Part shown: piece after piece, positions 1 through 64,000 of the stretch
Numbering within the stretch: the stretch's first letter is position 1
How the letters are laid out: each line of letters starts with the position of its first letter
From: Chrysomallon squamiferum
Lineage: Eukaryota; Animalia; Mollusca
Direction: 5' to 3'
Length of the DNA stretch: 64,000 nucleotides
Assembly (NCBI GenBank): GCA_012295275.1
Contig: CM022670.1
Span: 36,518,001-36,582,000 of the forward strand
Notes under the pieces: model-generated
Seen by the model: the letters and a program-made list of their open reading frames with translations, nothing else
What the model was told of the DNA's origin: nothing
Databases searched by the model: none
Program-made: the position numbers and the translations under genes

Positions 1-105
1 TTGTGCCTACGTCCCACTTTTCGTACAGCCCAGTTTGCTTGGTTCAAGGACGCTGTCCTAGGCACATACCTCAGGTCTGGGTTGGAGCCGGTACCGCCTT
101 AACAC
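1..105 (-). mobile_element. Fragment of a SINE-like interspersed repeat (truncated by window edge)
   Basis: GC-richer island; the reverse complement contains GGTACCGGCTCCAACCCAGA...CTGAGGTATGTGCCTAGGACAGCGTCCTTGAACC, which resembles a gastropod SINE I recall; not verified. Confidence 0.35.
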
Positions 106-111
106 TTCAAT

Positions 112-472
112 GGCTGTCACATATTTATGCTTCTTAATGATCGCCTGTAATCTTAGTATTAATAGTATCATTTAAATAATTTTCTCATAAATGCATATTA
201 TACGGTCTTAGTGTTTTGACAGTCCCATGGTAGATTATATGAGTCCTTTACACAAAATGCATCAAAGAACATTATCACATTATTAAAACAAATACCTGAT
301 TGTTATAATTCGTACCAAGTACAATTTATAATACACTAATTTGGAAAGACAATTTGGCGCACTGAAATGTTTACAAAGATGAGCTCAACATTTCAGGGGC
401 TGTCACATAATTATGCTTCTTAATGATCGGCTGCAATCTTAGTATTAATATTATTATTTAATAAAATTTTCT
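112..472. repeat. ~75-bp imperfect direct repeat (112-185 and 398-472) downstream of CARD gene copy 1
   Basis: ggctgtcacatatttatgcttcttaatgatcgcctgtaatcttagtattaata vs ggctgtcacataattatgcttcttaatgatcggctgcaatcttagtattaata. Confidence 0.85.
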
Positions 473-510
473 TTCTTTTTGAACGATGACCGTGATAATG
501 TTTTTTGATA

Positions 511-966
511 TTATATTCTGCTGAGTGTTTTGTCATTTTTCATCAGCAACTCCTTGTTGTAGTTCACCGCTGTGAGTATTGTGGACAATAGTCTTGTAAT
601 GTCCACATCGTTCTCATTCAGACTGAGAGATTCATTAACAGTTGTTAATTCGGGTTGCAATGAACGCTGCACAACTGTTTTATATTCCATATTTAGTGTG
701 CCCGTAAGAGTCGTCAATTCTTTTAGTTCATCTGAATAATGGAAACAAATACAACAACAATAATAATAATAATCATAATAATAATAATAATAATAATAAT
801 AATTATAATAATAATAAAAATTACAATAGAACAATAAAAAATTAAGTAAATAATTAAATAAAAATATTAATAAATTGTGCAATAAATCGAAAGCGCAAAC
901 TGGACGTAAAAATAAAATAAATAAATAAGATCAACTGATCAATCGATGAAAAAATAAATCTATTCA

Positions 967-1025
<59 letters not shown>

Positions 1026-3452
1026 TAAAATATGGATATAAATAAATAAATAAATAAATAAATAATAATTTGAAAAATTAATACCAGCGTAGGGTACATT
1101 TATTCTTACCTAGAAGTATTTCAGCAAGATGATGTTGACCAGTTTTGATCAAAGCGTCCACCAAGCAGTCGAAAGCTTTCTCTCCAAACAGAGGAAGGAT
1201 GTCGACGAGACGTCGAAACGTTTCTGTTCTTGTCTCTGGACTGAGAATGTAATCAACATCACAAAGTGACAACACAGCATGGTCACGCAGGTGTGATACC
1301 ACGTAGCTTACAAATATGTCTGCTTCAAGTCTGCTGTACGCCTTTTCTATAGCAGTTGTGTGATGAGGAGGCATTAAACCATCTTTAAAAAAAGTAAAAT
1401 ATATATAAATAATAATAATAATAAATAGTTTAGAAAAGAATAATAATCCGTTTAAAAGAAAACGATAATAATTTGTGAACATTCTTTCCACATTCTGTAT
1501 TACAAACAGTAACAAAAACGCTAATAGTCACATTTATGTTTTATAACACGTGAAAACCAGTAATTAGACACCTTACCGGAGAATGGACAGATAGATAATC
1601 TTTGACAAGCTGAAATCAGATCAGCGACAGACTGTGACGTTTTGTTCCATTCGTACAGCACGTCCCAGAAAACTTTTCCACTTTCTTCATTAACTAATTT
1701 CTCCACTGCACTGCTGTTTAAGCCTAGAGCTAAACCAAACTTCATGACTTTATCTTTGTCGTCTGGAAAAACACGTGAATAATCAATTAAAACTAACAAA
1801 AAATTATAAATAGACAATGAACGGAAAAAAAAGATGAAAAGCACAACAAAAAAAAAACAACAACAACAACGGCGACAACAATTTGAAATTAAATACAAAG
1901 AAAACGCTGTAGGAAATTTAATAATAGTCAATAGTTCTTAAATTAATTTATGACTGATGATTCCACTGCGATGACTGTATTGCTATTTGTAAAAAGAAGA
2001 AGAAAAAATAAAAAATAAATAATAATAATAATAATAATAAAAAGTAATATAAAATAAAAATAAAAATAAATAAACATATAAATAAAAATAAAAATAAATA
2101 AACATATAAATAAAAATAAAAATAAATAAACATATAAATAAAAATAAATCTTTAATTGTAAAAAATAAATTAAAAAAATAAAAATAAAAATAATAAAAAG
2201 GAAGGGTTTGGCTTCGTATTTGGTTGTAAACATACCTAACTTTTTTTCAATGCGAAATGCAAATCCTAAAACGTGTGCAGGCAGATTGTTGTGATTCACA
2301 TTTGATCGTTTGCTTTCTGCCAGAAGTTCTGTTAACTTGCTGCTGATCTCTTCTGTGGATTCCTGCACACTATCCACTGCTTGACGAATGTCGGTCTGAC
2401 CTTTATTAATTTCGTTCACCTGCAATGAACTAAGTGAAATGAATATTTTCCATTATATAAACGAAGAAAAACCTCGTTTAGAAAATAAATGACTTATTAG
2501 TAATCTTTCATTCCAGATTGTTTTCTTTATTTGTTTCTGTGGTAAAAATTATACAATACATTTTAGATTTGACGGATTCTAATGATTGTAATAGCATTAT
2601 TCTATTGTCAGACTTTGTTTCAAGCAATAACATGTCAAAAATCTTTCAAGCATAAAGTATTTTTAGACCATTTATTGATATTTATTTACAAAAAGGATCT
2701 CCTTAAGTTATTTCGATGCAGATACTTATAAGTGCGCGCAGACACACGAGCATGAAAATGAGAGAGAGAAAAAAGTTTTACTACATGATAATAATTATTA
2801 TACCTACTTTCATTAAAAGATGACTGTGCTGTTTTATTTCTTTCTCAAGGGCCTCTTCTAACGCTTTGCATTGTTGCGTCAACATCTTTATTATGTAATC
2901 TGGTCTTTGTTTCAGACTGTCGTCCCGTTTACTGTCTGCATCAATTTTGTTTTCCAGTCTCTCTAATGTATCAGACAACTTCTTCTTGTCCTCGAATTTA
3001 TTTTTCAGAGTGGAATCCAACCTGTGCACGACCTCGTACATAATCTGATCTGTAGCATCCTTCTTTCTGAGTTTGTCTTCAGTTTCTTTCAGTCTGGCAG
3101 ACAGATCTGTTATTGTCGCTTGTTGTTCTTGCAAACGAAGATTGCAGTTCTCATGGACGTCTCGTTGTAGTTCTGTTGTGACTTGGCTTTGAGTGAAAGA
3201 ACGCCGTGTTTCCTGCGTCGGTCCGGAAACAATTGTTGGTAGGTTTGTTTGACTGGGACTGGCTGCATGTTTTAGGTATTCTAATTCCAATCTCAGTTTT
3301 CTGTTTTCACTCTGCAAAGTGGCAACTAGCTGGACTGCCTCGTGGTAATTTTCAAGTTTATTTTTTGTTTTGTCAGATGATTCACTAGTGCTTTGGTCGT
3401 CTTCACAATTGTCTTTTTTACTTTTCTTTTTGCGAAATGATTTTCGAAACAT
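511..3452 (-). CDS. Coiled-coil/Death-domain-like/CARD protein, copy 1 (intact, ~502 aa); exons 3452-2808, 2419-2236, 1762-1577, 1382-1110, 731-511
   Basis: All introns GT..AG with compatible phases (0,1,1,1); total 1509 nt = 503 codons including stop. Exon 4 is a CARD (MPPHHTTAIEKAYSRLEADI...LVDILPLFGEKAFDCLVDALIKTGQHHLAEILL); exons 2/3 are Death-domain-like (FGLALGLNSSAVEKL...FWDVLYEW...SVADLISACQRL); exon 1 is a heptad-rich coiled coil. Confidence 0.85.
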
Positions 3453-3656
3453 TATAACATGCCGTAGTAATGGTATTTATCAGTGAAGCAAACTGAAAAC
3501 TTGCTTATTTCAGTATATTTATCAAGCTTTTTCCTGTTATAAAAATAGCAAATCAAATGTTATTTAAATCAATAATGTCAATGATGATTTTCTATTATGA
3601 TAATAGTTATAAAAATTATGAGGACGACGATTATGAACATGATAATAATAACTGAA

Positions 3657-3942
3657 ACATAACACAAATTAAATCACCTGGGTAAATAAATATGACGTAC
3701 AAATAAATTGATAATTAAGATAAATAAAACAGTATTCTTCCCGGAGAAACCTGGATATTTATCTTTTCTGAAAACACCAATTCACTGATAACATGTTATC
3801 TGTCACTGTTTTAGTAACTCGTGTATTTAGTAATCTGTAACGTCATCTACAGCAGAGCCGGTTACTCACTTTGTTAGTTCATTATTTTTATTATTACCAG
3901 TTCTATTAAATACCAACAACAGAAGTAATTATTTATTTAGTA

Positions 3943-3980
<38 letters not shown>

Positions 3981-5571
3981 GTTTATTATGTTTATTTATT
4001 TATTTATATAATTTTTTATTTATTATTATTTTAATTGTTTACAAAAATGTATTGTAACCATTTTGCCATCAAGTATATATTTAAAAAAATAAAAAATAAA
4101 AAATAAAACGTTTATGCTGAAATAAAGTGTGTGTGTGTTTGTGTGCGTTAAAGTGAAATAATTAATCATTACAAAAAAAAAGAGACAAATAAAAATAATT
4201 TTCAACATTCATTCATTGCATGTATATTCAAATATATAAACATTAAACGACACAAAATTTCTTTTCCTACGAACGTTTTAACATTCGTGCATGCGCATTT
4301 AAAGCTTGCCAAGTCATGAATATCGTAATTAAGCAGAGCATTGTTTTAAAGATGGACGAATAGTTCATCATTGATTGTGCTTGTTCTCCCATCGATTAAA
4401 GTTATTTTAGCGCTAGGTATCAAAATAATTCAAGGATCTAATATCAAGTGACATATTTCTACATGCTTGTATACATTCAATACAAAGATGGGTTTTGATA
4501 CAACTCAATAAGCATCAGTAGCAAGCTTGAATCGAAAGCACGCTAGACGTTACACACCACTGATCCTATGTATAAAAAATATAAGCAGAAGTGTTAGCGT
4601 GTGGTGTGTAGATTTATCTCTTCCGGCAAACTACTTCACGGGTATCACTTTCCTTTAACGTGTGTCCGATTGGCTACTCCTCCGTCACTTGCCCCGTCTT
4701 TTATCTTTATAGGGGAATGATTTACAACTGAATTTATTCATGCACAATGTCTGTATTATTATTATTATATGTATGTCTTCGTGAACCTCTCCACCTTGAA
4801 CTTCTAGGTCAAGGCCTATGATTTTGTTGTCCTGATTCCTGGCTGTATCATTGGCTATTTTCCAGTTTTCAGGTTTAACGAATGAATTTCAAGTTTCAAA
4901 ACAAGATCATTTCTGATTAGAATTCTAGATACCGACATTTATCTTGCATGAATTAATTTCAAAGCATTCTCCCTACTAGAAAATTTATGTAAACTGGCAA
5001 GTGAGATTTGTTTGTTTCCCGTCGCAATTCCTCTACTACTTTTTTCAAAAATTAATCACAAAGCAAGATAAAGATTGACATAATCCCCTTATATTTTTGT
5101 TAAACTAAAATATTTTTAGATCAACTAAAAATAGGGGGTTAATGACCACATGGGCTCGACAGAGATCTATTCAGTTTAAAGATTTTTCTATTGTTTTTTA
5201 ATTTTAAGAAGATATACATACAGGCGTGTGGTGTGAACATCAAATGTTTCTGTAATAAGATAGAAACAACGAATTTAAATCTAATCATGCTAATGGCGCA
5301 TTTTATAACTGATAATCATAATAAAAATGACTAAATAAATAATTACTTCTGTTGTTGGTATTTAATAGAACTGGTAATAATAAAAATAATTAACTAACAA
5401 AGCTAGTAACCGGCTCTGCTGTAGATGACGTTACAGATTACTAAATACACGAGTTACTAAAACAGTGACAGATAACATGTTATCAGTGAATTGGTGTTTG
5501 CAGAAAAGATAAATATCCAGGTTTACTTTTACGTCATTTTTATTTACCCAGGTGATTTAATTTCTGTTATG
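3657..5571. repeat. Inverted duplication of the copy-1 5' region: arms ~3657-3941 and ~5330-5571
   Basis: cctggatatttatcttttctgaaaacaccaattcactgataacatgttatc... is the near-exact reverse complement of ...gataacatgttatcagtgaattggtgtttgcagaaaagataaatatccagg. Confidence 0.9.
3670..3870 (-). promoter_or_regulatory. Putative non-coding first exon/proximal promoter of copy 1 (homologous blocks at ~15710-15850 and ~30010-30150)
   Basis: Block conserved upstream of all three paralogues, with donor-like GTGA sites and a GATGAC(G/A)T CRE/AP-1-like motif; coding exon 1 is preceded by a conserved TTTTCAG acceptor. Confidence 0.35.
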
Positions 5572-5574
5572 TAC

Positions 5575-7890
5575 CTGATAAACAGCTGTTGTTATTCTAG
5601 ACCACAATCTCAATAATTCCAGCATAGCCGCCGATGCCTTTTGGCAGAAACATGTCTCAGTGAAAGTGAAGGACAATCACTGAAGCACTTGAGTTGTGAA
5701 CCTCCAATTTCGGTAGAGGGGCAGCTTTAGGCCCAGCAGTGTTCTTGGCAGACGATAGCGCCTCAGAAAAACAGGCACACAGAATGTTTACCTAGATATT
5801 ACTTTACTTGTGTGCGCCTTCCACATTTTGCAAGCCTCCTGGCTTTTTCTATGGGATTCTAAAAATGGTTGTCCGTAATGAACACAGACCTGTGCTTCTC
5901 TCTCTACTCAAGGGGATGGTGATGGTATATGCAGAAACAACAGAAACACTTGATGCTAAATATGTACAATTTATTCAAGGAAATGAACAACTGCCGAAGT
6001 ATGAAAGTGTGACGAAACACTTGGACTCGATCTGAGCGCTCGGATAAGAAACAATGACACTAATAACTTTGCTGAGTCTATCATGAAAATGCTCAAGCAT
6101 CAAATTCTGGATTGAACAAAAGTGTATAGTGTGATCCAGCCTGTTGATTTAATGACTACACGTCTAGAGGCTTGTTATGTGCGGCGATTATTAGACATAT
6201 GCAATAACCGTCAGGATGGAGCCCCAAAGTCAAAGTTCCTACCGCATGTCAAAGCTGGTGCCAGGACTGACCAAGAGCGAATCTTTCGTTCCGGTGAGAG
6301 TTAGACAATGTTCAAGTGAAAAAGACGCCAATACAACTTGCACCTTAAATGTGTCACCTTAAATGTGTCATGGACTTGTTGGACTAGAAAAACAGGTAAC
6401 GTCGACGATAGTGGTGGACGCACACCGAGACGTTTCTTTAGTAGCTTATTTTGAGGTGTGAAAAGCTCCCTATGCTATGATTTATAGCGCTTGGGGATTA
6501 TTTTTACGAGAAAGCCTGCCACTAGCTGCATCGATACAAACAATGCTTGAATGAAAAATGAAAGCTGTTTTAGAATAATCATTGCATTACCTGCAATTAA
6601 ATGAATTATAATAGACATGCTTTGTATTTTATTGCACATTTTTGATGACCAAATTTAATGTTATACTCATTTTATATCATTTCAGGCGCACCATGTAACA
6701 CCAATATGTAATTGTCAAGAAGTATGGCATTTCTTCACTGTTGCAACTGGCGGTACACCACCAATGAAGCAACCCATCCCAGTGCCTCTCAACTTGATAT
6801 AAGAGACCGTTGAGGATATAAGAGACCGTGGCCAGGGTTCCGACATAGACATTTCTACCTCAATTATCGATATGGATGTTGCTCCCTCAACCATCGCAAT
6901 AAATTTCCTCCACTTGCATCGAAATCCACAGAATGACTTTCTCCGTCGTAATCGTGATCATCGCCTCATTGCTCAGCACCCGAATAGTGATCATGGTATT
7001 CTTGGTAATGGAGTCGAATTGATCAGTGAACTGAGAAATGAATTTGATACTTTTGAAAAATCGTAACTTGCCGACAAGGACAATTTTGGTAAACCTTTAA
7101 GAACATTTATAAAGCAGGCAAATTCTCTGAAAATTAAATTCGGCACTGGAATCCGCACTACAGTGCTTTGGTAAGTACAGTGGGGTGGCCACAATCACAG
7201 GTAAAAGAAAGAAAGATAAATGTTTGGCAAGTTGCAAAACCATTGGGTCCAACCTAGAACACTAGCTAAGGCCAGAAATGGCGTTGGTAGAGATCGACCA
7301 GTGTGTTCAGGTAGCGAGCGATAAGCCACACAGAGAGAAAGGAGGTTTGAAATGGATACTTTACTCTTCCCAAGTAATGCCAAGGATAAAACAGCACCAT
7401 AGTTTATCTAGACGTGTGGAAAGATATGAAGCATTAGGGAAGACACACTCCGCAAAGTAATCTGCATGGACCTTGCTCGTGTTGCGAGAGATGACACTGA
7501 ATATGCGTTGCTCTGCAAAATAATGTGGAACCTTCCTTGGATGAGAAATCATGGCCTTATTTAAATGACCATAATCACCTCTGAAACAGTAGATACAGTG
7601 TAGACTTATCAAGAATACAACGTAACTAAATTAATCACTTTGAAGTTTTATCTTTGTTTTGTTTTAGCTTTTGATGCCTTTCTCCCCATACAAAAAATTC
7701 GTTTCTAATAGTTTATCCAGGTTTGGGACACTTTTACTTGGTCACTCTCTAGTGTTTGCCGATTGTGCTCCTCAAAGTGTGACAAGGTTCAGAAAGGTCA
7801 TTGTAATACAGAAGGAAAAGAATGTGAAGTAAAAATGCTCGGTTTCGCAATGATGGGACTCAGGGAAACTTTTTCTGGGCCACCCTGTAA
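5575..7890 (+). mobile_element. Decayed MULE/Mutator-type DNA transposon (SWIM-associated class)
   Basis: Frame-broken translation GPAVFLADDSASEKQA...LLVCAFHILQASW (MULE D and CxxH motifs), then NNFAESIMKMLK...KVYSVIQPVDLMTTRLEACYVRRLLDICNNR, and C-terminal HSLSRRVERYEALGKTHSAK*; many stops and frameshifts; ends GGCCACCCTGTA. Confidence 0.75.
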
Positions 7891-8119
7891 TTTGTGTTTT
7901 AACACACACACACTTTATTTCAGCATAATATTTTAATTTTAATCTTTTTTAAATAAATAAATAAATTATAACACTAGATTTCTTAGCAAAATGGTTGTAA
8001 ATAATAAACTAAGTAAATAAGTAGGTAAATAAGTAAATAAGTCAGTAAATAAATAAATAAACAAATAAAGCAATTTGATTATGGCAGTACCGAAATTAAT
8101 ATAAAAATGACTAATTTAA

Positions 8120-8313
8120 AGTTATACTCATTTTATATCATTTCAGGGGCACCATGTAACACTAATATCTAATTGTCAAGAAATATGGTATTTCTTCACT
8201 GTTGCAACTAAAGAAATGAAGTATTAGGGAAGACACACTCCGCAAAGTAATCTGCATGGACCTTGCTCGTGTTGCTAGAGATGACACTGAATATGCGTTG
8301 CTCTGCAAAGTAA
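8120..8313 (+). repeat. Internally deleted duplicate of the MULE relic (joins 6660-6748 to 7420-7523)
   Basis: gttatactcattttatatcatttcagg...cactgttgcaact fused directly to aaaga(a/t)atgaag..ttagggaagacacactccgcaaagtaatctgc. Confidence 0.85.
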
Positions 8314-8334
8314 TCTAAGTAGATACGCGAAAAG

Positions 8335-8451
8335 GTGATATTTATGACGTGGCAAGGAGCATGTGCGCATACGCAAATGTCAAAAAGTTGGTAGGAAAAT
8401 AAATATTGTGCGGGTAATGTTTTAATATTTGAATATATATGCAATGATGAA

Positions 8452-8494
<43 letters not shown>

Positions 8495-8702
8495 TTTTTT
8501 ATTATTTTTATTTTTTTTTTTTTTTTTTTATTATTATTATTTTTTTTGTAGTTATGAATTATTTCATTTTAACACACACTTTATTTCAGCACAATATTTT
8601 AATTTTTTAATTTTTTTGCAAATAAATAAATTACTACACTAGATTTATTGGCAAAATGGTTGTAAATAATTAACTAAGTAAATAAGTAGGTAAATAAATC
8701 AG

Positions 8703-8733
<31 letters not shown>

Positions 8734-8830
8734 AGCAATGTGATTACGGCACCACTAAAAGTAATATAAAAATGAATAAATAAATAAATAATTACTTCTA
8801 TTCTTGTTAGTTAATAGAATTGTCAATAAA
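8335..8830. repeat. Older inverted copy of ~3885-4325 (copy-1 upstream DNA); a further partial copy at ~7900-8110
   Basis: gatatttatgacgtggcaag...gtaggaaaataaatattgtg...tttgaatatatatgcaatga matches the reverse complement of 4210-4325 with substitutions. Confidence 0.75.
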
Positions 8831-10194
8831 ATAAATAATTAATAAACAAAATAAATAAATAAATGAACAATGTTACTATTTATAAACGATGCAACTATTA
8901 AGATTTTAGCAATAAAGGTAACTAACTATATAACGCACCTAAGAAGACTGATTGTTTGACCCTTGGCAAAACGCTGAACACGAGTTACTACTTACAGTTG
9001 TTAAACATGACACACGTTCCGACTACGAGGAGTAACAACCCATGCAAAGATATCAAATTATTTTTAAAGAACCCCAACAAATAAAAATGGCCGTTATACG
9101 GTTTTTTCCACGTTAAAAATATATGTAAATCTAAGGTAAAATTGCTTTAAAATGTAAAGGCTGTTCTGTTCGTTGTGTAAGTAAAATATACAGTAAATAT
9201 ATTGATATATAAATAGATGATTATATAAGGTCACATGCCATTTTACATAGAAACTTTATATATTATATCGTAATGTATTTAGCCAGCAAAATTTTTTTTT
9301 TTTTTAAATCGAATTAAAATGCAGGTGTAAATAAATAATTTTTTGTGTGAGGCATATGAAGTGTTGTTGTGTTTTTGTTGTTTATTTTAAATATTTTGAT
9401 AATAATTCGATAAGCCTTACCTGTCGCAATCACTTCCTGATCGTTATCTCATGGATTTCCCATATCTTACAAAAATAAACCTTTGACCGTCACGTAAGAA
9501 ATTGATCTGATTGGCTCATAAAACAACAGGTGACATTCTCTTGTGAGTGCTTCTTTATGTTAACCTACTTTAGTTACGTGTCTGTCTTTTAAATCAAATT
9601 TTATTATTTAGTTTGCAAGTATCCCTTTACAATAACTACTTCTATCGCCAAGATTACTCATAATAAAAAAAAAAAAAAAGAAAAAGAAAAAAAGAAAAGA
9701 AAAAGAAAATGAAAACAGAAGAAAATGTTTAATGATATCATATTTCTTTATTAAACGTTATAAGATGTCGTAACTTTTTTATTAAGATTTTGTAATTTCT
9801 TCTGTTTAGACAATGTAGGAAACCCGCTTCAGATCAGCACGATTTGCTGTGATTGGTTTGCGAAGGTTTGATTTTTAATAAGGCGATAATGAAATACTGG
9901 TTAGAACTGGAATTATCGCAGTGGAAGCGATAAATATAATTGATCCTAATACATCCTCGACCAGCGTTTTACTATCTTATTAATTACTTTTAACGATAAT
10001 TCAGAATTATTCAATACACATTCATTTTTTTTTACCTTATTTATGTTCTTATGTTAATAGACATTATTTTAATTTTTGTGTTGTGTTGAAAGCAGTTAGA
10101 ATTTGGTAACGAATGTTTCCGGGGGGGGGGGCGCGAAATTCCACTAAAAATATATGTGAATGTGAAATACTAATAATTATATGTTTGTTTTCAG

Positions 10195-10594
10195 TTCACT
10201 GTTATAACGTACATTCTGAGTCTTGGCTGGATTGTGATAATGTGTATTTCTATCATCCCAGTTATTTGTATGCTTCTATTTTCTCCATCTGTGACACTGA
10301 AGTTTAGAACAGAAATGCAAACACCCTTACTTACTGCTTCAACCTGACTCAGTTTGGTAAGTCATTTTATTGTTGTCTCTGTCTGTCCTTTATTCGTATA
10401 ATTTACCGAATTTTGAAATACGGATTGAACTTTTTAAAAATAAATGATATAATTGTCTGGCAGCAAACTATACACGCATTAAGATTTCAAAGGAGTTGAC
10501 CGAGTACAGAGATGCTGTTGAAATGGAAGAACTAGAACTGAACAGCATTCACGACACAAGTCAGAAGGGACCTCCACCTTATTTAGGCCGTTGA
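10195..10594 (+). pseudogene. M6/proteolipid (GPM6/PLP family) pseudogene fragment A: TM3 exon 10195-10356 and terminal exon remnant ~10454-10594
   Basis: FTVITYILSLGWIVIMCISIIPV(fs)LYASIFSICDTEV*NRNANTLTYCFNLTQFG matches PLP/M6 TM3 and the CxDxRQFG motif; terminal CLAANYTRIKISKELTEYRDAVEMEELELNSIHDT resembles the M6 tail; frameshift and stop present. Confidence 0.8.
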
Positions 10595-12210
10595 TGGAAT
10601 GTTCAAGAAAAATATAACATTGATGTGAAAATGTTTTGAAAACACTTTCTTTTGAGATGAAAAATTTCGTAATTCCCTTCTACTTACAGAACAAGTAGCC
10701 ATCAATTAGACAATTAACTCAAAGTATCCTGTAACAAGATGAGTATGAACATCTACTCACACATCTATGGGTTCAGTAGTTGTAACCGACAAAACCTTTT
10801 ATTACAGTTTTAATAATTAATTATGAGAATCAAACTGTATTCATCTATCCCTGTAGATTTTAAATTTCTTAGATGAATTGTGAAAAGTAAATTTCATAAA
10901 TTTATTAGAGATCATTATTATCAAAATCAGGTGTCAAGTTGAGACACATGAATAAAAATGCGTCTTTGATTGACATATTTATACATTTCTTTTGATTTAT
11001 AACATTTTCTGCAGTGCTTATTTAGCGTCATTTTGTAATTTGACAGTGGCATATAGCAGAGCTGGTTTATTTTCTTTTTAAGTTGTTTTACAAAAATAGT
11101 AGGATAATGACTAGGAAAATGTTTGAATGGTTCCAGCCGACAGAACCACACAAAAGGTGACTCCTGATGCATATGTATTTTGGTGATTAGATGTCTCTAA
11201 ACCTTCATTCTTCATTCATTTTAGTACTCAAAAATACATTTGATATAATGCAATTAACTTACTTGCTTTATTATGTTCCTGTTTTGGTGGATGTGATTTT
11301 ATTGAACATACATTTTTCACATATCATAATGTACTGCTTCAGAATATTTGATCAGTTATTAAAATCAATTGATACTATTATTTTTCGATAGTTGCTCTAA
11401 CGTTTGGCCAAGAATTCTTTTATAATAAAAGAAACATTTTTTATCCATTTTATTTATTTATTTATTTAAAATGTTTTTATATATACATTTCTATTCTTGT
11501 ATTTCATCATGTTAAACAAAATTAAAACTCATATTAGATGATAAAATATATGATTTTTGAAAGAAAATATTACATTTTCACAATAATTATAACACTTTCT
11601 ACAGAATATTGCAAAAGCCTTAAACTAATATACTTTTTATTTATTTATTTATTTATTTATTTATTTGCTTGACATCATTATTCAACAGTTACTTTTATTA
11701 CAGATTTTGAATGCCATTTATTTTTTATAAATATATATAAATTTTATTTTATGGTATATACACTGAAAAGATAAACCTAATCAAGTTTTTAAAATAAAAT
11801 ATTAGGGAATATTAATAATTCTTTCTCTCAATATATTCCAAAAGTTTTGTAAATTGCAAGTTGTTATAAATCTAGGTTTATATATTTGTCTATACTTAAT
11901 GGATAACATGTTTTAACATTAGAAGATAAAGTTTCCAAGTAAGAGATGATTTTAAAAAATTGATATTTAAATGATTTGAAAATATCTATCAGTTTATGCC
12001 ATGAATATTTACTATTTGTAGATTTCATTAGTCTTTGTATCTTTTATAATAATCAGATGTTGATATATTGTTGTATTAACATTTTTAAATGTATCTTTTA
12101 CATAATACATTGTTTTCAGAAATAAACATTTTTATATGGCATTTTATGTTTGTGATTTTTTTTATCCTTTCAGATGAAATACATTGCATTCTGATTAACT
12201 AAAAAAATTA

Positions 12211-12308
12211 CTAAGTTCTTTGTATTTCACTTTCCAGTTGTTTCTCATATTCTTCCCTATTTAGTGTGTCCGAAACAGGAGTCAGTTTCTTTAATTCAAC
12301 TGAAGAAG

Positions 12309-12342
<34 letters not shown>

Positions 12343-12576
12343 TAAATGAAAGTAGAAAAAAACCCAGAATAAATATAAGATAAAACTAAATACATTAAAA
12401 AAAAAAAAAAAAAACAATTTAAATAAATTAATTAAATAAGTCGTATATAATTTCCTCTAATATTTTTGGCAGTCTATATTTTATTGTTATTTTGTCGCAA
12501 CGAAGTAAGTGTCATATTGAATGTTATGTATAAATCCATTTTTTGTGATCGTGGACCAGATCGTGACTCCCTGTCA

Positions 12577-12612
<36 letters not shown>

Positions 12613-12815
12613 GAGAATATGCATAATCTTACCTGACAGTATCTTAGCAAGATTTTGACCTGACTTGGCCAAAGCTTCCACAAAGCAGTCGAAAGCTTTC
12701 TCTCCAAACAAAGGAAGGTATATTACTACATGGACTACAAATATGTCCTTTGCAAGTCTGCTGTATGCCTTTTCAATAGCTGTGCTGTGATCAGGAGGCA
12801 TTAAACCATCTTTGA

Positions 12816-12857
<42 letters not shown>

Positions 12858-13388
12858 TATTATTATTATTATAAATAGTTTAGAAAATAATAATAATATG
12901 TTTTAAAAAAGAAAACGGCAAAAATTTGTGAACATTCTACGATTCTTGTTATATTCTGTTTTACAATTTCTTTGAAGAAAAACCCTGAAATAGTAAGATT
13001 TATATAAATAGCACATGGAAAACAGTAACTGTACACAAACGAGCAACAAATATATTTCACTGATAATAAGCCAATCTTACCGGAGAATGGACAGATAGAT
13101 AATTTTTGACAAGCTGAAATCAGAACAACGACAGACTGTGACGTTTTGTTCCATTCGTACAGCACCTCCCAGAAACCTTTTCCACTTGCTTCGTTAACTA
13201 ATTTCTCCACTGTACTGCTGTTTAAGCCATAGAGCTAAACCAAACTGCTTGATTTTATCTTTGTTGTCTGCAGAAGCACGCGAATAATTAAATAAAACAA
13301 ACAAACAAACAATAAAAAAAACCCCAAAAATTCAAAAACGACAACCCCCTGAAAAAAAGAACATTCAGCCACAATGTCGACAACCAAA

Positions 13389-13427
<39 letters not shown>

Positions 13428-15370
13428 ATATAAATTAAATCAAATACTGAGAAACGCTGTAGTAAAATATCAAAATGAAAAGGTAATAATAATATATAGT
13501 GTTATCATCATTACTGCATGGCTTATGATTCGTTTATTGCTGATTATTATTAATTGTTTGGTTGTGACACACACACACACACCCACACACACACTTTTTA
13601 TTGTTGTTTTTTTAAGTTTAAATTTGTTAGTCTCGAAGCTGATTCTAAACATACCAAACTCTTTTTCAATTCGAAATGCAAGTCCTAAAATGTGTGCAGG
13701 CAGATGGCTGCCATTCACATTTGATCCTTGGCTTTCCTCTGCTAAAGTCAGCAGATCTGTTAACTTGCTGCTGGTATTTTCTGTTGATTCCTGTAAACTA
13801 CGTATTGCTTCTTTATATTCTGCTTGACTTTTCAAAACAGATGTATTAATTTTGTTTAGCTGAAATTAAATATGAACAAATGAAATTAATATTTTCCATA
13901 ATATACACGTAGACGGAAACTTTTAATAGCTTTCTTCGTTAGAAAATAAATTATTTATTACTGATCTTCGATTCCAGATTTTTCTCTTTATTTACTGCTG
14001 TAGTAAATTCTTGGTTGGACAGCCAACAAATCAACTGACTTAATTTTTAGCAGACTATTTCCATTAGATCTAAAGTAAACTTTTTATTTGTGTCGTTCAT
14101 AATGTATTTCACGTACAGGCTTTCGTCGTGTTATCCTAACTGTATAATATTTTTATAAAACAATGAACCAGTAAACAAATGACATCTCTTTCTCTCTCCG
14201 TTTGTTACAATTTCTAATACAGAAGTTGCCAATTTATATTTGACCGCCACTATCGACTGCGGTATCGGAGCTTCTACAAACAAACAAAATGTTATATTTT
14301 ATATTAGAAATAGATGTTACATAAAATATGTCATTCTGTAAAATTAAAAACAATAAACTAATAGAAATACAACATTAAGACATTATTTTTTAAAAACGTT
14401 TCGGCAAGAGTGGACAACATTTCATCTCTGTCAGTCCGTTAAATCGAGATCCTACTGTATTTGTGTTACTTTTTGAGCTTTTTGCGACAGCCACAGAGAA
14501 GAACATACACACACACACACATATACATATTATTGAAGATAATAGCCTAAGCATATTTTTATATTTGCAAGTTTCGTTTTTGTTATTATTTATTTATTTA
14601 TTTATTTATTATTTTTACTTTCCAGATTCAATGAAGTGTAACGACTGTACCACTCAAAACAAAAAATATCTGGGTACCATTATTTTGTTGAATTCGTCAC
14701 ATTATCATACATAGTAGTGACCAGTTTGCACAAGATAGGTCTAACTGCGTGCAAATAAAGTTACTACTAAATGTTTACTTACTCTCATCAACAAGCGACT
14801 GTGAGATTTCACTTCTGTCTCTAAGGACTTTTCCAGCGCTTTGATTTGTTGCCTCAACATCTGTATTTCTTTCATTCTATCATCCTTTACCCGGTCTATA
14901 TCAAATTTCGTGCCCAGTCTCTCTGTTATATCTAAAGACTTCTTTATGACTATGGACATATCTTTCACGGTGTCATACAAAACATTATTCTGCTCTTTGT
15001 TTTCTTGCTGCAACATCTTTATTTCTTTCAATCTGTCATTCTTTACTCGGTCTATATCAAATTTCTGATCCAATGTCTCTGTTATTTCTAAAGACTTGTT
15101 CGTGATCTCGGATATATCTTTCACGGTGTCATACAAAAACGCATCCTTCTTTCTGAGTTCGTCTTCAGCTATCTTCAGTCTGTCAGAAAGATTTGATATT
15201 TCCTTTTTTTGTTCTTCCAGTTGAAGATTAGAGTTCTGATGGACATCTCGTTGTATTTCATGGGAAGAATTCGAAGTTTCCGACTGTTTCTGCTTTTCTT
15301 TAAACAACGTCTGAAAAAGATTGATCGGCGAGGGTAATCTCAGAAGGGTTTGTTCCACTGTTTCATCCAT
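12211..15370 (-). pseudogene. Coiled-coil/DD/CARD gene copy 2 (damaged); exons 15370-14783, 13859-13655, 13267-13081, 12809-12633, 12299-12211
   Basis: DD exon is 187 bp vs 186 in the others (+1 at ~13229, GCTCTATGGC); CARD exon is 177 bp vs 273 (93-bp and 3-bp in-frame deletions); last exon truncated; first ATG seen in copy 3 is lost; 156-bp internal duplication in exon 1. Confidence 0.8.
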
Positions 15371-15537
15371 TTCTTCGGGTAAAGACGGTAAAGCACTGTT
15401 TTTAGTAGAAATGGTATTTATCAGTCAAAGAAACTGAAAATTTGTTTATAATAAGTTTATCAAGCTGTTCCAACTGTAAAAGTAAGAAGTCAAATATTAT
15501 TCATATTAATAATGATGATGAAGATGAATTATAATGA

Positions 15538-15574
<37 letters not shown>

Positions 15575-17999
15575 AATGATAATAATAATGATAATAATAA
15601 CAACAATAACAACAACAATAATAGTAATAATTATAATAATAATAATTATAATAACTTAATTGAAACTTAACAAAAAGTAAATCGCCTGTGTAATTAAAAT
15701 AAATAAAACAATACTCACCTAGGAGAAATCTCAACTTTTTCTTTTCTGCAAATTGCATCTCACCTATAACATGTCGCAGTAACCAGAATCTATTAACACA
15801 TATATTTGATATAATCTGTTATGTCATCACCAAAAGTGCTGGGTAATGTTTTGTATATTTGAATATAAATTGGAATATTATTTTTGTTGTTAATAAATAA
15901 ATTACTAATATTATTCGTATACCAGTTTTGTTGTTGCAGCTATTAATATTGGTAACGATAACAAAAAAACAAAAAAACATAGAACTAATTAAGTAAACAA
16001 ACAAACAAATGTTATTATTACGAACTATTAAAATTAAAAGCGATAAAAATAACTGACTAAATAATTAACGTTGTACTATATTTGTTGGTAGCTACTAAAA
16101 TTAGTAAAATAAAATAACTAACTAACTAACTAAATAAATAAATAAATAAAGGAAAAATGGAGAAAAATTCATTTATGCGTTATATATATAAAACTAATGT
16201 AAAATTGTTATAAAATGTAAAGACTTTTTTTTCGTTATGAAAGTAAAATATATAGTAATAATTAGGTCAAACGATATTTTACATAGAAAGCTGATGAATT
16301 ATATCTTTATGTATTTAGCGAGTTTAAAAGCTGAAATTAAAATATACGTTATATATAACTACTTCTGTTGCTAAGATTACCAATAATATTAATTAAGAAC
16401 AAAAATAATAATAATAAAATAATTTATAATGATACTGTATTTCTCTATTAATAATTATTAGATATGACTTCTATAAATATGTTGTAATTTCCTCTGTAGA
16501 CAATAACAGATAGAGGAAACCCGCTTCAGACCAGCATGAGTTACTGCGCCTGATTACAACAAAGGTTATTTTACGTACCTTTGGTTTTTAATAAGGCGAT
16601 GTTGAATTTCTAATCTGAACTGGAATTATCAGTGCTCCTTATTAATTCTGTTATTTTTGGGGAATTTCTGATAATTATTTAAATCATTATTTAAGAATTC
16701 CTAATTGGTAATGATAATTTATAATTATCCTATATACATTCAATTTTATTACTTTATTTTATTGTTACATTAAAAGCCGTTATTTGATTTTTTAAATAAT
16801 ACCTACACGTAGGTTGTTGAAACAAACTGCATGATTAGGCGGCATAAAATGAATAATAAAACTAAACCAGCAGTTTGTATAAAACTACTAAGTATTTACA
16901 AATGAACACATTCATTCTTATTCATTCTTTTCCTATTTTACAGCAACTACTACATGATAGCAGCAGACTGAAAAACACTTTAAAAATGTATTATTAATTT
17001 AATAAATATATCTGTTTATATTTTGCCATTGATTTATTAAAGCAAAACATTAATTGCATTTATGTTTATTTCAAATATTTATTTATTTATTTATTTATTT
17101 ATTTATTTGTTGCTTTTAATGGGGGAAAAAAAAAAGAAGAAAAGGTGCCCTAAAAATATTGAAATTGCCCCTAAGATGTTTTGTCTACCATGACTTGTCA
17201 ACGAAAACACTACATACTATTATTATAGTTTAATTTTTCAATTATTCATCATATTAGTAAGATTCAACAGTTATATAATACAGATTATTCGTAATACCTA
17301 ATAATCCCATTTAAAATCGAGGAAAAAAATACATCTAGTTGGGTGGCGAGTGGTATATGGTGGCAGGGGAGGTAATGGCGAAAGGCAATTAACCCTAGTT
17401 GTCGTATAATCGTAACGAGAATCTCATCTCTTTCCTTCCCCAAAACTCTTTTTCTGCGACAAATGTAGGCAGACCAAAGAGGAGACCCATCTCGTTTTCT
17501 AACGACCGAGCTGCCTCAACAGCGTGGCCCAAGACAAAAGGGTAATGGCCGATTGCACAATTATTCACGAAGGGAACGACACGACTGATCGGCCAACCCC
17601 TTCTAAAGTTCTATCAGCTTCGCACTGGGTGTCTGGCAAGGCAGATCAAGCGGAAAAAGGTGAGTTGAATATTACCAATGTTGAAATAGGTAGATATCGT
17701 GCTTTCATTACGTTTGTGGAAATAGGGGTCAATACACCACAAAAATTGCGGCAAAAATTATGGGATGGTAGTATGTTGACTTGTCTGTATTGTGCAAGTC
17801 CGGCGAAAAGAAATGGAAGCTAGCCAGGGTGGCGTAGGCGACCTGGTTTTGGAGGGTGGAGGGAATTGGTGGTCAAAAATAGGGAAAAGGGCGGTTCCTT
17901 TACATCTATTCACGCATCGTCGTCGGCGTTCATGATTTTCGTGAAAATAGGTAAAGACATTCTGTTAGGGAGGGGGTGCCAGGCACATTAACAGGTCGT

Positions 18000-18760
18000 C
18001 CATTTGAAGTTCCTGTGAATTTCCCCTCTGAAATTGTTAGCAAAAAATGATGGAGATTTCAAGAGATATTCACCATCTTTCCTATCCAGACCTAGATTTG
18101 GTAAATAATCATATTGATCCAAGTGTTTGTTCTGTACATTATGTCAGTATGGATGTTGCAGTGCCAAAAATTTAGATGGTAGGTCAGGGAGCCCTGTTAG
18201 GAAAATCTGATAGAAACTCAGCATTCAGGCTACTACCAGTATTTCCAGGGGATTTCAATTTATTAGGGTTTAAAATGGATGATCTGTGCAACTACAAGTG
18301 TTCACCCATGGGTGCATCAGTCAGTTGTGCTTTATTTGAAAAGTTTTCCACTTTTATTCAGTGAGAAGCTGAGAGGCTATGTTTGCATGACTGGATGGTT
18401 GTGTTGCACTACCTGGACAGTTTTCTTTTTTGGGGAGTGGGGCAGGCTCAAATGAATGTCACAAGGTAATGGGAAGTTTTCAGACAGTGTTGCCATTTGG
18501 GAATTCCCACTGCAGAAGAGAGAACTGTGGGATTCAGCACAGTTCTAATTTTTCGCGGTATTGAAATAGATTCAAATTATATGGTATTGCACCTGCCTCT
18601 GAACAAATTGTTTGAATTAAGGAAGCTCATAGAGATTAATCTTATGAAAAAAAAGGCTACTTTAAAAACATTGCAGTCACTAACTGGGTCCCTAAATTTT
18701 GCCTGTCAAGTAGTTCAACCAGGCTGTGCTTTTATTAGACAGAACAAAAGGAATTACTAA
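18000..18760 (+). mobile_element. DIRS/Ngaro-type retrotransposon reverse transcriptase relic
   Basis: HHLSYPDLDLVNNHIDPSVCSVHY...GQGALLGKSDRNSAFRLLPVFPGDFNLLGFK...PMGASVSCALFEKFSTF...HYLDSFLF (YLDD degenerate), then GIPTAEERTVG...FRGIEIDS...LQSLTGSLNFACQVVQPG; stops and frameshifts. The GC-richer 17320-18000 may belong to the same element. Confidence 0.85.
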
Positions 18761-19241
18761 GCCACATATTTATATTCGCACACACACACACACACACATA
18801 CACATATACACATACACATGAATAATATTTATTAACAATCTGCCAATATGTAATATATGCTTTTCTTAATTAAAGTTCGCAACAAATCTAATAACTTTTG
18901 TTATTACAGATGTTATCATTAATTTATATAATAATATTAATATGGTAAAAAAAGTGTATGTATCTTATAGTTTAATCTAAAAAATTACTCAAACATTATT
19001 TTTGGAGGTATAATTTCTGACATATGCTGAGTATTATGCTCTAGACTGGTTAAGATTACAGAAACACTGAAATATTTATTAATATTGTGTATGTTTGTTG
19101 TACTGGAAATGTTATGTTGTGCCTCATAAAAACAATAACCTATGCAGTAACCATTGCTCTAGTGCAAGTTAATTTACAAACAAAAGATTGCAGATAATCA
19201 CCAGTTTTTTAAATAAATCAATATTAATGGTATATTTTAAG

Positions 19242-22220
19242 GTGTGTATCGAAGGATTATTAATGTTTGTGAATGTATGCCTCTTTGCTTCTTTACTGGC
19301 AACAGTTATATGTATCACAGGAGTTGGTGTGTTTTGTGGAACATCATACAAAGCCCTCAGTCTAATCATTAAAGATGTTCTGAATGATCTGTTTCTGTTT
19401 AATGTTAGCTGGTTGGTATTGTACACAAACATTCATATTAAACTTAGTATGATTTTACAGCTCTACTTACTGAAACAGTAAATCTGTTTAGAATTGCCAA
19501 TAAACTTTTATAAATTCAGAAAGAATATGTTCAATATTTATAGGGTATCAAATCTTGTTGCATATATATATTTTTTTAAAGACTAGGAAAAAATATAATA
19601 AATAATAAAATTTAAGAAAAATACCAAAATTGTAAAACAAAATAATTGACTATAGGGAAATACCTTCTGGGTTATTTCTGTAACAACAGTAATTTTTAAT
19701 TTTTCTGTTTGTTTATGACAAATTTAGGCTGGAGGTTATCCAGGTGGTTTTTGTTGTCATTGCTGTAGCAGTGGCTGTGTATGCTGTTATCTTCTTGATA
19801 TTTGGATTTCTGGCAACTAGTGCAACATGACAGAATGTGTATTCTGGTGCTAAGTGCATTATGGGAGGAAAAGTGTCTGCAGCATTTGTTAGTATCGAAC
19901 ATATTTATTTAAATCTATCTAATGTGTTTTTATTTGTATGCAAGTCAAAAATTTTATGATTAAATTCATTATTTTGAATTTATGTTTACGTAGTATGTTT
20001 TGGTTATAATAACAAAATTGAATCATGATTGATAAAATCTATGAAATTATGTCAATTCTGTATTCAAAAAGGCAAAATGTAACACTGCCCCCAAAGAAAA
20101 ATTACTATTAACTTTTAATTACAAGTATCAGAATATGTTTAATGTATGTAGTGTTATTTTATGATAGAATAAGAATTATAAAATTTATTCTTTGATTGTT
20201 AAAAGTTTACATATGTTACTAATTCTGAACATTTTTATATTTCTTGTACTATGTTCCCTAAATAGTTAACTTTACTTTTCAATTTTTTAATTATGCAAAT
20301 TAAATTTTATTATATTTGGTTTGTGGAAGTTTGGTAAAGATTGTTTTGGGGGAGGAATTCCACTAAAAATAAATGTAAATGTGAAATACTAATAATTATC
20401 TCTGTTTATTTTTTCAGTTCACTGTTATCACGTACATTCACAATCTTGGCTGGATTCTGATAACAGAAACACAAAACACTTACTTACTGCTTCAACCTGA
20501 CTCAGTTTGGTAAGACATTTTACAGTTGTCTCTGTTTGTCTTGTATTCATATAATTTACAATTTATTTTTTGTGTCAAATATATTTTTGAAACACACTGA
20601 ATTGTTTTGTAAATAAATGATAAAATTGTTTTCTTTATATTTTTACATATAAAAACATGTATTTTGTTTCCTTCAAAATGCAGTGAAAGTAAAGTTCCAA
20701 AAATACTATAAAACCTACTTTAATATTACTTTAAAAAAACAAAAACAAAAAAACAATAAAACTAATCAGAACAAAATTATATTTATTCTCAAGTTTTACA
20801 AATTAGAGAAGATGAAGAAACATGCTACTTTATAACATACTGTTTCATGAAACCTATTTCTGATGAACATGAATTTGTACAGTTTATAAATTTATAAAGA
20901 TAATTTCAATTAAATTTACTAACAGTAGTCATTTTTAAGGCCACTTGCATACATTGTTTTTTTAATGATTTTTTCTTTTTCACATTTAGGTGTGTACTGG
21001 GGTTCTTTTTATCCAGTCAGTTTTTCAACACCTGGAAAAGTTAAAGTGAAGGTGAAGTTAAACAAATGTGTGATACAGTAAGTTAATTAACATGTGTAAA
21101 CATATTTACTTCACTAAATATTAATGTAAACAAACAACAGAGAGTGTTACGTTCCTCTGTGATTGCTGTAATTATTTGTAAAAATCATTTTCATTCTTAA
21201 TTATTTAAAATATATATAGATAATTTTAAAATGAATTAACCTGTATAAAATTATGTACTACTATGAAATTTATAAATATTGATCTGAATTGACTAATATT
21301 TCAGCATATATAACTAAACAGTATAGATTGTTACATATTTCTGTCATTGTTATTATTTTAAAATTATATAATATCAGTTTTAAGTTTAATAATTACATTC
21401 TGTTCATAATGAGAATATCCAAACCTTTCAAGGGAGCTAACTAAAAGTTTTTATAGGCAATGTTGTTATTTTATGAAATTAATTTCCTAGCAAACTTTTA
21501 TAAATTATTTTTATTTATTTTTATTTTTAGGTTTTTGAGGCAAACTTTTTTTGTGTAAATTCCATAGGATTTTATTCATTGTTTCGGAATGGTGAGAGTC
21601 TAAAAATATTTAATTTTACATTTTAAAAAATAAGTATTTTTTAAAAACAATAGTTTTGTTTCATGTGTGTTATGTAAGTATTAATTTTTTTAGATGGGTG
21701 TAAGAAAGTACACTGAAATAAAGTAAATTATATAATATTATACATGTAAGAGGTAAACTTTTCAAAATTCTCAAAAGGCTTCTTCTTGAAATAAAGTTAA
21801 TGTACAAATCTCTAGATGAAAATAACAAACAAATAAAATCTTCAAAAGTCATCTGTATATTACTTTGAAGATAAGCCATATATTTAGTGATGAATAAATT
21901 ATTCAGAAATGTTTCATCTTATATTGTCAGTTTAATTTATCTTATTAAATTAAGTAATTATAGTCTCACATGTGGCCTAGCATATTTTTTTTCATGGTCC
22001 TGTTCAGCTGATATCCATAACTGGTTTTTCATAGTTGCATTTCTGTATGTAAATGAATTTAAATATATAATTTTTTTTTTGTCTGGCAGCAAACTATACA
22101 CGCATTAAGATTTCAAAGGAGTTGACCGAGTACCGAGATGCTGTTGAAATGGAAGAACTAGAACTGAACGGCATTCACGACACAACTCAGAAGGGACCTC
22201 CACCTTATTTAGGCCGTTGA
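19242..22220 (+). pseudogene. M6/proteolipid (GPM6/PLP family) pseudogene B: exons ~19242-19411, 19728-19887, 20418-20509, degenerate ~20990 and ~21531-21591, terminal ~22080-22220
   Basis: FASLLATVICITGVGVFCGTSYKALS (PLP TM1, cf. YASLIATILLYAGVALFCG); WLEVIQVVFVVIAVAVAVYAVIFLIFGFLATSAT*QNVYSGAKCIMGGKVSAAF (TM2, in-frame TGA at 19828); 70-bp deletion in the TM3 exon relative to copy A; AATAAA at ~23972. Confidence 0.82.
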
Positions 22221-24455
22221 TGGAATGTTCAAGAAAAATATAACATTTACGTGAAAATGTTTTGAAAACAGTTTCTTTTGAGATGAAAAGTTTCTTAATT
22301 CCCTTCTACTTACAGAACAAGTAGCCATCAATTAGACAATTAACTCAAATTATCCCGTAACAAGATGAGTATGAACATCTACTCACACATCTATGGGTTC
22401 AGTAGTTGTAACTGACAAAACCTTTTGTCACAGTTTTAATAATTAATTACAAAAATCAAACTGTATTCATCACTCCATGTAGATGTTATATTTCTTAGAT
22501 GAATTGTGAAAAGTAAATTTTTATAAATTTATTAGTGATTACTTGTATCATTATTATTAAAAACAGGTGTTAAATGGAGACACATGAATAAAAATGTGTC
22601 TTTGATTGATGTATTTATACATTTCTTTTGATTTATATAATTTTCAGCAGTGCTTATTTAGTGTCATTTTGTAATTTGACAGTGGAAAATTTGTACATAA
22701 AAGAAAAAAGTGAAAGAAACAATGTGTCTAGTTAATAATATAACTGAATTATCAGGTCACTTGTTGTTATTATTTTTTAATTTGCCTCATTTATTTTTAA
22801 TAGATGATTCCAGTGTTAAACTTGAGGGGAAAAACAAAAATAACAGTTTATTATTTCTAACAATTTTATCAAATACATTCCAGACATTCCACTTTTTGCT
22901 CATATTTTTATTATTTTGTTATTTTATTTTTTTAATTAATTAATTTGTTTATGCTATTGCTATTTGTGAATACATATACACACATTTACAAAACATAAAT
23001 GGTTGTGACAGAACATTACACCAATAATGTATAATGATGAAAATGATTGTTAAACAATTTATTATATTCATCATAATTTACTACATTTTAATACTTTAAA
23101 CAACTTTGATACTTACTTCCTTTATTATGTTTGTTTTGGTGGATGTGATTTTATTGAACATACATTTTTCACATATCATAATGTACTGCTTCAGAATATT
23201 TGATGAGTTATTAGAATCAATTGATAGTATTATTTTTCCATAGTTGCTCTAACGTTTGGCCAAAAATTTTTTTAAAATAAAAGAAACATTTTTTATCCTT
23301 TTTATTTATTTATTTATTAATTTAAAATGTTTTTATATATACATTTGTATTCTTGTATTTCATCATGTTAAACAAAATTAAAACTCATATTAGATGATAA
23401 AATATATGATTTTTGAAAGAAAATATTACATTTTCACAATAATATAACACTTTCTACAGAATATTGCAAAAGCCTTAAACTAATATACTTTTTATTTTTA
23501 TATTTTTTTATTTATTTGCTTGACATCATTATTCAACAGTTACTTTTATTACAGATTTTGAATGCCATTTATTTTTTTTAAATATATTTTATTTAATTTT
23601 ATGGTATATACACTGAAAACATAAACCTAATCAAGTTTTAAAATTAAAATATTAGGGAATATTAATAATACTTTCTCTCAATATATTCCAAAAGTTTTGT
23701 TAAATTGCAAGTTGTTATAAATTTAGGTATAGATATTTGTTATACTTACTGGATAACATGTTTTAACATTAGAAGATAAAATTTCCAAGTAAGAGATGAT
23801 TTAAAAAAGTTGATATTTAAATGTTTGAAAATATCTTTATCAGTTTATGGCATGATTATTCACTATTTGTAGATGTCATTAGTGTTTGTATCTTTTATAA
23901 TATTCAGATGTTGATATATTGTTGTATTAACATTTTTAAATGTATCTTTTACATAATACATTGTTTTCAGAAATAAACATTTTTTATATGGCATTTCATG
24001 TTTGTGATTTTTTTTCTCATTTCAGAAAAAATACACTGCATTTTGAGTAACTAAAAAAAAAAATACACACAACGTGAAAATATATATATTATAAAATTCA
24101 TCTTTTAAAGAGATCATAAGTCATATTTTCAGTTTAAATTCAATCGCTTTATCATGTTTGTACATTGATTTTGAATCTTTATCACAAACTTTAATAAACC
24201 TATGACTAATGTTTAATAATGCTATTACCACTCTATATCTAGTTTCATTCACCTCATTAAGGAGCATTCTTTTAAACAAAATCTCTATGTACAAGATACA
24301 TCCTGGTAAGTAATAATAAAACTATAAAAATTCTGTATTAGTAAAACTCGATAAAAAAGTAAAAATTGTTTTGGTAATGTTTAATAGACTGGAAACTGCA
24401 ATAGATAATAGTTAATCATTGATCATTGGCCTGTAACCTTTAAATAAACTCGGTA

Positions 24456-24715
24456 TTAGTATATCAGATTTTGTAGAGGATAAATAGCTGCAATGTGGCA
24501 TAGTAATATAATAATAAAGAAAGTTAGGTTGTTGATAACAAAATCAGTCTGATCGCTTTCATTCAAACTGTGGAATTCATCATTAGTTTGCATTTCACTT
24601 TGCGATGGTTGCTCCAATTCTTCGCTGTTTAGTGTGTCTGAAACAGCAGTCAGTTTGTTTAATTCAACTGAAGAAAAAAAAAATAAAAAAAAGGAACAAC
24701 GTGTGTGTAGACACA

Positions 24716-24754
<39 letters not shown>

Positions 24755-25325
24755 TGAATTCAATAAGTGAAAGTTGAAAAAAATAAAATAAAAAACAAAA
24801 ATAAATATAAGATATAACTAAATATATTTAAAAAATAGAAATAAATTAAATTAATGAAATAAGTCGTATATGATAATTTCCTCTAAAAATTTTGGCTGTT
24901 TATATTTTATAGTTATTTTGTCGTAACGAGGTTTGTCATATTCAGTGTTATGTATAATTACATTTTTGTGATCGTGGACCAGATCGTGATTCCCTCTCAA
25001 TATAATAATAATAATAATAATAATAATAGAATATGCATAATCTTACCTTTCAGTATGTCAGCAAGATGATTTTGACCTGATTTGGCCAAAGCTTCCACAA
25101 AGCTGTCGAAAGCTTTCTCTCCAAACAGAGGAAGGATGTCGACGAGACGTTGTAACTTATCCTTTTTTGTCTCTGGACTGAGAATGTAATCAACATCAGA
25201 ACCTGATAACACAGCGTTGTCACGCAGGTATATTACTACATGGTCTACAAATATGTCTGCTGCGAGTCTGCTGTATGCCTTTTCAATAGCTGTGCTGTGA
25301 TCAGGAGGCATTAAACCATCTTTGA

Positions 25326-25378
<53 letters not shown>

Positions 25379-28300
25379 GTTTAGAAAATAATAATCTGTT
25401 TTAAAAAAGAAAACGGTAAGAATTTGTGAACATTCAACGATTCTTGCTATATTCTGTTTTACAATTTCTTTGAAAAAACCCTGAAATAGTCTCAATGGAA
25501 AAAACAACAACAAGAAAAAATGTTTTCTAATAGTCAGATTTATGTTAAATAACACATGAAAAATAGTAATTAGACAGAAACGAGCAACAAATATATTTCA
25601 CTGATAATAAGCCAATCTTACCGGAGAATGAACTGATAGATAATCTTTGACAAGCGTTAATCAGATCAGCGATAGACTGTGATGTTTTGTTCCATTCGTA
25701 CAGCACCTCCCAGAAACCTATTCCACTTGCTTCATTAACTATTTTCATCACTGTAGAGTTGTTTAAGCCAAGAGCTAAACCAAACTGCTTGACTTTATAT
25801 TTGTTATCTGAATAATTAATTAAAACAAACAAAAAATTATAAATAATAAAAAACGACAACCCCCTGAAAAAAAACATTCAGCAACAATGTCGACAACCAA
25901 ATAAATAAATAAATAAATAAATAAATAAATATAAATTAAATCAAATACTGAGAAACGCTGTAATAAAATATCAAAATGAAAAGGTAATAATAATCTGTAG
26001 TGTTATCATCATTACTGCATGGCTTATGATTCCATTATTGCTGATTATTATTAATTATTTGGTTGTGACACACACACACACACCCAAACACACTTTTTAT
26101 TGGTTTTTTTTTTAAGTTTAAATTTTTTAACCTCGAAGCTGATTCTAAACATACCAAACTCTTTTTCAATTCGAACTGCAAATCCTAAAATGTGTGCAGG
26201 CAGATGGCTGCTATTCACATTTGATCGTTTGCTTTCCTCTGCCAAAGTCAGCAGTTCTGTTAACTTGCTGCTGGTATTTTCTGTTGATTCCTGTAAACTA
26301 CGTATTGCTTCCTTATATTCTTCTTGACTTTTCAAAGCAGATGTATTAATTTTCTTTAGCTGAAATTAAATATGAAGAAATGTGATTAATATTTTCCATA
26401 ATATACACGTAGACGGAAACTTTTAATAGCTTTCTTCGTTAGAAAATAAATTATTTATTACTGATCTTTGATTCCAGATTTTTCTCTTTATTTACTGCTG
26501 CAGTAACATCATACAGTAAATTCTTCGTTTAACGTCAACATGTCAACTGACTTCATTTTTAGCAGACTATTTCCATTAGATCTAAAGTAAACTTTTTATT
26601 TCTGTCATCCATAATGTATTTCACGTACAGGCTTTCATCATGTTATCCTAACTGTATAACATTTTTATAAAACACTGAACCAGTAAACAAATGACATCTC
26701 TCTCTCTCTCTCTCCGTTTGTTACAATTTCTAATATAGAAGTTGTCAATTTATATTTGACCATCACTATCGACACAGACACAGAGAAACACACAAACACA
26801 TATAGATATTATTACATAAATATATTTTTACATTTGCAACTTTTACTTTTTATTATTATTATTATTATTATCATCATCATTATCATCATCATTGTTATTA
26901 TTATTACAGTGATACCGTGACTTACGGGTTTAATTCGTTCCTTGACCGTGCTCGTAATTCAGTTTGCTCGTCAAATCAATTTTCCAAAATGAAAATAATT
27001 GAAATACCATTAATCCGTTCCAGCTCCCCCAAAACAAACCCAATTTTTTAAAAGTATTTTTAAAAAAGAAAAATGTATGTATAAATAACAAATATTGTAT
27101 AAAAAAACAATATAAAAGAGAATGTAAAGAAATAAATTGTAAAGTGTTCAGGGTTAGGGTTTACCCATCTTTTCATGGACAGAGATCCGCAGCTTAGAAA
27201 TTATTTTAATGCCTTTGGCTGGCGTTATAGCCTTTATTGGCTCCTTCTGCTTCAGTGTGGTATATATCGTAAAAGTACTACGCTCGTACTGCCTAGGCAA
27301 GTCGACTACATGCACACCTCGCTCATGCTTTTCTATGATTTCATGCTTTTATTCTTCTTCTCAACACTGTCCTTTCTTCTTCTCAACACTTTCTTAGGAT
27401 CCATGGAAATTTAGGAAAATACTGCACAAAAATGCGAGCACAACACAACAGAGATGCTTCAGCTGTGAGATAAGCACGTAAAGCAAACGAGTGATACGCG
27501 GGATGCTGGGCTGATATTGTGTTGTTCGTTGCGCCAATTAACGGCAGCGTTTCTGAAGCTCGCTCGTAACTCGGATCTTGATTCGCAACTCAAAGCAAAA
27601 ATGGACCGCTGTATTATTATTAATTTATTTTTTTATCATTTATTATTATTATTATTATAATTGCATGTTCACATTAAAAAATCCGGCAGCCTCCGGATGT
27701 AAGAAGTGCTCATTTTCAACAATGCCGGATTTTTTATGGTTTTATATGCTGTGTATATTTAACAGAAAATTAGTACCTGTTTACTCCTTTAAAGAAAGAA
27801 AATTGAACTCTATATGAAAAGCAAATGAAATTTTAATGTTCACCAACAAAATACAATAGTTCTACAGAATTTTAATTCAACTAAATAAAATAGTTTCTCT
27901 GAATTTTAATCATTACTGTATCCTCGAAAAGAAGCTAAATAGCAGATGGGCTAAATAGCAGGATCAGCATCTTCATCACTGACATTGACAATATTCTCAG
28001 CAATAGGAACATGTTGATGGTGGTTGCACATCTGGTTGACTTGAAGTTGATGGCAGTGGTGTATCAAGTGTGGACACTGCTGCTGCTTCTTCCTGGTTCC
28101 TAGCTATTTTCTTGAATATATCGTGCAGTGTCTGTTGCCTCATATACTCGGGTATTTCTGTAATAAGTTTATCTTAGAACAAGTAAACATTCACAATTTC
28201 CTGTTCACTTACAAAACTTTATTGCTCTAGTCCAGCCAGCAGTTCAGTTGTCAACGTAATTAGCCTGTCAATAGAGATTCTTTCTCTCACATCTTCCTCA

Positions 28301-29739
28301 TTTTCATCACTGCTTTCATCTTCATCACGTACAGGCATTTCTCTCCGGACTTTTAACCATAACTACAATTTCAGAATCAGTGTAATGATGAACTGTAGGC
28401 ACATTGCCATCAACATCCATCCAATCTTTAAAAGTGTTTTTCAGTGTTGATGTTTTTCAGTGTTGATGTTTTCACAGACTTCCATGAATTGGCAACACAG
28501 TACACTGCATCCGTAATGTTGAATTCGTTTATGAATTCTGAACTGGGGTGCCTGAATTAAGTGAACTCGCTAGGCGCCTCATTAACAGGCATCGGTACTT
28601 ACACTTCATTGAACGTATAATACCATTGTCCTATGGTTGAAGTAGTGATGTGCATTAGGATGGGAGGTAGACAACAAAAACATTATCTGAAACCAATCCA
28701 ATGTAATATCAGTGGTTTGCACAGACACGTCGATATTAATTTTTTTTTTTTTAGGTTTTCCAGTTTCTCTGCGATCGACAACACACGATGTTTACATTTT
28801 ACGCCACCTCTTTTCTTTGCTGAATCCATAATGGTGTTGTAGAGCAGCAAACAAATGATAAAATAAGAAGGAATGAGCAGGAATAACTGTTAGCAGGTGC
28901 AAGCAAGACCCAACAGCTGATTCTGGAGTACAGAACCATCAAAACATAAACGGCGCCTCCAGAAAACAGTTTCGCGCCAACACGGTAAATTTAAAAATGG
29001 GCTCCGAAATCCATGCCGGAAATCTGAAGGAACCGGATTTTTGAATGTCAACCGGTATTATTATTATTATTATTATTATTATTTACTGTCCAATTTTAAT
29101 GAAATATAACAATACAACTGAAAAAAATATATGGATGCCATTATTTTGCTGAATTCGTGACATTATCATACATAGTGTTGATCGATTTGCACAAGACACG
29201 TGTAAGTGGGTGCACAGGCACCACAACGAAAACAAATTCAAAGTTACTACTAAATTTTTACTTACTTTCTTCAACAGGCGATTGTGAGATTTCACTTCTG
29301 CCACTAAGGACTCTTCCAGCGCTTTGCATTGTTGCTTCAACTTCTGTATTTCTTTCAATCTATCATCCTTCACCATGTATATATGAAATTTTGTGCCCAG
29401 TCTCTCTGTTATATCTAAAGACTTATTCGTGACCTCGGACATATCTTTCACGGTGGTGTACAAAAACTCATCCTTCTTTCGGAGTTCGTCTTCAGCTTTT
29501 TTCAATCTGGCAGAAAGATCTGATATTTCCTTTTTTTGTTCTTCCAGTTGAATATTACTGTTCTCATGGACATCTCGTTGTATTTCAGGTAAAGAATGCG
29601 AAGTTTCCGAATGTTTTAGCATTTCTTCAAACGTCGGCTGGACAGATCCGATAAATTCCGGCAAGATTGCTCTCATAACTTTTAGGATATTTTGTTTCGC
29701 CGTTTCGTCCATTTCTTCGAGTGAAGATGGTGAAGCCAT
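24456..29739 (-). CDS. Coiled-coil/Death-domain-like/CARD protein, copy 3 (intact, ~449 aa, hydrophobic C-terminal tail); exons 29739-29266, 26359-26155, 25807-25622, 25319-25047, 24667-24456
   Basis: GT..AG introns with phases 0,1,1,1; 474+205+186+273+212 = 1350 nt; CARD MPPDHSTAIEKAYSRLAADI...GEKAFDSFVEALAKSGQNHLADILK; ends DFVINNLTFFIIILLCHIAAIYPLQNLIY*. Confidence 0.85.
26907..27612. mobile_element. Non-autonomous pogo/Tigger-like DNA transposon in intron 1 of copy 3
   Basis: Begins TA|CAGTGATACCGTGACTTACGGGTTTAATTCGTTCC (Tigger-type end) and ends ...CTCGTAACTCGG...CCGCTG|TA inside a TAT microsatellite; absent from the copy-2 intron. Confidence 0.6.
27664..29055 (-). mobile_element. pogo/Tigger-like DNA transposon with TIRs and a transposase C-terminal remnant
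   Basis: Termini CATGTTCACATTAAAAAATCCGG / CCGGATTTTTTGAATGTCAACCGG are inverted; minus strand ~28430-28100 reads DWMDVDGNVPTVHHYTDSEIVVMV...DEDESSDENEEDVRERISID...MRQQTLHDIFKK, typical of a Tigger/Jerky tail; absent from copy 2. Confidence 0.7.
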
Positions 29740-29885
29740 TGTATTTAGTAGAAATGGTATTTATCAGTCAAAGAAACTGAAAACTTGTTTATTTCCGGAA
29801 GTTTATCAAGCTGTAAAACTATAAAAGTAAGAAGTCAAATATTATTCATATTAATAATGATGATGAAGATGATTTATAATGAAAG

Positions 29886-29932
<47 letters not shown>

Positions 29933-30559
29933 TTAAATGAAACTTAACAAAAACTAAATCGCCTGTACAAATAAAAATAACCCAGTAACCGATACTTAAC
30001 ATAAATAAAACAGTAGTCATCTAGGAGAAATCTCAACTTTATCTTTTCTGCAAATTGCAACTCACTTATAACATGTCGCAGTACCAGTATCTATTAAACC
30101 ATATATTTGTTATAATCTGTCATGTCATCACCAGCAGTGCTGGGAAATGTTTTGTTTATTTTAATATAAAAATGGATAATACTGTGAATAAATAAATTTC
30201 TACTATTATTCCTGTAGTAGATTTGATGTTGCAGCTATTAAGGTTGGTAACAGTAAAAATAACTAAGTAACTAAATAACTAACTAAACAAACAAACAAAC
30301 AAATAATTTTACTGTCACAACTATTAAAATGAACGTACTATACGTCTTGGTAGCTAGTAAAATTAGTAAAAAAATAATAATTAACTAACTAAAGAAAGAA
30401 AGAAAGAAAGAAAAAATGGGAAAAAAACAACTACATTATTTCCACTCTCAATGCTGCCATCTTGGATTTTAATACATATATAATTTATTATTTAACTTGC
30501 CGTATAAATAACTTCTAAACTGAACTGAAAAAGCATATAATGAGTACACAGTTTAAGTA

Positions 30560-31221
30560 TTCTGAATAATATATTTTTTCAGTAAATGGTTTGACCAAAA
30601 CAGTTTCCACTTGCATTTGTTAAATATGAGATACATTCAACTACAAAGAATAACTTCACATGCAAAAATATATATATATATTTTTTTAAAATAGCCCAAA
30701 GAAAAATCTCACTTATGCGTTATAGCTATAAAACTAAGGTACAATTGTTTTAAAATGCAAAGGATTTTTGTTTCGTTATGAAAGTAAAATATATTGTAAT
30801 AATTAAATCAGGTCAAATAATATTGTACATAGAAACCTGATGTATTATATCTTAATGTATTTACGGAGATCAAAAACTGAATTTAAAATATAGGTTCAAA
30901 TAAATATGATTTTGTATGGCATTTAAAAACGATTGTTGAGATTTTGCTAATTATTTGATCTCTAAATATTTTGATAATAATTCGACACAAGTTAGCTTCT
31001 TAGAAATATTTAATTGTGTTTATTGGGCTTTCCACATGATAACAAAATAAATCAGTTACAATAAAGAAATTGATATATGAAACAACAAGAAATATTCTAT
31101 TTATTTACGTGTCTGTCAGTTTTATAATCAACTTTTTTCTTGTTATTAATTTAATTTATTGTTGTGATTTTATGAATAACTACTATTGTTACTAAGACTA
31201 CCATTATTTTTAATTATGATG

Positions 31222-31263
<42 letters not shown>

Positions 31264-34200
31264 CAATATTTAATGATACTGTATTTCTCTATTAATAATT
31301 ATTAGATATGACTTCTATAAATATGTTGTAATTTCGTCTGTAGACAATAACAGATAGAGGAAACCCGATTCAGAGAAACATGAGTTACTGCACATGAGTT
31401 ATTTTAGTACCTTTGGTTTTTAATGAGGCGATGGTGAATTTCTATTTTTGGCTAGTTTTGATAATTATTTATGACAATTTACAATTATTCTACACACATT
31501 CAATTTTATTACTTTATTTGTATTGTTAATTTAAAAGTAACAAGTATTTTCAGAAGTATTTTGTTGAATGCACTTAGAATTATATGTAAATAAAAATAAT
31601 CTTAACTGTTTTCGTTAAATACAATTTTTATAACGACTATGATGTGATTGTTCTTATTATTATTCTTATTATCATTATCGTGATATCTTCCATCCTAATA
31701 ACATAGCCGAATTAAAATGTAATATAAACCAGTGGAAAGTATTTTTTTTTTTTTAAATTGCATCTAATGGATTGTCTTGTAATGAAAATTTTAATCAGCA
31801 GATCCATTGCAGCCTTTCCTTGAGTATTCTTCTTGCGGTATTATTATTAATACAACAATACTCTAAATTTATCTTTCATTCGTTTTCCTTAAAAAAAGTG
31901 ATGTTGATGATGATAATAATACTAATAACATTCCGGAATCATGTTGAAATTCGAGCTATGTAGTAGTCTACACGTATGTTGTTGAAAGAAACTGCATAAT
32001 TTGGCGGCATAAAATGAACAATAAAACTAAATCGACAATTTGTATAAAAGTGTTACGTATTTACGAATGAGAATTCACTCTTATTAATTCTTTTCGTATT
32101 TTACAGCAACTACTACATTATAGCAGCAGATTGAAAATAAAATTGATTATACCTTAAAATTAGTATTCCGTTTTCTTTTTCCTTACAGTGGAGTACTGCT
32201 TTAGCGCCAGGCTACACAAAAAATGACTCGTGTGATACAACAAACTGTTAGCAGACGACAGTCTGATAACATCTGTTCGTGCTGGGTTTTGTGGTAAGGA
32301 TCAATCGTTTTGTGTTTTGTTTTGATCTTACGTATTATTTACGGATAATCTTTAATCACAATTAAATAAGTGACCAAAGACCCTTGCTTGTTTGAACGGT
32401 TTGATAGCTGGTGTTTACTAAACAACCAGTGCACTTTTTGTTGAGTATCCTTCTGACCTCGTATACCTCCGCTCTCGCAGTCAGTGAACATGATATACAG
32501 TAATTCGCTTGGAACTGTATTTGTAACAGATTGAATATGATTCAACACAAAGCTGTACCCAGTGAGCATTCAGTGGTGCAGACACCCTGCGGAGTATTGG
32601 ATTTATGCAACATAACAAATATTTATTTTTGGCTTTTGTATGGATAGTCTATAATCCGACCGAATCAATGTCATTTGTGTCATTCTTTTTAAAACTTTAT
32701 CACAAAATATAATTCACCCATAATAAATGTTTAAATTTTTTATATATCTAGCTCCTTTCACTCCATAAAGGAGCATTGTTTCAAATAAAAACTCTATAGA
32801 TACAAAATACATCCTGGAAAATAATTAAATAAATAAAAACAACTTCTTAATTAGTAAAATATAAAATAAAACAGTAAACAGTGTTTTGGTGTTCTGTCAT
32901 TAACTGGTAACTTACAACTGGTTGTTAACATTTGATATTTACCATTAATCCTTAAAGTTAAATATTAATATACTTCACAGAAACATGTCAGAAATTATTA
33001 GAGGATACTTAAATAATGGCTTTTTAGAAAAATAATAAATACATGCACCTGTGTGTTTATGTAAATATACGTATCAAAAAATAATAAACTTGAGCACAAT
33101 ATATATATATTATTTTTTTTTTTAGAAAATGTCTCAACATCTAGTTAGATATTTTACACCCAGTCAGTTAAAATAAATAAATAAAAAATTTAAATAAATC
33201 ACTTACTGTGCCTGATTACAACAAAGGTTATTTTACGTACTTTTGGTTTTAATACGGCGATGATGAATTTCTAATCTGAACTGTTCCTGAAGCCATGTTT
33301 TAATTATTTATTAATTCCGTTATTTTTCGTTAGTTTTGATAATTATTTAAATCATAATTTTTAATGATAATTTATTTTTTATTTAAAAAGTATTTAGAGA
33401 TCATTGCAATTTATTACTTTCTTTATATTGTTACGTTAAAAGTTGTTATTATAAAATTTTACAAGTATTTTGTTGAATGTACTTATAATTATATGTAAAT
33501 AAAAATAATTTTAACTGTTTTCGTTAAATGAACTTTTTATAACGACTATGATATGATTGTTGTTATTATTATTATTATTATCATCACTGTGGCATATCCC
33601 ATCCTAATAAAATAGCCCAGTCACACAATGTAATAATATAGACGAGGAGAAAGTATTTGGTTAAGAACTTGCATCTAACTGTTTTTCTTGTAATGAAAAT
33701 TTGAATGAGCAAATCCATTCGCTGGGTATTCTTATGGATTCTTCTTATTATTACTATCATTATTATTACTGTTGTTGTTTGCTGTTGACGAAATTTCTCT
33801 TTATTGTATTTCTTCTTCTTCTTCTTCTTATTATTATTATTTGAATAAAACATTTTCGTTTTTATTCCAATACTTTAAATTTATCTTTCATTCGTTTTCC
33901 TTAAAAAGAAAAAAAAGATGATAATGATAGTAATAATGATATTCGGGAATTATGTTGTAATTGGAGCTATGTACATTCGTAATAGGATAATAACAAATAT
34001 AGGTTGTTGAAATAAACTGCATGATATGGCGTAATAAAATGAACAGTAAAACTAAACCAAGTATTTGTATAAAAGTACTAAATACTGACAAATGAACATT
34101 CATTCTTATTCATTATTTTTATATATTGCAACAAGTACTACATTATAGCAGCAGAGTGAAAATAAAATTGATAATACCTTGAAACTAGTATCCCGTTTTC

Positions 34201-34847
34201 TTTTTCCTTCCAGTCGGGTACTCTTTTTTGGGCCAGCCTACAGAAGAAAAATGACTCGCGTGATATGTTGAATTGTCAGCAGACGACAGTGTGCTAATAC
34301 CAGTTCGTGCTGTTTTTTTGTGGTTTTGATGTGTCACTCTATTTAAATCTTTATCATAAAATTTGATTCACCCATGATTAATTTTTAATAATTTTAATAC
34401 TATTGTGTATCTAGCTCTTTTCACTTAATAAAGGAGCATTGTTTTAAGTAAAAAGTCTGTCGATTCAAAATACATCCTGGTAAATAATTAAAAATATAAA
34501 AACAGCTTCTTTTTTAGTAAAATATAGAATAAAACAGTAAACAGTGTTTTGGTATTCTGTCATTAATTAATAGCTTAAAATTGGTTGTTAACCTTTGATA
34601 TTTAATCATTAAAGTTAACTATCAGTAGTATCACAGAAACATGTCAGATTATGTAGAGGATAATTAAATAGTGGCTTTATAGAAAAATAATATATACCAT
34701 ATACGTATACAAAATAATTACAAAATAAGTTCATAACGAAATATGGAATTTTTTTTAAAACTTTTAAACTTTTTTTTAGAAAAACTCTCAACACGTAGTG
34801 ACATATTTTACACCCACTCAACATCAAACAAGAAATATATGCCTGTA

Positions 34848-34897
<50 letters not shown>

Positions 34898-35848
34898 TAC
34901 ACACACATATATATAATAACAATAATTAAAAATAAATAAATGAAAAATGTAAATAAATAAATAAACTACAAAATAATGAAATATCCCCAGAAAATATTAA
35001 AAAAAGCAAAATAATTTTTAAAAGAGAGTAAATATACCCCTAAATATGTGTGCATATGTGTGTGTGTGTGATTAAATTTAATAATAATAATAATAATAAA
35101 AATAACAATTTAGTGTTTTATTTTGTTATAACTCTTATTCTAGTTCTACATATATATATACAACTATATAATCTTATTCTCTCGTGAATATTTAATATTC
35201 AATTAATAATACAATGATGAAAATACTTTGATAATCTATCTTGGGAGGGCTAGTATTAAAAAAAAACCAAAAACGAAAAAACAACAAACAAACAAAACAA
35301 ATATGCACTAAAATTTAAAACCAGTATAAAAAAAACAAACATTTTAAAACATTATAAAAATCTATATTATTAAAGATATAGTTTTGACATAACGCCAAAA
35401 ATCAAGTAGACCATGTCTATCGAATTATCTCATAAGTGCGTAGTATACGGCCTTAGTTCCATGGTTGATTATATGAGTCCCTTACTCAAAGAACATTATC
35501 ACATTATTAAAACAAATACCTGATTGTTATTATTTTTACTTACTACAATTTCTAATACACTAACTTGGAAAGTAAATTTGCCGCAATTTTTATAATTATT
35601 AAATTAAATTACACACAAACACATATACATACATACATACAAAACAGTAATTTTAAGTGTACATTTTTATCTTTTTAAAATTCTTTTGCTTTCGATGTTG
35701 TTACTTTCTGTAGCTTTTTCTTTATTTTATTTCTTTCTTTATTTCTTTATTTAATTCTTTATTTATTTATTTATTTATTTAGATTTTTTATTTATTTATT
35801 TTAACTGACTGGGTGTAAAATATCTAACTAGATGTTGAGACATTTTCT

Positions 35849-35879
<31 letters not shown>

Positions 35880-37762
35880 TATTGTGCTCAAGTTAATTAT
35901 TTTTTGATACGTATATTTACATAAACACACAGGTGCATGTATTTATTATTTTTCTAAAAAGCCATTATTTAAGTATCCTCTAATAATTTCTGACATGTTT
36001 CTGTGAAGTATATTAATATTTAACTTTAAGGATTAATGGTAAATATCAAATGTTAACAACCAGTTGTAAGTTACCAGTTAATGACAGAACACCAAAACAC
36101 TGTTTACTGTTTTATTATATATTTTACTAATAAAGAAGTTGTTTTTATTTATTTAATTATTTACCAGGATGTATTTTGTACATTTAGAGTTTTTATTTGA
36201 AACAATGCTCCTTTATGGAGTGAAAGGAGCTAGATATATAAAAATTTAAAACATTAATTATGGGTGAATTAAATTTTGTGATAAAGATTTAAAAAGAATG
36301 ACACAAATGACTGTCTGATTATAGGACTGTCAATACAAAAACCAAAAATAAATATTTTTTATTGTTAGCAGTGTAAAATGTGCGTAACCCAATAGTCCGC
36401 AGGTGTCTGAACCACTGAATGTTCACTGGGTACAGCTTTGACTTCAAATACATTCAATCTGTTACAAATACTGTTCCAAGCGAATTACTGTATATCATGT
36501 TCACTGACTGCGAGAGCGGAGGTATACGAGGTCAGAAAGATGCTTAACAAAAGGTGCACTGGTTGTTTAGTAAATACCAGCTATCTAACCGTTCAAACAC
36601 GCAAAGGTCTTTGCTCACTTACATCATTGTGATTAAACATTATCCGTGAATAATACGTAAGACCAAAACAAAACACAAAACCATTGATCATTACCACAAA
36701 ACCCAGCACGAACAGATGTTATCAGACTGTCATCTGCTAACAGTTTGTTGTATCACACGAGTCATTTTTTGTGTAGCCTGGCGCTAAAGCAGTACTCCAC
36801 TGTAAGGAAAAAGAAAACGGAATACTAATTTTAAGGTATAATCAATTTTATTTTCAATCTGCAGCTATAATGTAGTAGTTGCTGTAAAATACGAAAAGAA
36901 TTAATAAGAGTGAATTCTCATTCGTAAATACGTAACACTTTTATACAAATTGTCGATTTAGTTTTATTGTTCATTTTATGCCGCTGTATTATGCAGTTTG
37001 TTTCAACAACATACGTGTAGACTACTACATAGCTCGAATTTCAACATGATTCCGGAATGTTATTAGTATTATTATCATCATCAACATCACTGTTTTTAAG
37101 GAAAACGAATGAAAGATAAATTTAGAGTATTGTTGTATTAATAATAATACCGCAAGAAGAATACTCAAGAAATGGCTGCAATGGATTTGTTCATTAAAAT
37201 TTTCATTACAAGAAAATCCATTAGATGCAAGTTCTTAAAAAAAATACTTTCCACTAGTTTATATTACATTTTAATTCGGCTGTGTTATTAGGATGGAACA
37301 TATCACGATAAGGATAATAAGAATAATAATAATAATAATCACATCATAGTCGTTATAAAAATTATATTTAACGAAAACAGTTAAGATTATTTTTATTTAC
37401 ATATAATTCTAAATGCATTCAACAAAATACTTGTGACAATTTAAACTAAAAAATAAAATAACGACTTTTAAATTAACAATACAAATAAAGTAATAAAATT
37501 GAATGTGTATAGAATAATCATAAATTGCAATTAAAAATTAAGACTTCATAAATAATTATCAAAACTAGCCAAAAATAGAAATTCACCATCGCCTTATTAA
37601 AAACCAAAGGTACGTAAAATAACCTTTGTTGTAATCAGGCGCAGTAACTTGTGCTGGTCTGAAGCGGGTTTCTTCTATCTGTTATTGTCTACAGAGGAAA
37701 TTACAACATCTTTAATAATGTCTAATAATTATTAATAGAGAAATACAGTATCATTAAAATTG

Positions 37763-37826
<64 letters not shown>

Positions 37827-38480
37827 TTAATTAAAATTAATGGTAGTCTTAGTAACAGTAGAAACTATTCATAAAATCACAACAATAAATTAAATTAATA
37901 ACAAGAAAAAAGTTGATTATAAAACTGACAGACACGTAAATAAATAGAATATTTCATGTTGTTTCATATATCAATTTCTTAATTGTAACTGGTTTATTTT
38001 GTTATCATGTGGAAAGCCCAATAAACACAATTAAATATTTCTAAGAAGCTAACTTGTGTCGAATTATTATCAAAATATTTAGAGATCAAATAATTAGCAA
38101 AATCTCAACAATCGTTTTTAAATGCCATACAAAATCATATTTATTTGAACCTATATTTTAAATTCAGTTTTTGATCTCCGTAAATACATTAAGATATAAT
38201 ACATCAGGTTTCTGTGTAAAATATTATTTGACCTGATTTAATTATTACAATATATTTTACTTTCATAACGAAACAAAAATCCTTTGCATTTTAAAACAAT
38301 TGTACCTTAGTTTTATAGCTATAACGCATAAGTGAGATTTTTCTTTGGGCTATTTTTAAAAAAAAATTAATATTTCTGCATGTGAAGTTATTCTTTGTAG
38401 TTGAATGTATCTCATATTTAACAAATGCAAGTGGAAACTGTTTTGGTCAAACCATTTACTGAAAAATATATTATTCAGAA
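30560..38480. repeat. Large inverted duplication: arms ~30560-33187 and ~35784-38480, spacer ~2.6 kb
   Basis: Both ends verified: tctgaataatatatttttcagtaaatggtttgacc (30561) vs ggtcaaaccatttactgaaaaatatattattcagaa (ends 38480); acacccagtcagttaaaat (33156) vs attttaactgactgggtgt (35798). Confidence 0.92.
33200..34820 (+). repeat. Diverged direct tandem copy of ~31385-33165, lacking the ~32300-32670 segment
   Basis: Collinear matches such as aacgactatgat.tgattgtt, tactacattatagcagcaga.tgaaaataaaattgat, aaggagcattgttt and cacagaaacatgtcaga. Confidence 0.8.
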
Positions 38481-38567
38481 ATGTTAATTTTTTAAAAACA
38501 TAGCATCTCATAAACAATTGTGTTCTAAAGGGCCTAGATGTAAAATATATTGTAATATTAAATCTAG

Positions 38568-38767
38568 NNNNNNNNNNNNNNNNNNNNNNNNNNNNNNNNN
38601 NNNNNNNNNNNNNNNNNNNNNNNNNNNNNNNNNNNNNNNNNNNNNNNNNNNNNNNNNNNNNNNNNNNNNNNNNNNNNNNNNNNNNNNNNNNNNNNNNNNN
38701 NNNNNNNNNNNNNNNNNNNNNNNNNNNNNNNNNNNNNNNNNNNNNNNNNNNNNNNNNNNNNNNNNNN
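38568..38767. other. Assembly gap (exactly 200 N)
   Basis: Run of N; the round length indicates a scaffolding placeholder. Confidence 0.99.
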
Positions 38768-39419
38768 TGGATGATTTTCAGTAAACAGCACAAAGCTGGA
38801 ACATTCTGTAACCATCAGTCAAAAAAGTGAATTAGAACGATGCAGCATTTCAATAGAAGTAAATATTTAATGTAAAACAATGTGCTAAAGGTGAAAATAT
38901 TTACTGCATGGGTATAAATCAGATTCATCTATAGTAATAATTATTTTCTTCACATAAATTGTATTTTCCTTATGTTGGATATTTTTTTATTCATTTTCTT
39001 TAATATTGGCATATGTCAGATATATAAACTTAAAAAGGTTCAAAAAAAAAAAAAAAAAAAGCTATGCACATTTGATAACTTTATAGTTAGATAATTTTTT
39101 AAATACAGAATTTAAAACGGCTATCTCATTTGACACTGAGGGTAAGTATTTAAGTTAACAGGTGTTCAACAGCTAAATTATTTATTAATTTATTTATTTA
39201 TTATTATTACTTTATTTTTGTTTTGGACTTATTGATATATACATGATTGGATTTCATTGTTGGATTATTAGTTTAATTTTTTTTATTTTTATTTTTTTTT
39301 ATTATATATATATATATATATATATATAATTTGACTTTTAAAAAAACAAACAAAAAAACTCTTGATTATTATATATTTTATGAAATTTTGATTAATATAT
39401 TATTTATTTTTTAATGCAG

Positions 39420-42400
39420 GTGAAGACTGCCTACAAGCTGCCAGTTCTGTACCTCATTGACTCCATAATAAAGAATCTTACATCAACGTTGTATCCAAGC
39501 TTTTTTGCTCAAAATATTGTCCAGATGTTTTGTTCAGTTTTTTGAAGAGGTTAGCAAAGTCCCCTTTGAGAATATATTTAAATGTTTTCTTCACAAACTT
39601 AAGAATATGTAGTTCATTTCACAGCTATCCAGTCTGAACAGGTTATATAGAATTTGGTTATATATTTAAAAGAAATTTTGTATTTGAATGACTTGAATGG
39701 AAAAGAAATCTATAAATCACTCTTATTCTCAATTTTATTTTTTTTATTTTATTTATTTATTTTTACATTTTACCACATCACTTGCCCATTAGTATCAACT
39801 TGATGTGTTTTATACATAATAAAGTTTTAGAACTATGACTTCATTTATTTTTCTTTATTGTTACTGTTCACAGAATTGATATTGTCACATAAAAGCTGAC
39901 TTCGTTTAATCTATTGTTATACGAACTTGCTGCGTTGGACAAATAACATTTTCAGCTGGACTAAAAAAACTATACTGATAGTTGGTTATATTTGTTTAGG
40001 TCTGTAGATTTAAAAATAATAAAAAATAAATTCTATTTTTGCTTTTATTGCATGTTTCTCAACATTTCTCAGTTAATTGGGTCACCTTATTTAAAGGTAA
40101 GTTAATGAGAAAACCAAATGGTTTCCTGCTGTCATATAATGCTGCACATTACTATTCCAACATGACTGGAGCTGAATTAATAAATTGTCCAAATCTGTAC
40201 TTGACATTTTGCCAGATAAAAATGGTTTATGAAGTTTTGTGCATTAAAAAGTGAAATGCTAAATAAAAATAGATTTTGCTGGATTTTAGGTAAGTGATGA
40301 ATGTTCTTTTTGTGACATTTGCTTATGTGATATAAACATTTGAAAAAATAAATATGAACTTGCTGCTGTCAAATGATCATATTCAGAAGATTGCATAATA
40401 AACAGCCTGGTGAAAATGGGATGAATTTTTGGTTGCAGTCAGGAAAAAATACTTGCATCAGAAGAGTGGAACAGAAGGGAACTACTATAAGATCATTACT
40501 AAAATGTAACTTTAACATTAAAAAAATATGTGTGTGTGTATTTGTTAAATTGTTGATTTATTTTATTATTGTAATGATTTATTAAAATGGTATGAAGATG
40601 GGTAAAAGCAGCTCTGGTCATGTTGGAGACCACTGAAGGGTTAATAAATAGAGCATAAAATAAAATTAATGGAAATTATTTTCAGAGAGAAGATGTTATG
40701 AGTTTTTCTTGTTAATTTCAGAGGGATAGGGCAGTGTGGTTTACCAGTTGTTTGGTAATATGCACGTAATCTAAGTACAAGATGAATTTCTTTAGAAGAT
40801 CTCAAACCCCCCAAAAACCTCTGTCAACTTTTAAAATGACATTAAGCAGGGTAGAAATGAATTGTACTGATTTTTGAAAAAGAAAAAAGAGAAATGTGAA
40901 ATGTTTGCTCGTGGAAAATGCCTTAAACATTTACAAAAACCTTTTGGAAGTTGTAAGAATACACGCAACAAACAATATGAGGGAAAGCTTTTTTTCAATT
41001 TAATTATAATAGTTTGTGGTTTTTATTTTTATTATATACACATTCATTTACAACTTCATCTCGGAGAACTGGTGTTTTTTTATCCTGCTGTGTTTGCATT
41101 AAAATTTAGAGAAGGTGTTCCAGTTGAAATCTTGGGATGAGCTGTGAGATAAAATGGGTAAAGCTGTAGCCTCAGCCATAATGAAATAACTTCTTGACGT
41201 AATTTAAAACACGGCTGTTGAAAGATGGTAATAAACAAATTAATGAACATTTTTAACTGCAAGTGTGGATGGAAGATCTTTCTCACATAATCTTTAGGAT
41301 TTTAGAACAAAACACTGAAATCAAATGTTTTAAAAGAAAGGAGAGAATATACTGATGTAAACAAATTCAATGTAATTGAGTTTTTCATGCTTTGTTTTTC
41401 CTGAAATAAATTGGTGTTTTGTGGGATAAAATTATCCTTGGCAAGGGTATTGAATTTTAAAACTGCACCGTTGAATTTAGTAATATCAAATAGGGTTCTT
41501 TTAACATTAACCTGAAAAGCATTAAATGCTTCAGTTCACCACTGGTTTCATTTTTCAAACTTGATGGGTGTTTTTTTTCTCATGAATTATTGAACAGCTT
41601 TGGTATACGAATAAAACATCTTTGCAAGCACAAACTAGACATTTGATATAGAAACATTGCTTCAAAAAAGACCAGAGTTTTAAATAATTTGTGGTCACAG
41701 TAGCCTACTATTTTAATTTTCCAGCATTTATTTTCTATTGCATGTATTTGTTTATTATTGTGAAATATGGACTTCAATTCTCAACAGGTGGACGAAAGAA
41801 CAAGAGGGCAGATGTTCAAGTTGAGACAAACCTGGAAAGATATTTTACCCAACAAGAAGTTATATGCACTTGATGTCCGTGTAAACATGATAGATCCTGC
41901 TTGGCCAATCACTGCTCATGCTCCTGAGCAAACCACAATACATGTTAATCCGAAGTTTCTCATGCAGGTAAAACAGGAAACTATTAGGGTACACAGATTA
42001 CTCTAATAGTAAACAACTTTTTAAAACTATTATCAACAGTTTTTTTTATCAATGAAAAGTAACATTCTATGTTTTTTTTAAAATAAAATAAAAGCAATAA
42101 AGATTCGTACAGAACCTAGTACTTGAAATAATTCTATTTTATTATTGTTTAAAATGATTTTAAAACAATGACTGTTAAGAATTTTTATTCATTAAAAGAT
42201 TTGTATGTGCTATAATTAAGTCACATAACTGAAACGCACCATAGGTACATGAAGTAAATTCTTTAGAGAATGACTGGAAAGTTACGATAACAATTAATTT
42301 AGAATTGACTCTTTTAAAAAAATGTTTTCATGCATGTTGACATTCTATTGCATACATAAAATATGAATGAAAAGGTTTTAGACATGGTTAATATTGTTTA

Positions 42401-45400
42401 GGTCACATTGAAATAACTAAAAGAGTAAATAAAAATATTTTTAACATAAAAGATGTTTTATTCCCAATACTAATGATGATTGCAAACAAAATAAATAAAT
42501 GTTCTATGGAAAACTGCAGTTGAATCTATTTTTATAATTGAGATGCTGGTCGATGCTACAAAAAATATAATAGTGATAAATAATTGGAATAGAATATAAC
42601 ATAAAAGACGATAATTATTTCAACAGCAAATGGAAGAGAAAGCTGCAGTAGGCAGATTTTCCCCAACAACAGCTTCACCCCCACCCACAGATGAAGAAGA
42701 GCTAATGAGGAGACAACTGATAGCAAAGGAGCAGGAACTTCAGAAAATGCGCTTAGAACTTGAATTAGCAGAAACAAAGGCAAAGTTACAACTCCAAAGA
42801 AAACAGGTAGTTAAATAAAATGTATTTTTTTTTTAGTTAGTTGAGTGGTTGTTTAAATGCAGGAATTAAAGTATATTCTATAAAAACATTTTCCCAAAAA
42901 ATATTTAATGGATAAACAGAAACCTTATAATTGAACATTAATTACTGTATTGTATTTATAAAAGAAAATTTTAAAATTTCTTCTATTGTTGGTCTTTGTA
43001 TTATTTAACCAAAAATAAACCTCATTTTTTTTTTCTGACACTGAATTATTTTAAATGTCTATTTTGAAGTTAGATGTTTAATTATATTTTATTATGAATA
43101 TTTCTTAATACATTGAACGTTTATTTATTTATTTATTTATTTATTTAAAATGCCTTTTTTTTTTTTATCTCAAATTTTAGCTTGAAGAATCAAAGAAAAC
43201 CCAAAAAGTAGATTCAGACAGATCTATTTGGCAGGCACTTCAAATTAATCCATTAACCTCTTCATCTGGAACTACTACAACATCAGAAACAAAGCCACAA
43301 CCAGCCATCAAACGTGATCCTAGACTGGCTTCTCGTGATCCTCGCAAAGCAAGGACTCAAGCTCAGATAGCTGCAACTGAAAAAGCAAAAGCATCTACTA
43401 CAGCTAGTTCTGGTTCACAACCATCAAAGCAGCCCAGTATATCATCATCTGCTCCATTAGGAATGAACGTGAATCAGCCTATACAGCCAAATCATTCTGT
43501 TGAAGTATCTCAAAATTTTGCACCACAGTTTCCACCTCAGCTCCCATTGTTTATGAACACTGTCTTCTCTAAAACTGGAATTACACCAGCTCATTCAGAA
43601 ACAAATAGTAAGCATCCATCTTCAAACAAAGTTGAACCAGCAAAGATTACAGGTTCTCAGAATGCTGATCAACCAAAAACGTCTTTCAACAAAGAATGTA
43701 CAGCAAAGACTGGAGCAGTTACCAAAGGTTCAGATAAACAGAACACACCACTGAAAAAAGACAGTAGTCAAAAAGTGGTGCAAAAGAAAGATGGTGATAG
43801 TAAAAGCCCAATAACTGGTTCTAATGAAAATGAAAAAAAGAAAAATGAGGTTGACAGACTGTCAAAGATTGGAAGTACTGATTCTAAATCTAAAGATAAA
43901 GATGTTAAGACTAAAGATCATACAAAAAGCAGAAGTAGAAGTCCAAGAGACAAACATAAAAATGATAAATCCAAAGATCCCAAACCCAGACATGAAAGAA
44001 AATCATCAAAAGAAAGAGAGCGTGATCGAAGACCTATTAGTGAATATTCTCGAAGAAGGTCTAGAGAAACCGAGCACATAAGAGACAGAGGTAAACCAAT
44101 ATTTAGAGGGCACAGAGGTGATTTTCATCATGGAGATTTTGATAGAAGTAAGCATCGGGACATTCATGACACAATGGACAAATCACCCTCAAGATCCAGG
44201 TCACCAGGAGGAGATCACCTTCGCAAAGTACCAAGTAGTGAGGCAATAAAGACCAAATCTGATGCAAATAAAGCTTTTGTAAAGGTAGGGAAATTGGATG
44301 TTGAATCAGAAACTAAAACTGACGACGTCCCAATGCCTCCTATACCACCAGCTAGTATTCTCACAGATGCAAAGAAACGAAATATTGATCAGCCTGCAAT
44401 GGAAATGCCTTTAGATCTTCTGCTGCCAAAAGAATCAGAAAAACAAATGCGTCCATCAAAGAGATCATCTGAACATTTAGATATTGATGAAAGGAATCTT
44501 TCAATTCCTGGTCCTGATGACAAGAGACAGAGAATGGATCCACTGAAATTGATGATGCCAAAGCCTTCATCAGACCTGAGGTAAATAATCACATACACAT
44601 TTGAAAAAGTTTTATAATTTTTATATCACTATGTCACAATCTGTTTGAAAATGTTAAAAGTAAATATTTCCATATTTTTAAAATTATAATCAATTTTTTA
44701 AGAAAAAAAAAATTACAATAGATACTGCAAAATAAATTAATTTAAAAAAAATGAAATGTTTACTATATATAATAATTACACAAGAATTCTGTTCTAAACC
44801 TTGAATAATAAACTATGACGTTACTTTAAAATTATCTTTTCTTCTTTAAAGTGATCTATTTGGAGGTGAGGATGTAGACTCACCGTTTAACATCTGGACT
44901 TCTTCCAATGAAGAGCCCACTTCAAGCACAGTGGAATACATTCAAGGCATCTCACCCTGATGAGTATGGTCCAGAAATGGAGAAACTGAGTTCTAAGAGT
45001 ACAACCCCAGAACTTTTAACACCTGGTGATGTGGATATGAGGAAAATGCCTCCCTTGTCACCCTTTTCACCATCACCTCAAAAAGCAACCACTCCTCTTA
45101 CTCTGTCTTTACCTAAGGCATTGCGATTAGACCACCAGGAAGAGATCCTAATTCAGGCTCATAAGCAGCTGGAATCTGGTAAAATGAGTCATGACCAGCA
45201 TCAGAATTTGCTCAAACAATTATCTCAAGTGTACAGTTTGCAGAGACGAGAGATGCATTCACCTGGATCTCTTCAGAATCAATCCTTGACACCTGCAAAA
45301 TTTGAAGAAATTGACGAGATCCAAGACTAGCTTCAAAGCAAAAAAGTTGGGCTGAAATTGAGAGTGGTGGAATAAATCGTGATCCAAGACTAAGTGCCAG

Positions 45401-48400
45401 AAAACTACTAACAGAAGATAAAACTGAGCAAAGTCCCAAATCAGAAGTCAATCCTGAAGCTACTGATATTGACCATCGGAAGAAGATTGTGACTGAACAA
45501 AATCCTGAAGAATCAAAAGCTGTTGATCCTGCTATCAGTGCAGTTAATAAAGATGATGTGCCATCCGATGTTGATGACAGACACATTAAAAAGGATAAAT
45601 TGGTTTTACCAAAAGATACAGATGCAAGACAGGTTGACAAAGTTTCATCAAGTACATCTGAAATTATTCCATCCTCTGAAATAAAAAAGGAAAAAATATC
45701 AGTTCCAGTTAGCAAGGAAAAAGAATCATCCATGATTACTGATCCTAGAGTTCCAACAGATATTGATTCCAGGCAGATAACTAGTGTGGATTCTAAGTCA
45801 AATGAAGATAAAGATTTCAGAAAAGCAATCGCAGTTCATCCAAACCAGCAAATGGATGTTGATTCAGATTCAAATGTTCTTGTTGATAAAGATCTCAGGA
45901 TACCTGCTGGTAGATCTGACAGAGATCCACTGCTTAATGAATCAAAGAATTATCCACAATCAGGAAGACATCCAATGGATAAGGATCTCAGAGTGCCTTT
46001 TGATAGAAATAGAAATCCTGTCAATGGGGATGAAAGGTACTGGGCAAGTGATAGGGACTTCTCTGAGGATCGTGATTTCCGTCGACATCCACCATCAGAA
46101 TTCATTGATCATGACTTCAGACATGAGTCACATATAGCCAGGGGTGAGATGCTCAGACACCCAGAACGACACCACCTGGAAAGATATGATCAGAGGCCCA
46201 TTCCTCATAGAAATGAGGGTCGTTGTCCTGAGTTTGGTATTGAAGAGAGGCATGATGTTCTTGATGAACGAAATTTCCATGAACCTCGACCTTATTTCCC
46301 TACTAAAAGGCCTCCAAAAGCAGATATGTACGGACCACGTAGACATTCACCATATGATAGTTTTAGTGAGGATTATCATAATTTGTCTATTTCCAAACCA
46401 GAGGACACAAGATCTGATATTGACAGATATGATGATCCTCGCTGGGTTACAATGCGTGGAATGACCAATGCTGAAATGCAGGAAGAAGTTATGATTGACA
46501 AAAGACCATATGAAATTAAAGTTGGAGGACAGCCCAGAAAGATTAGAATAGGTCCAGGAAGATCCTGTGTTCTCTATGTAGATCCTGTTAAACGAGGTGT
46601 TATTATAGATGGTAAATTAGTGTATAGGTTTGGTGAACCTGTGAAGGATGTAAACATAAATGGTAAAATTGTAAAACTTTTTTTCCATGGTCTGCCAAGA
46701 ACATTCTGGATTGATGGACATCAGTATGAATTGAGAATAGATGCTCCACCAAAGCGTATTATTATTGATGGCATACCTTATGGATTTCAAATAGATGGCA
46801 GAGATATGATGATATTGGTGGACAGAATGGAAAAGGGCACTTTAGGAGGTCCACCGAGGGAAATAATACTAAATAATAAAAAACATGAAATCAGGTTTGA
46901 TCCACTGCCAAGGGAGATTTTAATAGATGGTCAGTTCTGTGAACTTAAACTTGACCGAAGAATACCTGTGGTAATTTATAAAGGTCGTCCTCATGGCATT
47001 CGATTTGATGGACCACCTAGAACTGTATACATTGATGACTTTCCTTTTTTTGTTGTTCCAATGGATGATGCAGTGAGGGTTAAAATCAGAAACAGACCAC
47101 ATTATCTTGCTTTTGGTGGTCCAGCTCATGAAATTATCATAGATGGAAAATGGTTTGAAGTGAAGTTTGATAATGTTCCTAGAGAAATTCTCTTGGGCAA
47201 CAATACTCACTCCGTAAGATTGGAAGGGCCTTGCCCAACAGTTAAGATCCTTGATGAAATACCAATAGGATATGAAGAAATGATGAAGACTCCTTTGCCA
47301 TCAAGAGAACATGCATTCAGGTCACCAGGAATTCATCACTTAGAGGAATCTAGTTTCTCTGTTCCAAACAGAATGATAGGTCCTGTTAGAACTGCTGGAC
47401 CCAGGCCTGAGGCCTATATTCAAAGGCCAGTAGAACCAAATCATGATAGCATGATGCAGGGTCCTAGAGGACCTGGACCAAATCCTATGATGCAAGGTCC
47501 TAGAACTCTAGGACCAGATGGTATGATATCAGGCCCAAGAGGACCAATGGTTTCTGAAGGCATGCAGCAGCGATTTGCAATGCCTGGAACTATGCCACAG
47601 GCAGGAATGATGCCTCAGCTTGGCGCAGCTGGTTTGCAGCAAGGACTTGGACTGCAAGGCTTTAATCCACTCGTCTCACAACAGATGCAAATTCAGTCAC
47701 AAATGCCTGGCATGATAATGGCTGGACTTCAAAATTTGAATCAACTGCAGCTTCAGCAGCAGTTGTTGCCTGTCAGTATGGGGGCTTGGGAATTGGTGGT
47801 CTCCTTCAACAAAATGGTAAGTTTCTATTTTATTCTTTTTATTTAATATTATTATTATCTATATTATTACTATTATTATTATTTTTTAATTAAGTGTGGG
47901 GGTGTGCAGGCAATAAATGCAGTTTTGTTTTGGGCTTACTAGAGCATACTTGATTTACTGATATTTATTATGATCTTTCAAAAGTTTAAAGACTGTGGTT
48001 ATGTAAGGGACTTAATATTTTATTTTAAGCTCTAGCAACTACGTCAACACTTGGGGTACCAGTACTGTCCAATCTCATTCCTGCTGCAGGTGAGTTGGCA
48101 GTTCTGTTTAATAAAACTTTAATATCCTGCTACAGAATGTTGAATATTTTTCCATTTCAAAACAATTTGAAGACAAGTTTTTAAAAATAACAATAAGTTG
48201 TTTCTAATAAAGGAGAAAATTAGTAGCAGTAATGTTAGAATTTCATATTTACAGCGCTAATTTATCATCTTATTACGTGATATATTGTAGTTCATAAAAA
48301 TACACTTTATCTTGTATAAATAGATCACATTAAAATAATTACATGCTTGTGGTTGAATATAACTGATATAAAATTTTAGCATAAAGAAATAATTGTTATA

Positions 48401-48623
48401 TTGTAATAACTTGCAGTCACTACACCTGCCTCAGCCCCACCAATCGATATCAACTCACTGTTCCAAAAACTTCTTGCAACTGGCATCATAAAGAAACCAG
48501 AATCTGCCGAGTCCAGTGAAAACAAAAAAGAAGAAACGAAGACTGAAGAACCTTCACAGACAGAAGACCAGAAATTCAAGGTACAAACAGATACTGGAAT
48601 ATATTAATTTTTCATAATGTTTT

Positions 48624-48654
<31 letters not shown>

Positions 48655-51212
48655 TTTTTTTGTATCTTTTATTTGTTCTGAGTGTATGTAATCCTTTTTT
48701 TTAATTTTTTTTAATAAGTAATGCAGTTATCTTATCTCGAAAGAAACTTGCAAGAATTTTTTTTTTTTTTTAAATGAATGGAGATGATACAATCAAGTAC
48801 ATCAGTTAAATGTTTTCCAGCTTTTTACTAAATATTTGTATTTTTAATGAATTTTATTACATTAATTAAATTTCAGATGCCAGAAATTAAGAAAGAAGTT
48901 ATCGAAAAGATTCCACCTCTTTCACTTAGCAAACCTGAAGATTTCAAGAAGTAAGTTAAATATTTATTTTCATTCTTAGTAGTATGTTAATCTGTTTCGT
49001 TAAATTTGGTTAAATACAAGTATCCTTGCTTCAAAACATTTTCTGTTGATAAATGTTACTGATTATAGTTGATGTCATTTTCTAAGTTATTTTTCTCATG
49101 ATTAAAGCATATACAATACATTTACTTTCATTACTTGTTACTTACTTAATATTCCCCAAGTCCTTCTGATGTTGACAAATTAATTGTTGAAGATGTTGCC
49201 TTTTTCTACACTATTGAGAATCTGAATTTTAATTTATGAGAATACATTATATATATATATATAATACAAATTTCTGATAACTGCACTGTTATTACCATTA
49301 TTATTATTATTATTGCTTTTTTTGCACAATACTTTGAAACTGTTCGTTCATTAGAAATGTTGTTACCTTGGTTATATTCTGTAATAACATTGTTCAAAAA
49401 TTAGTACTGAAAGATGAAAAATGTCAAACTAAATTCACTTTCCTGCTTGTTGAATATTAATAAGGGATTACTGTCAGTGTGATGTATATTATAATTGCTG
49501 CATTAAATTTTTTATATAAAATATTTTTAAAACGTTTTCAGAAATAAGTCACTGGTAATGTCATTTTTATTTACAGACCATACAAGGGTGTAGTTCAGGA
49601 GCTGTACACAGGATTACAGTGCACTTCATGTGGGGAACGTTTTAGTTTCCTTCAGACAGAAAGATACAGAGAACATCTTGATTGGCATTTCCGCAAAAAC
49701 AAACGAGGCATGGACGACCTGAAGGTGGCACGAAACCGAGACTGGTATTTTAAGATAAATGTGAGTTGAACTATTGTTGTTGTTTTTTGTTTGTTTGTTT
49801 ATACAATGGTTTTTTTTTTTTAATTATTTGCTTATTTTAAGATGTCTTAATTATGCTTTGATTTTTTTCCAAATATTTTATGTTTTAACCAAGAGAAGAA
49901 TGATATAATTATTAAAGAGTTATATTCATTAATTGTAAAGAAATTTATTTTATCAGATGTTTTGTTTTCTTATCTCTAATGAATTTTTTTTTCAATTTTC
50001 AGGAATGGATTCAGTATCAAGAAATAGAAGAATCAGAAGAAAAAGGTTGGTCATTCATTAATATTAGTTTAACCTGTTGCACAAAATAGTTTGATTCACT
50101 TCACAAAAAAATCATTAATCAGAAGAAATATTTTTTTAATATCTTTCCTTCCATGTAAAATTTTATGGGAAAAGCCATTTAGTTAAATCTAACAATAATG
50201 TTAATGTTTGTTTCAGGTCGCAGTCAGATATTTGAGCAGATGATGCAGAACACACCAATGGAATCAACATCAGTCAGTGTCAGTCTGCCACATGGTTCTG
50301 TTGTTGACCAATGTCCAGCAGCATCAGATGAAGATGGTGGTGATGTAAGTTTAATGATTTGTAAATTATTGATTACTTTTATTTTATTTTTTTTATTTTT
50401 TTATTTTTTTATTTTTTTTATTTTCTTTCAATTGCTCCTACCCCAAATCATCTTTTTAAGAAGATTAGTAGAATTTGAAACATTTGAGAGCAAGTGAAAT
50501 TTAGAAAAACGAAATAAAGAATATGTATAAATTATTAAAGAACTATAACTGGTTGCATTGTTTTTTTTATTTCTAATTTATTTAGTAGAGTATATTATTA
50601 GTGTTTAATAAATGATAAAACAACACAATATATAGAATAAAAACAAATTTCCCAACAATATTTGCTGCTGAAACATAATTATCTTGTACTGATAAAGATA
50701 ATACAAGTGAAAATATGAACAAGAAAATGTTTTTATAAAGTTATAATGCATTGTCACGTAAGACATACATTCTCAAAAAAACCATAATGTAGTTGTGAAT
50801 TTTTTCACAGATGTCGGTATTTAAAAAAAATCTTGATAATTCATTGAGATTTAATTAAAATATTTATTTATAATAACTTCACAGATCCATTATGACAAAG
50901 TATTTTTATTATATTAAATATACTTCAGATTTGCTGTATTTGTGGAGATCCATTTGATCAGTACTGGCATGAAGAAAAGGAAGACTGGCATTTGAGAGAT
51001 GCTATCAGAGTTGACAACAAAATATACCACCCAGTCTGCTATGAAGATGCACGTGAAGAGGTTAATGTTGTCTAAATTTCATAGATATAATTTGAAGATG
51101 CTGAATTCATTATGTTTACATATCATTAATTTATTTATTTTTTTTTTTTTTTCCAAAATTTCCATTCTTGTAATGCAATATCCAGTTATACACATCATTT
51201 ATTATTATTAAT

Positions 51213-51243
<31 letters not shown>

Positions 51244-52020
51244 TTAGTTCATGCTCAAATTTTACTAAAGAAGTCTTATTTTTGTTTTAGCACATTTTTA
51301 AATTAAATGTTGTAGTTTTCTGGTTTTTCTTCACATGCTATACTTATTTCAAAACTGCTTTGAATAATTATTAATAATTTGATATCCATTTCTCGCATAA
51401 ATTCAGTGTAACAGCAAATTTACTGGATTTGATCAATTACATTTTATATATTTCTTTTTTGCATTTATAGAAATTTTAACATTTTACATTCTCAAAAGTT
51501 AAATTAAAAAAAAAGATGTATGTATTATCTTATGTCTTTTTAGGGTGGCATTGTGGAGTCAACCCCAACTCCTACGACAGATCTCAGTGTTAACCCTTTG
51601 TCATCAGAAATTAAGAACGAGGAGTCGAAGGATCCTAAAGATGTCAATTTGCCACAGAGCACTCTTTTAGAGAAGTCAGAAATTTCGAAAACCGAAAATC
51701 CAGAAATTCAGCAGAAAGAACTTGTAAAATCTAATGACATTTCATCGGTCGAGATTAAACAGGAACCTGTAGACGCTGATGTTTCTGCTAAATCAGAACT
51801 GGCCAGTGACATACCTCACAGTGCTGCTTCTGTTGTTGTGAAACAAGAACCAGTTGCTGTGGAAATGATAATTTCTGAATCAGTCGGTGGTGAGCAGACT
51901 AGTGCAATTACTTCAGTCATTCAGCAGATCTCTTCTGTTAAAACAGAGCCAGCCTCTCAAACCTCAGCAGTGAAAACTGATGTTCCCTCAGGTGCTATTA
52001 AAACAGAAGCTAAGGACTAA
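39420..52020 (+). CDS. PCF11: Pre-mRNA cleavage complex II protein Pcf11 (5' exon missing); exons 39420-39549, 41788-41967, 42627-42806, 43181-44580, 44852-47816, 48036-48089, 48417-48580, 48877-48950, 49577-49760, 50003-50045, 50217-50344, 50929-51060, 51544-52020
   Basis: CID: KLPVLYLIDSIIKN...VDERTRGQMFKLRQTW...KKLYALDVRVNMIDPAWPI; RDPRL motifs; IDINSLFQKLLATGII; zinc finger LYTGLQCTSCGERF...HLDWHFRKN; Clp1-binding RDWY...EWIQYQE; second zinc finger CCICGDPFDQYWHEEKEDWHLRDAIRVDNKIYHPVCYED. Four 1-bp indels are needed to keep frame. Confidence 0.95.
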
Positions 52021-52094
52021 TTCGTGAAATGTGATATTTCTCACAACATTCTGTTATTACTTTATTGTTGTTGTTGTTGTTTGTTATTTAAAAC

Positions 52095-52180
52095 AATAAA
52101 AATTTGTACAAAATGATATTCTCAGCTCCAGTTAAATTTGTAGATAGGAAAAAAAAAATAAAAAAATAGTAATAATAAAT
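52095..52180 (+). terminator. Candidate proximal poly(A) signals of PCF11
   Basis: AATAAA at ~52095 followed by TGTA, with further AATAAA at ~52157 and ~52174; weak evidence in AT-rich DNA. Confidence 0.3.
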
Positions 52181-53566
52181 AATTATTTCTGTAGATAATT
52201 TGTTTTCTTATAATGATACTAATTTGTTTTTAAATTCTGAAAAACAGTTAATGAAATGAATTTTCACAACTGAAATTTGTCAGGTGGTGGTTTGATGACA
52301 GTGTAACATAACTTTTGTGCACTTTTTAATAATTATTTTTATTTACTTATTCTATTTTTAAATATGTTTGATTGTATTCTTTGAAAGTAATTATTCATTA
52401 ATTATAGAATTAGGTGTGAAAAAATAACAGGAGCAAAGAGTGATTTTTATTGTTAACTCAAGTGTTTAACTGATACATTTGACTCCAGACTTGTAGATAC
52501 GATTCTGTCTTAAATATTTTACTTACTCATTTCTTTAACTAGACATCTTGAACTTGGGACAATCCAGTGTTAAAAAATAATAATTCAAAAACAAATATGC
52601 TGTTATTGTAGTGAATGTTATTGATATCCTCACTTTTAATTTAAAAAAATTATTTAAAAAAAAAAAAATTTACTTTAATTTAAAAAAAAAAAAATAATAT
52701 CCATCATCTTGTAGTAAGTAATATTTAATCTCAGATTGGCATTCTTTACAAAATTTACTTAATCATTCCACCAAACTCAGATCAAGTTGGCAGTGTTAAA
52801 TTTTATTATTCGTTATGTAATAAATATATTTATATGAATATAAAGAGACAACTATTTTGAAGATTATTATTACCTCTTTTGAGAATGTATAAAGGTGGAT
52901 TCATATTAATTCGTAAAAAATTACAAATATATTGTGAAAATAAACATGAGATAATGTGCTGAGATAGACTGGGTGTGTACAATACTGGACTTTGGCTTAG
53001 AATTACAAATATCTCCCACATTATTTATATTAGAGATTCCGAACAGAAGTTTGAACTAATCTGAAATTGAAATGTGAGCATTCAAAACATCAGACAGATG
53101 CATGAGGATTACAGGCTGTGTTTTATGTCAGCATGTCTTTCAGTGCAGATGTTTCAAGATAAGAACAGTCAGAACCTGTTTTTGAAATTAGTATTTTGCT
53201 TTTAGGAAAAGAGAATCATTTATTTGCTAGCAATGTAGAAGGGTTGTTGTGCTATGCAAATGAAATTTTATCAAAATTTTAGACTAAGATTTGTGTTTAC
53301 TCAAGATATTTATAAATATTTCATGTTAATTCTACAAGGATTTATCTGGCTTATCTAAAAGGGTGTGTTATTCCAGAAATATTTTTTAAATTACTGGATT
53401 TAGTGCATTATTATTTTATTTAAAATTATTTAAAAAAAAAAAAAAGAGTTCCACAAATTTTAAATGTTAAAATTGGTATGTTCCATTGAACTTTTGATGT
53501 AATGTTCAATAAACAAAACCAATCAAAACAATAGTTTCATAAGTATTTGGATTATCATTTGTAATT

Positions 53567-53597
<31 letters not shown>

Positions 53598-56500
53598 TTT
53601 GTTTGTTTTTGTTTTTTGGGAGGGTTTTTTAAAAAATAATCTGCTGGTTTATATTGTGTGAACCCAAGCATGGGTATTGTTTGTTATTCAGTGGCAGACG
53701 AAGTCAAATGCCTAACATTGTTGTTTTTAACCATAATAATTAAAAAAATTCATGAAGTTTAAAAATCACTTCAAACACTAAAGTGTTGTGCCTATTATGC
53801 TGTGTAGCAAACAGTTTTGTGATTGGTGGTTCAGTGAATTTTGAATGTTAAATCACACTGTAAATATCACCAACACACAGGAACTCTTTGCCAAACAAGA
53901 AGTAACAAATCAATATTATTTTGTAAATAAAAGACAACAGTATTTCTTGATATTATAGAATTAAAATAACTGCAATACTTGTTACTTTAGTTTCACAGGC
54001 ATAATAAATGTTGAAATATATATCTCATATTGTTTGTCTTTTCTTTCTAGTTATCTGTAATATTATCTTTACTGTTTGGCATCGTAAGTAAACAAGTAGA
54101 AAGGAATGAAATGTTTTTGTTTGTTTGGAGGTTTATTATTATTGTACTTCATTATTAGCAAAGATTGGTTTTTAAATATTAGTATTAAAAAGTAATTTGT
54201 TATTAAACTAACAAAAATGTATTTAAGTCTAATTTAGCCCAAAGCGGTGTTGATAAAATACTGAAGAAAATAACATGAATATTTCAAAATACTAAAGAAA
54301 GTATGGCAGCTGAAATTTGTCATGTAAAATCCATAGATGTATTAATATTAGCCCTATTATTATTATAACACTGAATTGTCAAATAAATTTGGATCAATAG
54401 TTTTTGGGGGTTTGGGGGTTTTTTTTTTTTTTTTTTGTGAGTGTGGCAGTTTCAGTCGAATGCCCATAAATGAGGGTCCTACCAACTTAATCTAATTTCA
54501 CATCTAAAATTTTCGAAGTTGATTTAAAGTAGAAGATTAGGTTTTTGCCCTCATGATCTAATCTGTAATGCTCATTAGACTGTGGGTGATACCACGTTTA
54601 ATCAGGAAACTGAAATCTGAAAGTATTTGGTAACTCGGTTTACGGAGCCACCGACCCAATTTTTCGTATATTGGAAAATAGAAATAACAGTTTAATTAAT
54701 TAGTTTTATTACATTCCGCTTACAGTGTACTACTCTGAACTGTCAAATAAACCGTTAAAAAAAAAAAAAAAAAAATTTATAATGGGCCGAAAACAAGGGA
54801 AATTTAATAAAATTCCAATAATATTTTAGATTTCAGTAATTAGATAAATTTAATTATTTCCAATCGGTGCTTTTTAACGTTTTAGCTCGGGTTTCAAGCA
54901 ACCTGTAACATTAAGAATTGTGTGGAAATAAAGATTAAGATTTGCTGTTGAAGTATATGAGTTATTCAGTGAATTTGTAATCCGTATTAAAAACAGGATG
55001 TTTTAAACACAGCCGATAGAGCATGAACAGCGAAAGCCATACTCCAAATTGTAATGATATGTAATAAGACGAGAATAGCTCGAAAATCGGCTTCAAACTT
55101 AAACTGCGATGTAATTCAGTGAATTTAGATCCCACATCTCTGGTATCATTCGAAAGCGTGTCCAGTTTCCTTTAGAATGACACTTTAGACTAAGCATAAT
55201 GTTCACCGGGGCAGCGGCTATTTCCAATATAACAACTGTCACTACAGACAGACAGACGATTGTTGTGTTCAAAATGGCGTCGAGCTCACAGTACAGTTTA
55301 TCGGCGAATTCTATCTCTGCTCTTGATCGAATTCGGCACCATCTCGTTAAGTCATTTTTTTATTTTATTTTTTTATTTATTTATTTTATTTTATTTTATT
55401 TTATTTATTTATTTATTTATTTATTTATTTTTTTTTTTTTTTTTTTTTTATAACCCTATTCGAGAATTCATTTTTATTTTTATTATTATTATTATTTTTT
55501 TTTTATCAAATTATTGTGTGTGTATAGGGGACGTGTAAATATATTGAACATCTGGCATTTCTCAGCCTCTGATTGTTTGAAAGGTGTTTTGCCACAGCTA
55601 TGTGATATCTCGGTCGACATCGTGCATTTTATGACAGTAAAGATAGGAGACGATCAACCCAGGTGAAAAAGATGAGGGAAAATCGTATTTCGCCCATATA
55701 AATGTAATTTTTGGCTATTTATGAAGGTGTATAATGCTATATATAGGTGCATATGTAGTCACAATCGTGAAAACAGCAACGAACACTACCGAACCTGGCA
55801 ATCAACCCGAACTTGAACAGCACTGTGCTCCGCCCCAATCCTTAAATTCCGAACCTGAATTTGAGTCGTGGTCCCAGAGAGAAGAGCACCGTGCCCCACA
55901 AGGACCCGACGTCAGCACCACTAACACCCTTTTACCTCTTTGAAACTACTACCAGCAAATCCGTATGGTCGATGCTTGTATTGAGCCGTAAATAGCCAGA
56001 ATACTATCAGTGATGAGGATGGACATTCAGTTGACTTCCGGGTCGACACAGACAGATATGCTGCGATCAAAAATCACGATCAACTTATATGAGGCTCTGG
56101 ACAGTATAACTGGCACAATAAATTTGCTATTTTGAATTGATGTTTATTCCTTCCTTCCTTTTTATTTTACTAATTTTGTGACGTAGCAGTCTCCATCTGC
56201 TCTAAGCAATGAAGATCAGAAGTTAGGGGGTTCAATACATGTACCCTTCCCCTGTGTGTGTGTGTGGCGGATTTGATATTTTATTATATATAAGTCTTTT
56301 ATTTTGTTTAGGAATGAAAAAAAAAAACAAATATGCTTTATATATTAAAATAATTTTTGGGGTTTACCCTTTCAACTTGAGGGTTTCCGGCGATCTCGCC
56401 CAGTTAATATCGCCACGAAAGTTAGGCATTGATCAATATTTTAAAATCAGCCTTATAACTCATACTTCTTTTTTCTCTTTCATTGTTAATAACTGAACCA

Positions 56501-57976
56501 GATTATTTTATTTCAAAATCGAAGTTACAAAAAGAAATTCAAGAAATATACTTGGATCTAATATAATGTCCAGCAACAAAATGTAGAATGTCATCTGAAA
56601 TTAATTGAAAAGTACAAAATCAAAATACAACTATCAAATCACAAATGTTACTATATGTGTCTGATTCACTAGTAGATAATCACGTTTTGGATGTGAAACT
56701 GTTAGAGTGTTAGTTCAACTGCTAGTTTAATACCACAGCTGCATATTAGCTTTTAAATCAGTCGCATAAATGCCAAGTACAAACACTGATCAGATCTGAA
56801 ATTGTTGATAGAACAATTTGTTTTCTTTATTCACTCAAAATTTGAAGGAAAAATCCGTTTGATAATTTTAAAATTATAACTTTTTATGTGCTTTACTATG
56901 TAGTTATTGTCTGTTGGTGTTTTTTTTTTTAAAAAATTTAATTTTTTTTTAATTATTATTATTATTTTTTTTTTTTTTTTTTTTTTCCATTTGTTGTTGT
57001 TGTTGGTATTTTTTGAACATTTATCGTTTTAAGTATTTGTTTAATTCATTTCCATGAGTTTTTATTATTGTATATTCAGCCTTGAACATTTGTAAGGAAC
57101 TTCTTATAGTAGTAATATATTACATGGTCACTGTTACTTGCTAAGTCAGGAGTATTCAAAACTAATCCGGTCTATTGATCCGTTTCTATGCGCATGCGCT
57201 ACAGTCGCAGGATAAAATAAGATCACCACCTGTATTTATGTATTATAAATCAACCTCCCACTGCAAAGGAAACCATACAACAATAACTAAGTGTCAAGTT
57301 CTTCAAATTAGGCAGCCATTTATAAAAACCAATACACAGATATTATGGTGGAATAATGTGTATATATATATATATGAGTATCCATCCATAGATGAATTTG
57401 TAACATTTGAAAAGTAAACATCATACTATTTTCCACTGATTATTAATAATTATGAAGAGAATTACAAATAAATATTTCATGGCTTTATAAACAACATTTT
57501 TATGGATGAAAAAAAGAACTCGTAAATCATACGATGCAGTTCAACAGGGGACGGACATTATACATAACAATTTAAATTTCTAATGGCAATGCACATTATA
57601 TATTTAATTTAAATTTATTTTAATTTAAAATTATAAAATATTCTTCCGAAGTTAACTCGTATGGGTGATAATATGTATAGATCATTAAATTAATTATATC
57701 CTAATGGCTGAGATTTATCTGGAGGCCATATGTAACAGTAACACGTGAACCACTTATAAAATACGGCTTCCAGTTTCATATCACAGCGCAACATGCTTAA
57801 GTACTTTTAACATATTTATTTACTGCCTAGATACGGCATTATGAGTATATATCACAAACCTGAAAATTCATTCATGAAATGCACAAGACTATTTTAAATA
57901 CATTGTAACATTATGATTTAGAATACTGAAGTCTACGTATGTACATACATACATACAGAAACATATATATAAGTAC

Positions 57977-58007
<31 letters not shown>

Positions 58008-58755
58008 AATTTATTTTGTTGTTGTTATTCGGGAACAATTGAACTAAAACAGTAACGACGGGTTAGACTCATATGGCTTTCGAGAATCGCCGAGTTGCAA
58101 GCATAATCGTAGGAAGACTTTGTAATTGGTCAAAATGTGAAATTGTGTCATGTGTGAAGTAATGTTAAACATTATTATGCCTTTTTGGCTAAGCTACCCA
58201 TGGCTCTGACGATTTTGAATTAAAATTATTATTATCAGTATAATTTTATACCTAAATTTTCAATAATACTGGCATAAAGAATATCATTTCATTTCGTCAC
58301 GTTCGTACTTCCTCGATCGTTTGATACTGGTCAACATATCGATATGGATGTATAACTTCTAATGCAGATCATAATCGCAAATATTTTGCATTAAAGTTCT
58401 AACCCTGATTAATTTATCAATTAAAAGTTGTTTGAGAGTCAATAAAAATTAGATTAAGAGAAACAGCTGACTGACACTAGCAATCAATCTTTCTTAGTGC
58501 TTATCACCGTCAATTACAAAACGTGTTCATCCGTCTTAATCCTCGGGCTCTGGGGCAAAATGATGACTTACGACCTGTCTAAAACTGACTCATCGGAACT
58601 ACATCTAAGTAACCGACAGCCTAATTGATTTCTTAAAGCTACAACTTTTACTGATTTACAGATGTCGATTAAAATAATGTATTAGGTAACATCACATTGT
58701 TAAGTACTTGATACACAGAAGAAGAAAACAAAAAAAATGAAAGACTGGGCAAACA

Positions 58756-63104
<4,349 letters not shown>

Positions 63105-63248
63105 AACCAACAACAAAAAAACAAAAAACCTTTTTGATCCAGTAGTTACTGTCAGTCAGTCAATGCACAATCAATTTAGAGAGTACTACTGATACTACAA
63201 ATTTATCAAAGTGGTTTTCTCAGAAGTCACGTTTAAAATCATTTACAA

Positions 63249-63284
<36 letters not shown>

Positions 63285-63748
63285 GGTGTGTTTGCCAATC
63301 ACTTCAATAAGCCATGTTACTGCATAATTGTATCTTTAAAAGTCACGTTTTTCTCTTCATGAACAATCTCCATCTAAGGTCGTAGTTATGTTTTGAAGTA
63401 TCGTTAATACTGTAGTATCTAGCCCCTGGCACGTAAGTGAAACAAAACAAATAAAAGAAAATAAATAAAAAGAAAGAAAGAACAAAAAATATCCTTAAAA
63501 ATATGAAACTTAGCTGCTATCATTTGATAGGACTGAAACATTGAATATGTTGAGATGCATTTGGTTCTCATATTTCGTATTTTTCTAGAATGAAATTCAA
63601 TTCATTTTGCAAGTTATATCTTTCACAATATGGTTTGGGCCTCTTTTCAGATATCAAAGTTCCAACCGGTTTCACATTTGAAAAATAAATAAAAAAGATT
63701 GATGCTGACAGCGACAACAACAAAAACACACCCAATCACACACACACA

Positions 63749-63800
<52 letters not shown>

Positions 63801-64000
63801 AAAAGAACAAACCATCAATAATAGAAATACACAATAAACGTTTAAAATAACTTTGAAAAATATATTAGTTTTAATAAGCTTACGATTTCATTTTTTAAGT
63901 TAGAACAACAGAATGACGATAACCATTCTAATAGTTGAAAAATGTTCACAAAAACAGTAAAAACAACGACTACAACGACAACAAACAAATTAAATAATAA

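What the first reader, a model, noticed from the sequence alone, without database searches (positions are those of the whole stretch)
511..29739. Tandem family of coiled-coil - Death domain - CARD adaptors with an unfamiliar architecture
Seen: three paralogues share an identical 5-exon phase structure encoding an N-terminal coiled coil, a Death-domain-like module, then a CARD, with no protease, kinase, NACHT, TIR or helicase domain. Known: two-domain death-fold adaptors are CRADD/RAIDD (CARD-DD), FADD (DED-DD) and ASC (PYD-CARD); I do not recognise a characterised coiled-coil-DD-CARD protein. The CARD's last helices (LPLFGEKAFD..V.AL.K.GQ.HLA.IL) resemble caspase-2/9 prodomain CARDs. Inference: a lineage-specific immune or cell-death adaptor that oligomerises via the coiled coil and bridges DD receptors to CARD caspases, evolving by birth and death.
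Basis: partly seen in the sequence, partly recalled or inferred. Interest (0 to 1): 0.8.

Follow-up and report, generated by a model that had tools for sequence, protein, structure and literature searches.

The report
Mollusc fused Death-CARD adaptor family
This snail DNA holds one spliced and transcribed gene, one intact-looking copy and one broken copy of an unnamed mollusc and brachiopod protein in which a death domain is predicted to lock onto a caspase-recruitment domain as one rigid unit, likely relaying immune or cell-death signals.

Summary
Three minus-strand copies exist. Gene A is spliced as modelled: all 4 coding introns are joined in RNA contigs and no enzyme exon follows. Gene C has an intact frame. 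The CARD passes Pfam; the death domain (DD) shows only through a family profile (FADD DD, E 5e-10). The layout coiled coil-DD-CARD is not lineage-specific: 20 database proteins from other gastropods, bivalves, a chiton and a brachiopod carry the same DD-CARD tandem, all unnamed, three with an added TIR, kinase or ZU5 domain. New point: the DD has five helices, and in three predicted models CARD helix 4 sits where DD helix 6 belongs. Family CARDs carry hydrophobic residues there, where other CARDs are basic. Best reading (0.5): a coiled-coil-clustered rigid DD-CARD unit, like the RIG-I tandem CARD but mixed, that converts a DD assembly into a CARD assembly. Main rival: a capping decoy. No partner or function was tested. 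New variant of a known kind.

The parts
9421..9504 (-). Gene A non-coding 5' exon (3' end fixed at 9421; 5' end approximate)
   Evidence: 83-letter loose end of an RNA contig at 3537 maps once in the window at 9435-9454, followed by a GT donor
2808..3533 (-). Gene A exon 1 (start codon at 3452): basic N-terminal peptide and coiled coil
2236..2419 (-). Gene A exon 2: end of coiled coil and DD helix 1
   Evidence: joints at both ends in RNA contigs; alignment to P0001; model of P0003
1577..1762 (-). Gene A exon 3: DD helices 2-5 and remnant of helix 6
1110..1382 (-). Gene A exon 4: CARD
   Evidence: PF00619 E 1.5e-9; joints
511..731 (-). Gene A exon 5 coding part: tail and stop
14783..15370 (-). 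Copy B exon 1 (start codon of C is lost; next ATG used; internal repeat 14836-15138)
13655..13859 (-). Copy B exon 2
   Evidence: 94.6% identical to C exon 2
13081..13267 (-). Copy B exon 3, frameshifted by one extra base
12633..12809 (-). Copy B exon 4, CARD lacking 93 + 3 bases
12211..12299 (-). Copy B exon 5 remnant with early stop
29266..29739 (-). Gene C exon 1: coiled coil
26155..26359 (-). Gene C exon 2
25622..25807 (-). Gene C exon 3: DD helices 2-5
   Evidence: 74% identical to A exon 3
25047..25319 (-). Gene C exon 4: CARD
   Evidence: PF00619 E 2.8e-11
24456..24667 (-). Gene C exon 5 coding part, ending in a hydrophobic stretch (not checked with reads)
10433..30333 (.). Tandem duplication holding B (about 10.4-16.0 kb) and C (about 22.1-30.3 kb), non-coding flanks mostly 79-99% alike

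Best explanation
Gene A encodes a spliced, transcribed, enzyme-free protein of a mollusc and brachiopod family (coiled coil, death domain, CARD) whose two death folds are predicted to lock into one rigid unit that likely converts a death-domain assembly into a CARD assembly. Shown: gene structure, transcription of A, the CARD, DD homology at family level, the family's range, decay of copy B. Predicted: DD helix 6 is lost and the end of CARD helix 4 fills its place. Inferred: this uses up the DD's type IIb face (helix 6) and the CARD's helix 4 face (IIa, part of Ia), as the two CARDs of RIG-I are joined by a type II contact. The coiled coil would cluster several units into a helical seed; the free DD faces would dock on an upstream DD platform (TNF receptor, FADD, MyD88, MAVS or PIDD type) and the free CARD IIb face would recruit a CARD caspase or another CARD signalling protein. 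Basic-aromatic end peptides may hold it at a membrane (weak).
For: Splicing and ends. CARD; model matches caspase-9 CARD at Z 16.5, rmsd 1.1, 93 aligned. DD: family profile A4 hits FADD DD E 4.8e-10, RIPK1 DD 7.3e-8, PIDD DD 1e-3 with its first half and RAIDD CARD 2.5e-8 with its second; P0111 passes the Pfam Death cut-off, 27.2 against 22.6 bits. Rigid unit: AlphaFold2 model of the Gigantopelta paralogue P0003, 39-row alignment, mean pLDDT 86.6, five DD helices and a 4-residue turn; solved DDs of FADD, RIPK1 and ankyrin G align almost whole (86 of 87, 85 of 87, 91 of 98 residues; Z 8.1-10.8, rmsd 2.5-3.5) over model residues 45-49 to 194-205, which ends in CARD helix 4; the Atlas's own models of P0001 and P0003 give the same span (280-428; 46-192). 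Sequence: DD and CARD envelopes abut in 22 of 22 tandem rows; proline in the helix 6 stretch in 12 of 15 seeds; at four CARD columns (two at the end of helix 4) 17 of 22 family rows have three or more hydrophobic residues against 4 of 131 other CARD hits, and 15 of 22 have no basic residue against 5 of 131. Coiled coil upstream in 16 of 16 rows tested, above shuffles (own crude score). Context: the cassette is fused to TIR, a tyrosine-type kinase or ZU5 in three relatives; tandem DEDs and RIG-I CARDs are rigid units, and ASC recruits caspase-1 with its IIb side (PMC11874512, passages); molluscs have CARD caspases but one recognised CARD activator (PMC11463336, section 10).
Against: No partner, location or function was tested. 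I saw alignment ranges, not coordinates, so the helix swap is read from first and last aligned residues. The window's own spliced protein was never folded; a paralogue from a relative stood in, pTM 0.67, and the single-sequence model of the orthologue was poor (pLDDT 49). The 22 family rows are related, not independent; 5 scallop, mussel and pearl-oyster rows and one Lingula row keep a basic residue at the end of helix 4. The acidic helix 2/3 residues that activator CARDs use are less kept in the family than in other CARDs (columns 32 and 44), and one changed column lies on helix 1, so the caspase-binding faces may be damaged. Rapid gain and loss of copies also fits decoys. The AlphaFold2 model matched MDA5 over one CARD only (95 residues), so the geometry differs from RIG-I/MDA5.
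Confidence: 0.5

Rival explanations
1. Capping decoy: the same rigid unit docks on DD or CARD assemblies but, lacking helix 6 and the basic helix 1/4 patch, stops their growth, like cFLIP or CARD-only proteins; copies turn over to tune or guard the pathway.
For: Loss of basic residues at four columns and of acidic ones at two; repeated expansion and decay; rigid tandem DEDs of viral FLIPs are inhibitors (PMC11874512, passages).
Against: Kept from brachiopod to snail with a long coiled coil in 16 of 16 rows tested; fused to a TIR or kinase domain in relatives, which suits a transmitter.
Confidence: 0.25
2. The DD-CARD unit is a single binding module for a non-death-fold partner or a membrane scaffold (as with ankyrin, UNC5 or p75 death domains), not a link in apoptosis or immunity.
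For: One Lingula relative joins it to ZU5; basic-hydrophobic end motifs in 18 of 23 family rows against 33 of 79 other CARD proteins (scale recalled, 8 rows are Haliotis); non-canonical DD and CARD contacts exist (PMC11874512).
Against: Birth-and-death tandem clusters and TIR fusion are typical of immune genes (established knowledge); no expression data either way.
Confidence: 0.13
3. An ordinary two-domain adaptor, a CRADD in reverse order, with a flexible link; the helix swap is a modelling artefact.
For: Language-model features place P0003 nearest CRADD-like clusters (0.83-0.87, below the 0.9 bar); predictions can pack adjacent helical domains by default.
Against: No room for a linker, prolines in the helix 6 stretch, family-specific hydrophobic patch, same span from two predictors on two proteins.
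Confidence: 0.12

Closest known systems
CRADD/RAIDD (PIDDosome adaptor; present in molluscs per PMC11463336)
   Same: One DD and one CARD, no enzyme; RAIDD CARD is the best CARD hit of the family profile (E 2.5e-8)
   Different: CRADD is CARD then DD, about 200 residues, no coiled coil; the one CARD-DD protein among the hits (P0127) falls outside the family branch, with weak support
Oyster MAVS (CgMAVS, PMC5557890, passages)
   Same: Molluscan adaptor with CARD and DD; gene C and P0003 end in a hydrophobic stretch
   Different: CgMAVS is CARD, DD, membrane anchor; here DD precedes CARD, after a coiled coil; gene A has no anchor; PF00619 scores above the MAVS/RIG-I type CARD_2
RIG-I/MDA5 tandem CARD and caspase-8/FLIP tandem DED
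   Same: Two death folds fixed as one unit; RIG-I uses a type II contact (PMC11874512); Atlas model of P0003 meets an MDA5 cluster over 169 residues, TM 0.48
   Different: Those are same-family pairs; here DD with CARD, with a helix apparently shared; no helicase or protease
CARD9/CARMA scaffolds
   Same: CARD plus coiled coil as oligomerising scaffold
   Different: CARD is N-terminal there and there is no DD
FADD and ASC
   Same: Two-fold converters between death-fold families; FADD DD is the best DD hit
   Different: DED-DD and PYD-CARD, complete six-helix domains, no coiled coil

Membership tests
CARD (PF00619) | Profile score above the curated cut-off | tested here: met
   38.2 and 43.7 bits against 23.9 for A and C exon 4
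CARD (PF00619) | Six-helix CARD fold | tested here: met
   Model of paralogue P0003: Z 16.5, rmsd 1.1, 93 aligned to caspase-9 CARD
Death domain (PF00531) | Sequence homology to DDs | tested here: met
   Family level only: FADD DD E 4.8e-10; 6 of 10 members hit Death at E up to 1, best 4.1e-7. Window exon 3 alone: no hit; orthologue P0001 14.1 bits, under cut-off
Death domain (PF00531) | Six helices of its own | tested here: not met
   Five helices plus a 4-residue turn in the model; sixth position filled from the CARD by alignment range. Prediction only
CRADD/RAIDD | N-terminal CARD, C-terminal DD | tested here: not met
   Order is DD then CARD in 22 of 22 tandem rows
CRADD/RAIDD | Binds PIDD and caspase-2 | not testable with these tools
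   No binding data
Molluscan MAVS | N-terminal CARD followed by DD | tested here: not met
   Reverse order
Molluscan MAVS | C-terminal membrane anchor | tested here: inconclusive
   Hydrophobic tail in 2 of 23 rows (gene C, P0003), absent in A; C's tail not checked with reads
CARD9/CARMA | N-terminal CARD before the coiled coil | tested here: not met
   Coiled coil first, CARD near the C-terminus
Rigid tandem death folds (RIG-I tCARD, tDED) | Two folds of the same family | tested here: not met
   DD plus CARD
Rigid tandem death folds (RIG-I tCARD, tDED) | Fixed contact between the two folds | tested here: inconclusive
   Predicted by three models and a hydrophobic patch; no coordinates seen, no experiment

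The most novel reading that the evidence does not exclude
An undescribed lophotrochozoan signalling hub built on a helix-sharing DD-CARD unit, the first rigid tandem of two different death-fold families, which splices a DD helix directly onto a CARD helix and serves as the missing second activator of mollusc CARD caspases (caspase-2 or caspase-Y) in animals reported to lack Apaf-1 and ASC.
Probability: 0.25. Interest if true: 0.8.

Novelty: new variant of a known kind. Interest (0 to 1): 0.55.

Why it matters
Molluscs, annelids and brachiopods are reported to have extra CARD caspases but no Apaf-1 or ASC and only CRADD as CARD activator (PMC11463336, PMC11508797). This family is a concrete candidate for a second activator or regulator, hidden from annotation because its DD scores under the Pfam cut-off. 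Death folds are taken to pair within a family; a built-in DD-CARD junction that shares a helix would be a new way to chain two assemblies and can be tested with one small soluble construct.

Tried and rejected
Exon 3 alone found nothing in Pfam, solved structures or the word-based protein search (0 of 200 candidates). Single-sequence model of P0001 was too poor to use. Complex prediction of DD and CARD of P0003 as two chains gave no answer (score 0.01, alignment not used); it counts neither way. Positive selection on the DD exon: dN/dS 2.0 for A against C but Fisher p 0.42, rejected as unsupported. One-clade test did not finish; the CARD tree holds all 22 tandem rows in one 29-row branch at 86/88, below the starred level; the other 7 rows are six short records and the first CARD of P0022. 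No whole genome was held, so copy number is unknown. Earlier findings of this scan: nothing. Chordate CARD-SH2-SOCS cluster matching both domains in the Atlas (TM 0.51, 177 residues) could not be fetched; none of 23 hits scanned had SH2 and a paper search gave no fitting title. 'DD-CARD' in PMC7053062 means a CARD-type death fold, not this tandem. Extra enzymatic exons for A, identity with CRADD, MAVS or CARD9, and a snail-only origin were considered and rejected on the evidence above.
Full report
1. Setting. The window is AT-rich animal DNA (30% GC). No whole genome was held. The closest relative found is a Gigantopelta aegis protein, P0001 (XP_041358802), so the source is a gastropod near that genus; the species was not determined.

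2. Gene models. Three homologous loci lie on the minus strand. A: 3452-2808, 2419-2236, 1762-1577, 1382-1110, 731-511, 502 residues. C: 29739-29266, 26359-26155, 25807-25622, 25319-25047, 24667-24456, 449 residues. Both have GT-AG introns in phases 0,1,1,1. A translated search of the window with the A and C exons found these three copies and no more. B has the same exons but one extra base in exon 3, which brings a stop in that exon, a loss of 93 + 3 bases in the CARD exon, and an early stop in exon 5. One extra base could be an assembly error; the large deletion is unlikely to be. B and C are the two halves of one tandem duplication with flanks.

3. Transcription. Five runs hold the A region; I laid four of the five on 400-3900. 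All 4 coding introns are skipped with canonical ends in contigs of RNA runs X1 and X2, 2 of 4 in X3, 0 of 4 in X5, which covers introns and behaves as DNA. The three RNA runs are of one study. A loose end maps to a non-coding exon ending at 9421. An in-frame stop lies upstream of the start codon and RNA cover continues past the stop codon, so A has no hidden enzyme exon. One X2 contig over the CARD exon has 9 differences from A, with C-type letters at three listed sites, one inside B's deletion; C differs from A at 14 places there, so a C-like allele or a further copy is transcribed.

4. Domains. Exon 4 is a CARD. Exon 3 alone hits nothing relevant. P0001 has the same layout over its whole length, with 52% identity to A in the DD stretch and 73% in the CARD, and a sub-threshold Death hit. 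A profile of the DD-CARD stretch searched against 1.84 billion representatives gave 313 proteins at E up to 0.001, the best 150 listed. A local DD profile marked 27 of 155 stored proteins. After six near-duplicates were dropped, 22 rows have a DD directly before a CARD: A, C and 20 database proteins. These are Gigantopelta 3, Haliotis 6, Mytilus 2, Mizuhopecten 2, Pinctada 1, Ylistrum 1, Liolophura 2, Lingula 2, unnamed 1. None has a functional name beyond automatic labels. A ten-member profile hits FADD, RIPK1 and PIDD DDs with its first half and RAIDD, BCL10, CED-3 and caspase-9 CARDs with its second. Three relatives add a domain: TIR (P0063), tyrosine-type kinase (P0006), ZU5 (P0110). Heptad-rich sequence precedes the DD in 16 of 16 rows tested; 14 beat all 30 shuffles and 2 beat 29 (own score). 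An amphioxus protein (P0093) also has DD then CARD but with a complete DD and a longer link; it was not counted.

5. The junction. The model of paralogue P0003 (39 rows, pLDDT 86.6, pTM 0.67) has DD helices at 47-57, 63-72, 77-86, 91-104, 112-121, a 4-residue turn, then a CARD whose helix 4 is 180-194. The CARD matches caspase-9, Apaf-1 and CED-4 CARDs at Z 14.6-16.8. Solved DDs align nearly end to end from model residue 45-49 to 194-205 (FADD, RIPK1, ankyrin G), which is possible only if their sixth helix overlays CARD helix 4. The Atlas's separate models of P0001 and P0003 show the same span. Sequence agrees: no room for a linker, prolines where FADD has helix 6, and hydrophobic residues at four CARD columns that are mostly basic in other CARDs, two of them the last residues of helix 4 (17 of 22 against 4 of 131 with three or more hydrophobic; six short records inside the family branch and one further CARD of P0022 were set aside). 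Limits: ranges, not coordinates; related rows; 6 of 22 rows keep a basic residue at the last column.

6. How it likely works. PMC11874512 (abstract, passages, section 10 read) defines type IIa as helix 4 and the 4-5 loop, IIb as the 5-6 loop and helix 6, Ia as helices 1 and 4; it states that RIG-I's two CARDs are fixed by a type II contact and that ASC recruits caspase-1 with its IIb side. The predicted junction puts the CARD's IIa region on the DD's IIb position. That leaves the DD's other faces and the CARD's IIb face free, the polarity of a converter from a DD helix to a CARD helix (inference). The coiled coil would supply clustering (inference from CARD9-type scaffolds). Basic-aromatic end peptides (N-terminal in A and P0001, C-terminal in Haliotis and Lingula) and hydrophobic tails (C, P0003) hint at membrane tethering (18 of 23 against 33 of 79; recalled scale, dependent rows). 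Against: acidic helix 2/3 residues are less kept, and a unit missing two faces could as well cap an assembly. I give converter 0.5, decoy 0.25, non-immune scaffold 0.13, flexible adaptor 0.12.

7. What is known. CRADD and oyster MAVS have the two domains in the other order (PMC11463336, abstract, passages and section 10; PMC5557890, passages). PMC11463336 reports no Apaf-1, PIDD, ASC or TRADD in molluscs and calls CRADD the only CARD activator; PMC8917759 (passages) lists PIDD1 among oyster annotations, so the upstream partner set is disputed. PMC11508797 (passages) finds no ASC outside craniates. PMC11103948 (passages) finds no MAVS in abalone, where this family is expanded. Passages of PMC7053062, PMC2575513, PMC4346834, PMC8998645 and PMC9334734 did not describe this layout. 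Ten searches of the open library gave no description of a coiled coil-DD-CARD family or a helix-sharing DD-CARD; other listed papers were seen as titles and abstract starts only, subscription papers are not covered and no supplement was read.

8. Verdict. The family is old, unnamed and prone to tandem gain and loss. New death-fold combinations are common in marine invertebrates, which lowers surprise; the predicted rigid mixed tandem and the gap in mollusc caspase activation raise it. New variant of a known kind, interest 0.55.

Noticed in passing
window 62292-63104 (+): Uninterrupted 270-codon frame matching Pfam HtrL_YibB, described as a bacterial protein of unknown function (E 1.5e-46), in animal DNA.
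   Followed up: no
window 41764-52020 (+): Multi-exon gene that looks like the cleavage and polyadenylation factor PCF11 (name recalled from motifs; Pfam gave only a weak zinc finger for 1 of 4 pieces).
   Followed up: partly
window 30560-33200 and 35773-38480: Long inverted duplication, 85-97% alike by block, with a third partial copy between, next to a 200-base N gap; real palindrome or assembly artefact.
   Followed up: no
window 9421-9480 and 3450-3533 (-): The 5' leader of gene A holds three very short upstream ATG frames, one ending right at the start codon; possible translational control.
   Followed up: no
window 1577-1762, 13081-13267, 25622-25807: In exon 3, B is closer to A (93.5%) than to its duplicate C (88.7%), the reverse of the other four exons: gene conversion or fast change of C's DD exon.
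   Followed up: partly
window 1581-1742: One RNA contig of run X2 has 10 differences and a 2-base loss in exon 3, matching neither B nor C: a further broken allele or copy is transcribed.
   Followed up: partly
window 26900-29050 (intron 1 of C), 17300-18800: Decayed transposon-like pieces: Tigger/pogo-like in C's intron 1 and a DIRS-like fragment between B and C (labels recalled by eye; the two fragments at 17.5 and 18.5 kb gave no Pfam hit).
   Followed up: no
Atlas rows for P0001 and P0003: A chordate cluster of 53 CARD-SH2-SOCS-box proteins overlays both domains of P0003 (TM 0.51, 177 residues); it may hold a similar tandem.
   Followed up: partly
P0022, P0016, P0110: Variants of the cassette: a doubled DD-CARD in Pinctada, DD-CARD-CARD in Ylistrum, and DD-CARD-ZU5 with a further C-terminal death fold in Lingula.
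   Followed up: no
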